From Amphiscolops sp. MND2022 (Eukaryota): 64,000 nucleotides of DNA. The notes beneath the pieces are model-generated. The model had not been told where the DNA came from. It saw only the letters and a list, made by a program, of their open reading frames with translations, and did not search any database. The translations under genes were made by a program, and so were the position numbers. The DNA is taken from the NCBI GenBank assembly GCA_964187785.1, contig OZ076419.1, positions 32,116,001 to 32,180,000 of the forward strand, read 5' to 3'. Positions 1-64,000 of this stretch are shown in pieces (position 1 is the first letter of the stretch; the number at the start of each line of letters is the position of its first letter).

Positions 1-362
1 AAAAACTTAAAGACTCAAAAGTCTTATTGAAGAACCAAGCATGGTTAATACGAGATCACACCACGTAGACAGTTACGCAGCGAGTTCCAGTAGAATGGAA
101 CAGAACAGTGATAACGAAAGTGAGAATAGCTTTCCGGAAGTCTTGTCGAGAAACCAGATGAATGAGTTTGAAGATGGAAATATTATTAACAGTAGACAAA
201 ATCACAACTCGAGTTCAGTTGACCAACGTTTCATGGAAATGAATAGACAAATTAGCGACTTAACGAGCATTGTAATGGCCTTAACCGAGAAGATCTCAAC
301 ATCATCTAATGAATGTAACGGACTTAACACCGTTAACAAACCGAACGTGACTCATTCTGACA
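1..362 (+). repeat. 5' LTR of element A (3' part only)
   Basis: Collinear with 14547-14908, ends TCTGACA and is followed directly by a TGG primer-binding site. Confidence 0.93.
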
Positions 363-375
363 TGGTGACAGGAGT
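363..375 (+). other. Primer-binding site of element A, tRNA-Leu-like
   Basis: TGGTGACAGGAGT directly after the LTR end; 12/13 match to the usual tRNA-Leu PBS TGGTGTCAGGAGT (recalled, not searched). Confidence 0.75.
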
Positions 376-1609
376 CTCCACGAACTCAATCCCGACTCCA
401 AACCTCCAACAGCTACGCAGGACCCTTCCAACCCCTGCAACCAATCAGACCAGAAACCGTGCACCCTCCACCAATGACCCTCAAATGGACGACGTCATGA
501 CCGAAATCCACAATCTACGGACAACAATGACGGATGGAGTGATACAGCCCAAAATCCTCCAAACTCAAGTCCCTCTCTTCCGCAGAAACCGAGACAAATA
601 TAATGAGTTCGAACACCTACTGAAGAACCACCTCCGCCCACACATGAATAAACTGACAGAAGAGCAGAAACTGAACTACTTTCAGAGCTTACTCCGAGAC
701 GAGGCCATAGAATTCTGGCAAACCCTAAAAATCACAACTGAAACGACACTCCACGACGTCCTGCAAGCATTCAACAAAGAGTATGCAAAGGAAGACCTCA
801 GAGAGGTATCGAAGTATAAATTCGACCAAATGAGGTACGACCCCACGAAGGAGTTGTTTGCCGATTTCCTCACCAAATACAAAAAACTCGCTAAACAAGC
901 GTATGGAGACAAGGCCAACGACATTGCCGAGACATTTTTGTTTGCAGATCCAGATCCAAAATGAGCTTGCCATGGCAGGGAAACACGATGCCAAGGTCGA
1001 AGAAATCAAGACGTTTGTACAACGCCGTTGCCAATATGCACAATTGCTTCCTGGCACCTCAGACATGCAGCCACTTAACCAGGTCTACAACTACCAATCG
1101 AAGCAAAACAACGCTCAGCCGGCCCCCAACAACAACAACACCGAGAAGAACGCCACAAGAAAAGTCAAACGAAGATTCGAAGGAAATTGCAGATACTGCA
1201 ACATACTAGGCCACAAGTGGATTGAATGCCGTAAACGCCTCAGGGACGAAGCCAACGGAATAACGAAGAAATCACAACAACGTCCCCAACCTGGAAACAA
1301 CAATGCCCAACAACAAGAAACCGAAAAACCACGATACAACTCCAAACTAGTATGCCAAATTTGTGGCAAGATCGGACATTCCGCACGGGATTGCAGAGAC
1401 AGGGTACCAGGTGCATCGGCTTACCGAAATGTACCATATGACAAGCAGTCCACCAACGAAAACCGCGAATTCCGCCGTGAATTCAAACCGTCGCAAAACA
1501 ACTATCAACCAACCTACCAAGCCACGCAAGCGACAAGCCAGACTACCCAACCAGAAGAAGTCAACGACTGCTACGACATGGATTACAACGATGAATTCGA
1601 CACGAATTC

Positions 1610-1616
1610 AAAAAAC
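1610..1616 (+). other. -1 ribosomal frameshift slippery site A AAA AAC (gag-pol, element A)
   Basis: Heptamer is phased with the gag codons just before the gag stop; I translated the -1 frame as open from 1610 into the protease ORF at 2018. Confidence 0.75.
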
Positions 1617-2017
1617 TTGTAATCCCACATCATCCTCAATCCAACCAAACAGAAAGTGCGCGCACCAAAAAACCAACTCAAACTCACTACTACTCAAACA
1701 CTACAACGACAGGATGTTGGCAGCGTCCTGACAAACAGACTAAACCATCGACGAAATACTATGTACACAAAGTCTCGACAAACAACTACCATATACTTCC
1801 TCTCATAGACGACAACCCTAATTGTACAACGAAAGGCTGCATTCCGAAAGATATTGCAGCTAGACCACGACAACGAGAGAGTGTCAACCCGGCCAGAACC
1901 AGAAACCCCAAACAAAAGACGAACGAACTGAATGACGATATCAAACGGGGGCACCCACCGAAGCCAACAAACATCAGACCATTAAGTGCTACACTTCAGT
2001 TAGACAGAAGAAACAAG

Positions 2018-2698
2018 ATGCTCTACGTTCCTCTTCAATTCCGGGAATATGAAAACCAAGGGCTACTGGACACTGGAGCAATCCAGAGCGCGATGTCTGA
2101 GAACGAACTACGTCGAATCCTACAAGCCCACCCAGCAGCCCAGTTAGAAGAATATCCAGCACCGGACTTCAAAGTCCAAATAGCCAACGGAAACATCGTT
2201 CCGGTGAGAAAACAAGTGCTTCTTCGATTTTTCATCGGGAGAAAAATATTCGAAGAGACATTCATGATCTTACCAACAATGGGAAACATCCTCATCGGAA
2301 TGTCCTTCTTTAAAAAATACTCTGTCACGCTGGACCTTGCGAATAACATTGTGCGATTCCCAGAAATAACCCTCCAACTAAAACCGCCAAATGGGAAATT
2401 CAAACTGCAGATGTTGGAACTCAGAACAACCCAAAAAACAACCATCTCGCCCGGACAACAAATCTTTGTGACTGCTACAACGGACAAGAACATTGGAACA
2501 GTGACAGGCACAATAGAGGCGTTCCCAGCCTTTGAACGAAAAACTGAATTGCTAGTGTCTCCATCAATGTCTGAAATCAAGGACCAACAGACCCACGTCC
2601 AAATCACCAACCACATGGACCACGCAGTTACAATACCCCAGAACAGCACAATCGCAGTCTTTCGAATACATACGCCAAACCAAGCCAGAAACATCTAG
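2018..2698 (+). pseudogene. pol: Retropepsin protease plus downstream beta-rich domain (element A pol fragment)
   Basis: LLDTGAIQS active site and ILIGMSFF C-terminal motif. Confidence 0.9.
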
Positions 2699-3270
2699 CC
2701 AATGACTAACGAGCAGCTGACGTTGATCACTAAATTCCCTGATGAAGCAGCTAACGTGATCAACCAATTGTTCCAGGATCCCAATGCCACAAATGATAAA
2801 CGATGTTACCCGACGCGCGAAACATGTGACGATCCTGACAAGCTAAATAAAATAGAAAGACACATCTACGACGAACTCATCAAACTCCGAGAAGCTGAAA
2901 AACTCAACCCGACATGCGATGACGAACAACGCCAAGCGTTCCTCAAAAATTTCAGCTGGGACGACTCGATCCTCACTGAGCACGAGCAACAGAGGATCGA
3001 AGAACTGCTCGTCAAATACCACACGATATTTGCTAGACATCGTCTTGATATCAGCATCAACACCGATTTCAAAATCAAGCTGACCCCAAACACGATGACC
3101 CTGTGTACGCCCAGAGTCTACCTACTCCAACCAACCTGAAAGATGACCTGCTGGTTGAACTCGCACTGATGCAGGAATAGGGGATCATCACAACGTTACC
3201 ATACAGCAAATATTCCTCCCCAATTTTTGCACCACGAAAACCCAACGGGAAACTTCGGATATTAGTCGAC

Positions 3271-4290
3271 TTGAGGCGGATCAACCACCTCCTCAAAAAT
3301 GACTACAACAAACACAACTATCCAGTAACGACAATTGCCGATGCAGCCCAGCATATGGCTGGCAAGAAGTACTTTTGCAAGCTTGACTGTTCGCAAGCTT
3401 ACCACTGTCTTCAAATGGCCGACGAACAGTCAATACAACTTCAGGCATTCAATTTTGGCAGCAGAACCTTTGCTTACCTCCGACTCGCGCAAGGGTTGAA
3501 TAGGTCTTTGTCTGCGTTCAACAGCACAATTCGCGAGTATCTGGATGCACTAGTAAAAACAGACAAATGTACCCAATACGTCGACGACATTGGGATCGCT
3601 GCCAACAATGTGGACAAACTGATAATCAACATCGAAGCAGTTTTCCAGCAGATACAGAAGGCAGGACTAAAGCTGTCGATGTCCAAATGCGCCTTTGGCC
3701 ACCCAAAGATCGAGTTCTTGGGTAGAAGCATCACTACCAAAGGGATCGCACCACTCGAGGACAAGATCGACAAATTCCTCAACAACCTGAAAACACCAAC
3801 GTCAGTCAAATCACTACAACGCTACATCGGATTTGTACAATTCTACAGACAGTACATACCGATGTTGGCAGAAAAGCTCGTACCTCTGTACAAATTACTA
3901 CAGAAAGACATCACATTCACCCTGACGCAGGTTCACAAGGACGCAATCTTTGATATTATTCAGAATCTGGCGCGAGCTGCAAAACTATCTCTGCGACTAC
4001 CACTACCAGACAAGCAACTGGTCATCATGTGTGATGCGAGCGAACACGCAGCAGGGTACGTGCTCCTCATTGAAGACTACACCGAAGCCAATGATGGACA
4101 GAAGAAGACGTACGCCCCTGTAGCATTCGGCTCGCAACGATTCACAGAAGGTCAAATGTCATTAACCATGTATGCTAAAGAATTCCTCGCGATGCACTTC
4201 GCCTTCGACGAATTTGCTCACATACTGTGGGGAGTGAAAAAACCCACAATTGTGATGACAGACAACAAAGCTCTGACCCGCTTTTTATAG
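3271..4290 (+). pseudogene. pol: Reverse transcriptase / RNase H fragment (element A)
   Basis: LDCSQAYH, LAQGLNRS, YVDD, FLG, CDAS. Confidence 0.93.
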
Positions 4291-4842
4291 TCGAAACGAA
4301 TCCCACCCAAACTGTGGAACCATTGCGACCAAGCACTTCAATTTGACTTTGTTCTCGCCCACGTCCCCGGAGTTGAGAACCCTGCTGAAGACTACCTGTC
4401 CCGACTCGATATTAATCCTGAAGACAGAATTCACTTGAAATTGAATGACCAGATCCCAATCCACCACATCGAGATAGACCTTGCAGCCAAAACCCCAAAA
4501 CAGGATGAGGACGAAGAAGACTACGACCCGGACCAACAGCAACCCGATGTAGCGACACACACTACACATCAGCCTGAAACCACCGGTCCAGCAGACGATT
4601 TCACAAAGATGCGAACTTTGCTAAACTCAATGGCGAACAACCATCAGACACATGACGACGAACGTCTCAAGATGATTAAGATCATCAGCCGACACCTTGA
4701 ACCCGTTCTGGCAGGAGACACCCCTTCCATCATACTGACGAGGTTTACCAGACGTCCCCACCCCAACACGGTAAATCAGGTATGCCCGCAAGGGGATTCA
4801 CAAATCGTCCAAGATCAGTTAAGTAACTAAGACGTCCAAAAT

Positions 4843-6579
4843 ATGGTTCGCATTTCAGTGAACAACGAACCACTACCAAACCACGTTAACTTTACTAGTT
4901 CCTTTTTTCAAAAACTGGTAAAAAACAAAAAAAGACTTGAAGTAGTCAACAAAGTGCTCTATAGGAACTTCTTTGATAACACTGGCGGAATTCTACTCAA
5001 ACAAATCGTAGTACCTCCAGAAACTACTATGCCCATAATCAGGACAATGCATGGCGACCCCATGCAGGGACACCCTGGGGCATCAAAATTGTTGGTAGAA
5101 CTCCGCAAGCGTTACTACATACCAAGCCTGAGCGAACACGTGTCAAAGTACGTAAGTAACTGTATTGAGTGCATCAAAGCAAAACCTGTTAATCCAAAAC
5201 GACTAACGCCTCCTCTGGAAAAAATCTACGACCCCTGCAACGGTCCGGAAGACGTACTGGAAATCGATCTGGTAGGCGAACTACCTAACTCAAACGGATA
5301 TACGCACATCCTGACGGCGTGCGACTACTTCTCGCGGTATTTGTTCTCTGTACCGATACAAAAACCAGACACTAAATCGGTGGTGAAAACGCTCATGCAA
5401 ATATTCACCCAACACGCCTACGTCCCGAAGACAATTATCACCGACAAAGGCACGGCTTTCACATCCAACATCATGACCGAAATAATGAAAACTGCCGGAA
5501 TCAAAATCGATCACGCTACTGTAAAGCATGCCCAAACCATAGGGATGGTGGAGCGTTCCCACCAAAAACTGAAACAGATTCTGAAGATTAACATTTCCGT
5601 CGACTCCCCCCAATGGGACAGGTACGTTAACCTTGCGGTAATGGCTCATAACACAACCTACCATCAATCACTCAAGTGCACCCCAAGCGAAGTCTTCCAC
5701 GGCAGAGTTCCGTTTAACGCACTAGACCTCAAATTCGGAAACCCCCTGAAATGTGAAACCACGGAAACTGATATAACGAGATTAGTTGACCAGGTGAACG
5801 ACAAGTACCAACAAGTCAACGACAACATACTGCAAGCATACCACAAGTATAAAAAGTACTACGACCGTAAAGCCCAAGCACTACCATTAAAGGTCAACGA
5901 CAACACATTTCTGCTTAATCCCAAAATCACAACACAGTCCGACAAGAATAGCTTCAAGGACTTCAAATGGGAAGGTTCCTTCAAAGTAATTAAAGTACTG
6001 ACAAACTTTAACTACATATTCAGGAAAGTCGGAACTTTCCGAACACAGTGCGCGCATAGGATGCGATTACGTCCTTTCACACCGAACGCACCAATACCGG
6101 ACATCGAAGAAGACTCAAATCGCTTGTTCGCTGACCCCGATGCGGCCGATGATCATGCGCTCTTCAATGACCACATGCCCCAACTTTTGTACGCAGAACC
6201 AGCACCGGAAACAATCGATCAAGAAGAAATCGACAATGAACATGGCATCATCTATTATGAACACGTACGGAAATCGAATGACCAAACGCTGCTGCAACCA
6301 TTTCCTGAGAGCCCACCTGAAACTTACGAGCAACCTCCTGACAATTCAGTTGTTCATCACGACACCAGCAACGAATCTGATACTGAAACAAGCGAATCTG
6401 TTAATGAACATACCACGACAATTCACGACGAGCACAACCACACAACGTCGCGTAACAACGCAACACGGTACAACCTCCGAACCGAACCACAACCGAAAAC
6501 CTACCAAGACTTCTTAGTCCACGAACTCCGAGTCAAACCGGCTTTGCTGAAATTCATGCAAGGCAGACCCGCCAAATAA
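4843..6579 (+). pseudogene. pol: Integrase fragment (element A)
   Basis: H-H-C-C zinc finger, DDE core, GPF-like segment KWEGSFKV and an acidic low-complexity tail. Confidence 0.93.
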
Positions 6580-8473
6580 AACTCATGCAAACACAACATC
6601 TGCTTTCCCTCTTGCTGACAACTCGTAGGCTTCGCCTCTTGTCAAAACGAGAAGTAATATCACATGCAAAATTTAAATGGGAGTGTTCTACACTCTCTCC
6701 ACAAAAAAAAGAGTCTCGTAACACATACATGTAAATTAAGTCAAGTAGCCACGAAGAAAAACGATACTAAATGATACACAAATAACGTCTAACACTCACT
6801 GTCACCAATTTTCAAAATTACCGGTCAAAGCATATTTCCACCCTTAACCGACTAACGAACGACAGACGAGACATCCGTAACGCAGTTCCACACGCCGCGT
6901 CGCTACGTGTTATTCAACGTTTCACTCTATTCCACCAGCGGAATGAACGAAAAGAAACACCTAACGCTGCAACGCATACCACGTCATTCTTACCATAAAT
7001 AAAAAAATACATGCAATTAACTGAATGTAGTCTACATCACCACATGTAACAACCATACCATCGATATACTCAATTTACTTTACACCATTCAGTGACGACT
7101 GATACTCACTGTCCTGCAGACCTGAGTTTACCGGCAGAGTAAATTGTTACTCTCTACCGCGACAGCTGAGCGCGAATGTAATTACATGTAATACAGTCAT
7201 ATGCACCACATCAACATAACCAGAAATTACTAAGTACATGTAAAACACGTGCAAGTGAACCACTAATTTATACAATTCACGAAAATCTCCAACCACACGC
7301 CTTCATAGAATTGCTTTGCAATTCCCTAACCACTGACTCGGAATCAACTAAATTAAGTCCCCCTTGCAAACATAACAGCCCACAAACGAGAACGTAAAAA
7401 AATTAGCCGATTCGTTTAAGTTACGTCTTCAGAACCTAGTTTCACACTTCCGCCCCGCATAACCATGATGTGGTTCGGCTGTGTGGGTGCGTCATCAAAA
7501 GCGCGTCGGTGTGGTTGGTCAAACATTCAGATGAAGCTTGCTCTTTAGCAAGTGGATTCGGTGTTAGTTTTGTATGGGTTTTTGCGACGGCAAACAACCT
7601 TCCCAATGAACTGAAAAAGAAAAAAAAGAAAAAGAAAAGAAAAAACTCTTCCTCAAGGACAGGTACATGCAGTCGTCACCATTACCTGACAATTAAGTCG
7701 TGACGCCTTTGTTCTTATTGATGATTCATAGTCCTAGCGTCGCGTCAGAAAGAACACAGGCACAAAATACATGTAGTCACTATCACCACATGACCGCAAT
7801 TCGGAACAAGGGATGGATCACACCACCCCTTGACAAAAAATGAAACGGACATGGGGAAACCCATTTTCCATTAAACTGACGTTAACATTTGACACACGTC
7901 ACGAGTGATGACGTCTCGTGACACACATCAGCGATGACGACGTCAGAACTAACGCTCACTTTTATAACTGAAATATTACATGTAAAGCGCAAAAAAATGA
8001 TTGACACCTTAGAATGACACTTAAGCTCCTAAACACCCGTTAAAGCACACGCACTTAGAGTATATATAGCATGCAATACACAAGTTCGATCATTGGGAAG
8101 GAGCGGTTCAGCTCCGTTCATTCACCTTGGTGTAACCACAGGACATCAATACCACTTTCCGAGATCTGTGGGTAAACCTCCGTGAATGAAACACTGTCTT
8201 AAGTGGTGGCTACGCAAGTAACCACCATGCAATCTCACTGGAACAAAAAACAACTCTACTCAGCTTCCTGACAAAATGAAACCAGCTAACGAAGCTCTTA
8301 TGTAAAAAAGTTGTATAACGTAGGCAACATGTAAATTACTCTGCAATCCAAACAAGGAAAATAATACACTCATGTAAACAAAAATCATTATCAAATAAAG
8401 CGGTCAAACAATTTAAAACAAACAGTTCACAAAAAATCGCATAAAGCAAGTTCACTGGCAAATTGTTTCAAGA

Positions 8474-11400
8474 TCAATACTCCTCCGAAGCACCATCTGA
8501 AAACTCGAGAACAGCTCGTCGAGCCTTTTTTTCCTTATCAGTCACACTCTTTCCTTTACCAACAGACTGCTTTACGTCGTGCGACACAGAACCGCTAGAA
8601 CAAGTAGACAGGATCAAAGTTTTTGCACCACGCGGGTTTCCTCCGGTCCTTCGTCCGACGCCAATTCGAGTCGAAGAGCCTTGACCCCGCGATGAATCTT
8701 CCTTAGAACCAGAACGACACACAGGTGCACTCATAGGAGTCTGTAGCTTCACCGCCGACTGCGTACGGGCCATTTTAGCTTTGGATGTCGCAGCAGAACG
8801 TTTTCCTTTCGAGCTTGAGGGACCACAAGTAGGACTGGCAGGTTCTTTATCTAACGTACTGAGCAGTGCTAACACGTTTGAACGATAATCATCCACCGCA
8901 GGAACAACAGCTGAGTTCTGATCGTTAGTCAAAATAGATTCACAGCTAGCCAACGTTGTATCCAAACCAACTTTGAGCAACTGGTCCCAAGGTTTTGCTC
9001 GGACCACATCTGATAAACGCGATTCCAACATGTCACTTGAGTCGGTAACGCGCAGCAACCCTTGGAGATTCCGTCGCGTCCGTCCCGCAAATGAATAACG
9101 GAACCAGCTCCTCACGAAGTGCAAACTAGATACCAAAGTATCTGAGTCCAGAGCTGTCTGGGAATCGTCGACGAAATCAGCAACGTAAGGGCTCACTACA
9201 ACGAGTCCGAATACTACATCCAATACGCGCCGTAAATGCTGTTTTCGATTCCAATGCGGGTACGACATCCACATAGCAATTAAATCTTCCGCAACAGGCA
9301 CCCCTTCTTGCAAAGCCGACCAACGCCTCTTGAAGTATTGCGTACTTCCATATACTCCTGTTGCACTGCTCCTCCGTAATCCAAGTCAAGTAAACCGCGA
9401 GAAGTCAGAACAGCACAGGGTTCCACAAGCGCGTTGGTGCGCCGGTCGTCGGAACCACTATGTATCAGAGCAGGGTCTAAGGAGTAAGACTGAAGTACTC
9501 AGACCACACTCGTTTCCACATACGCGTCAATCCGGTACACAGCCCAATCAACAACTTTTGAACTGATTTTTAGAAATAAGGCAGTTGGGTGCTGATATCA
9601 AAGCGAAAGTACTGCCCGAAAAGCAAACGGTAAAGATCCGCATCCACATCAGCACATTCCAGATCCACTGGCTTAACAAAGCGGTCACGTCGTAGGCAGC
9701 CGGAATAACAGACGACGGGTAAACAAATTGCATCAACCCACGAATTAAATGCGCAAGTTCACGCTCCACGACTAAACGACGGTCCCGTCCTTGCCCACAA
9801 AGTCGAGTACAGTACTTCACCACTGAAACAAAACGACATTAATCACCGTTATAAAAGAACAATCCAACTAACCAAAACGTCAAACACCAGTTCTAGTTAC
9901 GAAGCTATCAGCCCTAATTTCAAAAAAAAACAAAAAAAACAAATACGACTCAGCAGGATATGCGTAGCCTATACTAACTCAGATCCAACACCACGCGAAG
10001 TACAGCAAACCGCGGTCGAACCATCGCATCGTCAAAGACCTGTTTCTCCAAAGGCGTAATCACCAGCAACTCTGAAGTCACATTCGGTCGATGCGTCCCG
10101 AAATACAAGGCGAGATCGTTCCAGTATTCAACTACTTCAGTGCACACTTTTGCCAACTGAGCGACGTCACTTCCTCCATAGCGTACATACTGCAAAACAA
10201 AACACATTAATAGTACACCTCCTTTCACATAACAAAAGCACAGAACAAGAGTATAGAGCACAATCTCAAAGGAAAGACCACCACATAAAAAGGATTGAGT
10301 TACAAACAAAAGCCTTCCCTATACACAGTAAATACTTACTTCTCGTAAATGCGGCAATCGATGTAAGAAGCGTTCTTGGACAACGGACATCAGGCGAATG
10401 CGAAAATACTCCAGTATACTCAGTGGATCCAGACCAGAGAACTCGATTAGGAACTGCCTGCGAATTTCTTCGAACACAGTTGTCTGAGTAACCATTCGAG
10501 TCACGAAGGGAGTCTTCGGAGCAATTGTAGCGGCCAATGCCTTGCCAACCAAGACGTCCCCTTCCACAACTACAGTGCTCAACTGATCCCTGCCTTTCAA
10601 ACATGCGAGAATGGGAACGACATTCCTTAGCAGTTGCTTCTCCCATCCTGCACTGTCAACGACTAGAGCGATGACAACCGACGCAACACGATGCTCACTG
10701 ACGACATGACATTCACAGCGCCTTCGAGAACCACAGCGAAACACACTGACACCGACACATGTACTGGTCTCTATGAGCGAGTCCAGCTGTTCCACAACGT
10801 ACGGGTATAGTCCATACAACACAAAGCTCTGCAAAACACAAATATACCCAATACCACCACACGTAAACATCATGAGCCAAAAACAAAACCAAATTAAAAA
10901 GGGAAAACCCAAAAAACCGAAAATTACGTAGTAACAACTACTACATGGTATCTTGTGATGAAAAGTTAATTAACTAACAAAATATAGAAAAAACAAAAAA
11001 ATTAAAAAGAATACCGCACCGAACTAAATACATACCTGACATTGTGGGTAATTCAAGGTCCTGCACTCGAAACGTAATTCAGCTGCCATACAGTCCCGCC
11101 ATGAGTCCACTAGTCGCAAAACAGCACCGAAGGAAATCACGTTCACAAAACTGTTGATGAAGGTACTCAACCACAGATAGTTGACACTCCCAGCAGCTAA
11201 CTGAAGCCGTTGTCCCTCAGCTTCCTCGGCTTCCTCTATGGCGACACTTTCGTCAACGGTCAAACTTAACTCTGACTCCAGATACACAGGCGGCTCGGAC
11301 ATGCGTGCCCGACGTATACGTCGATCTTCTGCCGCACTGACTGCACGACACAATTTGTCCAGCAATGGCTTCTGGTTCATGATACGGTACTTCTGCTCAA

Positions 11401-11598
11401 GCCTCGTATGTTCGACCCCTTTCCAATGGTCCCACAACAACGAGAGACCACGCCCGGCAATGCTGAGATCCACACGACACAGCAAGCATCTAGCAAACCC
11501 GTCCACAACACGTTTGTGCCGCGGAAACCCCACAAACGTCCCGACCACTCTCGATACGAAATACGAGGGTTTCAGTGTTCTAACTTTCCGTGCTCGAA
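8474..11598 (-). pseudogene. Antisense multi-exon gene inside element A: C2H2-like zinc finger plus hAT-transposase-like body, catalytic motifs apparently replaced, last exon frameshifted
   Basis: Exons 11598-11036, 10828-10340, 10189-9979 and 9822-8474 have GT..AG boundaries and three phase-compatible junctions (0, 0, 1). Motifs: C-x2-C-x16-H-x5-H, VVEYWNDLALYF, ELAHLIRGLMQFVYP, LDP and a dimerisation-like MW...HLRRVL...LDSDTL segment. Confidence 0.7.
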
Positions 11599-11738
11599 CT
11601 AAAACACAACCGCAAAACTAAAACAAAAATAATTAAATAAATAAATAAAAAAGTTTTTCTTTGCAGTAGTTACCTAAAGATTTTAGTACATGAGCATAAG
11701 GCTTAGAAACCTTGTAAACTAAAACCCCTCACATGATC

Positions 11739-12907
11739 TTATGAGTTCTTTCCAGGCTTAGCAGCAGACTCAGTTCGTCGACTGGAGGGAACACCAGACT
11801 GGACGTCACGAAAGAGAGAAGGCATCACGGATCCTTGAAGACTAGAGACAGAGACATCTGGCTGACTTGACCCAGGCACTAGTGGAGCCAGGCTGGCAGA
11901 TGTTGGCAGCACAGGCACATCTTCTACGACAGTAGAGGGTCGCATAGTCGCTGTACCAGCTACATCACATAGTGCCGCCTTGAGACGCACAACAAAGTCG
12001 TCAACAGCGATAGCCCCGACAGTACCGAGACGGCCCAACGTCGACTCCACAGTAGCCTTAACGATCTACCCAATTCCTTCTCCAGTTGACCAAGCCCTGG
12101 GTCACTCAGGGACAGACAACCACTGACGGGGACACCTAAAACAAATCAACCCAAATGACGAGGCTACACCAAAACAGCATACTCTGCTCAGTCTCTAAAG
12201 CCACCTTACAGTCAAAAAACCCCCCAACGACGTCACTTGTGGAATTAATAGATTATTACAGCAACCACCAAGTAATTTACGGTAACGGATTACTTACCTT
12301 TGCGAGAGACGAGGTAAGCTCTCAAACTGGCTTCAAACGTCCCGACAGCGGACGAAGCTGATGACGGCTCATCCGGGTGAAGCATACAGCGCAATACGCC
12401 AACAAGGTCGACCAAATTCAGCTCTTCTGTAACAGAAAAAATATACTAGCCTCAATAACGAAACGCAAGTAGTGAACAAACTGGCAAACCGCCCGCCCAA
12501 GGCAATAGTTCCCGGGAAGTCCTTACATTAACAACATCGGCCTGCGTTCAAACCAGCGCAGTATTCATGTTACACTCAATTGCCTTGAAGAGTCACACAC
12601 GTTGCTGATACAACACATGAAAATTATACAAGTGAAGTCACTTACGAAATTCGGGAGACAGCGCAATTTCCAGCAGGGAGATAGCAGTTTCTATAGTGGT
12701 AGCATTTAGACGTTGTGCGAACTGACAACACACGGATTCCGGCTCTCCTGCTAACATCTCCTCAGCTGACGCCTGTAAGCCCAGCTCTCCGGATGAATGA
12801 CTCAAGTTTGCAAAATCGCCCAAAACACCTTCAGCAGCCAACACGACAGTAGATACATCTTCCTCAGTTGAATCCATTGAAGATACAACTTCCACGACAA
12901 TACACAC
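11739..12907 (-). pseudogene. Further antisense exons inside element A (separate gene or 5' part of the hAT-like gene), degraded
   Basis: GTAAGT donors at 12645 and 12297; acceptors TATCAG at 12605 and TTTTTCTGTTACAG at 12427; ORFs 12638-12907 and 11739-12050; in-frame stop and probable 1-nt deletion. Confidence 0.45.
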
Positions 12908-13854
12908 GGCAAAGTAAAGTAAAATACGAAGAATTCAATCTGTGGCAATACAAAATGCGATCTACCAGGCCTCAACATCTTCACCGATGGATGACGTGAC
13001 TTGATCAATCACCTTATTTAATTCCGAAGATAATATCAAACTCAAAGGGACTCAGACAGAGTAGCCCGAAGTTCCAATTTACTACACCACAACCTCCAAA
13101 GAACAGCACAGTTCGATTCAAAAGATTGCATTTTACTGTGCAATGCCCTGATGATCCTGAACAAGAGGAAACAAGCCGCTTACATGAATGCCAACCAGAG
13201 TTCACAATCAAAGTACTGATTAATTACGATCCGATGGTAAATCACACAGTTGAGGTGAACACCCTAATACCAGATATTTACATGAAATTTTTTTGACTTA
13301 ATCAATGCCAATGTTTCCACCCGGTAGACCGCAATATACAAACATTCAACCAATCAACGCTAACGGTAACAAAAAACTAAACTGTCAGCGACTTCAACCT
13401 CGTATTTGGCAGCGACGAAGAGGAAATTTGTTTGGTGTACGAAGCCGCGATTACTCACGAACGACCACACTGATCACCCGAATGATTGATTACGCTGCCA
13501 CGTTTCATTCATTTCCGGTTACATTACCTACCAATACTCTCCTTTCAATGCGCACGAATGGATGACGTGGCCATCATCACCACATCAATCGACTATTTAC
13601 TCTCAACCGAAGCGGATATCCGAGTACACGAGCACAATTGTTCCTTCTCGCTTGCCACTACAGAACGGAATAGCACTGTCGTCGCAGCACTGAACCGAAT
13701 GAGCAACACCAATGCAGTTGATATCACCACGTCTGCCGAATAGTTTATTCACGCCGTTAAACAGATACCAATTGAAGCATAATCGACGCTGTTACATTGA
13801 CCTCACCACTCATCTACCAGCCCCTGAATACCCCTGCAATTCATTCTTTCTTTT

Positions 13855-13866
13855 AAAGAGGGGGAG
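13855..13866 (+). other. Polypurine tract of element A
   Basis: AAAGAGGGGGAG immediately before the LTR start TGTCA. Confidence 0.9.
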
Positions 13867-14908
13867 TGTCATGCCGGAAGCATGAATTAAATCGAGAAGC
13901 AACGTTGTCAATACCACTACATCAAGTTAGACAGTGGTCGATACAGGGAGAATACAACAATGAAAATGACAAAAAATATTCTAAACATTAAACAACTCAG
14001 TTAAACGTAAAATGCCTGATATTTCAATAAACATGAATTACTACTGAACAATGACGGGCCTATCCCATCATCAACAGTCCTTTTCCCAACGTGTAGTTAA
14101 CGTACAAAAGTTAGCATCATTTAATCATTATACTTTACGTACAAGTGCGTTCATCATGTTTATACTCAGTGTACAAGTGCTTTTCACCATATTTAGCTTT
14201 ACCAGTAACCTGAAGAATTACGTGCAATGATGGTATGTCGCCATCATCTTAAAGTTGCATCGATTTATTAAGACGATAGATGACTCACGTAACCATAGGA
14301 ACATATTGGTGCTATATTTCGTACGAAAGACCATTTGCGTTGCGACCAGCAGGACGCACCAATTAACACCTAATCAATAGAGCAATATCATTGGTCGAAA
14401 CAGTTACGTGACGTAGACGCGTGACCAGCATTGCGCAGAAAGTAACAAATGTTGAAATACCTTCAGTACAATTAACCTTCAGCTAACGTAGTGTTGTTTA
14501 CATCGTTAACATACAACTTGTAATTCTTCTCCTTCAATTTAAACAATAAAACTTAAAAACTCAAAAGTCTTATTAAAGAACCAGGCATGGTTAATACGAG
14601 ATCACAGCACGTAGACAGTTACGCAGCGAGTTCCAGTAGAATGGAACAGAACAGTGATAACGAAAGTGAGAATAGCTTTCCGGAAGTCTTGTCGAGAAAC
14701 CAGATGAATGAGTTTGAAGATGGAGATGTTTTTAACAGTAGACATAATCACAACTCGAGTTCAGTTGACCAACGTTTCATGGAAATGAATAGACAAATTA
14801 GCGACTTAACGAGCATTGTAATGGCCTTAACCGAGAAGATCTCATCATCATCTAATGAATGTAACGGACTTAACACCGTTAACAACCCGAACGTGACTCG
14901 TTCTGACA
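13867..14908 (+). repeat. 3' LTR of element A (1042 bp)
   Basis: TGTCA...TGACA terminal inverted repeat; preceded by the PPT; CCAAT-like boxes near 14360-14395; AATAAA at 14545-14550. Confidence 0.93.
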
Positions 14909-15024
14909 AACTGATACCATGGATTTGGTCCTGGACAAACCACCATGACACCAGCACATTTTGCCTCCCAAAGGTTGCCGGTCCCGAGGAGGGGAACCAT
15001 CTTACCGGACTCTCTCTGGCCTGA
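14587..15024 (+). pseudogene. LTR-encoded Gag N-terminus (107 codons) running into flanking DNA
   Basis: Near-identical to 41-362 up to the LTR end at 14908, unrelated afterwards. Confidence 0.8.
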
Positions 15025-16379
15025 AACCAATCTGCAACTGCTACAAATTACGGGAATTACAGTGGGATTCGCATCCACAGCATAAATAGCTCATAAAAAC
15101 TGGGTTTTCTTGAATAACTGATTTTGCCCCAGTGTGGGAATCATTACCAGGCAATTGTAGAAATTGATGAAATAATAACAGCTTTCGAGCAAATTAAGAT
15201 CTAAATACATCAAACATCACATAAATTTCTATAACTCAGTCCAGTTCAGTGGAATGTTGGATGTCGGGTCGTTGAGGCATCAACGCTCGAGCACGGGCAC
15301 GGCAAATTCCTCAAGTGGTCATCTGGGATACTGGGTTTGCTTGAGCCAAAAACGACACGATTTTTCTGCGTTTTTTGGGCAACCCGTAGTTTTTGCACCT
15401 TTTCAGCTGTTCTACACCGTGGTTCTTCTCGGTCGTCTCGCGCGCCCGCTTTTTCTGCTTTTGCTCAGCTGTTTTCTGGCAGGTACTTCATCAAAAACAT
15501 GCTCAGGATGTCACGTCAGATTTGAACGAATTTTTCAAAACTGCCAAAAATTTCGTTGATCAGCGGTTGCTATTACATTTGAAGCCGTTTACAAAATTAC
15601 GATTTAGCAGATTGAAATGTGGTGCGTTCCATTTTAAGTCGATGTTTTTGAATAAAATTTGACTTTTGTAGTGACTTTTTTGTCGTGTTTTTTTTTCAAT
15701 CCTGTGAGAGTTACCATTCCATGGTAAATGCCAATATTTTACGAAAATACAAATAGTTCGGGGTCCTCCTTTATTGTGAATAATAACGGTGTTATTATAC
15801 AGTCTTCGTCTACTGTTTCTAGGCGTTAATAATGTCCGCAGGCAGTTAGTTTATGTAGTCCTTTTTCATTCCTTCTTGTGTAACTGTACAGGCCTTGCTT
15901 TTTGTTGAAAGAATATCATTCTAGTTTAGTTTGAGTTCTTGATGGTTGGATTGAAATCAACAGTTTGTTGTTGAAAGTGTTGAGGGAGGAATTGTTGTGA
16001 TTAGTTGTTCCGTTTTTCGAATAACATTTGGTTGATCCCTTTTGATTTACAAAAGGCTAGACAAAATGCATTTTATTGAATTGGCGAACAGTAACTTCAA
16101 AGTTTTTGTTGCTATCTTAGTCGTGAGTGGATTGTTTGGTCCGTAGCGTGTGGCTTTAAATCTACCTCACCGTTGATATTGACGGGCTTCCCATCAATCT
16201 TGTAACGGCGTAAATCGTCTTCACTGACGATGCTCAAGTGATTGTCGTTGATTTTAGCAGTCTTTTCAGTCGGCGCATTTTAAGAAAATGAGCCCAACTA
16301 TTACAGTAGCAAGTTTTTTCGTCAGATAACAGAATGTATGCGTAGTGGACACTTTTTACAGAACGACTAAACTACTAGA

Positions 16380-16672
16380 CCGGCAAACGGAAACCCATCT
16401 AAGTTAGTGCAAAGGGTCCCCCCTTTCATTTACTCCTTTTTTGACGTAAGATGCAAAACCGGACGAGACTATAGGGTCCCCCCTTTGAGTTTTTTGGCAC
16501 TGTGCAACTTTTTTTCGATTTTTTTGTCGCCAATGGGTCCCTTCAATTTTTGATGTTTTTGCAACAAACTGAATTTTCAAAAAGCCGAAATGGTCCCCCC
16601 TTTAACAATTTTAAAAACTTTGCGCTTTTTGAGCCTTAGATATAGCGCCGACTTTAGACGTTCCCGTCTTTT
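16380..16672 (-). mobile_element. Probable short non-autonomous element with about 60-bp internal repeats (Helentron-like end)
   Basis: GGTCCC(CCCTT)-type motif about every 60 bp (near 16415, 16475, 16537, 16592); right end reads AAAAAAGACGGGAACGTC on the minus strand (small hairpin after an A/T run). Confidence 0.3.
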
Positions 16673-19024
16673 TTAGATTTGATTTGCCACTCTTCGTTCG
16701 TGTGAATTCTCTTCTCGGCCCGGTTGCCCAAACACTGCTGTTCTCGTGAGTTTCTTTCAGCCGTTGGCGGCTCCTCTCCCTGGCTCATTGGGTTGTTTGT
16801 CTTCGAGCATGTTAGCAGTTCATTTGATGATTGTCTGGTTACTACTGTATCTTTTTTGTTGGAGATAACGGGCTCTGAAACTTACCGGATTCGAATAGTT
16901 TCTGGTGTATTATCTAGTTCTAGCTTAATAATTGGTCGATAGATACTGTCTCATTGTTAAGGAGAACGGAATGAGAACTCGGAATGACTTCTTTCTGAAA
17001 CTATGTTCCTGAAACTGAGCTTCAGACACAAAAATCAGTCAAACAACTAGGAATCAACTCGAATATTTTGTGATTATACATTTTTATTCCATAAATTGCG
17101 AGCAAAAGTAGTAGACCAGAGGTGAGGAAACCCTCAAGTTTGAACTTAGTTTAACTAAAAATGGTCTTTCGTGACTTTTGCAGTCGTTCAATTTTATCGT
17201 TCAATTTCAAACAAATTTGAAAGAGATATCGGATTTTGAGATTGGCCTTTTGTTTTTTTTTCTAGAATCACTATTTTACAGAGACAGTCTGATGGTATAT
17301 ATGTGCTGAACAAAGACTACACACAATCTGTTACATTCAGACGTCTGTTTCATGAATGCTGAATGACATGCTGAATTACAACAAACTCATAACATGTGCA
17401 TCTATCACTCGTTCGGTCAACTTGATTTCTAAACCTTTTGTCAGGATGGAATGTTTGATACTACAAGAAGGGGGTGTTCGTTTGCTATTGCATTTCAGTG
17501 GATTCGATGAGCAAGCTACAGGTTCCGAATTCTTGATTTGTTCAGTATATTCAAATTGATATACCCGTGCTGGCACTCCACCGCAAGCCACCGGTGGAAC
17601 ACCAGTGAAAATCGGCGGAAGCAATTTAGGATCATCGTTCTTTATTTCCACCGGTTACTACCTCAAAAGCTGGTCTACCGGTGGGTGTAACTTGAGTGGA
17701 TCATCGGTGACCACCGGTAGCCTGCGATTGATTTCCAACCCGGGTAGACATTTGAATGGAAATTTCTTCACACCCTAAATAAAAAACAAAAAATTACATA
17801 CTAATTACATGCAATGTCAACGTTTGAAACTGGTAGAGAAAAGTATGGTTTGCTCATTGAGTCTGGCCCGAAGATCAATTATGTTTCCGACGAATTTTGA
17901 TAGTTTTTATATTTTTTTCAGCTTACTAATCTTAACTTTGTTCATAACATGATCACTCATCCATAAATCTTACATTCCGTTCATCAAACTCAATTTGATA
18001 CAAAGATTTCTATCGAAAAAAAAACAACTAATGAAGTTCACATCCACTGACAAGATTCAAATTTGAAATGTTTCAAAAGGTAAACTTAGCTCAACGCTGG
18101 TAAGGGCCTCCTAAAAATTTTCAAAAGCAATTTTTCCTAGTTACGTGAGAAAGCACCCAAATTATATATTATTTCGCATGTAACATTTATTACGAAAATA
18201 TTATCTAAGTCATATAAGAATAAGAATGAATTGTTTCAAACGTCCTCCGAAGAATGCTTGAAGGACCTTTGAAGATGAAGCAAAATCCTTCGAACGACCT
18301 TCAAAGCTCCTTCCAATGTTTCCATTGGCCTACAAAGAACCTTCAAAGGTTTCCATCGACCTTCAGTGGTTTATTATTTGCATTCAAACATTTGGGATGG
18401 TTCACACGATGTTGGAAGCGCCTTGAAAACATGATTCCGTTTATACTATTTTTGTAGCTGCGTTTGCGATATTTGCTGTGTTGCAAACATTTGGTGCAAT
18501 ATTTTTGGTCGGATTACGTCATCATAACTCTACGGCTTCTTCTAAGGAAAAATGAAATCTTTTGAATTTCCTTTGAAGGACCTTCCAAGGTATGTATTGA
18601 CCTTGACGGATTTTCAAAGAAATGTATTGCATCCAAGGTCCTTTATAGATTCTTTGAAGAAACCCATACTTGAAAACGTAGGGTATTTATTCGTATTAAA
18701 CGATAGCTGACAGATAATCAATGAAATCACGCGTCGATAATGAATCCACAAAATTTCAACAGTTCTCAAAAACATCATGTCTTTTTAATGAGCCGAAGAA
18801 CAAATGAAAATTTTCAAACATGGCTTTAGATTGTCGTCATGGAAATTTTTTTTCACTTTCAGGTAAATGAAATTTTCAAAGTATACAAAAAATTCAAATC
18901 ACTTAAATACTTCATATGGTTCAAGATCTAACCGAAATAAAGCAGGAAAGTCAAAACCTCAACGGAAAAATCACAAAACCTTTCTCTAGCAAACGTGTTT
19001 TCAGATCTTTCTCCGTATTTCAGT

Positions 19025-20005
19025 GTTGAAAACGCCATGGGAGCGTTTTCAACCCAATTGAAACCAGAGCCGCATATGCGGTAAAGGAGTCGGCTTAGGT
19101 CTTTTTCCTTCTGACTCGCTCCAATCCCAGTTATACAAATTTATTGAAATTGCACACATAGACCATACTATGGTGTAGAAAATGACTGTAGAAATTTTCG
19201 TTCGAATCGTATGGACAGTTTTTGCAAAAATCAAAAGTCGAAAAATGACTGTTTTTCGGCCATTTTTGGGTTAATTTTGGCTATGTTTCTCACATCCCAG
19301 CAATACGAATTTGATGAAATTACACACCAAGGACCGTAATATAGTGTAGAAGGACTCTACAAAATTTCGTTCGAATCGTATGGACAGTTTTTGCGAAAAT
19401 CTAAAAAGTCGAAAAACGGCTGTTTTTTGGAAATTATTGGGCAAATTTTGGCAATGTTTCTCACATCCCAGCCATACGATTTTGACGCCATTACACATAT
19501 AGGACTCTAATATAGTTTAGAATGACTTTAGAAAATTTCGTTCGAATCGTATGGACAGTTTTTGAGAAAATCGAAAAAAGTCGAAAAATGACTGTTTTTT
19601 GGCCATTTTTGGGCTAATTTTGGCTATGTTTCTCAGATCCCAGCCATACGATTTTGATGCCATTGCACATATAGGACTCTAATATGGTGTAGAAAAACTG
19701 TAGAAAATTTCGTTCGAATCGTATGAACAGTTTTTGAGAAAATCGAAAAAAGTCAAAAAATGGCTGTTTTTGGGCTAATTTTGGTCATTTTTGGGCTAAT
19801 TTTGGCTATGTTTCTCACATTCCAGTCATACGATTTTGATGCCTTTGAGCACGCATGGGCCCCTTTGGGGGTAAAACGACTGCAAAATTTTATGAAAATA
19901 GTATGGACAGTTTTTGAGAAATTTGAAAGTTTCATGAAAAGGTCGGGAGAAAAAAAAACGACACGATTGCATAAGTAGTCGAAAATTTTTTCCGACTCCT
20001 AAAAA
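19025..20005 (-). mobile_element. Helentron-associated non-autonomous element (HINE/DINE-1-like architecture)
   Basis: 9-bp subterminal inverted repeats AGGAGTCGG (19085-19093) and CCGACTCCT (19992-20000); hairpin around the right subTIR (19977-19997); palindrome CCGCATATGCGG (19070-19081); 11-bp stem-loop (19025-19053); internal tandem array. Confidence 0.6.
19150..19930. repeat. Tandem array, unit about 170 bp, about 4.5 diverged copies
   Basis: CGTTCGAATCGTATG recurs at 19199, 19368, 19539 and 19711, with a partial copy near 19895. Confidence 0.92.
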
Positions 20006-20517
20006 GTTTTCTTGAACTGGTTAAAAAATTTGCTTTCTACATATAAAGAGAAAGAGTGTTTTTTTGGAAAAAAACCCTGAATGACCCAAGTTTCCCTCCC
20101 GTTCAAGATCGGGCTTATACCAGACTGCAGTAATCATGACAGTACAGTCTAGCTAAAAACTCGAAAAATCTACGAAATGCTAGGTGCGTGAACTTTTCCC
20201 ATGTTCATCAAAAAGTTTTTATTTTTATAATTTTCAATCTTTGATCTTGATTAAAGCACAAGCTTTTCCCCGAAAAATGAAAACACTGGCACAAAACGGT
20301 TGTCATTCAGTGGACGAGTGGCCGAGTCGTTCTTTAACATTCATAGAGCTTACATTCTCTCAACTCCACTTAAGAAGCTAGAGGTTTGACAGCCAATCAT
20401 TTTGCGAACACGTCAAGTCAAAAGAGGCTGAATTTCCGGTTCTACACATCCGGTGGCCACAATATTTCACGTCCGAATTGTGTCGTTCACGGTTTTTCGT
20501 GTTTCTTTTGAGTAATT

Positions 20518-20699
20518 ATAAAAACAAGGCGCTCTCTGAGCACCGAATTTTTTTTCAATTCTGAACTTTATTTGAGGCGACATATTTTTGAGACTCGAGC
20601 GTAAACAATTGTTTACGCTCGAGTCTCAAAAATATGTCGCCTCAAATAAAGTTCAGAATTGAAAAAAATTTCGGTGCTCAGAGAGCGCCTTGTTTTTAT
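20518..20699. repeat. 182-bp spacerless palindrome (91-bp arms, one mismatch)
   Basis: Centre at 20608/20609 (AAACAA|TTGTTT); arms compared base by base. Confidence 0.97.
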
Positions 20700-23600
20700 T
20701 AATACAAAATATGCTGAAAAGTTTGGTTTATTTGTTGCCTTTTTTGGAAAAACCTTCATCTTTATCTCGAAAAGAGTATGCTAAGAAAATAATAAAGAAA
20801 ATATGGATATCATTACCACAAAAAATGCTTAAACTCACAAAAACTTACATGAAAATGGTCAGAAATTTTGACACTTTGTTGTTTATTTTAGGCATTTTTC
20901 CAACCAAAACAACTCGTTTTATACAAAAATTATGCAAAATCGCTAAATGCTTTGTTGTTGAACTGCAAAAAGTTGTTCAAAAATCCATAAAATTGGCAAA
21001 AAAGTTTTTTGTACGCATTTTTGGCTTTTTCGGACATTTTCAAAAATCAAAACCTTCAAATTTTCTATCAAAAAGTAAGCTAAGCATGTAATTATTTTGT
21101 CTTTGAAGGCTGTGGATGTTTTGACATTTTTGGCTCATTTTTGGGTCACTTCTCTTTCAATTTTCCGAAAAAGCTTCAAATATGCTTCGTCAAGAACATA
21201 TACTACAAATCTAATTTTATGCTAGATGAATTCTGTAGCATCAATCCCTCTATGATTAGTGTATAGAATTGGATCATTGCAAAGTCAGGCAAAAAAGGCC
21301 GTTGACTTCTTTTGCCCTTGTAATTTTTCTTTCCCTCATATAAAATATGGAGTCGGAAAAATCATTATTTGTTGTTCTTCATTTTCAGATTTCACATTAG
21401 GAAGTTTAAAAAAGATATGGACTGCAAAGAAAGATATGAAAAATGTTGCAATAAGCAATGTTAATTGAAGTGTATGTTCACCCAAATCTAATTGCCACAT
21501 GCCACCTAAAATTTTCGTCTGCCATTTAGACTCGCTTCCTACGTGGGTGCCTACAGGGGGGGGGTTGTGATTATCAGTTGCCAAGTTATTTCAGTAGCGT
21601 AAGAAATTATTTCACAACTATTACCACAACACGCGTGATGTGGCGTTGAAACCAAAGGCCTTGTTTTGTGTGTCCATAAAGAGTTGTGAAATTTTAATGG
21701 AGTCTTTTAGCCTTGCAATGATGACGGTCTCGCTTCCAGTTGGTCTAGACAGGGGTAACTTTAGGAGGTCTCAAGGAGATTGTCAGCCGTATAAGATGAA
21801 AAATCATGTTTTTCCTCTGAGCCATAAAGTAAATTATCAATCTTACTAACAATAGCTAGGAAAAACAAAAATATTTTCACACAATGATAACACACGACTT
21901 CAAAGAGCCGCTGCCTTGAGCCGGCGTCTAAAAATGCACGTGTGAAATAGCTCAAGGACGCAACTTGACAGAAAATCCTCGACGCAGATTAAATTGCGAA
22001 GTATAAATAATTTTCGCAAATGGAATTATCTTAAGTGGTTGAAAAACGTCTGTTGAATAAAATAGCAATGTGCCTTCACTGGTTAATTCAGCAACAACAG
22101 TTTCCATGAAGGTCGGCGGTTGTCGACTGAAATTTCAACTCGCGCCTTTGTTAATTCTTATTTTAGCAACTTGCCATTAACCATGCATTTTTCATGCATG
22201 CATAAGCTCTTAATTCGCTGCTGTCTAGCCAATTTCAAATCGTGAACAAATTCTTTAGGTATCAGAAGTGTGAAAAAAGCAACAAACAACTTGTGAACAA
22301 ACACTCATTCACGACCTTCATTTTTCTGCAGCGAACCAATTTGGCATCATTATAAGAATGAAAACCTTGAGATTTTCAAAGCTTTGCATTCATATCATGT
22401 CTGAACGTTACAAAAACTTGAATGCACCATGCAGCTTGCATGCACTTTTCTACTTACGATAGAAAACTCAGAATTAATGTCTTGAAACACGTCAATCATC
22501 TTTGGTATAGAGAATAAAAACAGTAAAATTAGCAAGAAAAGTTTTGTTGGAGTGAATAAAGCGTTTGATTTGCGTAATCAAATGCTAAGAGAAATTTCGC
22601 TTAAACCTCGAGACATTTTTGACAGTGTTTATCGAGGTTAATGCTACTTGAAATCGACTTCGGACTGTTTAGATTTACGATTGACTCAAGTTTCAGGGGC
22701 TTACAAGCCAAATTGGAATCAAATTTATTGGTACTTTTGACAAACAAAACTAGAAGCTGTATCGCATGCTCTGAGATTCCATGCAAACTTCAATGAAATG
22801 ACATTTCCATGAACTCTTGATGATTTACTATGTTTAACCCGATTTCACCTTCCTTGGAAATCTAGACCACAACTCGTAACAGGATTGTCATTATTTCACG
22901 GTACGACCGAGTCACGAAACGCATGGTAGTCCCATACATCATGCCCGAACTGTTCAATGATTCAATGCTTATACACAGTGTAGAAACTCTTGAAAACTAT
23001 TGATTCTGCTTTTCGTGAAACCTTTTGTAAGAATCTTGCCAAGATTCTTATCAAGAACTCCAAGAATATGTACGATCTTGTAAGATCTTGGCAAAATTTT
23101 CAAGATATTTTGCACAGGCATGATAGGGCAGATGAAAGTATTGGGCAGGTCACGACAATGCTCGCATCTACAACCTTAGTTCTCAAGAATAGATTGCTTC
23201 GAATGAACCTCGAAGAAGTATATTTTTCTTTCGAAGACATCGTAAAGTTATGACATCATACCGCAAACTGAAACTGACATCGCGAACCAAAAATCGAGCC
23301 TCGAATGATCGCTGCTCAACAAATATTGCTAACGGAACTTCAAACATAGTATTTACGGAATCATATTTTCAATGCATATCTAAAGGTGTGGGAACAATCT
23401 CCGAACTTTTCAATCTGAGGTCACAGGAACAAAAACAACACAAAGTACATGCTGCGCAGCTGAGTCAGCAAAATTTTTTGATCGTCGCTTTTGGAAAAAC
23501 GTGCGAGACTCTTACAGTGGCAAGTTTTTTTTTCAGGCACCATTGGAGGACTTTGGGGCAATTCATTGTTGTATGACTGGAGCTGTAAAATGTTGAAAAC

Positions 23601-24395
23601 AACCGCGAGTCTGCTTTTGATATTCAAATAGCTCATATCTCACATAGGAGGGCAATATTTACGTGGCAGACAAAAATGTGAGGAAGAATGAAATATCAAA
23701 TTCATCTCGGAAATCCGAGAAAAACAACGAGAATTGCACAAAGTTCTACACGAATTCAGTTTTGTGAGTACCAACTAGATGTGGGTGATCACTTGATGTG
23801 ACTTTCGAATCCAATTTTTTGAGGAAAGCAGCAGTACTTATATTTAGGGTTTCATTTTGAAGTTAAATTTGCAAGACTGACTTCACAAAAAACTCCCAAT
23901 CAAAAAAGAAGAAAGAGGCACGGAAAGAACCTTGCAGAACCTTCGTTCAAAACATTTAAAGAGATCAGACTCGAATCAATGCAGTCTAAGTGAACTATTG
24001 GAGCGAGTGCCTATAATGCACCCAGAACTTCGACGTGTGTTACAACCGAGGCATGCCAGGTAAAAGTCCTGCAAAAAGGCAAAAGCGTGCAAGATGCAAG
24101 CCAACGTATAAAACCAGCAAAACAGCAAAGCTATCACAGCTTGTATTGCAGCAAAAGCACAGCTGCTGTAATTGTATTTGTGAAAGTACGTGTGCGTACT
24201 GCCTTCATTGGAATTGGAAGCCTGTTGCTAAGAAAACGTTCCAGAAGATGCAGTCCGCGTGAACTTTGTATATATAGTGCCGGTGGAAACCCCAGCTTGG
24301 TAGCTGGCTGGACTGATGTCATGTTCTTTGCTCTTGATATTTTCACCGTGTAATTGTTGTATTCATTTTACGCGCTTCATTGCCGCTGCTTGAAT

Positions 24396-24809
24396 CTATA
24401 TTTTCAATGTGTTACGACTTATGCTAGGGCCGTCGTTTTGAGTTGAGTTAATTCTAACAGATTTTGTAGGGGTATAGAAACACCTATTTTCATTTTCCAG
24501 TTCCTCTTCGATATTTTCTCTTGAGTTTTCCCCTGTTTTAGGTTTCAGTAATATCAACATTTCCTTCTGGGATTCTACTAGAAGACTCTTGATTTCCGAG
24601 GTTATTTCTTCCTTCAAAGAAGCTCTCAGTTTTTCTAGAAAGCTATTTTCAATTCTGGGAGATTTTGCTCTAGAAGGTCCCGCAATACTTACGTCCTGGT
24701 CTAGATGACAGTTACTTTCCGCTACAAGTGGTGAAACTAAATCCTCACTTACACTTTCGGTGCTCTCCTGCTGATTGTTTCTTCTCTTTTGGCTTTTTGT
24801 TGTCGACAT
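24396..24809 (-). pseudogene. Gag N-terminus-like ORF in an older solo or truncated LTR (LTR end CGTAACA at 24410), interrupted upstream by element B
   Basis: Same architecture as the element A LTR ORF (low-complexity start, predicted coiled coil, ends at ..CA); minus-strand TATAAAT near 24960. Confidence 0.55.
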
Positions 24810-25023
24810 CTTTATTGAAACGATTCAGTTTTGTATTTTCTAATTAACTCTTGTATCGTTTTTTCACAAAGTTGAGAACGAGATCAAAGAAATTGTAGAA
24901 CAACTGGTTTTAGCAAATGAAAAGGACTGACTCCCTAAGAAAACGAAGCGCCTCATATTTATACCCTCGTAGCATCATTTGATCACGAGTAAATCACTAA
25001 TATTCCATAAACAATTAGTCAAT

Positions 25024-27086
25024 TGTAAAGGTTCGATTGAGTTTAGGAGAAATTAGCCTTCTGAGACTCTTGATCAATAGTGTTTAGGAGTTAGTTTGCG
25101 ACTATGCCTTCCTAAACCTTTACAAAAGTTGTCTCTAGGTCTTCCGAGTTCGCAGGAAGGACTTTGTTTCGAGAGAAGAGTTTGAATATATGAAAAGAAT
25201 TTGAATTAGTTCGAGTATTATATTCAACAATGTTTGCTTTTACACAATACGCAAGAATACAATACAAACAGAATAATATAATCATCCAAGTTGACACAAA
25301 TATCCAATCAATAATATCTGAATTGTTTAGCATTCACCACAAATAAATACATCAATTATTTAGGGAGTAATGTTCAGGTAAGTTGTTTAAATACTATAAA
25401 AACTGGAATTTTCTGATCTTATTGTCCAGCAATTTGGTTAGGACAAGTGTGCTGACTTTTGGCCAGAATTACAGTCTATTCAGACCGGTTTGGGGTTCCT
25501 AGAGTTCTCAACAATGTAGTGAGAGTTACTAAGTCTATTGACAATTTACGTGACAGGTTTGTCACACGTTCTAGCTTATAGGAAGCGAAGAACTAGCTTA
25601 TAGGAAGCTGAGAGTTAAGTAAAATAGTTTTAGCCTATATGACCAGCCAATTACTAGGTCGAAGACAGGATTGTCTTGAGCATAGACTTATAAGAAGTCT
25701 TGCGAATCTAAGTGAATTAAGGGTCTTATCTAACCAGCATTCGCTAGGTTTTTGTTCGGACAAGATTGCCGATTGGGCTCGATCCAGAGGTTCGGTGCCG
25801 TGTTCTAAGAGTTTTAACCTATTGCAATGGACCAGCAAGTTTGCTAGGTCGAGAGGAAGACAAGTTTGTCTAAAGACTTTGAAGAAGTCTTGTGAGTCTA
25901 AGTGAGTTAAAGGCCTTATTTCAACCAGCAGTTTGCTAGGTTGCTTTTTAGACAAGATTGTCAGAATTCTGTTCAATACTTTATAAGGTTACATGCATTT
26001 TACTTTTTAATCAGTTTGTTTTACTTGCAAGTTAGCTGCAGTTATTGAAATGATCTAGACTAGCAGTCGCTAAGTCTTGACGCAATCGCGTACTAAGAGG
26101 AAAGTGATCTCCGTCGAGAATTGTTTGGGAGCGTTTAGCTCTAGTTAGTTTTCCCTATGATTTTCATAGGAGAACCTTGTCGGTTGTTTGTCTCTTCAGT
26201 CACTAGGACTGGGGGTTGTCTACAAAAGACAGGTAGGAAAAAGGAGCAAAGAAAAAAGAGAGAAATTTTGAGTTGTGAATTTTGAAGTTATTTTCTAAGT
26301 TAAAGAAAATAACTAACCTGAAGTTTGAAGCAAAGATTGGGTCGGAGAGATTTGTTCTCGCAAGAGAGAGATTTTTTTGAGAGAGATGATTTATAGCAGA
26401 GGCGAAGAGGAGAGTCAGAGTGAGAGTGTGCGAGAGATTTATGCGAGAAAAATTATGAATCAATTTGCTAGAGTCCGGCTTTTTATACGAGCCGACCGAA
26501 CGGTACAACCAATCAAATCGATTGGCGGTTTTTATTGGATACGAAATTATTTCGTCATTGCGTTGCTCATATTTGGAATCGTATTCACCACTGGATGCAG
26601 CCGAATTGGAGTCGGCGGTGATTGCATCAGCTACCGAATATGTTCGGCTAACCGAGCTGGCTGACGCAACTCTTTGTATTTGTCAGGGGAATTAATCCTC
26701 TCAAGTGGGGGACTTTGTTCCCACTTGAGAATTCTTTTGTTTAAAATTGAGAATTTGGCCGTACAAGTGGCGCCTATTATTCTCTTTTCAGAGATATTTA
26801 CTGGCACAAGTGGCGTCGCATATTGTCTTTTCAGGGGAGATAAAAGATAATTATTTGCACAAGTGGCAAGCGTTTTCTTTTGTAGAGGGGAATTCTCCCT
26901 TTCATATGACGCGCAGCTGTAATTTTGTTTATCTCTAAAGTTCTTTCAAGCGTGCCTGGAGAATTGAAAGAATTTGAGTAAGAGTTCACAAAAATTGAAT
27001 AAAAAAATTCTAGCTCCGATTGAATAATTTTCTAAATATGTTTTTTCAAATAATAAATTGAAGAAAAAGTTGTGTTAAACACAACA
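25024..27086 (-). repeat. 3' LTR of element B
   Basis: TG...CA termini; all seven ORF-track peptides match those of 39452-41514 exactly. Confidence 0.96.
25112..25333 (-). CDS. 73-aa single-transmembrane ORF in the LTR (3' LTR copy)
   Basis: ATG start; hydrophobic stretch IFVSTWMIILFCLYCILAYCV; function unknown. Confidence 0.35.
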   Translation of the reverse strand: MLNNSDIIDWIFVSTWMIILFCLYCILAYCVKANIVEYNTRTNSNSFHIFKLFSRNKVLPANSEDLETTFVKV

Positions 27087-27109
27087 ACTCACCCGGGGTT
27101 TAAGAATGA

Positions 27110-27841
27110 TTAAGTTGAAAGGGGGGCATACAGGGTATTTATGACTTTTACTTCGAAAAATATGGAATTGTTTTTTAGCCAGGGGTTCTCTGGGTTCATG
27201 AGTTCATCATGTGGGATGAAGCACAAGATGGTGATTGCTGTATTGCTGGCTGTGGGAATAGGTTTCTTGAAGCACTCACTGTTGTTGTTATTCGTCACAA
27301 TGAGCTGTTTGTAGGGTTTGTAAATATTGCCTTGACCAAGGAGGTGTATCTCGATAACGCCTTGGAAGGGCCAAGTGAGTATCTCATCGTAGGGTCCCGG
27401 ACACATAGCCAAGCATACTGACATGTATTTCCCTTTGGCAGTGTCGATGCCATAAGGATAAGCTCGTAGATGAAAGGTGTACCCAAAGGGTTGTGAGAAG
27501 AAGATAGGGCTACAGACGTCTTTTAGGCAATTAGGATCACAATAGGGTGCTCTTACATGAGACAAACTTTTTTCGTATTTTTCAGCATTCTGAAAAATAT
27601 CAGAGAATTTATCAAGCCTCCAAATAACTTTGTAGAGGTTCCAATCCCGTGGAATTGATTTCTTTTCGATACGAAGGACTCGCATCTCAAGTGCGTCGAG
27701 CTTTTTACTGATCTCGTGTATCATATCAGAATCAAATGTGTCATCTTTATATTGGGTGATATTGAGTTTTTGTCGAAGCAATAGTAACTCATTGATTAGG
27801 GAGTAGCACGTAATGAATAATATCAAAATTTTACTGCACAT
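27110..27841 (-). CDS. TRAF-C (MATH) domain protein with N-terminal hydrophobic segment and short coiled coil, 243 aa, intronless
   Basis: TRAF-type motifs VIWRLDKFS, SPIFFSQPFGYTFHLRAYPYG, GKYMSV, GPYDEILTWPF, FKKP, NSIFFEVKV; no RING or zinc fingers. Confidence 0.9.
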   Translation of the reverse strand: MCSKILILFITCYSLINELLLLRQKLNITQYKDDTFDSDMIHEISKKLDALEMRVLRIEKKSIPRDWNLYKVIWRLDKFSDIFQNAEKYEKSLSHVRAPYCDPNCLKDVCSPIFFSQPFGYTFHLRAYPYGIDTAKGKYMSVCLAMCPGPYDEILTWPFQGVIEIHLLGQGNIYKPYKQLIVTNNNNSECFKKPIPTASNTAITILCFIPHDELMNPENPWLKNNSIFFEVKVINTLYAPLST

Positions 27842-27954
27842 TTTGGAACTAACTGGGGGAAATCTTAGGTGTTTGCCAGAGCTCAGTTTTCAGAGGGGCA
27901 AACTGTTAAGAAGAAAAAATCAAAAAGAGGAAAGTTAAACGGTAGCTTGCTAAC

Positions 27955-28103
27955 CGAGAGTTGGTGGAGTCGAATTTGACAACCAGTTAGAATCAAATTG
28001 ATTCTATTGTTGAAGAATGTTCTTCAGAAACGAGAGTTGGTGGAGTCGAATTTGACAACCAATTAGAATCAAATTGATTCTGTTGTTGAAGAATGTTCTT
28101 CAG
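27955..28103. repeat. Two tandem copies of a 76-bp unit upstream of the TRAF-like ORF
   Basis: CGAGAGTTGGTGGAGTCGAATTTGAC at 27955 and 28031. Confidence 0.9.
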
Positions 28104-28420
28104 GAACTGAAACGAGACAATTATTGTCTAACGTTTTCAACCAGGGTGAACACCGAATTTGGATTTGATAGCTTGCTAACCAAAAATAGGTGTAGTCACA
28201 GTGATCACTGCTTTAGATTTGAGATTGGTGCACAGGTCTATGGATTGAAGATTTCAGTGTCTGGCTCAATTGATAGCCGTTTTCATAAGTACTGAAAGTA
28301 CACTCTGTTATCAGAAGTGAAGTTATGGAATTTGGGATTTGAAGTGAAAGTTGAGAAAGAGGATCGTAAAATTTTATTTACCAAACAAAAATTTATTTCA
28401 AAACGAAAATGAGATGAAAT

Positions 28421-28885
28421 TTACAAATCATAAAACTGGATAAGATCCTTGTACAATTTGCTATATTTAGGTGAAGTGACACACTCAATGTCCATGACAC
28501 TGGTTAATTCACCTAACACAAGCAGATCAAATTTGGTGATGTGCCTTTCAGGTCTCTGTTCGTATGACAGGAGGGAAGCGGCTAGTGACGCGTATAGAAG
28601 GGTGTCCTTGTAGATTTGTTTCTGATACTTTTTGTCAGGCAGGTCGTAACGTTCAAAGTGAACGCAAATCTTGAATTCGTAGGTCCAAGTCCACCGAATA
28701 TAGGTGATCAAAAATTGTTTGTTGTTTTCAGCAACGAAAATAGTCCAGGGGCAATTGAAACTGAGTTCTTCGTACTTTTTCTCCCAGAGGGTATCCCAGT
28801 AAATAGTAGGAGGAGGATAAATTTGAGTAATCCTCGGTTTTGTTCTTTTGCGTGAGTCTTTTTTGAGAATAGACTGTGGGTTCAT
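28421..28885 (-). CDS. Orphan accessory protein, 154 aa from the ATG at 28885 (ORF track 181 aa); paralog of 29676-30086
   Basis: Shares CPW, WxW, KYxK, LYxSLxAxL, MDxxC and YxxxYxD with the 136-aa ORF; AATAAA about 25 nt after the stop. Confidence 0.7.
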   Translation of the reverse strand: MNPQSILKKDSRKRTKPRITQIYPPPTIYWDTLWEKKYEELSFNCPWTIFVAENNKQFLITYIRWTWTYEFKICVHFERYDLPDKKYQKQIYKDTLLYASLAASLLSYEQRPERHITKFDLLVLGELTSVMDIECVTSPKYSKLYKDLIQFYDL

Positions 28886-29103
28886 TAGAGATGGTTGTTT
28901 TCTCCTCTGAACAAATCCGAAGGTATGTCTCCCACAAATTTCATAAGGTGGAGAAAATAGTCCCAATATACTGAATGTTGATCTACAAAAACAATATCTT
29001 TTTTCGAGGTGATGTAGTGCTTTACATAGATATAGATTCTGTCTTGATGCAGCTCAGTTCTATAGATCCGGTAGAATTCGTTTTCAATTTTGATGTAGGT
29101 CAT
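28885..29103 (-). CDS. Orphan accessory ORF, 72 aa (MTYIKIENEF...), stop overlapping the next start
   Basis: ATG at 29103; its TAA overlaps the ATG of the 154-aa ORF (TAATG). Confidence 0.5.
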   Translation of the reverse strand: MTYIKIENEFYRIYRTELHQDRIYIYVKHYITSKKDIVFVDQHSVYWDYFLHLMKFVGDIPSDLFRGENNHL

Positions 29104-29127
29104 ACGACGAACTGAAATAGTCAAAAG

Positions 29128-29568
29128 TTTTTTACCCACGGCAGAGATTGATACTATGATCGTTACCGTGCTGAAAAGTTATTTACCCACGGCAGAGATT
29201 GATACTTTGATCGTTACCGTGCTCGTTTTTGTGAAAAATTCTTTACCCACGGCAGAGATTGATGCTATGATCGTTACCGTGCTGAAAAGTTATTTACCCA
29301 CGGCAGAGATTGATACTTTGATCGTTACCGTGCTCAATTTTGTGAAAAAGTTATTTACCCACGGCAGAGATTGATACTATGATCGTTACCGTGCTGAAAA
29401 GTTATTTACCCACGGCAGAGATTGATACTATGATCGTTACCGTGCTTAATTTTGTGAAAAAGTTATTTACCCACGGCAGAGATTGATACTATGATCGTTA
29501 CCGTGCTCAATTTTGTGAAAAGGTTATTTACCCACGGCAGAGATTGATACTATGATCGTTACCGTGCT
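29128..29568. repeat. Minisatellite: 8 copies of a core of about 41 bp, unit lengths 51 or 60-61 bp
   Basis: TTACCCACGGCAGAGATTGAT at 29132, 29183, 29243, 29294, 29355, 29406, 29467 and 29528. Confidence 0.95.
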
Positions 29569-29675
29569 CAAGAATTTCTGAAACGAAGGACTACAAATTA
29601 GTTATCAGTTTACGTTAAAATGACAATGAAGAGGAGAGAAAAAGAATTTTGACAAGAAGACTTTTATTTACAATA

Positions 29676-30086
29676 TTAGAAATCTTCCATTTCCTGCCAC
29701 AGCTTTAGAGTTTCAAGGAAATCAATGTACATATCATTGTAGCTCGAGTTTTTACAAACATTGTCCATCTGGCTAGAGATGGTGTTGAGAGCGTCGACTT
29801 CTTGTTTTGATAGCTGTGGTTCGGGTTTCCTCATGAACGTTACTAACGCCGCAGTGAGGGACACATAAAGGAATGAACCGGGTTTGACCCATTTGTGGTA
29901 TTTTTGTTTGGACCGGTAGTTATGGAATTTAACTTCTACATCAGCAGTTGGGTGCCAACTCCAACTTAGTTCTTCGATGATCATCGAGATTTCTTCTAAT
30001 TCGGGCATGATATTCCAGGGGCAGCATTTGAAATTTATTTTGTTTATAATCACAATAGGGATGTCGTACGCAATGACAGGCTTCAT
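29676..30086 (-). CDS. Orphan accessory protein, 136 aa; paralog of 28421-28885
   Basis: ATG start, shared motifs with the paralog, AATAAA at 29668-29663. Confidence 0.7.
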   Translation of the reverse strand: MKPVIAYDIPIVIINKINFKCCPWNIMPELEEISMIIEELSWSWHPTADVEVKFHNYRSKQKYHKWVKPGSFLYVSLTAALVTFMRKPEPQLSKQEVDALNTISSQMDNVCKNSSYNDMYIDFLETLKLWQEMEDF

Positions 30087-30997
30087 CTTTGGTTGGCTTG
30101 GGCTGAAGTTTGGTCAAAATAGATACTAAAGCACGAAAATGCTGCTTGACTTACTTTGTAAAATTTAAACAAATATTACAATTGCAAGAGCTGGATTTTT
30201 CAAAAAGCGAAATTTCATACTATTGTTTTTGTTCTTTTCACAAGGTTCTCCTTTAACAAGGCTTTGTCTTTTCTTTTGTTTGTCTACTTCTTTTGTTTCC
30301 TTTTGTAGCCTTTATTGAATAGATTCTTGCATTCTTTTGTTTTCTACATGCTTTTGTTGTTACATGCAGTGGTTCCTTTTGTAAACTCCTTTCAGTTGTT
30401 GACTTTTGTTTTTCGTTTTCTATGGTTTGCATCACTGGCTTTCATCGGCTTGTTTTGTAAAGATCGCGCTTTTGTTGTTGGGTAACGGCGGGTGCCATAT
30501 GTGTTTTTGAAGTAGAGTGTTGAAGTTAGCTTTGTATTGAATGCGCTTTTGTTATGGTTCAGTTCTTTTGGTGCCATGTGTTTTCGAGTGGTTTGAAAAG
30601 TTGTTTGTTCACAATGTGCTTTTGTAATGGTTCAATTCTATGGACGCCATGTGTGTTTTTGAAGTGGTGGCCCAAATTCGGTTTGTGTTGAATGCGCTTT
30701 TGGATGTTAGTCTGATCTCTTCACATTTACAAGTAAGTTCGGTTTTCATTTTCAACTTTTGCTTTTTCTTGAATTTTTGGTAACGTGTATATGACACGCT
30801 CGACCGCCGAAAAAGAAGTAGAGAAAAAGGTTTGAGCCATATGGTGGGGAAGCTTGGAGAGAAAGAAATGAAAGAAAAACAATTCTGAAGAACGGAGTGG
30901 AAAATGGGGGAAATTTTTAAACGGCATAAGGGGGGTGGTGAAAACGAAATTTGAGGTTGTAATTTAGTTGCGTTTCTTTAGGCTGTTTTAGTACACG

Positions 30998-31653
30998 ATG
31001 AACCGTTTGCCATTTTCTACCGCGGATGATGCTTATCTGGCACCAGATCTTTTTGCGGATATGCGATCATTGGTGACTGATTTGGAACTACCAATGATGG
31101 CGGGGACGACAGCGGTGGGCGAGGTGTTGCGACGCCCAGAACCACTCCGGAGAGCAGTTAGATTGGCGTTAGGCGAGCACGTAAGTTGTTGAGTGGTGTA
31201 ACTTGTGAAGCTAAGACATTGTGGAGAAGAGATTTTGAATTAGTTCTTAGTACTAAGAGTAAAAAGGAAATGGAAAGTATTGTCTTTAGCTTCGATTGTA
31301 TAAGTTCTGTAGTTGCAGTTTCTAAGTACGATAAGGTAAACAGAGACGGAATGTTTGTGAAATTAATGTTTTTGTGTATTGATTGCAGTTTGTTTTAGTG
31401 GAGATCGAAGCTACAGTCCGGAGCCAAGGACGTTTGGATTTTTAAACTAAAAGCCATTGTACGGGGATGGGAGATGACTGCTCCACAAGATCGGCCGGAC
31501 ATAGCCCGACGGCTGGATCGGAGTCAGTTTTTCCAAGTGCTGCAGGACTTGGCGGAGTTGGGGGGATATATGGTGTGCCTCTGCGCGGGGCATCCTAAGC
31601 CGCCTCCAAATGGGGCGACTGTTGTCCCTGCCGAAAGGGAAGATTTATTATAA
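30998..31653 (+). CDS. Antisense two-exon gene inside element B (30998-31180 joined to 31399-31653), 145 aa, unknown function
   Basis: Donor CAC|GTAAGT, acceptor TTTGTTTTAG|TGG, both phase 0; the spliced frame is open to TAA at 31651; GC-richer exons within AT-rich flanks. Confidence 0.7.
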
Positions 31654-32437
31654 ACTTTTGTTTATATTGTAAATATTTTGTTTTTGTGTTTTTATTATTT
31701 TAATATTATTTTTGTAATACTTCTGTTTTGACTTTAAATTGTAGGTTGAGAAGTAAGAGAACGTTTTTGACAGTTATAATTTCTAAAAGTTTAGCTAGAG
31801 GAGAAGGATTAGCTAAAACTTTGAGCAATCGCCTCTGTGGAGGCTTGTTGATTAAAACATCAACAGTCACAGTGCTATCTATTCCAGGCAGTTCGACCAT
31901 TTAAGGCGAACCGCCATAGCACAATTTTTCTTTGTAGTTTTTTGTCTCTTGGGAAGACTTGTTGGCGAAAAACCGTCAACAGTCACAGTGGCATCTATTC
32001 CACGCAGTTCAACCATTTAAGGTGAACCGCCGTACCACAAAATTTTTTGTTAACAGAGTTTGTAATTAGGTGATATAAAAATGTCAAATTTTTTTGAAAA
32101 GACAGATGATCAAAAATCCCGATCCAAGAAGTTGTAGGTAACAAGCATGTGTACTGATTACAATTTCCAATAAGGCTGGGGAATTGTCCAGTGTTATTCG
32201 GGGCCAAAAAAAAGGACCGAAGAATTTGGGATTCTGAAATAAGGGTTGACACAATTTTGTACACAATTAAGGTTTTTTATCGGGGGGTAATTCTGTCCCT
32301 GTGCCTCATGATGCAGAGAATGGTGTGTAGTATCCAAATTATGTAGAGCTAGTGTTGTGAACTGAAAAGGTAGATCAGGATTTTGGCGGGACTTAGTATT
32401 AATTGATGTAATAAATGCTAGTGTTATCATTTATTTT

Positions 32438-35400
32438 TTAATCTTTATAGCCTTTTCTCTCAATGTCTCGGAGGGAACTGCCAGGGGTGCTTCGTTCGTA
32501 TTTGGGGTTTTTGGGTTTTTCGGAAAACCGTGTAGTTACTTTCTTTTTGAAGTTAGATAGTTTTCCTGTTTTTGGGGAAACTTGATCAGGGGGAGACACT
32601 GTGTGGATTGGAGGAACGGATGGGAGAACCGGTGTTCTCTTGGGTAGGGGAGTGTTAGAAGAGAATGCGAGTGGTAAGACTGCCACAGGGAGACGTGGTG
32701 TTTGCATAGGTGGAAGTGGATTTGTTCCACAGCTTTGAGGGATACGTTCCCTTAGAATGGAATTGTTAGACGTAGATGGGATCGGGGTGTGAAATTGTGG
32801 GGTTTTCGGAGAAAGGATTCCAGAATCGGTACTGGGGGAAAATTCAGAACCCTTAGAAGTATTGTTATTCGATCCTGAAAGTGGAGTGATAATGAGTGGC
32901 ATAAAATCTAGTTTATGCTCAGGTTGTCCCGAGTTGTGTTTGTCAATTTGAGTTTGGACCAAACGCTTGTAAAAATTATCGTCCTGTTCTACAGGAGCGT
33001 AATTTGTCAGCAATGGGGGTAAAGTTTCCTCTTTGGGAAAATACTCTAGTAAGTGGTTTCGGTGAGTTACTTTAACATTTTCGGGGTTCTCATCTTCTTT
33101 AATCTCGTATGTGGTATTGGTTATTTGTTTTGTTACCGTGAAAGGTCCCACTCGTAATTGTTTCAATTTCTGTGATTTGGATAGGTCGGGTTTGTGATTC
33201 TCCAATAGGACCTTTTGACCAACCGCGAGCGGTCGTCCTAGTTTGAAACGGTTCCGATACTCATGAGCTTTCGATGTGATCTCTCTACATCTTTTGTAGG
33301 TAGATGAGTATATTGATTTGAAGTCGTTTTCTCTTGTAAGTAGTTCGGAAGATAACTGTGGTCTAAGGAGTCGATCGAGGGACTTGTTTCTGAGGTTATT
33401 CTCACTATGGGTGTGAGGTTGTAAATCTGCACAAAATTCTGATTTACATTGTTTGTTTTTGTCGCGAATTAGCCCAAGTTTCAAAGTCATCGGTATTTGA
33501 GGTTTGACGCCGAAGACAATCTCGTAGGGGGTCATACCCGTTGTGTAATTTACGCTTGTGTTATGGGCAAAAGCGAATTTAGATGCAAGTGTTGACCAGT
33601 TGTTTCCTGACTCGTTGGTGAAATTCCTCCAGTATCTCATGAGGTGTTTGTTTTGGACTTCAACTTTGCCATTTGTCCAGGGCGAATAAGCAGTGCGCGG
33701 TGCCAGCGTTATTCCGAACTCTTTGGTCCAATTTACAAAATCGCGGTTGATAAACGCTGAGCCATTATCGTGGACGATTTTTTGGGGAATGCCGTAGGAT
33801 GTGATCCATTTTTCTAGGGCATTGATTGTGGTCTGAGCTCCTGTATCTCGGACCGGATAGACTCCAAGAAATCTCGAGAATGCATCTACTACAACTAGAC
33901 AATGTGTATTCAGGTTACTGCTTGGTCTGATGGGACCTTTGTGGTCGATATGGATTGTTTTGAAGGGGGTTGTCTCGAGTTCGCCCCATTGTTCAAGAGG
34001 AGCTTCTTGTAGATCGTGTCGTTTAGACTTGTTAGTCTGGCATTGTAGACAATCTTCTATCAGGGATACTATCCACTTATATCGTCCAGGCCAAAAGAAA
34101 TTTTGTCTGATGTTTTCGAATGTTTTAAATATGCCTGGGTGGCCACTGTGAGTATGAGCGTGGGCCAGATTAAAGAGGGGTAGGAATAATGATAAGGGGA
34201 CACAGATTTTCATTTCGCATTTGTCCGTCCCATGAATAGGTTCGTTATAGCAGAGTAGGTTGCTTTCTTTATCGAGAAAAAGTTGATTGAAATTGTTGAA
34301 GTACGACAGCAAAGCCTTCGATTGGTGAATCTCTGGTGTTTTGGCGTTCGGCTTATTCTTGTTTCTAACCCAAGCTCGTACAATTTGTAATACAGGATCG
34401 TTGATTTGTTCTGCAACTAAGGTGGTGATGTCCAAATCAGCGGTTTTAGAGTAATCGCTGAGTTTTTGTAAGAGGTCTTTGGTATCAACGTGTGGGAATT
34501 GCTCGACATCTAAATTCTTGTTCAATAGAGGCCTTTCACTTTTCTGTGAAATGTTCTTTTCTTTCGCAGTTGATTTATCGCGATAGAACTCGTGATCTTC
34601 GCTAGAAAGGTGAAGTTCGGCGACTTCCTCTTCATCGTCACTGGAATCGGTTTCGATGTCGTCTATTCTACTATACTCGGGTTCATACTGTATTTTGTAT
34701 GAGGGTAGACAGAGGTTTTTGTATTGATTGATGGATTTTCCCAGTTTGAAACAGTCAGCGATGTCTTGGCGAGTCGCCATTACTGTTTGTTGGTTCTCAT
34801 AGTGCTCTACTTCATGTTCTTCTCCGTCATTCTTGAGATGGAGTAGCCTTTGATCTTTGCCTTTTTGGCAGAGGATAGGGAAAAAGTCATTGCTGCCACA
34901 ATGACCATCGTCATTATGCTCGATTGCATAGTGTACTTTCGATCCAAATTCATCATAGAAACTGATATCTCGCGGTATTTCTTTGTGTAGTTTTTGTAAG
35001 TTTTGGGTTTCTTCCAGCGTGACATTTCTACTAAGTATGTCTGGGAATGCGAGGTTGGATCCTTTAGTCCAGATGATTTTGAGGTTTTGGAACTTGGTGA
35101 TGATTACCTGATACTTGAAAAAGCGATGTGAAAGCTGTCCTTTTCTTCCCCAGAGGTATAAAATAGGTTTGTGATCGCAATAGAGGTATATTGGAAATGG
35201 AGATCCAATAATGTAGTGTTCGTATGTTTGGAGTGCTGATACTATGCCACACAATTCGCGATGAAGGGTGGACATCTTTTGTTCAGCTTTGTCAAATACG
35301 CGGGAATTGAAAGAAACTATCCTTTTTCCTTCTGGAAATTGTTGAACTAGTATACAACCAGTACCAACGTTCGAAGAATCGACGTGTATGTGGAAGGGGT

Positions 35401-38026
35401 ACTCAGTTGAAGGGACAGCAAGAATAGTGTCCTCACATATACGACTTTTTATATCAGTGAAGAGGTCTTCGTGTTCTTTCGTCCATTTGAAAGGCGTTGT
35501 AGCTTTTATCAAATCGTAGAAGGGCTGGCTATCCACGTGTAAGTTTTTGATATAGCAACTGTAAAATCCAAGACAGCCAAGTACTTTCATCACATCTCTT
35601 TTACTTTCGGGTGATTTTAAGTTTTTTAGATCCTGTACTCTTTTTGCTAAGGGTTGTATTCCTTGTTCAGAAATAACATGTCCTAGGAATTTGACTTTCC
35701 TGATGAAGAAATTCGTCTTCTCAGGTGCAGCTTTAAGTCCGGCTTTCCTCAGGAGCTGATGGTACTCATGAATTATCGTGAACATTTCTTGTTTGGTCTG
35801 AGCCTGCATAAGACTGTCATCGAGATAAGTGATAGCTTGTTTTCGCTTGATGAGGGGCTCAAAATGTATAGCCATGAGACGGCTAAAAAAGTTTGGAAGT
35901 CCACAGAGTCCGTAGAAACCACGTACATACGTGTACTGTTTTCCGCCGATAATAAAACTAGTGAGTTTTTGGGTCTCGTCGCTCAAAGGTACTTGGTGAT
36001 ATGCGCAGGATAAATCGCTGACCGTGAAGTACTTTCCGTTAATCCGAGTCATAATCATCTGAATGGGTTCCAATGGCCACGAGTAATTTGTCAGATCTGT
36101 TATGGAATTTAAGTAGCGGGCGTCGATTACTAACTTTACGTAGTCTGCTTTGGGCATCAGAATGATCGGATTGACAAAAAGGGAACCTAGTTCGTCATCG
36201 TCTCCCATTTCTCTAATGATATCGGCTTCTTGGAGTTGTCCAAGTAACTTCTCAAGTTTGTCCTTCAAGTGAAGGGGTACTTTGCTTGGTCGTTGTTTCT
36301 TGAGTTCTGAATTGGCTTTGAGTGTTACGTGAAATTTTTGACGTACTTTTCCCACGTCGAATTTGTGTTGCGAATACACGTCTGCTGAGTCAATAAGCAT
36401 ATCTATTAGGACAACCAATTCTTCATCTTGGAGGTCAGTATATCGGAAATCGAATTTTTTCACATATTCCTTGATTTCTTCACGCTGATATTGGAGGTAG
36501 TATTCTATCAAAGCGTCGTTATCTTCTTTTGTTCTAAGTTCAACAAATTGTTCTGTACAGGGTGGCTGACAAGATTTAGCGTCCGTAGCAAAATCTGTTT
36601 CAAGTTCTTCAGTACCATTAGCAAATTGTTCTGTATAATAGTCAATATCTCCTTCTTCTACTTCTTCTTTTCGTATGGAAGCGTTAACAAGTTGGAGGTT
36701 CGGTTCGTTTCGTGATACGATCTCGACTTTAATATGTCCATAATCGAAGCTGTTACGGATTATGTCCAAAGCTCCTTTCCAGTGGATGTTATCTAAGCCA
36801 TCTTCAATTTTGGGTATTGAAATTGCAGGTATATTGTTTAGTTGTGCGTGTCCAACCAAATTTTCGATGCAACTGCGAAAATCTTCGGGTTTAATTTTTT
36901 CGTAACATCTCTTTTTTGCAACTAGTCCATAGATGAAGCGATTGGCTTCGTTATCCCAAAAGGGTAAAACTGATCCGACGAAAGGTTTCGATTGGTTCAC
37001 GAACTTCTGAAAATCTTTCTTCTGTTCGCACAACCTTTTTGCGAACGTGGTTGTCATTTTTCCATCTGCTGAGACACAAAAAGCTAGATTTGCATTTGAG
37101 GCTCGAAGGGTCTCGCCGGAGCCGTGGCTTAGAAAAACTTGTTGGTCTCCTTCGTGTTCGAAGGGAACTGTTGAGTGTAGCAAGAAACAGTCGTTGTAGT
37201 CTGGGTTTTCCTTTAAAATTGTGTTGACCATCGTGACACAATCCTTTATCTGGAACTTTGGTCGTTCTTTTTCCTGTAGGTCTATGACAGCATGACCAAT
37301 TATTCCTCTATTAAGGGTTATTTGGTGATTTCGATTATTTTCAATCAAAATTGGCAGGTGGGATTCGGACTTCGTACATAAAACATTCACAAAGGTAAGT
37401 CCTGTTTTGACTGCATTTTTGTGGGGTGTGAATGATGTTCCGGGTGCAAAATGTCTGTTATTTTCGCGGGAGTACTTGTGTAGGCGGGTAGTTTTGGCAT
37501 CGATGCAAATTGGGTTATCTGTTCGTATTGTTTCGACCTTTGAAACGTACGGGAAGGGTTTGGTAGCACAAAGGTTACCGTAGCAAATCGTGTTAGGACT
37601 GTCTTTCAATTCGATTGCAGGCAAATCAAAATGTAATTTAGAAACAAGTTGACGGCAGAAATCTATTCCCAGTAAATTGGGTGTCTTCGCTTCTGTTATC
37701 CAAAACTTTAGCTCTACAGGATGGAGTCCATCCGAGTCGAAACTGAATGTGATTGTTGTTGATCCAAGCATCGGTATAACTTCGCCAGTATAGGTTTTAG
37801 TCAGCTGTTTGCTCCTGACTACCGTGATGGGTTGTCCAAACTGTGCAATTTCCTCAAAAGCTCTGTAATTGATGATTGAACAGGCTGCTCCTGTATCTAG
37901 CATGAATTCTATTTCTAACCCACTATCTTTTTTGGAGTCTCCGGTGGGAAAAAAGAAGAGATTTAGGTGAAAACGTGATTTGAGGTTACTTTCTTCGTCA
38001 GGTCGCGGAGACTTTAGCAGTTTAAA
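32438..38026 (-). CDS. pol: Pol of element B: protease, macro domain, RT, RNase H, integrase; expressed by -1 frameshift from gag
   Basis: LDTGA; YLDD; HVDSS / ELCG / CDHKP; HHCC; IHIDHKG / VHDNGSAF / VEVQN; GPF. Uninterrupted 1821 aa from ATG 37903, with the frame open back to 38026. Confidence 0.97.
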   Translation of the reverse strand, partial: FKLLKSPRPDEESNLKSRFHLNLFFFPTGDSKKDSGLEIEFMLDTGAACSIINYRAFEEIAQFGQPITVVRSKQLTKTYTGEVIPMLGSTTITFSFDSDGLHPVELKFWITEAKTPNLLGIDFCRQLVSKLHFDLPAIELKDSPNTICYGNLCATKPFPYVSKVETIRTDNPICIDAKTTRLHKYSRENNRHFAPGTSFTPHKNAVKTGLTFVNVLCTKSESHLPILIENNRNHQITLNRGIIGHAVIDLQEKERPKFQIKDCVTMVNTILKENPDYNDCFLLHSTVPFEHEGDQQVFLSHGSGETLRASNANLAFCVSADGKMTTTFAKRLCEQKKDFQKFVNQSKPFVGSVLPFWDNEANRFIYGLVAKKRCYEKIKPEDFRSCIENLVGHAQLNNIPAISIPKIEDGLDNIHWKGALDIIRNSFDYGHIKVEIVSRNEPNLQLVNASIRKEEVEEGDIDYYTEQFANGTEELETDFATDAKSCQPPCTEQFVELRTKEDNDALIEYYLQYQREEIKEYVKKFDFRYTDLQDEELVVLIDMLIDSADVYSQHKFDVGKVRQKFHVTLKANSELKKQRPSKVPLHLKDKLEKLLGQLQEADIIREMGDDDELGSLFVNPIILMPKADYVKLVIDARYLNSITDLTNYSWPLEPIQMIMTRINGKYFTVSDLSCAYHQVPLSDETQKLTSFIIGGKQYTYVRGFYGLCGLPNFFSRLMAIHFEPLIKRKQAITYLDDSLMQAQTKQEMFTIIHEYHQLLRKAGLKAAPEKTNFFIRKVKFLGHVISEQGIQPLAKRVQDLKNLKSPESKRDVMKVLGCLGFYSCYIKNLHVDSQPFYDLIKATTPFKWTKEHEDLFTDIKSRICEDTILAVPSTEYPFHIHVDSSNVGTGCILVQQFPEGKRIVSFNSRVFDKAEQKMSTLHRELCGIVSALQTYEHYIIGSPFPIYLYCDHKPILYLWGRKGQLSHRFFKYQVIITKFQNLKIIWTKGSNLAFPDILSRNVTLEETQNLQKLHKEIPRDISFYDEFGSKVHYAIEHNDDGHCGSNDFFPILCQKGKDQRLLHLKNDGEEHEVEHYENQQTVMATRQDIADCFKLGKSINQYKNLCLPSYKIQYEPEYSRIDDIETDSSDDEEEVAELHLSSEDHEFYRDKSTAKEKNISQKSERPLLNKNLDVEQFPHVDTKDLLQKLSDYSKTADLDITTLVAEQINDPVLQIVRAWVRNKNKPNAKTPEIHQSKALLSYFNNFNQLFLDKESNLLCYNEPIHGTDKCEMKICVPLSLFLPLFNLAHAHTHSGHPGIFKTFENIRQNFFWPGRYKWIVSLIEDCLQCQTNKSKRHDLQEAPLEQWGELETTPFKTIHIDHKGPIRPSSNLNTHCLVVVDAFSRFLGVYPVRDTGAQTTINALEKWITSYGIPQKIVHDNGSAFINRDFVNWTKEFGITLAPRTAYSPWTNGKVEVQNKHLMRYWRNFTNESGNNWSTLASKFAFAHNTSVNYTTGMTPYEIVFGVKPQIPMTLKLGLIRDKNKQCKSEFCADLQPHTHSENNLRNKSLDRLLRPQLSSELLTRENDFKSIYSSTYKRCREITSKAHEYRNRFKLGRPLAVGQKVLLENHKPDLSKSQKLKQLRVGPFTVTKQITNTTYEIKEDENPENVKVTHRNHLLEYFPKEETLPPLLTNYAPVEQDDNFYKRLVQTQIDKHNSGQPEHKLDFMPLIITPLSGSNNNTSKGSEFSPSTDSGILSPKTPQFHTPIPSTSNNSILRERIPQSCGTNPLPPMQTPRLPVAVLPLAFSSNTPLPKRTPVLPSVPPIHTVSPPDQVSPKTGKLSNFKKKVTTRFSEKPKNPKYERSTPGSSLRDIERKGYKD
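36715..37140 (-). other. TARG1/Poa1-type macro domain within Pol
   Basis: LAFCVSADGKM...FAK, FIYGLVAKKR, SIPKIEDGLDNIHW, IKVEIV are collinear with the TARG1 consensus AHCxSxDxxMGxGIA, YYLxTK, MPRIGCGLDxLxW. Confidence 0.8.
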
Positions 38027-39408
38027 GGATTGAACGAGACTGTACTAACTCTGTCCTGTCCTTCTTCGTCAATGAACTGTACGGAGTTTGGGAAACTGTT
38101 ATTGTTGGTCGGGAAATTTCGGTTGTACTCAGAATTTGTGTTTTGTGGTCGTGCACTGAAGTTATACGGGCTATTTGGCCTATTTCCAGTATAGGGTGTA
38201 TTATTTCGCAAATTGGTACTAGTAGAAGTTGGTCTACTACTTGAAGGGTGATTGTTATTGCCATTGAAGTTGTTGAAGTTGTTTGACTGCTGAGAATTAT
38301 TTCGGTTCCAGTTTTCATTTCGATTGTTTCCTTCGTTAGGTCTGCCTCTGTTGAAGTTTTGGTTCGACTGTTGGTTACTTCTTTGATTATTGGTGAAGTT
38401 CGGTCTTGGTGAAGACTGATAATTTTGTTGTGATCCAAATCCGGGTCCCTTCCGTTTGTTGTAGTCGTTGGTGAAGGTGACCTTCTTCTCTTCATTAGCT
38501 CGTGATTGTGCTCTCTTGGCTTCGTCATCGTAGATCTTCTTTCGGCAATATTGGAGTGTATGACCCTTCCTTTGGCAGTATTTACAAAATCGTGTGATGT
38601 TTTGGCGGGACGTGTTATTTACGTCTACTGCAGAGACGTGATAATCATGCCAGTGAGAGGATGGGCATCCGTAGGGTAGAGAGTTAGTTACAGCTAAAGA
38701 ATTGACTTGTTGTTCTTTGAGCATATTCTTCATTGCGTTGATGTCTTCTCGTAGTTCGTTTATCAACGTTTTTTGGTTTTGTGAGGAGTTCGGAGCTAGC
38801 TGAGAGCTGATAGTAAAAACAAGGTCTTTATTAGTTACATGTTCCTGAAATTGTTCCCAAGTAGCGTTGGGGTGTTCAATTAGGTATTGGTGAGCCTTGT
38901 TCTTTAGTTCGTTAGGCGTTAGTCCTCTGACTGCAAATTCAATGTACTTTTGCCTTCTTTGAGCGTTCAGTGCGGCTCTAGCTGCGTTATCAGCATTTTC
39001 TTCGTCTGGCCATCCTCTATCGACAGCTCGTTTCACTCGGTGAAAGTAGTTCTTTATTATTTCTTCATTCCCTCTGACACTATTTTCTGCAGTTATTCTG
39101 TATCTGTATTTATCTCTATTGTCGGAAAAGCGGGTTAGGAAATGGGTTCTAATATGTTGCCAATCGTGTCCATCTCCTATGTTGTCTGTATACCACTCGG
39201 CGGCAGGTCCTCTTAGTAGGGATGAGAAAAGTGCTTTTTTGCGAAATAAGTATCTTGCTCGATCGTCATCATTGTCGGGTTCATGACCCATCGAGAAATT
39301 GATTTTGTTCTCAACAGTTGTGAGAAATGATCTGACATCTTGTTCGGGATCGTTTCCTGAGAATTTGTCCAAAGCGAGGTCGGGAAATGAAACTGTGTTG
39401 TCTGCCAT
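38014..39408 (-). CDS. gag: Gag of element B, 464 aa
   Basis: Capsid-like KFSG...SSLLRGPAAEWY; zinc knuckle CKYCQRKGHTLQYC; Asn-rich tail. Confidence 0.95.
   Translation of the reverse strand: MADNTVSFPDLALDKFSGNDPEQDVRSFLTTVENKINFSMGHEPDNDDDRARYLFRKKALFSSLLRGPAAEWYTDNIGDGHDWQHIRTHFLTRFSDNRDKYRYRITAENSVRGNEEIIKNYFHRVKRAVDRGWPDEENADNAARAALNAQRRQKYIEFAVRGLTPNELKNKAHQYLIEHPNATWEQFQEHVTNKDLVFTISSQLAPNSSQNQKTLINELREDINAMKNMLKEQQVNSLAVTNSLPYGCPSSHWHDYHVSAVDVNNTSRQNITRFCKYCQRKGHTLQYCRKKIYDDEAKRAQSRANEEKKVTFTNDYNKRKGPGFGSQQNYQSSPRPNFTNNQRSNQQSNQNFNRGRPNEGNNRNENWNRNNSQQSNNFNNFNGNNNHPSSSRPTSTSTNLRNNTPYTGNRPNSPYNFSARPQNTNSEYNRNFPTNNNSFPNSVQFIDEEGQDRVSTVSFNPLNC
38020..38026 (-). other. -1 frameshift slippery site U UUA AAC (element B)
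   Basis: Phased with gag codons just before the gag stop; the -1 frame is continuous with pol; an 8-bp stem AGTCTCCG/CGGAGACT starts 6 nt downstream. Confidence 0.85.
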
Positions 39409-39431
39409 TCCTCTCTTTTGCTTGAATGTCG

Positions 39432-39448
39432 CCTCACTGGTCGCACCA
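39432..39448 (-). other. Primer-binding site of element B
   Basis: TGGTGCGACCAGTGAGG, 3 nt after the 5' LTR; the tRNA identity is uncertain (pattern resembles elongator tRNA-Met). Confidence 0.75.
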
Positions 39449-39539
39449 GTTTGTAAAGGTTCGATTGAGTTTAGGAGAAATTAGCCTTCTGAGACTCTTG
39501 ATCAATAGTGTTTAGGAGTTAGTTTGCGACTATGCCTTC

Positions 39540-39761
39540 CTAAACCTTTACAAAAGTTGTCTCTAGGTCTTCCGAGTTCGCAGGAAGGACTTTGTTTCGA
39601 GAGAAGAGTTTGAATATATGAAAAGAATTTGAATTAGTTCGAGTATTATATTCAACAATGTTTGCTTTTACACAATACGCAAGAATACAATACAAACAGA
39701 ATAATATAATCATCCAAGTTGACACAAATATCCAATCAATAATATCTGAATTGTTTAGCAT
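39540..39761 (-). CDS. 73-aa single-transmembrane ORF in the 5' LTR, upstream of gag
   Basis: Same sequence as 25112-25333; sense orientation; lies in the predicted leader. Confidence 0.35.
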   Translation of the reverse strand: MLNNSDIIDWIFVSTWMIILFCLYCILAYCVKANIVEYNTRTNSNSFHIFKLFSRNKVLPANSEDLETTFVKV

Positions 39762-40908
39762 TCACCACAAATAAATACATCAATTATTTAGGGAGTAATG
39801 TTCAGGTAAGTTGTTTAAATACTATAAAAACTGGAATTTTCTGATCTTATTGTCCAGCAATTTGGTTAGGACAAGTGTGCTGACTTTTGGCCAGAATTAC
39901 AGTCTATTCAGACCGGTTTGGGGTTCCTAGAGTTCTCAACAATGTAGTGAGAGTTACTAAGTCTATTGACAATTTACGTGACAGGTTTGTCACACGTTCT
40001 AGCTTATAGGAAGCGAAGAACTAGCTTATAGGAAGCTGAGAGTTAAGTAAAATAGTTTTAGCCTATATGACCAGCCAATTACTAGGTCGAAGACAGGATT
40101 GTCTTGAGCATAGACTTATAAGAAGTCTTGCGAATCTAAGTGAATTAAGGGTCTTATCTAACCAGCATTCGCTAGGTTTTTGTTCGGACAAGATTGCCGA
40201 TTGGGCTCGATCCAGAGGTTCGGTGCCGTGTTCTAAGAGTTTTAACCTATTGCAATGGACCAGCAAGTTTGCTAGGTCGAGAGGAAGACAAGTTTGTCTA
40301 AAGACTTTGAAGAAGTCTTGTGAGTCTAAGTGAGTTAAAGGCCTTATTTCAACCAGCAGTTTGCTAGGTTGCTTTTTAGACAAGATTGTCAGAATTCTGT
40401 TCAATACTTTATAAGGTTACATGCATTTTACTTTTTAATCAGTTTGTTTTACTTGCAAGTTAGCTGCAGTTATTGAAATGATCTAGACTAGCAGTCGCTA
40501 AGTCTTGACGCAATCGCGTACTAAGAGGAAAGTGATCTCCGTCGAGAATTGTTTGGGAGCGTTTAGCTCTAGTTAGTTTTCCCTATGATTTTCATAGGAG
40601 AACCTTGTCGGTTGTTTGTCTCTTCAGTCACTAGGACTGGGGGTTGTCTACAAAAGACAGGTAGGAAAAAGGAGCAAAGAAAAAAGAGAGAAATTTTGAG
40701 TTGTGAATTTTGAAGTTATTTTCTAAGTTAAAGAAAATAACTAACCTGAAGTTTGAAGCAAAGATTGGGTCGGAGAGATTTGTTCTCGCAAGAGAGAGAT
40801 TTTTTTGAGAGAGATGATTTATAGCAGAGGCGAAGAGGAGAGTCAGAGTGAGAGTGTGCGAGAGATTTATGCGAGAAAAATTATGAATCAATTTGCTAGA
40901 GTCCGGCT

Positions 40909-40966
40909 TTTTATACGAGCCGACCGAACGGTACAACCAATCAAATCGATTGGCGGTTTTTATTGG
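40909..40966 (-). promoter_or_regulatory. Putative LTR promoter of element B (CCAAT boxes and TATAAAA)
   Basis: Minus-strand CCAAT at 40966-40962 and 40953-40949, TATAAAA at 40915-40909; the same motifs lie at 26481-26538 in the 3' LTR. Confidence 0.6.
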
Positions 40967-43900
40967 ATACGAAATTATTTCGTCATTGCGTTGCTCATAT
41001 TTGGAATCGTATTCACCACTGGATGCAGCCGAATTGGAGTCGGCGGTGATTGCATCAGCTACCGAATATGTTCGGCTAACCGAGCTGGCTGACGCAACTC
41101 TTTGTATTTGTCAGGGGAATTAATCCTCTCAAGTGGGGGACTTTGTTCCCACTTGAGAATTCTTTTGTTTAAAATTGAGAATTTGGCCGTACAAGTGGCG
41201 CCTATTATTCTCTTTTCAGAGATATTTACTGGCACAAGTGGCGTCGCATATTGTCTTTTCAGGGGAGATAAAAGATAATTATTTGCACAAGTGGCAAGCG
41301 TTTTCTTTTGTAGAGGGGAATTCTCCCTTTCATATGACGCGCAGCTGTAATTTTGTTTATCTCTAAAGTTCTTTCAAGCGTGCCTGGAGAATTGAAAGAA
41401 TTTGAGTAAGAGTTCACAAAAATTGAATAAAAAAATTCTAGCTCCGATTGAATAATTTTCTAAATATGTTTTTTCAAATAATAAATTGAAGAAAAAGTTG
41501 TGTTAAACACAACACAATTCCTGTATTTTCGATGAAAAAGTCATTATAATCCCAAATTTGCGTCGACTTGTCGTCATTTTTTAAGACACGACATTTCTTA
41601 TCTAGCATTAGTCATCAAACATGATCATATCCTTTCATTCCGGCGTCCTTTTGTTTCCTCCCAAACAGGAAGTAGATATTACTTCAGTCCGTCAAACTGG
41701 AAGTATTTCCCCGTTTTACTAATTTGGTTCGTTAGAAACTGACGCGGAAATGACGCTGACGTGAACAACTGATACCTGATTTTGATTTTTTACTCGATGA
41801 AAATCACGACTAATCGCAGCTGTTTGAAATATTTGGAGATGCTAGGAGAATAAGAGAGCTGATTTTCGGATGAGTGTGCTTAATTTAGGAAAAAATTATC
41901 ACATTCAATCCTCAAATATCCGAACTGACATGATTAATGTAATCATAGGATAGCGCCGTGACAACGTCAAAATAATTATTACAACCGAAATTTGAACATC
42001 AACAATAACTTTCAACTAGCATACTGATCATTTAGGCTTATTAACGCAAAATCGAAAACATAGCATCAACGCAGAGACATCATAGTAGATAATATGAACA
42101 TACCATTATAAGGTATGAGATTAATACTAGAAAATATCATTTCTGACAAGTTTCATTACTTGATCGATGAGCGCGTCACAACAACGTCACTCTGTACAAA
42201 GTACTAGACAGAGGTTTATAACAAGCAACAAGGATGAGTATTTGTATTAATTCCCAATAGGTTAACTGTGACCTCCGTTCGTTAAAAATAGAAAGGTTTC
42301 ATTTAGATTAAACCTTCAGTGTTATCTTAGATCAGCAATAATCCTTTTGACGAGGAGTTGACGTATTCTACAGTTTTCCTGATATCCCGGTTTCAACTTA
42401 AGCCTAAACTTTGCATCTACTTTGTGTCATTTCCATTAAATTAACGCTGATTTTATCATTTTGGATGGGTTGAAACAGCTATTTTGATGGATTTGCGACA
42501 TAGCGTTGACAAGGTTTCTTAGCTAAATTGGCTAGCTGCCAAGTTTGACGAGATGCTGACGAGTCTTTTGGAATGAAATTCTGACTAACTGTCGAGTAAT
42601 TTGGAATTCTTTGTTAGCTGACAAGTTAGTGACGCATTGCTGATGTCACAAGTATGGTAATATTTGCATGTACCGTCAAGATTTGTTTACTTAGCGATGA
42701 GACGTCGTCCTAATTCTACATTAATTGCTGTTCAAAGAACAATTAAGCTGCATTCCCTTAGAAGAGGCATAATTCTTTCGGTGTACCATCTCAATGTAGT
42801 TGCTGTTTTAGATCTGATTGATGTTCTTTCTCATAGATGATTTTGGATATGTTCTCATTTAGATTAGTCTGTGATCTATATTCCAAGACGTATCGTAATT
42901 TTGTTTTCAGGTGGCGAATGTATTTATTTTGACGGGGCAAAAAAGCGTCTGAACGGAAATGCGTGCAAACATTTTGATTCATTTAGTTGCCAGTATTCAT
43001 TTTCATTTATGATTTGCGCAAAGTAGACGAGTACTTCGTGTTTTTAGTCACAGTTTATTTTGAAAATAAGTAATATAGTTTGAGTTCAATACCCGAAATA
43101 CCACTTGGAGAACCTCTGAATGGACCCCTGACGATTGCTATTCTTCTGCAGTTACACCCCAGACCGGGAGCGGACTGTGACTAAATGGATCTGAATTTTA
43201 AATTCTGGTGCTTCCTGTATCCGTTTTCGAAGATTTTGTTTGTTTGGTGGTCTACAGGCTGAGCACTACGAAAAGCTGTAACAGACCACACCGGCGACAT
43301 AAAAACAGGACTCTATCCATCGGGACGCGCACCCACGCAAGTAAAATGGGCCAGTGATGAATGACCGTCAGCCCTGGAAAAATAAATCATTTATGGCAGT
43401 TCCACCCATTGTATAACGTTTAAGCAACCTGATAACGCTTGTTGTTACATATTACAGACTACATGTAGAAAATTTACATTGTGAGGGCGGAGAGACTTTC
43501 CCAAGAATCTAACCCTAACAGAAAAAAGTTTTTCTTTGGTGGATAAGTGTTTTGCGTTGAGTAGCTTGACTAGGTTTCTCTTCAGCTCTCCGGTATGCTC
43601 TTCGGCTCAACTCAACCGATCATAAAAAGAGATGTCCAATAACCCAATCCAAGTTGTAATCAAAACCATCTCTTCAAAAAATATCGAAGCAATAAAACAA
43701 ACTCGCTAAGATTGAAATCCACGATTCAGTCGAACATTCAAAGGCAAGTCCCTGTTTTGTACAATGTCTGACTTTAGAACTACTACTGACGAACGAGTTC
43801 TTTAGCTTAGCCAAGTCTCTTGCTTTCGTCCTAAGGCTCAACTTACTGGTAGCTCTCTAACTCCGTTGCGTTCAATCAAGTAAATTCCGAATCCGCATCA

Positions 43901-46900
43901 ATTATATTTATTCATCGCACGCGCTTCTGGTCCTTACATCGTCACTTTTCTTCATATTTGGCTATTTCGTTGTTGGGCGTCGGCACCTTAAGTTTGCATG
44001 CTTTTGATTTCATGTTTATCTAGCCCTTTTATGGCAGAGCGAGCGTTTCTAATTATACTTCGACTAAACATTTTTTGCCGCCAACGACAAGTAATTCAAC
44101 AATAGTTGTACAAAATTCACATTTCACTAATAATTCAAGTCACCCAAGATATTTCTAATGACCTTCGAAAGCAAGATTTACATGGTTTCTATGCGTAAGG
44201 ATACTGTTCTATCGTTCTGAGTGCGGTTCATCGCAAATCTTTTCGACCGGCTGAAATGCATAAATTATCTCAAAACGACGCTGATTTACAGGTTTTATTG
44301 TACGTTTTCCTATATCTTCATGGGTTTCTTCTGAATTGATCTGAGGTTCGTCCGTGAATTTGAAGTTATTTGTGCTCATCCAAAGTTTCTACTTGGCAAG
44401 TTATAACGTCCGAGGGTCAATGGTTCCCGAGTTACATGATATGCGTATCTTTTGTTTACCAATGCAGTTACCCCCTCTTGGGTTACAAGTACAGTTCCAA
44501 TCTCGCTAGCAATCGACTACCTTCATCACTCAGTTCGTTTGAGATATTACAGGCCAGTTTCATATCAGTTTGACAGTTTCATTTATCGGTCGTTCCCGCG
44601 CATCTGACCCCGTGTGCCTTAAAGAAACAAGCTTCATTGTGTGGACCGATTAATGTTTCTTTCATGTATATTACTTAGGGTTGGTAGATGAACATCATAG
44701 AAAAGTTTCAAAGTTTCATGATCCTCTGATCAGCTGATAACGATTTACATAATTTCGAAGGTTTGTTTACATAGCGTCCGTACTCCTCCTACACGTGTCG
44801 TATGGTTACAAAAACATACGCAGTTGACTTAATATCCTATGTGCTATCCATTCCATATGAAATAGGACTCATTCCATGCTTGGCCGACGCGTTCATACGT
44901 TCGTCGGTGGTTGATATAGATCACTTACGGTGCTAATAGCCCGGGACTGGGGGAGACGGCTCGGCTCCGTTTTTATGGCTGCGTAGCATGACAGCTCAGG
45001 TTTGCTTGTGCCAAATTTCAGGTCTCTACAATTGAGAGTTTCTGAGAAAAACAGTTTGGGGGTGGTTTAGGGATTTATGACGATTAGTTTTTCCAAGTGT
45101 ATCTTAGAATATTTTCGCTTAAAAGTGGGAATTAGAAAAATTCGCTCTCAGGGATTAACTTTGATTTAGCGGATTCGAATCATTTCATTGTTGACGTCAA
45201 ATCTACTTTGCATTCAAGTGGCGAGAAGTTTCGTCTATTTAAGTAAACAACAGGTTTGCCAAATGAACCTTCTTAAAACACACAGTTGTCAGCCTTTTCA
45301 GCTGATTTTACTGACTTACGAATCTCGGGAAGAAAAAAGAACAATCCTATTTTTAGTGTGAGCTGCGGGCAAAAATAATGGCAGTTCTGTATAAACGCCG
45401 AAAGCTAAAATTTTCACACTACAGCTATAATACAGTTCAGAGGGCATTTGTACTATGGTTCTCAAAAATAGTCCAGAATCACAAAATTATCCCAGAGACC
45501 CCCAAAGTAACCCAAGGACCAAAAACAACCCAGGGCTCCAAAAGTTATACCAGGCCTCCTAATTAACCCATGGTGTCGGTTGTTTTCCCTTAATCAAGAT
45601 TGTCACCACTAATATCATGAAAACTTTTACTACGAGAGTATCCCTGGTTTTGTCAACTAGCACCTAAACCAAAAATTTTTCAACATTCCATCTGGTGGCG
45701 ATGAATACACTCGTGGTTAGAAAGAATATTGTCGGTAAAACATTATTTCCGAAGGACGATTTCATTAAATTTTGTTTTGCCCTTTGTTTGAAATTGTGGC
45801 ATTATGAATAAAGAATGTGAAAAATAAAATTTATAGGATGTACACCTTCAATTTTTTTACTTTTGTTTTTTCAACTACGGGCGGCGAAACAGAAGAAGTG
45901 ACGTTTTATTGTACTCGGTACTCGTCAAAACGATTAGAGAGTAGTAGGAAAGCTAAAAATAGTAGTAAAGAAAATAAGCAGTCGATATAATGAAAAAGTC
46001 AACTGAAAAGTTAAATCACAAAACTCAGTAACAGCTAACGTATATCCTCTTAACTGCTCAATAGAAAAAAACCTGTAAAACTAATTTTGAATTCGACTTT
46101 GAAAAAATCCTGGAGACCAACAATTCGAGAATAGCTCAAAGTTGGCTGCCATACTGTAAAAGTGATGGAAAAACGGAAACTGCCATATTGGCCACCCTAT
46201 CCGTTTCCGTCGCGTTCGTGTCTGTCTTCAAAAAAGGAAAAGAATGTAATACTCGGGCGATTTTTTGAAATCCTAACCAAAAGCACCGATTACAAAGGGT
46301 CCTGATTGGCACCAGAAAAATGAAAGATGGCAATGTGAAGTTAGACGAGAATTTGAAGAAACGCCAACACGAATAACCCGTATAGTTAACCTCTCAAATC
46401 CCTTCTAAAAAGTGAAACATTGTTATACTTCTCCATTCAAATTTGTAATGCGAATATTGAGCCAGAATTTTTGGTGATCTCTTCGGCTACTGTTGATTGA
46501 AAAAACCCTGACGTGTTAAATGACAATTTTTGAAAAGAAATTTAAAAACTTACAATAGAAAAGATGTTACTCACACACTGCCCTGTCTATTCGCACTTTC
46601 GTCCCATTGCTGTCAGAAAGTATTGCTAATTATTGAAAACAGCTCCATTTATATCATTATTTTCATTTGCTCAGTTCTATGGGACGCTTTTCCTTGAACT
46701 GGGGTATTGAAATTTGCTCCTGTTATTTTGTTTTGCTTCTGGAATATTAAAATTGTCACAGGCTGCCCCCTTTGATGGCACAAGGATAACCACAACCGCA
46801 GAAGGTCAGGAGATAGCGCACGGAACCCTCCCCATTTATTAAAATACAAAACAAGGGAACTCTTATAGTCGATCAATTTTACTTGTTAAGTCATTTTGGA

Positions 46901-47829
46901 AACACTGCTGCTATAGTTATTTTATTGATCTGTTAACCGTTGATGTATAATCAAGTTAACTGTGACGTTATTGTAAAGATTGAAGAGTACAAAGATGAGA
47001 TGAATGCTTAGGCCGGCAGAAAGGAAACGTGTTCAAATGCGGAAACGTCTTTTCTCGGAGTTATTCTCAGCATTGCATACCAGTGTTAATTCAGCCAATC
47101 ACAGCGCAGTACTTTCAGCAATATTTTAGAGTGCTATTAATATGAGCTGATTACGGCCTATTGACTCAATAGAGCTGACCAATAAAGTAACACAAGTCAA
47201 ACTGCCGATTCCGGCCATCTAGATTTTTAATCTTTTACTAATAATGAAACAAGACTGTCTAAATAGTACTTAAGTTGCTTTCTTTTGTATGTTACAGTGA
47301 ATAAGGACCACCAAGTAATGATTTATTATTTGGAGATGCTATCTTTGATGTGCCGGTCCTTGAACCAAATGTGATAAGAGCTATGTTAATTTTCAGATAA
47401 TGTCCTATTTTGACCAATTCGACATTAAGGTCAGAGCATGAAATCGGTGCAATATTTAACCGGGTATGCATTTGTTAACGTGTCTAGATGATGTATTTTG
47501 CCTGAGCCCGATCAGGCTAAATTCCTAAAGTGCTTTGATGGAGTTGACTCCGCCAATAATATGCAGTATTAGTAGCGATCGTTCATCCTAATCTTGTGCC
47601 ATTTAGGGAATTTATCATCTGAAACAATACGATACTCTGTTTTGTAAAGCACAATTGGAATGTTATTTTCGTTTATACGACAAGGTAAAAAAGGTTATTG
47701 TCATCTTCTCAGGGGTATATATACCCATGCTTTCCTTGCGAGGGACTCATTTGGTTTAGTTCTACTACAATTCACACGCTTTAAAAATATCCAAACCTGA
47801 TTTCGTAATAAATTATTACAATCAGGACT

Positions 47830-48408
47830 TCTTTGTGCGTAGTACTAGAAAACAGAGGAAAGCTGGAAAGTCTAGATGAGCAGAGATGTTGTATGATATA
47901 AAAAATCTAGATATTATGTTGAGAAGTAATTATTTAGAAAGCGAAGAAAGCAAGTATAGTGACTCCTGACTCCAGTAAGAGGCCCGGCAGTCCAAGTTAC
48001 AACGCACCAGAAATCAACGAGGGAAATTGTTATCCTGATCCTAGGGAAAATATATCAAGTAACAGCGCCGATTATGGCCACTACTCAGCTGGTTCAAACT
48101 CTAGTGCTGAGTTCAATAAATTATCAGGCGAAGTCAATTTAAGAGAAATGGATGAAGTGATGAACAGTGTTAGTGTCCAAAACCAAAGGGCTATTAATGA
48201 TGCAATAAGCAATCAGGTTTTGCCCCAAATTCAGAATGCTCTTAGGGCCGGTTCAGGAAAGTTGGCACAGAAAGGATGGAACGCCTCGGTCGAGAGACCG
48301 GAACGTAATGCCGAAGATAACTCAAGCCAAAAAATTAGAAGTAGTTCTAGAAGTGAGCCTTTTCGTAGTCGTCCTTGCGATGAAGATGCTGATAGTGCTC
48401 ATGGGTAA
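47830..48408 (+). pseudogene. Degraded LTR-embedded Gag N-terminus remnant of another Gypsy family
   Basis: ORF 47959-48408 with a helical segment AINDAISNQVLPQIQNAL, ending ...DSAH like the element A junction HSD|MVTG; TATATA near 47715. Inferred by analogy. Confidence 0.45.
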
Positions 48409-51117
48409 AATTGTTCATCGAAACGATAGCTTAAACTTTTCAGCCGCGGCTTCAACCCAAGTTAGGCCCAGACAAACCAACTAAAGTTTTTTTTATCATT
48501 TTCCTTTCACATTGGGCTTTTCTGTGGGCAGCAATGGATAGAAAAACCGGAATCTTATCTGAAACGGTACCAAAAACTTCAAGCTTTCAAGCAGTTCAAC
48601 AGACAGAACCCTAAACCATTTAATTAACACAATTCCAACGAAACATGTAATCATTTAGTGTGAAATCATAAATATTTATACTGTGAAATGTGAACGAATT
48701 TCGTTGAATATTTTCAAGGAATCCATCTTTGCCGGACAATGTAACGCCAAAAGTCCAATTTTTATACAGAAAAAATGAAGCACGTGTTGGGAAGGATTCT
48801 ATTTTATTGAGTGTTTCGAATATTTTTTCGGATCTCAAACTTGTTGAGGGTTGTAATTTTTGATAAAATCAGAAACGTAAATTTGGTTACAAATGTAGCT
48901 TTCTTGTCAAAATTCGATACTCAGTTGACTAAGGAAAAATTGTATATCAAATTTTGACAAGAAAATACATTTTATGCTCCAAAGGTCTTTGTGACAAAAG
49001 CTTGAAAAAATTGATATAGAAGTGAAGTTGAAAAGTCAATTTAAAATGCTAACAAGTTTAATACCCGACCTATGTGGACATCTGACTTCTTGTGGAGAAA
49101 AATCGATTCCCTAATGCAAAATTCTCTAATGCTTCGTCTAGATTGCACTTTGAATAAAAGTGGTCAAACTGCCAGAATTCTTCAAGTTTTGACCTCTTCA
49201 AAAATTATCTTCAAATCTGGTTATGACTATGAATTTAACTATTAAACATTATATCTCATTTCCATGAACTTCAAAAAATCGACATTGTTCGCATCTGTTG
49301 AAGTTTTTTTGGAATTCACTCGCTGTTAGAACGCCCTTCTCTTCAAATGTTATTCGAAAGTTCGCAAGAAATGTTTGATGCTCGCAATCTTGGATGATTG
49401 ACCTTTAGAAACGCCCCCAGTGTCGGCGTAACCTTGAACTTTGGACCTTCAACTGAATCATCGGTCCCACCCCTCCCCTTGAAATGTCTATTATAACCTA
49501 CTTGATTGGTCTTACTGAATGCGGGTGTGACAATGACGTCACGCAATGCCGTATGCGGGGTGTCATATTTGGTATATATCTTTAATCTCTGTGTATGGGG
49601 ATATTCATCGAGTTATAACTAGATCAATTAAAACTAATAAGTACACCTCTTAACTCGCCGTACTTGAACTTTGCTAAATTCGCGACATTTCTTTGAGAAA
49701 AATGATCTCGACTAGTCTGATCTTCAAATGATTGCTTAATTGGTTGATGTTGAAGGTTGAGACATTTAATCTTGGGTTGATTGAAGATCTTAACATTTGA
49801 ACACCTCTTTCTGATCTCTGAGAGTGCAAGATGACTTTCAAAATTCTGAGTTTGTATGTACAGGTACGTTTGGTTCGAGGTCAAATAAATGCCAAAGCTC
49901 ACTTTGCTCGTACATGAGTAACATGAAGCTTTTGAAAAATAAAAGATGAAATAGTTTGGAAAATTAATTTGTGACATTTTGAAAACTTTTAAGGAAGAAA
50001 ATTGATGAAACAATTTCCTGGGAAGTTTTTTTAGCCTTCATTTAGTTTAACATCTCGTTACAGTAAATTTCTGATGAAATGTTCACTCAATTTCAATGTT
50101 TTTTTTCGGAATATGTTTTGAACGACTTTAACTTTACAACTGCTTTGGCGCTCTAAAAATTGTTTCATAAATCCATACCAAGAAGCAAAATTGAGGAACT
50201 ACACGTATTGGGTACCTGTATCATGAACTATCAGCGATTGGTACCTTAGAGTGATGATCACAAAAGTGATTGATTTACGAGATCAATTGAACCCTCACAG
50301 TTCATTTGGTCCTGTTAATTTGGAAATTTTGGAAGTTTGAATAACGAACAAACGTTTGAAAATCATGTATTGTTTTAGAATCATGTATTTTTGGACATCG
50401 CAGTAGACAATCGTCTTTGCCGCAACCCAATTCAATAAAGTCCAACTTGAGTAGTATACAACGATGTATTGACAAGATGAAAAAAAACAAGTTTGTGACA
50501 ATTGATTTTCGCCCATATTTCTATATGAAAAAAAAGGAGAAAACTGATTGGCAGCCGCGATTACTTTTTCCCCAAAATTTTTCATGTTCCAAATCAATAC
50601 TCAAACTAGTGGTTTTTCTACGGAAATCAATTGCGTAAAATAAAGTTCGAAGTAAAGGAATTTTTCCAGCTTTTCAAAATTGTTTGGAGGAATTGGCTAC
50701 ATAGAGTGTCCCCCAAAAATGAAAAAAATGTAACATATTTTCCATTTTTGAATAGTTTTCGGAATTTTTCGTACAAATTTTGAATTTTTCCAAAGATGGT
50801 TACGAAGAAACAAATAACCATACCACGCGCTTTTCAAAGAGCAATCTGATAACATTTGCCAGTAAGTACCTCGAAATGACCTCGAAGAAGCCAAAGTTTC
50901 TGAAAATATCCACGTTTTTGACCCTTTAGAAAATAACGTCACCTTTTAATATACGAGTTACAGAAATTTGGTGGAAAAGTCTAATCCGATATTTGACCTG
51001 GCACTTAGCATGCGACTGTTCCTTTCAGTGTTCCGACGAAATCGGCAGGTATTTGGAGAACAAGACGCCCGCTAAGCACCGGGATATTTTCCGCGACACT
51101 CTTATTGCGAAAAATTA

Positions 51118-51242
51118 TGGCGAAGGAGAGGATCGAACCCACGACCTACTGGCTGGGAAACACGAAAAAATTTCAAGCACCAGCCCAGGTTCGAACCCAC
51201 GACCTACTGGCTGGGAAAACAATAAGTGAAGTGCACTTCACT
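51118..51242 (-). repeat. Duplicated tRNA-3'-half-like sequence (SINE-like remnant) with an adjacent 18-bp palindrome
   Basis: Two copies of CCCAGCCAGTAGGTCGTGGGTTCGA (B-box-like); one ends in CCA; no A box or full cloverleaf. Confidence 0.35.
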
Positions 51243-52609
51243 CGATGGAGTGGAGATAAAGTGGAGTTTTGGCAGAATTTGTAGAAAAACGCGACACAGA
51301 TCATGATTTTCCTCCCCCATTTATGTGGGCGGAATTTAACAAAAGCAAACCGAACACAAAAAGAGAGCCCACGGACGCACAGAAACTGTGAAAACTTTTG
51401 AAAAGTCTTTTACAGGTGGTAACACCCAGTTTTTTAATTTTAGCATTGTGCTACCTTAAGTAGCCAAAACCGCAAGTAAAGTCTCTTTGATTAAAGATCT
51501 TGGAGCCCCAGCATGTAGTTGTGTACTCGGCCGTTTCAATGTCTGATTGTAAGTAATTTCGCCGTTTGTAACTGTATTTTCTTTCCAGTTCAAGGTCTAC
51601 TTTTTGCGATTTTAGACGTTCTTCTTATGTCACGCCGAAAATATAAATTTACCTATTTTTTGACATTGTTTCTATATAATAGCTGAACGGTGGTCTTCAG
51701 AGAGTCAGCGAGATGCATGTTACTATTAGCAATAAAAGACTGAGACCGGTTAGTAAGTATTCTGACGAAGCGGGACTCCACTCACGGCCTCGGGACATAT
51801 TTCACTATGGAGGCAAAATAGATTTGTGGCGATGGGCTCCTGTCCCCGGTGATACACCCATTCTGCAGCATTCTGCAGGTTCCTCCACCTCCGGTAATGT
51901 GTCAAGCGACCAATCACTGCTGGACGTTACAAAAATTGTGCAGATTTTAAATGTTTCCGGAATATAAACAACGATGAAATTTGTGGCTATTATTATTCAA
52001 ATAGTTCGAAAACAGTTTTTGCTAATTAGCATACTACTCCGAGAAAAAGTCAGTTTTCACTACTAAAAACACCTGCAAAGTCCAAAAAAGTGTCAAAAGG
52101 TTTTAATTTCGATTTCATTAGGCTACAATATTTGTACTCAGCCTATTATAGTGCGATAGGTAAAAGGCACCATCTAAAGAAAGCAGAACTGCTTTTTCAA
52201 TGTTCACATCGCGAACTTGTTCAACTGCGCTTTTTTATTCGTTCTTCTGCTCTATTGACTGTTTTGCGCAATAGTTTACAATTTTCGAAAGGTTTTGTGG
52301 GAATGAGTATCCACAGAGTTTAATCGTTAAACATTCAACCCCTTAGCATACCATTAAAAAGATATGATTGATAAATAAGTTAAGTTTAAAATTGATCAAA
52401 TAGTGTTTCGTTTGTCAATTACCGTTTTTTATATGAGTTTTGATGCCTTTGAAGGTATGCGTTTCCACAGTGTTCAACAACAAGTAAACTAGCAACTTAG
52501 CAACTTACTCCTATTCATAGAAATTTGCTGTGTGAAGCGTTTTCCCCAAAAATGGAATGAGACACCAAAAACTAAAACTTCGAGCATCAAGAAAATGTCG
52601 TAGTTAGCC

Positions 52610-52808
52610 TGTGGTAGAGCGCTACATTGTCACCTTCACTAATGTAAAAACAGTTGTGAGAAAATTATTAAGTACTAACAACCTGCCAAAATAGGCCAAA
52701 GTGGCAAAATCAGAAATATAGCTACATACACAAGAAACGTCATTCAAAACAGTTTACATCCCGTTACTGTTCTCACTTCATCGAGCTAGAATTTTTTGAG
52801 CTATTACA
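52610..52808 (+). repeat. 5' LTR of element C
   Basis: TGTGG...TTACA; matches 62743-62941. Confidence 0.93.
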
Positions 52809-55800
52809 TGGCGCTGCGAGCTGAAGAAGATAATTCGAATTCACCCCTTCCAGGTCTTAGTTACTTCTGGCAAGAGGTAGAAAAACCGCCAGGATACGAT
52901 TGGGAACAATGGGTCAAGCTTTTTGAGGTCGCTGTTCTAGCCAGGCATTCAATCTCAATGACCGAACTTCTGCGAAACGCTGATCAACAAAACGCGAGAA
53001 ATGCAGCCATGATGGGAAATTTGGACGAAATACCTGCAAAAAGAAAAAATAGTAAGTCTGATGTACATATCCATTGGAAAAACAAGAAGAAAGATGCTGA
53101 TGGATAAATTCCCGAACATCAACATTTTGCTAATCTAGTTAGGAAATTTAGTACAAAATTGCACGGAATGCTTCCAGACACGTAGAAAACGGATTTTGGA
53201 TCGACACATTCTTCTCTCGAGGAAACAAAAGTCGACGGAAACAGTGCATCAATTCTGGAACGCGCTGAATGGACTCGCTGCCCGATAGGATTTCGGAGAC
53301 CAAACAGAAGAGGGCTCGTACATGATATTTTCGTCCTCAACATGAATGATAAGCAAGTTCAAGCAAAGTTATGTACGGAGCCAAAAAATACTCCTGCCGA
53401 GGCATTACAATTTGCCATTGCCTTCGAAGACGGTCTAAAAAGACAGAAAATCTATGGTTACATTTGTCAAGAACCGAAAGTTAAAGACGAGCCCAACTGC
53501 GCAGTAAGCAGCAGCAACCAAGAGAATGTTGGAGATGTGGATCAGGGAATATCACTTTGGTTCATCTGAGCAAATGCAAAGCCCCAAAGGCCAAGTGCAA
53601 ATACTGCGGGAGAAAGGGACATCTTGAAAGAGTCTGCAACCAAAAGAAAAAGGATTCAAACCTGAAAGCTGGCAATAGTAGAGGAATTGGCAAAAGAGTA
53701 CAAAGAGTCGATCCAGGAGAAAGTGGCGAAGATGACGAAGAGGACTATACGGTGCTGAAAGTGGATTCAGACAAGGATAACTCCAAACACTACTACATGG
53801 AGGGATTTATAAACGGCAATAAATTCAAAGCCATGATAGACACCGGCTCCCCAGTAACCATCTTTGAACTGGAAAAAAAATAAAACAAATAATGAAACGA
53901 GAGACATTACAAGTTACAAGTACGCCCAATGATCGAAGCTGAACGATATGTTGACTTCAACGGAAAACCACTCAAATTATTGGGATATGTGTTTTGCGAA
54001 CTACAAGTTAACGAGAGTTTCGTAATGAAGGCCAAAATTTGCCTTGCAAGAAACGGAACGAAGTCGATCCTTGGTAAAGAGTGGCAATCAACACTGCGAT
54101 ATAAACTGGTCCCAGAAGGTGAGTTGAAGGTCACAGAAGGTCCCATTACATGGCGCTGCGAGCTGAAGCAGATAATTCGAATTCATTCCTTCCACGTCTT
54201 AGTTACTTCTGGCAACAGGTAGAAAAACCGCCATGATACGATTGGGAACAATGGGTCAAATTTTTTGATGTCGCTGTGCTAGCCAGGCATTCAATCTCAA
54301 TGAAAGAACTTCTGCGAGACGCTGATCAACAAATACCGATAAATGCTGCCATGATGGGAACTTTGGACGAAATACCTGCAAAAAGAAAAATAGTAAGTCT
54401 AATTTACATATCCATTGAAAAAACAGGAAGAAAGATGCTGATGAATAAATTTCCGAACATCAACATTTTGCTAATCGAAATACAAAATTTAGTACAAATT
54501 TGCACGGAATGCTTCCAGACACGTAGAAAACGGATTTAGGATCGACACATTTTTCTCTCGAGGAAACAAAAATCGACGGAAACGTTGCATCAATTCTGGA
54601 ACGCGCTGAATGGACTCGCTGCCCGGTGCGATTTCGGAGACCAAACAGAAGGACTCGTACATGATATTTTCGTCCTCAACATGAATAATAGGCAAATTCA
54701 AGCAAAGTTATGTACGGAGCCAAAAGAAACTCCTGCCGAGGCATTACAATTTGCCATTGCCTTCGAAGACGGTCTAAAAAGACAAAAATTCCATGATTAC
54801 ACTAGTCAAGAACCGAAAGTTAAAGACGAGCCCAACTGCGCAGTAAGCAGCAGCAACCAAGAGAATGTTGGAGATGTGGAGCAGGGAATATCACTTTGGA
54901 TCATCTGAGCAAATGCAAAGCACCAAAGGCCAAGTGCAATTACTGCGGGAGAAAGGGACATCTTGAAAGAGTCTGCAACCAAAAGAAAAAGGATTCTAAC
55001 CTGAAAGCTGGCAATAGTAGAGGAATTGGCAAAAGAGTACAAAGAGTCGATCCAGGAGAAAGTGGCGAAGATGACGAAGAGGACTATACGGTGCTGAAAG
55101 TGGATTCAGACAAGGATAACTCCAAACAATACTACATTGAGGGATTTATAAACGGCAATAAATTCAAAGCCATGATAGACACCGGCTCCCCAGTAACCAT
55201 CTTTGAACTGGAAAAAAATAAAACAAATAATGAAACGTGAGAAATTACAAGTTACAAGTACGCCCAATGATCGAAGCTGAAAGATATGTTGACTTCAACG
55301 GAAAACCACTCAAATTATTGGGATATGTGTTTTGCGAACTACAAGTGAACGAGAGTTTCGTAATGAAGGCCAAAATTCGCCTTGCAAAAAACGGAACGAA
55401 ATCGATCATTGGTAGAGAGTGGCTATGAACACTGCGATATAAACTGGTCCCAGAAGGTGAGTTGAAGGTCCCAGAAGGTCCCATTACATGGCGCTGCGAG
55501 CTGAAGCAGATAATTCGAATTCACCCCTTACACGTCTTAGTTACTTCTGGCAACAGGTAGAAAAACCGCCATGATACGATTGGCAACAATGGGTCAAGCT
55601 TTTTGAGGTCGCTTATCTAGCCAGGCATTCAATCTCAATGACCGAACATCTGCGAGACGCTGATCAACAAAACCCGAGAAATGCTGCCATGATGGAAAAT
55701 TTGGACGAAATACCTGCAAAAAGAAAACTAGTAAGTCTAATATACATATCAATTGAAAAAACAGGAAGAAAGATGCTGACGGATAGCTTTCCGAACATCA

Positions 55801-58800
55801 ATATTTTGCTAATCGAGTTACGAAATTTAGTACAAAATTGCACGGAATGCTTCCAGACACGTAGAAATCGGATTTAGGATCGACACATTTTTCTCTCGAG
55901 GAAACAAAAATCGACGGAAACGTTGCATCAATTCTGAAACGCGCTGAATGGACTCGCTGCCCGATACGATTTCGGAGACCAAACAGAAGAGGGCTCGTAC
56001 ATGATATTTTCGTCCTCAACATGAATAATAAGCAAGTTCAAGCAAAGTGATGTACGGAGTCAAAAGAAACTCCAGCCAAAGCATTACAATTTGCCGTTGC
56101 CTTCAAAGACGGTCTAAAAACACAGAAAATCTATGGTTACATTAGTCAAGAACCGAAAATTGAAGACGAGCCCAACTGCGCAGTAAGCAGCAGCAACCAA
56201 GAGAATGTTGGAGATGTGGTGCAGGGAATATCACTTTGGATCATCTGAGCAAATGCAAAGCCCCAAAGGCCAAGTGCAATTACTGCGGGAGAAAGGGACA
56301 TCTTGAAAGAGTCTGCAACCAGAAGAAAAAGGATTCTAACCTGAAAACCGGCAATAGTAGAGGAATTGGCAAAAGAGTACGAAGAGTCGATCCAGGAGAA
56401 AGTGGCGAAGATGACGAAGAGGACTATACGGTGCTGAAAGTGGATTCAGACAAGGATAACTCTAAACAATACTACATGGCGGGATCTATAAACGGCAATA
56501 AATTCAAAGCCATGATAGACACCGGCTCCCCAGTAACCATCTTTGAACTGGAAAAAATAAAACAAATAATGAAGGCCAAAATTCGCCTTGCAAAAAACGG
56601 AACGAAATCGATCATTGGTAGAGAGTGGCTATGAACACTGCGATATAAACTGGTCCCAGAAGGTGAGTTGAAGGTCCCAGAAGGTCCCATTACATGGCGC
56701 TGCGAGCTGAAGCAGATAATTCGAATTCACCCCTTCCACGTCTTAGTTACTTCTGGCAACAGGTAGAAAAACCGCCATGATACGATTGGCAACAATGGGT
56801 CAAGCTTTTTGAGGTCGCTTATATAGCCAGGCATTCAATCTCAATGACCGAACATCTGCGCGACGCTGATCAACAAAACCCGAGAAATGCTGCCATGATG
56901 GAAAATTTGGACAAAATACCTGCAAAAAGAAAACTTGTAAGTCTAATATACATATCCATTGAAAAAACAGGAAGAAAGATGCTGATGGATAACTTTCCGA
57001 ACATCAATATTTCGCCAATCGAGTTACCAAATTTAGTACAAAATTGCACGGATTGCTTCCAGACACGTAGAAATCGGATTTAGGATCGAGACATTTTTCT
57101 CTCGAGGAAACAAAAATCGACGGAAACGTTGCATCAATTCTGGAACGCGCTGAATGGACTCGCTGCCCCATACGATTTCGGAGACCAAACAGAAGAGGGC
57201 TCGTACATGATATTTTCGTCCTCAACATGAATAATAAGCAAGTTCAGGCAAAGTTATGTACGGAGCCAAAAGAAACTCCTGCCAAGGCATTACAATTTGC
57301 CATTGCCTTCGAAGACGGTCTAAAAAGACAGAAAGTCTATGGTTACATTAGTCAAGAACCGAAAGTTAAAGACGAGCCCAACTGCGCAGTAAGCAGCAGC
57401 AACCAAGAGAATGTTGGAGATGTGGAGCAGAGAATATCACTTTGGATCATCTGAGCAAATGCAAAGCCCCAAAGGCCAAGTGCAATTACTGCGGGAGAAA
57501 GGGACATCTTGAAAGAGTCTGCAACCAAAAGAAAAAGGATTCTAATCTGAAAGCCGGCAATAGTAGAGGAATTGGCAAAAGAGTACAAAGAGTCGATCCA
57601 GGAGAAAGTGGCGAAAATGACGAAGAGGACTATACGGTGCTGAAAGTGGATTCAGACAAGGATAACTCCAAACAATACTACATGGATGGATTTATAAACG
57701 GCAATAAATTCAAAGCCATGATAGACACCGGCTCCCCAGTAACCATCTTTGAACTGGAAAAAACAAAACAAATAATGAAACGAGAGAAATTACAAGTTAC
57801 AAGTACGCCCAATGATCGAAGCTGAAAGGTATGTTGACTTCAACGGAAAACCACTCAAATTAATGAAATATGTGTTTTGCGAACTACAAGTTAACGAGAG
57901 TTTCGTAATGAAGGCCAAAATTTGCCTTGCAAGAAACGGAACGAAGTCGATCATTGGTAAAGAGTGGCTATCAACACTGCGATATAAACTGGTCTCAGAA
58001 GGTGAGTTGAAGGTCGCAGAAGGTCCCAGTACATGGCGCTGCGAGTTGAAGAAGATAATTCGAATTCATCCCTTGCAGGTCTTAGTTACTTCTGGCAACA
58101 GGTGGAAAAACCGCCAGGATACGATTGGCAACAATGGGTCAAGCTTTTTGAGGTCGCTTATCTAGCCAGGCGTTCAATCTCAATGACCGAACATCTGCGA
58201 GACGCTGATCAACAAAACCCGAGAAATGCTGTCATGATGGAAAATTTGGACGGAATACCTGCAAAAAGAAAACTAGTAAGTCTAATGTACATATCCATTG
58301 GAAAAAGAGGAAGAAAATGCTGATGGATAAATTTCGAACATCAACATTTTTCTTATCGAGTTACGAAATTTAGTACAAAATTGCACGGAATGCTTCCAGA
58401 CACGTAAAAATCGAATTTAGGATCGACACATTTTTCTCTCGAGGAAACAATAATCGACGGACACGTTGCATCAATTCTGGAACGCGCTGAATGGACTCGC
58501 TGCCCGATACGATTTCGGAGACCAAACAGAAGAGGGCTCGTACATGATACTTTCGTCCTCAACATGAATGATAAGCAAGTTCAAGCAAAGTTATGTACGG
58601 AGCCAAAAGAAACTCCTGACGAGGCATTACAATTTGCCATTGCCTTCGAAGACGGTCTAAAAAGACAGAAAATCTATGGTTACATTAGTCAAGAACCGAA
58701 AGTTAAAGACGAGCCCAACTGCGCAGTAAGCAGCAGCGACCAAGAGAATGTTGGAGATGTGGAGCAGGGAATATCACTTTGGATCATCTGAGCAAATGCA

Positions 58801-59350
58801 AAGCCCCACAGGCCAAGTGCAATTACTGCGGGAGAAAGGGACAACTTGAAAGAGTCTGCAACCAGAAGAAAAAGGATTCTAATCTGAAAGCCGGCAAGAG
58901 TAGAGGAATTGGCAAAAGAGTATAAAGAGTCGATCCAGGAGAATGTTTGCGTAGAAGGCGAAGAGGACTATACGGTGCTGAAAATGGATTCAGACAAGGA
59001 TAACTCCAAACAATACTACATGGAGGGATTTATAAACGGCAATAAATTCAAAGCCATGATAGACACCGGCTCCCCAGTAACCATCTTTGAACTGGAAAAA
59101 ATAAAGCAAATAATGAAACGAGAGAAATTACAAGTTACAAGTACGCCCAATGATCGAAGCTGAAAGATATGTTGACTTCAACGGAAAACCACTCAAATTA
59201 TTGGGATATGTGTTTTGCGAACTACAAGTGAACGAGTGTTTCGTAATGAAGGCCAAAATTCGCCTTGCAAAAAACAGAACGAAGTCGATCATTGGTAGAG
59301 AGTGGCTATCAACACTGCGATATAAACTGGTCCCAGAAGGTGAGTTGAAA
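52808..59350 (+). pseudogene. gag: Five tandem PBS-gag-protease cassettes (PBS at 52809, 54151, 55489, 56695, 58034), all disrupted
   Basis: Each repeats MALRAE..., ARCDFGDQT, CNYCGRKGHLERVC and FKAMIDTGSPV; unit lengths 1342, 1338, 1206 and 1339. Confidence 0.92.
52809..52821 (+). other. Primer-binding site of element C, tRNA-Ser-like
   Basis: TGGCGCTGCGAGC; close to the tRNA-Ser(CGA)-type PBS TGGCGCTGTGAGC (recalled). Confidence 0.75.
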
Positions 59351-62300
59351 GTGAAAGCAATAGAAAAAGAAATCGAGCTAAGTGCAGAAACTAAGCAGAT
59401 CATATAAGAATTTCCAAAACTAATTGAAAGAAAAGGAAAGATAAAAAACCATCCAGTGAGAATAAATTTCAAACCGGATGCAAAAATAACGCAACAAAGA
59501 GGGAAAAGAATCCCTATTTAGTTGCAATAGTCCGTAGACATGGAAATTGGCAGATTGCTAAAAGAGGGCCATATCCAAAAAATCGTTGAAAAAAATGACG
59601 TTTCCATTCATGCAACAGTGATAACCGTGAAAAAGGACCGTTCGGGAAAAATAGCGCTAGAAGCGAGAGCCCTTAACCAAGCAATAGAAAAGGACAAATA
59701 CCAAAGGCCAAACCTAGAAAATTTACTAGATATGGTTGCAGAAAAGTAAGATACAGAAAAAGGGAAGGGCATGGTTTTCATTGGTCGATATGACATACGC
59801 TTACGATCATGTTCCCTGCATCTACTGACCGCCAAACATTGTATTTTTCAAATTATTGCAGGTGAATCAACAAGAACGTATGGGTTTGTTGCGGGAGTTT
59901 ATGGTCTGTCGGTTTTGCCGACAGAATTTCAAAAAGTGATCGATATCTTACTAGCGAAATTTAGAGAATTGTTTGTGTTTATGAACGATAATTTAATTGT
60001 AACTAAGAGAACCAAGGATGAACATCTGGATAAAGTGCGGGAAATTCTGAAAACTCTCGATGACGCAGAAGTACAATTAAAGGCGAGAAAATGTGTATTT
60101 GCGAAGAATGAAATTGAGTGGCTAGGTTTCAAATTGACAGAAAATGGAATTTTGCCAATAAACACAAAAGTGCAGGGAATTACAGACAAATTTAGAGCAT
60201 CAAATTTAAAAGAATTGAGAACCTTTCTGGGCGCAGTGAATCCATTCAATAAAGTCATTCCGGACCTTGCAGTAATATGCTCGCCATTCCGATCTATTCT
60301 ACAGAAAGATGCAACGTGGAGATGGAATGATGAACACGAAAAGGCGTTTATAATGTAAATAATTAAGTAAAGAAAATGGCAGAATTAACGCATTTTAAAC
60401 GGAATAGACCGCTGAGAAGAATTTGCGATGCGAGCAAAAATGGACTAGGGGCGGTACTACAACAGTGCGAGGAAAGCAAATGGAAACCAATTTCCTATGC
60501 GTCCAGATTTTCAACGGAAATAGAGACAAACTATTCAACAAACGAATTAGAATTTTACAGTAGTCTGGTCCGTAAAACATTTTAAAAACTACGTGTATGG
60601 TGTTTCCTTTGGAATAAGTTTTGAACATAAAGCGCTGCAAACTGTCTCAAAGTCTAATAAAGGAAATAAGACATAGTCTAGCCCATTAACGCGTTGGGTC
60701 GATAGACTTCTGTCATTTGATTTTTCAATTCTACATACTCCTAGTAGAACACTAGGAATGGCAGATTATCCATGGAGACATCCGTCGGAACACGAAGGCG
60801 CCGTCGCAAAAGCGGAGGAATTATTTAATGATTGGTTTACTATAAAAGTGGTCGATGAAATTTCACCAGGGCTACCACAATTGGCAGATCAGTGTAAGCC
60901 AATCAGATCGCGAGGAAGCGAGAAAATGAAACGAAAGAACGCCAGCGACGTGTTGACAGTTCATGAGCCTGTGCAAACAATTAAAGCGAGTAAAGAAGTT
61001 GCTAAGGCGCCTATTACCGCAACAATGGCAGAATTCAAAGACCTATCAGATTCTAAAATAATCAATGTCTACGTGAAAGCGGACGCGCAGAACCATCGTA
61101 CAATTCAAAATTCAAAAAACATTCAGGTATTCCAAAACAGGAACAACCCAGTTATTGCCTGTCTTCCCCCTTCGTGGGGGGAAAGATTTAATTCTTTTGC
61201 GGTTGATTCCAACGGCCTCCTTTATATGGATAACCGTCTTGTTATACCAAAAGACATGCGAGAAAACGTCTTACGGGCGATACATTTCGGACATGCGGGA
61301 AGAGATTCCATGTTAAGAGAAGTGGCGGATTTTTGGTGGGGCCGCAACCACAGGGAAATAGTCGAGAAGGCGCGAAACTGCCAGGAATGCCAACTAGCAG
61401 GTAAGAACTTGAAATGTCTAAAATCTCGAAATGAGTTCGGAAAGATAACAGAAGCAACTGAACCGAACAAAGAAATTGCTCTACAATTTGCTGGACCATT
61501 CCAAAATGGGAACACTAAGAAAAGGTACCTGCTAGTTTCTGTAGATAATAAATCAGGGTGGCCTGATGCAATGTTCTTACCAAATCTTAACGGAAAAAGT
61601 GATTGAATTTCTAGTAGAATGTTTTTAAAAAAATACCAAAAAGAATTCGAACAGATCCCGGAACAGTAATTAAAAATGAAAAATTAAAATAACAAAGGTT
61701 TATAGATTATGTAATCTGTCCTGTAAGAGACCATAGGGGAAATGGGAAAGTCGAAAGAACGATACGAACAATAAATGAAAGACTGAGAACGAACAAGTGT
61801 ATCGTAGTGTCGAAAGATAAGAGCTGGATACCAAACATCTTGTTTGCCCTAAGATCAAAAAAAGGGAAGGATGGGAAGTCGGAATTTGTAAAACAAAATG
61901 GAAGAAACCCAAATATTCTAAAATCGCGAATGATTGAAAAATGTATATTAGAGCAAGACCCGAAGATTGAGATAGAACCTGGGGATTTCAGTTACGAGGT
62001 AGACTCCACCTTTCTAGTTGGCGAGAGAGTTCCAGGAACTGAATTGAAAGGAGCGTTCAAGAAGGTGCTAGGCCAACCAAAAAGCAAGATTGTAAAAAAA
62101 TTTGTTATACTGAAGAACAAGACGACGAAGAAGAAAGGGACCGAAGAGAAGAAGCCCAAAACACAACTGCCGTGCAAAAGGAAGAAATCGAAAGCAACCA
62201 AACAGAAGAGAAAACAGATCAAACGGAAGCCCAAAGTGAATAACCGATGTACGAACTTCCAAAACTTCCTGTGAAAGGAACGGTGAAATGGGAGAGACGC

Positions 62301-62550
62301 AGTTCAGAACGGATATTCCAGAAACCTGATCGATGGCGAAACAACGTGATGATAACAAAAATAGAAAAAAAGACTCCCACGATGAAGAAGAAGAAAGCCT
62401 GCCCATTGTTTTTGAAATAAAACCTCCTGCATGCTCCCCTCCCGTGAAAGGGAAGAAAACTTCTAAAGGAAACTCCTCCCTTTTAAAAACAGTTATCGTT
62501 AACAAGTTACTGTGGTAGTCATTAACGATTTGTGTAGTGTATAAATACAC
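59350..62550 (+). pseudogene. pol: Pol remnant of element C (RT, RNase H, integrase), with many frameshifts and stops
   Basis: ALNQAIEKDKYQRPNL, GLSVLPTEFQK, degenerate FMND, WLGF, ICDASKNGLGAVL, AIHFGHAGRD...CQEC, QFAGPF. Confidence 0.9.
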
Positions 62551-62731
62551 AATCGAACTTTTATGTTATTGCTTAACATTATTGCAGGATAGTTGGGTTG
62601 ATAGTACTGTGCCCAGTTAAAGAAAGTGATGTAAACGTAAACGACGAGTCTTACTCGTAAATTGTGAAGTTAATTAAGTACATTCCAGTGATTTTGATAT
62701 TTGTCCATTTTGTTCCCCTTTTTCTCCCAAT

Positions 62732-62742
62732 AGAGAGGGAAG
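62732..62742 (+). other. Polypurine tract of element C
   Basis: AGAGAGGGAAG immediately before the 3' LTR. Confidence 0.9.
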
Positions 62743-62941
62743 TGTGGTAGAGCGCTACATTGTCACCTTCACTAATGTAAAAACAGTTGTGAGAAAATTG
62801 TTACTTACTAACAACCTGCCAAAATAAGCCAAAGTGGCAAAATCAGAATTATAGCCACATACACAAGATACGTTATTCAATACAGTTTACATTCCGTTAC
62901 TGTTTTCACTTCATCTAGCTAGAAATCTTTGAGCTATTGCA
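62743..62941 (+). repeat. 3' LTR of element C
   Basis: About 92% identical to the 5' LTR; followed by the TSD TAGCC. Confidence 0.93.
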
Positions 62942-64000
62942 TAGCCACTAGAGGTTCAGTGCCAATCAATCATTTCATTCATTTCCATTGTCCAGCCTCA
63001 TTTGTACGGGCTTTTCTGTTACTCTAAACCAAAAGCATTTTGCGAATTACCGCGGTAAATTTAAACGCGTTTGGAGTGCATCTGGCCCAACCATTTCAAA
63101 CCGGAGATCACAACTCAGCGCAACGAACTTCAAACATTTTTTTTGTACATGAGAACTACCGATTTGTGAAATGTATGTCACTAGTTTAAAATGTTTTGAA
63201 GATCAACCTTGTTTTCTGTTAGAGAGACACCCCCAGCCGGCTGGGCCACCTTCACCGCCGACCAATTTTGGGGCCAGCCGCCGCGCACCTCTATTAACCA
63301 CTGTAGAATCGGGCACATTTTCTTGCAAAAAGATCAAGAAAAACCGCTATATTAGTCGGCGTCCGATTTCATTAAAAGTGCCCAGTCAAAAATTCAACCT
63401 CATTGTACATTTTTTCTAATTGGAAATGGGAAATTCTTTTACTGGGAATTCTATAAGAATCGTTGGAAAAATGAAAAGAATGCAGGCTACATTTTTCTGA
63501 AAAACTCCGTCAAATGTTTTTGACTGACATATTGCTATTTCTCAAAACGTATTGCAACATGAATTTCGTCAGCTTAAGGAATCGACATGAGAAATCTTGA
63601 CATGTGAATATTTTGCTTACGAGAAACGATTTTTCCACAATTGAACGAAATAGACTTAGCACGGGGTCTCATGATGTTACAAGTAGTCGCTATAAAATGT
63701 CAAAGAAAAGCCACAATTGTGGTGATATTTTGATTCATTTAGCGCCGAATGAAAACGGTTGAACAAACTGATGAAAATGTATTCTTGATATCAGATAATT
63801 TCATTGGGTAAAAGCAGATAACTACAGCGGAAGGAAAATTGGGAAAAATTCAAAACCTCTTGTGACTAAAAGGTAATAAATGGATTAGATGGCTCGTAGG
63901 CAAAAAAAATGAAATGTATCAAAACTCTGAGAGCTACTCGTGTATTTTCCTTAATTTTATCCCATATTTTTTGCTCTTCTTTGTTGTCATCTCTTTCATC

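Follow-up and report, generated by a model that had tools for sequence, protein, structure and literature searches.

The window, a stretch of 64,000 nt of contig OZ076419.1 from Amphiscolops sp. MND2022, carries a Gypsy element at positions 25024..41514 in minus-strand orientation, hereafter the window copy (Table 1). Its relatives in the same genome are grouped into clades A/B (the window family), C/D/E and F/G/H/I. The identical LTRs of about 2 kb and the TSD reported in the first-pass annotation were confirmed, with no letter differing between the two LTRs and CAAT on both sides. The LTR termini are TG...CA, and 4-bp TSDs also surround three further copies of clade A. Eleven T-loop matches to the PBS were found in the genome, and ARAGORN predicted a tRNA-Met at one of the three loci scanned. 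No classical purine run was found as polypurine tract before the 3' LTR; the motif AAACCC(C)GGGTGAG is kept there in five copies from two clades.

The open gag (464 aa) and pol (1,821 aa) also stood, their domains being recognised by Pfam. The length of the pol product is counted from an ATG at position 37903; the frame is -1 relative to gag and remains open for 47 codons upstream of that ATG. Pfam matches were obtained for RT, RNase H, H2C2 and rve, and the motifs DTG, YLDD, HHCC and D-35-E are present. The PR-RT-RNase H-IN order, the Retrotrans_gag match, the LTR termini, the TSD and the tRNA PBS place the element in Ty3/Gypsy (Metaviridae). The TTTAAAC heptamer at the end of gag is kept in clades A and C/D; Gag-Pol would be made through -1 frameshifting, with tRNA-Met as the probable primer. 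The roughly 5.3 kb of extra DNA claimed earlier measures 5.35 kb between pol and the LTR, with four sense ORFs (136, 72, 154 and 243 aa) and a predicted two-exon antisense gene. A 73-aa ORF within the LTR was rejected as a gene (dN/dS 0.62, CI 0.21-2.35).

Table 1. Features of the window copy (positions in the 64,000-nt window).
Feature	Position	Strand	Remark
TSD CAAT, left copy	25020..25023	.	right copy 41515-41518
3' LTR, 2,063 bp	25024..27086	-	letter-for-letter identical to 5' LTR
243-aa fusion ORF	27110..27841	-	Pfam TRAF-mep_MATH E=7e-22; junction analysis
13-bp microhomology at deletion	27791..27803	-	marks the 2,686-bp deletion
ORF154	28421..28885	-	paralog-family member; predicted 4 strands + 2 helices
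ORF72	28885..29103	-	conserved; 71-73 aa, same position in all clades
51/61-bp tandem repeats, ORF136-ORF72 interval	29123..29571	.	repeat units of 51 and 61 bp
ORF136	29676..30086	-	ORF154 paralog, ~30% identity
Antisense gene, predicted exon 1	30998..31180	+	61 codons, then GTAAGT
Antisense gene, predicted exon 2	31399..31653	+	84 codons + stop
pol frame (protease, macro, RT, RNase H, integrase)	32438..38044	-	open; Pfam + motifs
TARG1/OARD1-like macro domain, between protease and RT	36704..37156	-	PDB sequence match
gag, 464 aa	38014..39408	-	open; Pfam Retrotrans_gag
TTTAAAC heptamer, gag end	38020..38026	-	register fits a -1 ribosomal frameshift (inferred)
PBS, 18 nt	39431..39448	-	complements a tRNA 3' end, likely tRNA-Met(CAT)
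5' LTR, 2,063 bp	39452..41514	-	letter-for-letter identical to 3' LTR

Typical members of the family are longer, at 19.2 kb, and two full copies (19,234 and 19,233 bp) each contain an env ORF of 702 aa. In the window copy, unlike these full copies, the 2,686 bp that separate two copies of a 13-bp repeat are gone, and this loss took with it almost all of env, as well as ORF169 and the TRAF gene's 5' end. The junction pattern occurs once in the assembly. What is left is a 243-aa ORF in which the first ~17 codons of Env, those of the signal peptide, are fused in frame to the coiled-coil and TRAF-C/MATH gene, which encodes 250 aa in other copies; residues 1-13 of the fusion are matched by the window copy alone. 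RT template switching, or microhomology repair after insertion, could have produced this deletion, which would render the copy fusion-incompetent and, by way of the Env signal peptide, would likely send the TRAF protein to the wrong place in the cell. Since the window copy is a deletion derivative of an env-carrying family, its earlier description as intact was not upheld, nor was that of a cassette standing in place of env. The absence of an env-like ORF holds for this copy, in which no intact env is present, and fails for the family. Clade A includes a second env-less copy (C12) with other breakpoints.

Among 150 scored matches, 36 are near-identical copies (at least 98%); the env segment was found in 33 of these, with the full 718-codon frame in 27. 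Uninterrupted env was present in 7/9 fetched A copies and in 6/11 fetched B copies, and single copies gather stops and deletions. The general layout is LTR - PBS - gag - pol(macro) - antisense gene - ORF136 - ORF72 - ORF154 - env - ORF169 - coiled-coil/TRAF-C - LTR. This gene order is common to the three divergent clades, and the small paralogs vary in number and place.

Env matched the Pfam family Monjiviricetes_fusion (PF24664) with E=1.7e-39. It displays a hydrophobic N-terminal stretch (signal peptide called by eye), a TM segment at ~600-626 predicted by hydropathy, and 16 Cys. A Foldseek comparison of the predicted Env model with the PDB gave 96 chains at E<=1e-3 (best 5e-8), with herpes gB, GP64 and Dhori GP in the top rows. 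The family Env is classified as a predicted class III (gB-like) fusogen from the Pfam and local fold matches, because the model itself is moderate (pLDDT 61.5, pTM 0.37) and global TM-scores are low (0.09-0.13, rmsd >30 Å). By sequence, Env had no match in the PDB, and no relative was found among nine candidate stretches of viral contigs. L101, a distant relative of 13,166 bp with 57% pol identity, has gag-pol-env and, within its 13,166 bp, no macro domain, TRAF gene or pre-env array, so that these look like later additions. ORF169 is weakly similar to post-env ORFs of distant relatives (E 3e-5 for L100, pairwise E 0.004-0.005 for L101). The RT tree was built from in-genome sequences only.

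The macro domain claimed in Pol resembles structures of human TARG1/OARD1. A search against 177,635 PDB sequences returned five at E<=1, all of them TARG1 (4j5q, E=2.4e-11), while the Pfam Macro score of 18.3 bits falls under the 22-bit cut-off. The homology to 4j5q is that of a macro fold, with the Lys of TKKR and the GLD Asp aligned; in the window family the corresponding residues are the Lys of AKKR and the Asp of GLD, the catalytic positions of TARG1. Both glycine-rich, diphosphate-binding loops are altered in this family (GAG to TTT, GCG to EDG). Clade C/D/E keeps AHCISAD and IGCGLD, and clade F/G/H/I is devoid of GLD. Judged by these residues, the TARG1 signature is kept in the sister clade C/D/E only. 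The dN/dS of the domain is 0.06-0.08, even where the signature is lost. The domain may have entered the element as an ADP-ribose eraser of the TARG1 type; such activity is probably retained in C/D/E, whereas in the window family the domain is likely binding-impaired or structural.

The TRAF gene of the element is intronless and encodes a coiled coil, called from an alignment to TRAF1, followed by TRAF-C/MATH. Neither the element ORFs nor the nearest named host relative contains RING or zinc fingers. A host gene at G000:C3:~90.867 Mb, in which introns separate the coiled coil, the MATH domain and the last exon, shows 43-52% identity over three exons to the intronless ORF of clade C. Its named relative is the RING-less TRAF of Convolutriloba macropyga (XP_075250303), which has the same coiled coil and TRAF-C as the element; the clade-C ORF is 40% identical to it across 189 aa. 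Compared with this protein and with RING-less TRAF1-like proteins, the genes of the element lack introns, are shorter and have diverged much further. They keep the host RxY and WPF motifs and diverge far faster than RT. The element gene thus has the appearance of a RING-less host TRAF copied without its introns. The MATH tree, a polytomy in which the element branches are long and five rows were trimmed roughly, leaves both a single capture and the identity of the donor unproven. Another intronless relative of this host TRAF lies in a repeat that looks unrelated and has long inverted repeats, and a host zf-TRAF gene on C10 (one of 21 scored matches) has no MATH within 20 kb downstream.

A dominant-negative effect by deletion of the RING was considered and dropped, because the nearest host gene itself lacks a RING. 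At about even chances, the gene was captured from the processed mRNA of a RING-less host TRAF and would act as a trimerising decoy or adaptor, in stress or cell-death signalling rather than in the NF-kB pathway. Acoels are reported to be devoid of the NF-kB and Toll pathways (PMC12849515). With a host that is likely an acoel, TRAF-dependent stress or survival signalling is therefore the likelier target. A search of the genome for the RHD (NF-kB/NFAT), run without positive control, gave 0 matches, which carries no weight, and TIR domains gave eight.

ORF154 and ORF136 belong to a family of small proteins, and the start of ORF154 overlaps the stop of ORF72 (TAATG). In other elements a small paralog immediately precedes gag, and P0264 continues into gag. 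Neither an above-cut-off Pfam match nor a usable Atlas match was obtained for the family; Foldseek against PDB and viral libraries returned nothing at E<=1e-3, which does not settle the novelty of the fold, and the best VIA Z was 4.4 with scattered PH-like and Tudor-like rows. These paralogs are likely diversified protein-interaction modules.

The antisense gene is predicted to be spliced in phase 0 from a GTAAGT donor to a TTTTAG acceptor. Of 20 A/B copies fetched, 19 showed the donor pattern and 18 of these 19 also the acceptor pattern, with an intron of 155-219 nt; a donor and an exon 2 starting with TGG occupy the corresponding place in three sister-clade copies. Weak homology links exon 2 to the antisense ORFs of clade F/G/I, which are unspliced (tblastn E 5e-7, profile E 3e-4). 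The protein has no Pfam match, and its Atlas matches are unnamed clusters, leads at most. Element A, with which it had earlier been compared, shows no homology to the cassette of the window copy. A splice acceptor for each ORF was not established: just 9/46 ORF starts have a strict acceptor within 45 nt, against a background of 4-8% and in copies that are related rather than independent, and a 5' donor was not found in five of seven elements.

Selection was assessed by comparing clades A and B. The most constrained gene of the accessory region is env (dN/dS 0.02), followed by TRAF (0.05), macro (0.06), antisense exon 2 (0.08, CI 0.04-0.19) and, at 0.12, ORF72 (CI 0.04-0.25), ORF154 (CI 0.07-0.21) and ORF169. 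Three control frames gave 0.38-0.62, which indicates that the counting method is biased low, as these are also below 1 (one CI excludes 1). Differences were 70 synonymous against 46 non-synonymous in ORF136, where dS is saturated, and 37 against 9 in antisense exon 1. Values for genes of the other clades range over 0.02-0.28 (C/D/E) and 0.02-0.36 (F/G/I/H). On these estimates the accessory genes are under purifying selection, with dN/dS of 0.05-0.12 where measurable (A vs B). The cassette is lineage-wide, neither private to the window copy nor neutral. Such selection shows that the genes are useful to the element and does not tell which use they have.

Taken together, the window copy probably inserted very recently and derives, by loss of env, from a Ty3/Gypsy family of 19.2 kb with a class III Env and about seven conserved accessory genes. 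This family likely propagates in the manner of an enveloped endogenous retrovirus, and its captured TRAF likely dampens or redirects host TRAF signalling. The first-pass annotation had instead proposed an env-less lineage in which an NF-kB antagonist and an active macro hydrolase replace env as a cassette against innate immunity. TRAF-C and the macro domain are indeed real and conserved, the window copy has no env ORF and C12 is a second env-less copy. The prevalence of env among near-identical copies and its strong constraint have already refuted the proposal at family level, the window junction is single-copy, and counter-defence through NF-kB and ADP-ribosylation is weakened by the altered macro loops, the RING-less host TRAF and the reported lack of NF-kB in acoels. 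This first proposal is hardly tenable. Scarcely better placed, and very improbable, is the idea that the cassette is passive cargo that hitchhikes or is kept for the good of the host. The second occurrence of an intronless TRAF, in the inverted-repeat element, speaks for it, because such a gene may simply be captured often. Against it, dN/dS is far under the control frames on the element lineages of all three clades, gene order, stop-start overlaps and intron phase are preserved, and stops and deletions in single copies are expected when selection acts on replicating lineages.

A stronger competitor, which we nevertheless regard as rather unlikely, keeps the enveloped element and gives the accessory genes housekeeping roles in the replication of the element itself (export of RNA or control of splicing, particle assembly, trafficking or budding, and the targeting of integration), with TRAF-C as a trimerisation or scaffold module. 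It would fit the purifying, not positive, selection on all genes, the constraint on the macro domain after loss of its signature, and small paralogs that have no detected immune-related homolog and can lie next to gag. However, TRAF keeps RxY and WPF while outpacing RT in divergence, is missing from the gag-pol-env relative L101, and has been captured again in the planarian Burro, beside apoptosis domains. An enveloped family whose TRAF acts on host signalling remains the preferred reading.

Ancient errantiviruses with an HSV/gB-type env (Chary & Hayashi, eLife, PMC13524379) share the gag-pol-env order, class III Env, recent multi-copy expansion and tRNA PBS. In the present family, by contrast, env lies 4.6 kb after pol, behind the accessory array. 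The prefilter of that survey (gaps <=1 kb, length <=10 kb, manual extension of 3-5 kb) would make such elements easy to miss; its text mentions no acoel, Xenacoelomorpha, macro, TRAF, accessory or antisense, and its supplements gave no match to acoel terms. The planarian Burro/GYPSM1 is a giant Gypsy element of >30 kb with env homology and MATH_TRAF_C, a separate accessory ORF in one species, whose domains were proposed to interfere with apoptosis and ubiquitination (PMC6431247). Its domains sit within a polyprotein of ~5,000 aa, its env is placed between gag and pol, and BIR, BCL2, ankyrin and dUTPase domains are present (PMC6431247). Compared with this description, the present family is 19 kb long, has separate ORFs, env after pol and a macro domain in Pol, and adds a predicted antisense spliced gene and a new small paralog family. 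Fish epsilon-like ERVs carry macro-domain ORFs and foamy-like ERVs carry accessory genes (PMC4977317, PMC6431247). These ERVs are Retroviridae with macro as an additional ORF, whereas here a TARG1-type domain lies inside a Ty3/Gypsy Pol. In the open-access literature searched, neither the family nor any Gypsy Pol with an internal TARG1 domain was found described.

The window copy records a single microhomology deletion that turned an enveloped element env-less, and shows how a lone copy may misrepresent its family. Env-carrying Gypsy elements are usually portrayed as simple three-gene elements; the present lineage has the gene content of a complex retrovirus under selection, in many near-identical recent copies. 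More tentatively, it may stand for an expanding lineage of "complex" invertebrate endogenous retroviruses, in which a Ty3/Gypsy core with a gB-type Env gained a lentivirus-scale accessory set stepwise: a captured TRAF decoy, a Pol-embedded TARG1 eraser decaying by clade, a growing small-protein family and an antisense gene spliced in some clades only. Such a lineage would suggest that animals without Toll/NF-kB possess an undescribed pathway against retroelements. The intact, altered and lost macro signatures across clades offer a ready-made comparison, and, should the host be an acoel, the TRAF capture and the TARG1-like domain would serve as natural probes of how retroelements are sensed without Toll/NF-kB.

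The layout that the first-pass annotation had described for the Ty3/Gypsy element of the window was confirmed. Its two LTRs, each 2,063 bp long, are identical to each other, gag (464 aa) has an open frame, and pol is open with all catalytic motifs present. Pol lies in the -1 frame downstream of a TTTAAAC heptamer, which clade C/D has as well, and Gag-Pol would be made via a -1 frameshift at this site. The PBS is complementary to a tRNA 3' end occurring 11 times in the genome and called as tRNA-Met at one of three loci scanned. The interval between pol and the 3' LTR holds sense ORFs of 136, 72, 154 and 243 aa and a predicted two-exon antisense gene.

Features of the window and related loci of the host assembly
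Feature	Location	Strand	Observation
Window element	window 25024-41514	-	LTR pair and CAAT target duplication
Element A	window 2-14908		older Gypsy; 361-bp LTRs at 97%; gag/pol broken; several antisense frames
Antisense frame of Element A	window 8474-9274		266 aa
Tandem array	window 52600-59400		five copies of a ~1.34-kb unit, 93-97% identity
203-bp repeat	window 52610 and 62743		found with the ~1.34-kb-unit array
171-bp tandem repeats and palindrome	window 19124-19928 and 20512-20705		palindrome spacerless, with 97-bp arms
Clade-A copy L035+L036	G000:C12:~58.452-58.469 Mb		identical LTRs; most of ORF169 and whole TRAF ORF kept
Clade-B copy L041+L042	G000:C6:~53.506-53.520 Mb		gag and most of pol gone; env and cassette intact
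Host TRAF gene L069	G000:C3:~90866500-90869800		no RING; introns and a vestigial zinc finger; candidate source of the element TRAF gene
Coiled-coil/MATH ORF L071	G000:C1:103772736-103773770		intronless, 344 aa; 55% to C3 host TRAF; lies between 197-aa ORF copies in inverted orientation; comparable matches on C76 and C2

The proposal that the cassette replaces env was refuted. When the 243-aa ORF was searched against the 1.07-Gb host assembly, its residues 1-13 matched in the window copy only. Full-length copies of 19,234 and 19,233 bp carry a 702-aa ORF, a 169-aa ORF and a 250-aa TRAF ORF in place of this single ORF. The window copy is a deletion derivative: exactly 2,686 bp delimited by a 13-bp repeat on either side are missing, so that the TRAF gene now continues in frame from the opening ~17 codons of env, and this junction occurs once in the genome. 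Among 36 near-identical copies (at least 98%; 150 scored of 633 candidates), env is present as a segment in 33 and as a full frame of 718 codons in 27, env matches being assigned by position; the C4 copy was absent among the env matches listed. A second env-less clade-A copy (L035+L036) lost env at breakpoints unlike those of the window.

The 702-aa ORF is predicted to be a class III envelope protein. It matched Pfam Monjiviricetes_fusion (E=1.7e-39) and displays a hydrophobic N-terminus, a TM near 600-626 and 16 cysteines. Its structure model (43 sequences, pLDDT 61.5) retrieved herpes gB, baculovirus GP64 and Dhori GP with a best E of 5e-8 and low global TM-scores. None of the 120 listed among its 231 database relatives was named. 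Envelopes of gB type are described as widespread in Ty3/Gypsy (PMC13524379).

Comparison of 60 genomic stretches shows that the cassette is common to the whole lineage. The window element belongs to clade A/B; clade C/D/E elements measure 19.1-19.5 kb, and clade F/G/H/I shows ~54% pol identity to clade A. In all clades, pol(macro) and an antisense gene are accompanied by an ORF of 71-73 aa, two or three small paralogs (one directly 3' of pol in F/G/H/I), env, an ORF169-like frame and the TRAF ORF. The two LTRs of a copy share 99.6-100% identity in A, C, D, E and F, with lower values in B, G, H and I. Between clades A and B, represented by 5-9 and 6-11 copies respectively, dN/dS was 0.05 for gag, 0.04 for pol, 0.06 for macro, 0.02 for env, 0.05 for TRAF, 0.12 each for ORF72, ORF154 and ORF169, and 0.08 for antisense exon 2; control frames gave 0.38, 0.40 and 0.62, so the method is biased low, yet the genes remain set apart. 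For ORF136 and antisense exon 1 dS was saturated (synonymous to non-synonymous 70:46 and 37:9). Pairwise values in the remaining clades were 0.02-0.36. The toolkit envisaged earlier is real at lineage level, its counter-defence function being putative.

The macro domain in Pol is TARG1-like. Clade C/D/E keeps AHCISAD, TKNK and IGCGLD, motifs of the TARG1 signature; clade A/B has TTT and IEDGLD, and F/G/H/I lacks GLD. Because all three versions are under constraint by dN/dS, macro activity may have been replaced by a role in binding or structure.

The small ORFs ORF136 and ORF154 are paralogous to each other and group with C107/106/132 and, more weakly, with F/H ORFs. Of 1.84 billion proteins, 70 matched their profile at E<=1e-3, with no named protein in nine clusters looked up. 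The confident model (pLDDT 90; four strands, two helices) had no clear match in the structure search. In other elements, a member of this family lies immediately 5' of gag; database protein P0264 continues into the start of a gag, and the cluster of P0259 has 121 members. The antisense gene keeps its predicted donor and acceptor at phase 0, with an intron varying over 155-219 nt. A similar two-exon arrangement is predicted in clade C/D/E, whereas F/G/I has unspliced antisense ORFs of 196-231 aa, whose C-terminus weakly matches exon 2; the profile search did not recover copies C1 and D1. By tblastn, Element A has no homology to the cassette or env.

A distant relative, L101 (JAAUYE010140917.1), has gag, pol and env with a pol-env spacing of 690 bp, while its contig lacks a macro domain, a TRAF gene and the paralog array. 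This single contig is consistent with a stepwise gain of these three. Downstream of env, L101 also carries two ORFs (338 and 290 aa) that are paralogous to each other and bear a faint resemblance to ORF169. Planarian Burro likewise combines TRAF-C and env (PMC6431247), and fish ERVs have macro ORFs (PMC4977317, PMC6431247). No account of the gene combination, a Pol-embedded TARG1 domain, the small-paralog family, the antisense gene or a likely acoel host was found in the literature, Repbase-type libraries lying outside the search.

The element TRAF gene encodes a coiled coil and TRAF-C, with TRAF1/5 as best PDB matches. Three exons of an intron-containing host gene on C3 match the clade-C ORF at 43-52%, which points to capture via mRNA. 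The MATH of this host TRAF has relatives at 72-94% identity, one cluster being named Convolutriloba macropyga, and the host is therefore likely an acoel. Since the models of that cluster lack a RING, the element gene did not lose one. The TRAF tree, with five rows roughly trimmed, is compatible with one capture or several; its element branches measure 0.6-1.3, compared with 0.1-0.3 or so for RT. The intronless ORF L071 possibly stems from a further capture, made independently by a mobile element of non-LTR type. Acoels are reported without NF-kB and Toll pathway (PMC12849515), and planarian TRAF knock-down leads to more cell death (PMC7586133); on these grounds, our guess, held at roughly even odds, is that the element TRAF may target stress or survival signalling.

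Follow-up and report, generated by a model that had tools for sequence, protein, structure and literature searches.

A putatively retro-captured TRAF-C gene bears the marks of purifying selection in envelope-bearing Ty3/gypsy elements of Amphiscolops sp.

What is a gene for a TRAF-type signalling adaptor doing as the last gene of an LTR retrotransposon? The question arises from 64,000 nt of the Amphiscolops sp. MND2022 genome (assembly GCA_964187785.1, contig OZ076419.1, positions 32,116,001 to 32,180,000), here called the window. It holds a 243-aa ORF (27110..27841, minus strand), which a sequence-only reading had described as an intronless, sense-strand gene with a hydrophobic start, a coiled-coil-like segment and a MATH domain, and without RING or zinc fingers. 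This description held. The ORF has no stops and no introns, runs in the same sense as gag and pol, and its stop codon lies 23 nt before the 3' LTR. Pfam places it in PF21355 with an E of 7.2e-22 (78.5 bits; cut-off 27.4) and gives PF22486 as second match (E 1.2e-21), and its top PDB sequence matches were TRAF1, TRAF5 and TRAF2 (E 4e-13 to 7e-11). The TRAF-C/MATH beta-sandwich (27137..27637, minus strand) has a lineage-specific helical insertion after strand 1 and is preceded by a TRAF-N-like helix (27665..27730, minus strand; native residues 45-66), a predicted trimeric coiled-coil stalk. At the hydrophobic N-terminus, the Kyte-Doolittle 19-residue maximum is 1.91. No RING or zinc-finger family was matched in Pfam by the window ORF, by the native ORF of other copies or by the corresponding ORF of a sister family, B. 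The element's product is a TRAF-domain protein and not a canonical TRAF ligase: the N-terminal RING and zinc fingers that characterize the E3 ligases TRAF2-6 are absent from it.

The carrier is a Ty3/gypsy element with LTRs of about 2,063 bp ending in TG..CA (3' LTR 25024..27086, 5' LTR 39452..41514, both minus strand), flanked by a 4-bp target-site duplication (25020-25023 and 41515-41518). Aligned over 2,064 bases (25023-27086 / 39451-41514), the two LTRs show 100% identity, and the window element is therefore a young, very recent insertion. A sequence resembling a primer-binding site (PBS; 39433..39448, minus strand) is identical in families A, to which the window copy belongs, and B; one tight pattern found no tRNA matching it. 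A short purine-rich tract at the PPT position before the 3' LTR (27087..27098, minus strand) is likewise common to family B. The gag gene (38014..39408, minus strand) encodes 464 aa (Retrotrans_gag, 3.8e-05), and pol (32438..37903, minus strand) encodes 1,821 aa in the Ty3/gypsy order, with protease, macrodomain, RT, RNaseH and integrase, the protease being assigned from an LDTGA motif at the start. The macrodomain between protease and RT (36719..37096, minus strand) resembles TARG1/OARD1 (E 2.3e-11 to 4j5q), with a Pfam Macro score under the cut-off; it also occurs in family B (L042) and is a possible second counter-defence cargo. Two accessory ORFs without a family match follow: ORF136 (29676..30086, minus strand), which is kept in subfamily A2, and ORF154 (28421..28885, minus strand). 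A forced global alignment of the two gave 28% identity, and they may be distant paralogues. A full-length copy measures ~19 kb, with the order gag, pol, ORF136, ORF154, env, ORF169, TRAF, 3' LTR. The element has the features of errantiviruses in the wide sense (PMC13524379), namely gag and pol with PR-RT-RH-IN between LTRs, a PBS and a target-site duplication, and at the family level also an intact env with leader and transmembrane segment; the env of the window copy is reduced to 17 leading codons and is not intact.

Several other repeats were seen. Tandem repeats lie in non-coding spacers of the element's 3' region (29062-29583 and 27952-28103), with units of ~51-61 nt plus a 76-nt duplication, and their copy number differs among element copies. 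The U3 of both LTRs holds a kB-like palindrome (26886-26898 and 41314-41326), which occurs in the LTR of subfamily A1 only and is not kept in A2 or B. Elsewhere, positions 1-14908 hold a different, partly broken Ty3/gypsy element on the plus strand, without a TRAF match and with a long 3' region containing antisense ORFs (8474-9274, 10319-10873). Five tandem units of 1.2-1.34 kb with gag zinc-knuckle and protease-like frames (52610-59352) are followed by RT and integrase fragments, and a near-perfect 194-bp palindrome without spacer lies at 20512-20705.

The hydrophobic start of the window ORF belongs to another gene. The window copy lacks 2,686 bp that are found in each of three copies fetched at length, where the region lies between ORF154 and the TRAF ORF and holds a 702-aa ORF and a 169-aa ORF. 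The first 17 codons of the fused ORF (27791..27841, minus strand) match the 5' end of the 702-aa env in these three natural copies and encode its hydrophobic leader, joined in frame to the family's TRAF ORF. The junction of the deletion is a 14-nt microhomology (27791..27804, minus strand), which occurs near the starts of both the 702-aa ORF and the TRAF ORF. When junctions were counted in the 1.07-Gb assembly with 42-nt patterns and up to 2 mismatches, the fused form was found once and the native form 35 times. A splicing origin was rejected, since none of the 15 registers starts with GT or GC. When this region was resampled, 6.5% of the sequences had a repeated 14-mer, and one join in three is expected to be in frame. 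The native TRAF protein starts with a hydrophilic stretch (KD19 0.39). The hydrophobic start is thus the env leader, brought in by a private one-off deletion. The earlier idea that the fragment had been fitted with a signal or anchor peptide has to be given up, as the leader is not kept across copies, comes from env and sits at a unique junction. The microhomology is consistent with template switching or with a deletion made during repair; an assembly error is possible. The chimeric protein, if made, would enter the secretory pathway and would most likely be a dead end. A convincing signal peptide in one copy can be a by-product of a deletion, which calls for caution.

The 702-aa ORF lost here is an envelope gene, as revealed by its match to the Monjiviricetes fusion family (PF24664, E 9e-40), and has a hydrophobic segment near residues 600-626. 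Its Atlas neighbours were the class III fusogens of Monjiviricetes, rhabdovirus G and herpes gB, at a recognition level below the tool's mark. ORF169 and its family-B counterpart ORF153 (L031:3310-3816 and L041:3640-4098, both minus strand) have a disordered, proline-rich N-terminal half and a small conserved C-terminal alpha/beta domain, with a dN/dS of 0.10-0.13. ORF169 gave no Pfam match, no PDB profile match and no usable Atlas match; its model (pLDDT 59) had a best VIA Z of 4.3 and no Foldseek match at E 0.001. Acceptor-like sites precede several of these genes. A predicted splice acceptor lies ~60 nt before the env start codon (27903..27922, minus strand), A1 and A2 both have an acceptor-like site 14 nt ahead of the TRAF ATG although the sequence has changed, and another lies 6-15 nt before ORF169/ORF153 in all four copies checked. 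The background density of such sites in pol and env is ~1 per kb. In family B, no acceptor-like site was found before the TRAF ATG, which lies 7 nt past the previous stop. In the A subfamilies, the TRAF gene may be expressed from a spliced subgenomic RNA that uses the site 14 nt before the ATG.

Is the native gene maintained? The 1.07-Gb genome was searched for family A, and the best 150 of 547 candidates were scored. Apart from the window copy, 34 matches had 98-100% identity; all of them begin at query residue 13 or 14, and among these best-scoring candidates 33 of the 34 have no stop. The 250-aa protein is encoded from its ATG in 27 of the 29 copies fetched, one of the others being without ATG and one with a stop, so that among the best-scoring candidates the ORF is not disrupted in most copies. 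This intact fraction is biased upward, because only the best-scoring candidates were counted and many decayed fragments exist. The fetched copies are also young, with an LTR identity of 99.6-100%, and intact ORFs among near-identical copies therefore say little.

A comparison of subfamilies is more informative about selection. From 42 rows, minus 6 partial or fused ones, 27 intact A1 copies were compared by codon with 9 A2 copies. The TRAF gene has a dS of 1.27 and a dN of 0.069 between them; the shared variants comprise 112 synonymous against 41 non-synonymous changes, over 165 and 585 sites. At a dS of 1.2, the pairwise dN/dS is 0.053 (bootstrap 0.029-0.086). For the other genes the ratio is 0.047 (gag), 0.050 (pol), 0.019 (env), 0.13 (ORF169) and 0.13 (ORF154); for ORF136, dS is saturated. 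By its codon pattern, the TRAF gene is under strong purifying selection, like gag and pol. Synonymous divergence also differs along the element: it is 1.2-1.3 for env, ORF169 and TRAF versus ~0.5 for gag, pol and ORF154, which suggests that the three genes travel together; we infer an exchange of the whole 3' block in one piece. The mosaic was seen in L031 vs L039 and in L032 vs L038/L040. One family-A copy with near-identical LTRs (C13:20.88-20.90 Mb; L035-L036) has lost most of pol and keeps gag, env, ORF169 and TRAF, a non-autonomous form.

In layout, PBS and PPT, sister family B matches family A; it carries a 325-aa coiled-coil and TRAF-C protein in the same position. Its identity to A falls from 91% in RT to 62% in env and 31% in TRAF-C. 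Among the best 123 of 627 candidates that were scored, 98 matches are free of stops, and the dN/dS of the family-B TRAF gene is 0.11-0.14.

The donor was sought among the TRAF genes of the same genome. An intron-bearing host gene at C3:90.87 Mb is 42-48% identical to A and B over TRAF-C, and a second of the same type lies at C3:25.70 Mb. In each of them an intron follows the H of F-x-x-H, immediately ahead of the last strand, and both LTR families read through this site without interruption, as expected for capture from spliced mRNA. Proteins from other assemblies (P0029, P0043, P0167) end at the same residue as the host intron, which is consistent with an old intron. In a TRAF-C tree (42 rows, 152 columns; the second and third host genes are absent from it), A, B, the C3:90.87 Mb gene, a group of foldback copies and relatives form a clade apart from the canonical TRAFs (99/93). 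The inner branches are unsettled, two rows labelled as outgroup (P0112 and P0152) are placed inside the ingroup, and A and B form no clade in the free tree. Forcing them into one gave an AU p of 0.256, so that a single capture is not rejected; the common position of the gene in the two elements favours one capture before the A/B split. An intron-less A-type protein, P0013 (44% identity), comes from other contigs and is absent from this genome, in which the best matches of P0013 and P0075 are 44% and 38%. The A-type gene is thus probably older than this assembly's lineage and has probably been retained for long. No loci related to P0004 or P0013 were confirmed in the metagenome and viral contig collections. 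The earlier claim of a host TRAF gene retro-captured inside an LTR element is supported by both the lost host intron and the grouping with host TRAFs, and the phylogeny agrees with it at the level of the clade.

A third group of TRAF loci differs in kind. It counts 27 loci with 53-59% identity to the host exon, 23 of which keep the intron. At the five loci examined (C1:103.76-103.78 Mb, C1:78.43 Mb, C8:57.33 Mb, C76 and C2:1.93 Mb; L048-L049, L107-L110, L174-L177), inverted arms of 3-8 kb surround the TRAF gene, which occupies their centre or a place near it, and by its structure the group is a foldback-type DNA element with an intron-keeping host gene type. The arms are 97-99.7% identical and hold ~200-aa ORFs without Pfam match; a near 9-bp duplication flanks one copy.

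The absence of a RING had suggested a dominant negative made by truncation. This logic is weakened by the donor clade. With the N-terminal regions of nine canonical TRAFs as tblastn queries, RING and finger exons were found at a TRAF-like gene at C10:42.09 Mb; the same queries found no RING or finger exon upstream of the C3:90.87 Mb gene (~32 kb) or of the C3:25.70 Mb gene (20 kb). The host genes closest to the captured one seem to have no RING of their own, although longer introns could hide a RING, and a donor clade of this kind removes the simple argument from a missing RING. The C3:90.87 Mb gene starts with one finger-like CPxxxxGC exon, presumably much like TRAF1. In family A this exon is missing, as is most of the host protein's coiled coil. 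Two further loci were noted: the RING and zinc-finger gene at C10:42.09 Mb (L101-L106) showed no MATH exon in the fetched 50 kb, and at C2:79.08 Mb (L178) no RING exon was found upstream of a canonical-type MATH gene.

The native 250-aa protein was modelled with AlphaFold2 (pLDDT 85.7, 51-row alignment). In the model, two N-terminal helices precede a sandwich of eight strands, with an additional helix following strand 1; the best Foldseek match was TRAF2 (E 1e-15); in BFVD, iridovirus TRAFs came first among named viral proteins. A homotrimer was predicted at 0.63 versus 0.35 for the best control, a value likely helped by the likeness to solved TRAF trimers, with a contact agreement of at least 25% and a pLDDT of at least 69. 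In benchmarks, 21 of 30 solved pairs but none of 23 single chains came up to this mark; for eukaryotes, 17 of 29 pairs and none of 30 single chains did. The coiled-coil-like segment reappears as a helix at residues 45-66 of the model and as heptad-spaced contacts at 44-66 of the trimer, and the earlier notion of trimerization through coiled coil and TRAF-C agrees with the model. The predicted native product is a soluble cytosolic trimer.

The receptor groove departs from the textbook. Ten TRAF2 contacts were mapped through alignment to 1ca9, with a residue numbering that we take to be correct and that is consistent for all ten letters. As described for TRAF2, these are R393, Y395, F410, L432, F447, S453-S455, F456 and C469 (PMC6125299). 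The A1 protein and the host gene each keep four of the ten, and the serine triad is missing in both, so that textbook binding of PxQ motifs is not expected of proteins from this clade. This weakens the proposal of a receptor decoy in TNFR/Toll signalling. A search of the genome for NF-kB/Rel matched nothing, its control included. Family A keeps the equivalents of R393, Y395 and F456 and is unlike the host at those of F410, D399 and G468. The glycine adjoining C469 is kept in host genes but replaced by T (family A) or C (family B), a change that may give the groove a new specificity. Compared with the host gene, A1 keeps 7 of 13 positions in the groove, 6 of 14 at the trimer interface and 47 of 113 elsewhere. 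The modelled groove may be partly shared with the host, and mixed trimers get no special support, since the interface resembles the host gene no more than the remaining domain does.

We propose that a host-derived, intron-less gene for coiled coil and TRAF-C has been kept as an accessory gene of an env-bearing Ty3/gypsy element. It would have been captured once, before the A/B split, from spliced mRNA of the host's own RING-less TRAF clade. Its soluble TRAF-C trimer may compete with host TRAFs for their partners and so favour the spread of the element; this is suggested by the predicted trimer and the part of the groove that is kept, together with the loss of the finger-like exon and of most of the coiled coil. 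Interference of this kind with host TRAF signalling is the likeliest role, and we give it about an even chance. Its target would likely be host defence or cell-death signalling. A wider version of the proposal, and a less probable one, is that of an invertebrate endogenous retrovirus lineage with the organization of complex retroviruses, in which the env-ORF169-TRAF block would move as a unit and the trimer would be a dedicated antagonist of the host's lineage-specific TRAF pathway, the foldback element having independently taken the same gene type.

The TRAF-C protein could instead be a positive scaffold that recruits host partners and turns on a survival, proliferation or death pathway, aiding expression or release of the element. 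RING-less TRAF1 acts as a negative or a positive regulator (PMC4858697) and the iridovirus protein ISKNV ORF111L activates caspase 8 (PMC3352826). A gene captured from seemingly RING-less donors may keep their job, and the R393, Y395 and F456 equivalents are kept in family A. However, the finger-like exon is gone from family A along with most of the coiled coil, and the restriction of the kB-like palindrome to A1 leaves no sign of an LTR feedback loop; we consider this role unlikely. The next alternative is that TRAF-C was repurposed for the element's own life cycle, its altered groove binding the Env tail, ORF169, Gag or a trafficking factor and helping particle assembly or transport. The groove changes at the F410, D399 and G468 equivalents would suit it, as would the packing of env, ORF169 and TRAF at the same divergence level and the fall of A/B TRAF-C identity to 31% with each gene strongly constrained. 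However, no canonical TRAF-binding motif was found in the last 85 env residues or in any accessory ORF of A1, A2 and B, a single PxEE occurs in the A1 gag only, and equal constraint on the genes is also expected under an anti-host role, so we rate it as improbable.

Chances are poorer still that the gene does nothing for the element and rides in recent copies as a neutral passenger or for the benefit of the host. The youth of the near-identical copies leaves room for this, as does the second kind of mobile element with the same gene type, but a dN/dS of 0.05 at a dS of 1.2 rules out a neutral passenger; the constraint in family B and the long retention indicated by P0013 also speak against this reading. 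A decoy by design, in which a TRAF fragment was purposely given a signal or anchor peptide and acts at the membrane or after secretion, has hardly any probability: the window ORF is open, hydrophobic at its first residues and fused in frame, but the leader is env's, its junction is unique against 35 native ones, a 14-mer repeat and an in-frame join can arise at the rates given above, and TRAF-C ligands are cytosolic.

Vertebrate retroviruses and large DNA viruses have well-known accessory genes directed against host defence, while for invertebrate Ty3/gypsy elements the idea of counter-defence has so far come mostly from domain lists, as for the planarian element Burro. What this genome adds is a stand-alone TRAF gene with measured purifying selection, a host donor clade, a lost intron and two active sister families, and this family-level finding, with two active env-bearing families that each carry a selected, retro-captured TRAF gene, outweighs the single window copy. 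A 250-aa soluble protein and named host genes now open the idea to test, and the gene points to a host pathway that may restrain these elements. Under the wider proposal, two kinds of mobile element in the same genome would have convergently taken one signalling adaptor. Mobile elements bear well over a hundred of the genome's TRAF-C loci, and gene counts would wrongly report a large expansion of host TRAFs.

How does the element compare with known systems? In the open literature, apart from subscription papers and Repbase reports, Burro was the only precedent found for a retrotransposon with a TRAF domain. As described, Burro/GYPSM1 is a giant planarian gypsy element with MATH_TRAF_C and an env related to mononegavirus fusion glycoproteins; in Dugesia tigrina, MATH_TRAF_C is a separate accessory ORF, and a role in meddling with apoptosis or ubiquitin was proposed (PMC6431247). 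Both are Ty3/gypsy elements with a mononegavirus-type env and MATH_TRAF_C. By its description, however, Burro measures ~30 kb, encodes a single polyprotein of ~5,000 aa that includes MATH and has env between gag and pol, and carries BIR, BCL2, ankyrin and SUMO-like domains (PMC6431247), whereas the element here has ~19 kb and separate ORFs of 464, 1,821, 702 and 250 aa, with env as its own ORF after pol and TRAF as the last ORF before the 3' LTR, and Pfam scans of its ORFs gave no matches to Burro's four cargo domains. The element is not a Burro by layout, and its TRAF gene groups with the host TRAFs of its own genome. With the HSV/gB-type 'ancient errantiviruses', reported as gag-pol-env Ty3/gypsy elements that are widespread in invertebrates and have a class III fusogen (Chary and Hayashi, PMC13524379), it shares multiple copies, gag-pol-env, class III fusogen, LTRs and PBS. 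Beyond what is described for these, it has four further ORFs and a macrodomain in pol; the article text has no mention of TRAF or MATH, and 'traf' strings in the supplement occur only inside sequences (PMC13524379).

Among proteins, TRAF1 is the best PDB sequence match (E 4e-13) and, like the element's TRAF, has no RING; it is described as trimerizing by coiled coil and TRAF-C and regulating other TRAFs (PMC4858697, PMC6125299). TRAF1 is reported to keep the PxQ-binding hot spots (PMC6125299), whereas the element's protein keeps four of the ten contacts and has an extra helix after strand 1. ISKNV ORF111L, for which an N-terminal RING and binding to TRADD are described, is likewise a virus-captured TRAF with coiled coil and MATH, and acts on host death signalling (PMC3352826); it belongs to a large DNA virus, while the gene here is RING-less, retro-captured and from another host TRAF clade. 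The capture of TRAF genes by retrotransposons and viruses is already known from Burro and the iridoviruses, and by analogy with them the gene described here would work like a viral accessory adaptor.

Follow-up and report, generated by a model that had tools for sequence, protein, structure and literature searches.

The nearest described structure to the domain discussed here is human TARG1, which removes ADP-ribose from protein and from DNA (PMC9411070; PMC8501950). As described in PMC6397177, the GxG loop of TARG1 holds the pyrophosphate and S35, T83 and D125 hold the distal ribose, with H32 contributing a main-chain amide only. K84 attacks, D125 resolves the intermediate, and the pattern of the subclass is TKx(30,35)Px[IL]GxGxD (PMC6397177). 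G43 is required for both binding and catalysis; ADP-ribose binding and catalysis are lost in the G43E, I44E and G123E proteins, and RNA binding persists in G43E and G123E (PMC5928194). The glycine mutants described in that work are Gly-to-Glu, not Gly-to-Thr, exchanges, and no test of a G121 mutant was found in the accessible text of the TARG1 literature. Viral TARG1-like homologues seldom have the full set of essential residues, according to PMC4245714. Among retroelements, macro-domain ORFs were reported in fish epsilon-like endogenous retroviruses (Basta et al., 2009, cited in PMC4977317). PMC6431247 describes a dUTPase-like region between protease (PR) and reverse transcriptase (RT) in the planarian gypsy elements Burro/GYPSM1, together with MATH_TRAF_C, which one species has in an accessory ORF; the word "macro" is absent from that paper. 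Our searches of the open-access literature gave no report of a macro domain in a gypsy Pol, and repeat databases may already list the fusion. No statement of this kind occurs in the accessible text of PMC3248453, PMC9289625, PMC8672886, PMC7729036, PMC4695847 or PMC4245714, and the open-access searches revealed no work on the function of a macro domain in any retrotransposon.

The retrotransposon and its accessory genes

In this study, we analysed a 64,000-nucleotide stretch of DNA from Amphiscolops sp. (the window), in which a 16.5-kb LTR element lies on the minus strand. Its 5' LTR (39452..41514), of the TG...CA type and followed by a PBS-like TGG, is identical to its 3' LTR (25024..27086), with 2064 identical positions in a row over the 2.06-kb repeats, and a 4-bp target duplication (41515-41518 and 25020-25023) flanks the two LTRs. 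Therefore, the element is a very recent, intact insertion. The paired TG...CA LTRs, the target-site duplication and the primer-binding site, together with a gag followed by a pol that reads PR-RT-RNase H-integrase in Pfam, identify it as Ty3/gypsy, and the best PDB match of the clade Pol profile was Ty3 Gag-Pol. No clear polypurine tract was seen 5' of the 3' LTR. The gag ORF (38014..39480, minus strand; Retrotrans_gag, E=4.8e-5) overlaps the pol ORF (32438..38044, minus strand; 1868 open codons), which is in the -1 frame relative to gag. By direct reading, a slippery heptamer of the UUUAAAC type (38020..38026, minus strand) sits at the gag end, which suggests that Pol may be synthesized as Gag-Pol through -1 frameshifting. 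In a macro-less relative (P0187) gag and pol are fused in a single 2106-residue frame, whereas the window element has separate frames. On both strands of the long LTRs there are also open frames, 104-159 codons in length (39560-41514 and 25130-27086).

Downstream of pol, an accessory ORF (27110..27889, minus strand) encodes a TRAF-C (MATH) domain (Pfam E=8e-22), and no RING or zinc finger was found in it by Pfam. Its cluster comprises 61 records, and over the first 20 residues it departs from the 250-residue form usual in the family; the altered start adjoins a 76-nt tandem duplication (27952-28103, within the region 27800-28110). The first-pass annotation had seen the novelty of the locus mainly in the combination of a TRAF decoy with a macro domain. 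The case for this novelty is weak, because TRAF-C is already described for planarian gypsy elements in PMC6431247, and none of our results ties the TRAF ORF to the macro domain. Two further accessory ORFs (28421-29053 and 29676-30113, minus strand) are paralogous (29% identity over 106 residues, E=4e-15), and neither has a Pfam match. A tandem array at about 29060-29580 separates them, and one of them belongs to a cluster of 21 records.

Elsewhere in the window, positions 1-14847 hold a second, distantly related LTR element on the plus strand, with terminal repeats 97% alike, a pol with interrupting stops and several accessory ORFs without convincing Pfam match; tblastn gave no macro or MATH match in it. 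A 171-nt tandem array (19181-19930), a 194-nt near-perfect palindrome (20512-20705; 97%) and five tandem units of about 1.34 kb (52600-62900) were also observed, the last with degenerate pieces of RT and integrase beyond them (about 59400-61600).

The macro domain and its active site

Pol residues 304-443 (36716..37135, minus strand) were assigned to a TARG1-type macro domain by phmmer, AlphaFold2 and Foldseek. A phmmer search against the PDB returned six sequences up to E=10, of which five were human TARG1/C6orf130 (E 2.4-3.1e-11). The AlphaFold2 model reached a pLDDT of 91.4 with a 78-row alignment of homologues as input, a confidence that is no proof that this particular variant folds. In Foldseek the top eight matches were TARG1 chains (E 9e-12 to 2e-10, TM about 0.8), with DarG next. 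The Pfam Macro family (PF01661) scored 18.2 bits (E=0.0025), below its gathering score of 22 bits. The first-pass annotation had proposed a TARG1-type macro domain in Pol and named a macro-fold match as its check; human TARG1 at E about 2e-11 and a macro fold with TARG1 as the nearest structure bear this out. Its placement between protease and RT was correct as well, with one refinement: protease and macro domain are separated by a region of 168 residues (37145..37648, minus strand) that has a weak dUTPase-like fold (best E=1.5e-3). All 27 fold matches listed for this region were dUTPases, and the Pfam scan of Pol gave no dUTPase match there. With about 115 spacer residues C-terminal to the macro domain, the order in Pol is PR, dUTPase-like region, macro domain, spacer, RT, RNase H and integrase.

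Residue equivalents were mapped through the phmmer alignment to human TARG1. The motifs MTTTFA (Pol 330-335), VAKKR (375-379) and IEDGLD (413-418) are exactly those quoted by the first-pass annotation, which had described altered glycine loops beside a retained catalytic Lys and Asp, and we observed the same. In loop 1 (MTTTF, Pol 330-334; 37043..37057, minus strand) Thr333 stands at the position of human G43. The glycine is found in 0/15 window-family rows covering this loop and in 53/54 rows of seven related clusters. At Ala376-Lys377 (36914..36919, minus strand) the T83 equivalent is changed (T in 0/11 family rows) and the K84 equivalent is kept (K in 10/11). The phosphate loop E414-D415-G416-L417-D418 (36791..36805, minus strand) has lost the first glycine of GxG and carries two acidic residues; across the family rows G121 is kept in 0/11, G123 in 9/11 and D125 in 11/11. 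In the window domain the counterpart of H32 is Phe, that of G43 Thr, that of T83 Ala, that of P91 Ile and that of G121 Glu; the last four of these positions, all changed here, are conserved at 85-93% elsewhere. The equivalents of S35, K84, K90, G123 and D125 are kept, in the window domain and in a diverged subfamily alike. The TARG1 pattern occurs in 0/11 window-family rows spanning the catalytic region and in 102 of the 150 phmmer matches listed (426 found). The alignments indicate that the domain is of TARG1 descent, yet outside the published membership pattern of TARG1.

The remainder of the domain is better preserved. Across 72 outside TARG-like proteins, 25 columns reach a conservation of >=80%; the window domain keeps 16 of these, and three canonical relatives keep 24, 23 and 22. 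It also keeps 36/39 core hydrophobic columns, without indels relative to four relatives, and its net charge (+3) lies within the range of canonical relatives (0 to +4). At the position of the adenine-binding Asp, human D20, the whole clade has extra residues.

The altered loops are not a property of one copy. The 90% cluster that includes the window Pol has 168 records (15 of them among the members listed), and 19 of the 27 family rows compared carry part of the macro domain. A second subfamily, 10-14% different in the macro domain, has the same loop states, and the changes are fixed across the element's family. Decay of a single copy, or a chance match, is therefore highly improbable, even though decayed family copies with an in-frame gap in the macro domain do occur (P0011, P0026). 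Every family row covering the loops, in both subfamilies, has identical states, the window copy has an open Pol and identical LTRs, and TARG1 is strongly matched in both sequence and fold; the LTR identity and the family-wide states refute this explanation.

Gain of the domain and fate of its pocket

The search with the PR-to-RT region yielded 83 proteins among 5889 candidates, and a TARG-like profile matched in 11/84 Pol rows. A quick tree of RT-RNase H (24 rows, SH-aLRT only) placed P0177 as sister to the window family (support 91), both within a larger group of families that bear the macro domain (support 86). P0186, which has the domain as well, falls among macro-less relatives at a poorly supported position. 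The macro domain occupies the same insertion point in all macro-bearing rows, which favours one gain in the clade; the alternative is a gain followed by losses. In macro-less relatives the dUTPase-like region joins the spacer directly, and the protease-to-RT distance is 341-361 residues (5 rows) compared with 510 in the window Pol. The related-family clusters comprise 36 to 617 protein records, so these families are apparently abundant. A first metagenome scan revealed no relative among 118 pattern matches, and a second gave three loci from 321 pattern matches, with the macro domain in none. A macro tree (153 rows, 144 columns) had too poor a resolution for naming a donor.

Several of these relatives retain a complete site. 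Among the members listed, up to 15 per cluster, the TARG1 pattern was found in 7/7 rows of the P0177 cluster, 11/13 of P0178, 5/5 of P0180 and 3/3 of P0028, altogether 26/28 rows. It is absent from P0181/P0182 (0/21), in which D125 and both GxG glycines are missing in 21/21 rows, and from P0186 (0/6), in which the site is only partly changed. Judged from these residue states, the P0181/P0182 lineage lost the site independently, and P0186 is a third, partly diverged lineage.

Relative-rate tests located much of the change on the window branch. With P0178 as outgroup, 32 changes in the macro domain fell on the window branch and 5 on that of P0177 (p=7e-6); with a second outgroup the numbers were 30 and 6. 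None of the other six Pol regions was faster on the window branch (window:P0177 = 17:17, 11:5, 8:20, 1:3, 20:29 and 2:4), and the macro domain differed from the rest of Pol (Fisher p=1.8e-6). The P0182 lineage had a weaker excess in its macro domain (32:14, p=0.011; 27:15, p=0.088). The window and P0177 macro domains share 41% identity. Between subfamilies of the window family the macro domain is 10-14% different, the RNase H-integrase tether 10% and TRAF-C about 10%. In the canonical family P0178 the divergence is 8-12% for the macro domain and 11-12% for the tether, and within-family protein divergence as a test for relaxation set the window family no further apart than canonical families. 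These comparisons show a burst of macro change on the stem lineage, compatible with relaxed and adaptive change alike. Simple ongoing decay is disfavoured, because the present-day divergence of the macro domain resembles that of the tether and TRAF-C.

In the history that we consider best in agreement with these data, a TARG1-type ADP-ribosylhydrolase would have been inserted into Pol of a gypsy clade ancestor, between the dUTPase-like region and RT. The ancestral domain was probably a working hydrolase carried with Gag-Pol. As part of Gag-Pol it would enter the particle together with RT and integrase, and there it might free the element's proteins or its new cDNA of ADP-ribose attached to Asp/Glu or to thymidine. 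Several sister families would still have the complete canonical site, whereas in the window family the phosphate- and ribose-binding loops would have changed in the stem-lineage burst, most likely leaving poor or no ADP-ribose binding and hydrolysis. It is probable that the pocket of the window family is disabled and that the domain persists as a folded, in-frame pseudoenzyme module, with at most a pocket-independent binding of nucleic acids as its remaining role. We favour this because the pocket is changed family-wide while close sister families keep it intact. The activity is also dispensable, since P0181/P0182 lost the site separately and macro-less related elements exist. On the other side stand the retained catalytic residues and the kept S35, K90 and G123 equivalents; moreover, members of the macro class can act without the canonical dyad, as described for SCO6735 in PMC9411070. 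The intact dyad leaves room for residual activity or repurposing.

A still-active de-ADP-ribosylase of shifted specificity, shielding the element from host ADP-ribosylation, would account for these retained residues (K84 equivalent in 10/11 and D125 equivalent in all 11 family rows) and for the intact, recently inserted element; H32, which is changed here, gives only its main-chain amide in TARG1 (PMC6397177). We nevertheless regard it as unlikely, as the G43, T83, P91 and G121 equivalents are all changed and two acidic residues stand in the phosphate loop, and at 41% identity to the sister domain the chance retention of two given residues is not a rare event. The anti-ADP-ribosylation factor of the first-pass annotation is accordingly weak for the window copy, with G43, T83 and GxG changed, and fits the sister families better. 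The annotation's other suggestion, a repurposed binder, is possible in that the fold is kept and the burst is confined to the macro domain. Such a domain might bind RNA or a host protein, or trap ADP-ribosylated targets on its lysine, the burst then being adaptive. Acceleration only in the macro domain and on the window stem, followed by rates ordinary for an accessory domain, the preserved fold and length and the K84 equivalent kept in all three non-canonical lineages would agree with this, as would the RNA binding of pocket-dead human TARG1 (PMC5928194). However, the replacement residues differ between the lineages without a common new motif, and the net charge has not shifted. The three divergent lineages have 6/25 conserved columns in common versus about 4 expected by chance, as calculated from their retention rates, so that the kept lysine is not significant; among the papers listed in a literature search, none supported an AP-lyase role of this lysine. 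Altogether, repurposing seems quite unlikely. Rather doubtful, too, is the broader proposal that the clade's enzyme acts against host ADP-ribosylation and that several lineages, including that of the window, independently became a non-hydrolysing trap or RNA-binding module with the lysine kept. If true, it would mean a repeated switch from enzyme to decoy in a transposon-host arms race.

For the window copy itself the result is a modest one, a probable pseudoenzyme. The related families form a graded series, from lack of the domain through a canonical and a partly changed site to a lost pocket, and so lend themselves to a clean biochemical comparison. With this series it can be tested whether LTR retrotransposons are restricted by ADP-ribosylation and whether they carry a counter-defence as RNA viruses do, with the canonical sister families, not the window copy, as the best test material.

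Comparison with known systems

The fold of the window macro domain is common to many viral proteins. Among the phmmer matches, 149 were Pfam-scanned (150 listed of 426); nine contained gag, protease, RT, RNase H or integrase, and one was a picorna-like polyprotein. Ten other retroelement polyproteins (P0069, P0078, P0095, P0103, P0116, P0131, P0139, P0145, P0166 and P0222) also combine this macro subtype with PR, RT, RNase H, integrase or gag domains. The position of the macro domain varies among them (after PR, after RNase H or after integrase), and they are scattered in a weak tree; 7/10 have the TARG1 pattern with relaxed gap. The fish endogenous retroviruses resemble the window element in that a retroelement captured a macro domain, but belong to the Retroviridae and not to gypsy, and the accessible text of PMC4977317 names neither the subtype nor an activity of their macro domains. 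Thus, mobile elements have captured this macro subtype repeatedly, and there are earlier examples of lost site residues, as in the viral homologues described in PMC4245714.

Two of these proteins deserve separate mention. In P0145, an unrelated gypsy-type Pol, residues 1172-1513 hold a TARG-type macro domain after integrase and then a Tpt1/KptA RNA 2'-phosphotransferase (Pfam E=3e-6), which possibly unites a writer and an eraser of ADP-ribose in a single polyprotein of a retrotransposon. P0102 is a 3401-residue picorna-like polyprotein with a TARG-type macro domain near its start (residues about 39-160), which adjoins the domains of the window clade in a weakly supported tree.

As far as PMC6431247 describes them, Burro/GYPSM1 share MATH_TRAF_C and a dUTPase-like PR-RT region with the window element, in which the dUTPase match is weak. 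They differ in being >30 kb long and in encoding a single giant polyprotein with env, BIR and BCL2-like domains, whereas the window element is 16.5 kb long and has separate gag and pol ORFs, and Pfam gave no env, BIR or BCL2-like match in it. The DarG antitoxin macrodomain (PDB 5M31, 5M3E), the next-best fold match, has its catalytic lysine at the same place (PMC9411070), but only 15-16% identity to the window domain; NCBIfam DarG did not match the window domain and gave sub-threshold matches for two sisters. Human TARG1/OARD1/C6orf130 (PDB 4J5Q, 4J5R, 4J5S, 2LGR), of the ALC1-like macrodomain class, shares with the window domain the fold (TM about 0.8, 25% identity) and the K84, D125, S35, K90 and G123 positions. 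The window domain differs from it in residing inside a retrotransposon Pol and in the changed G43, T83, P91, G121 and H32 positions.
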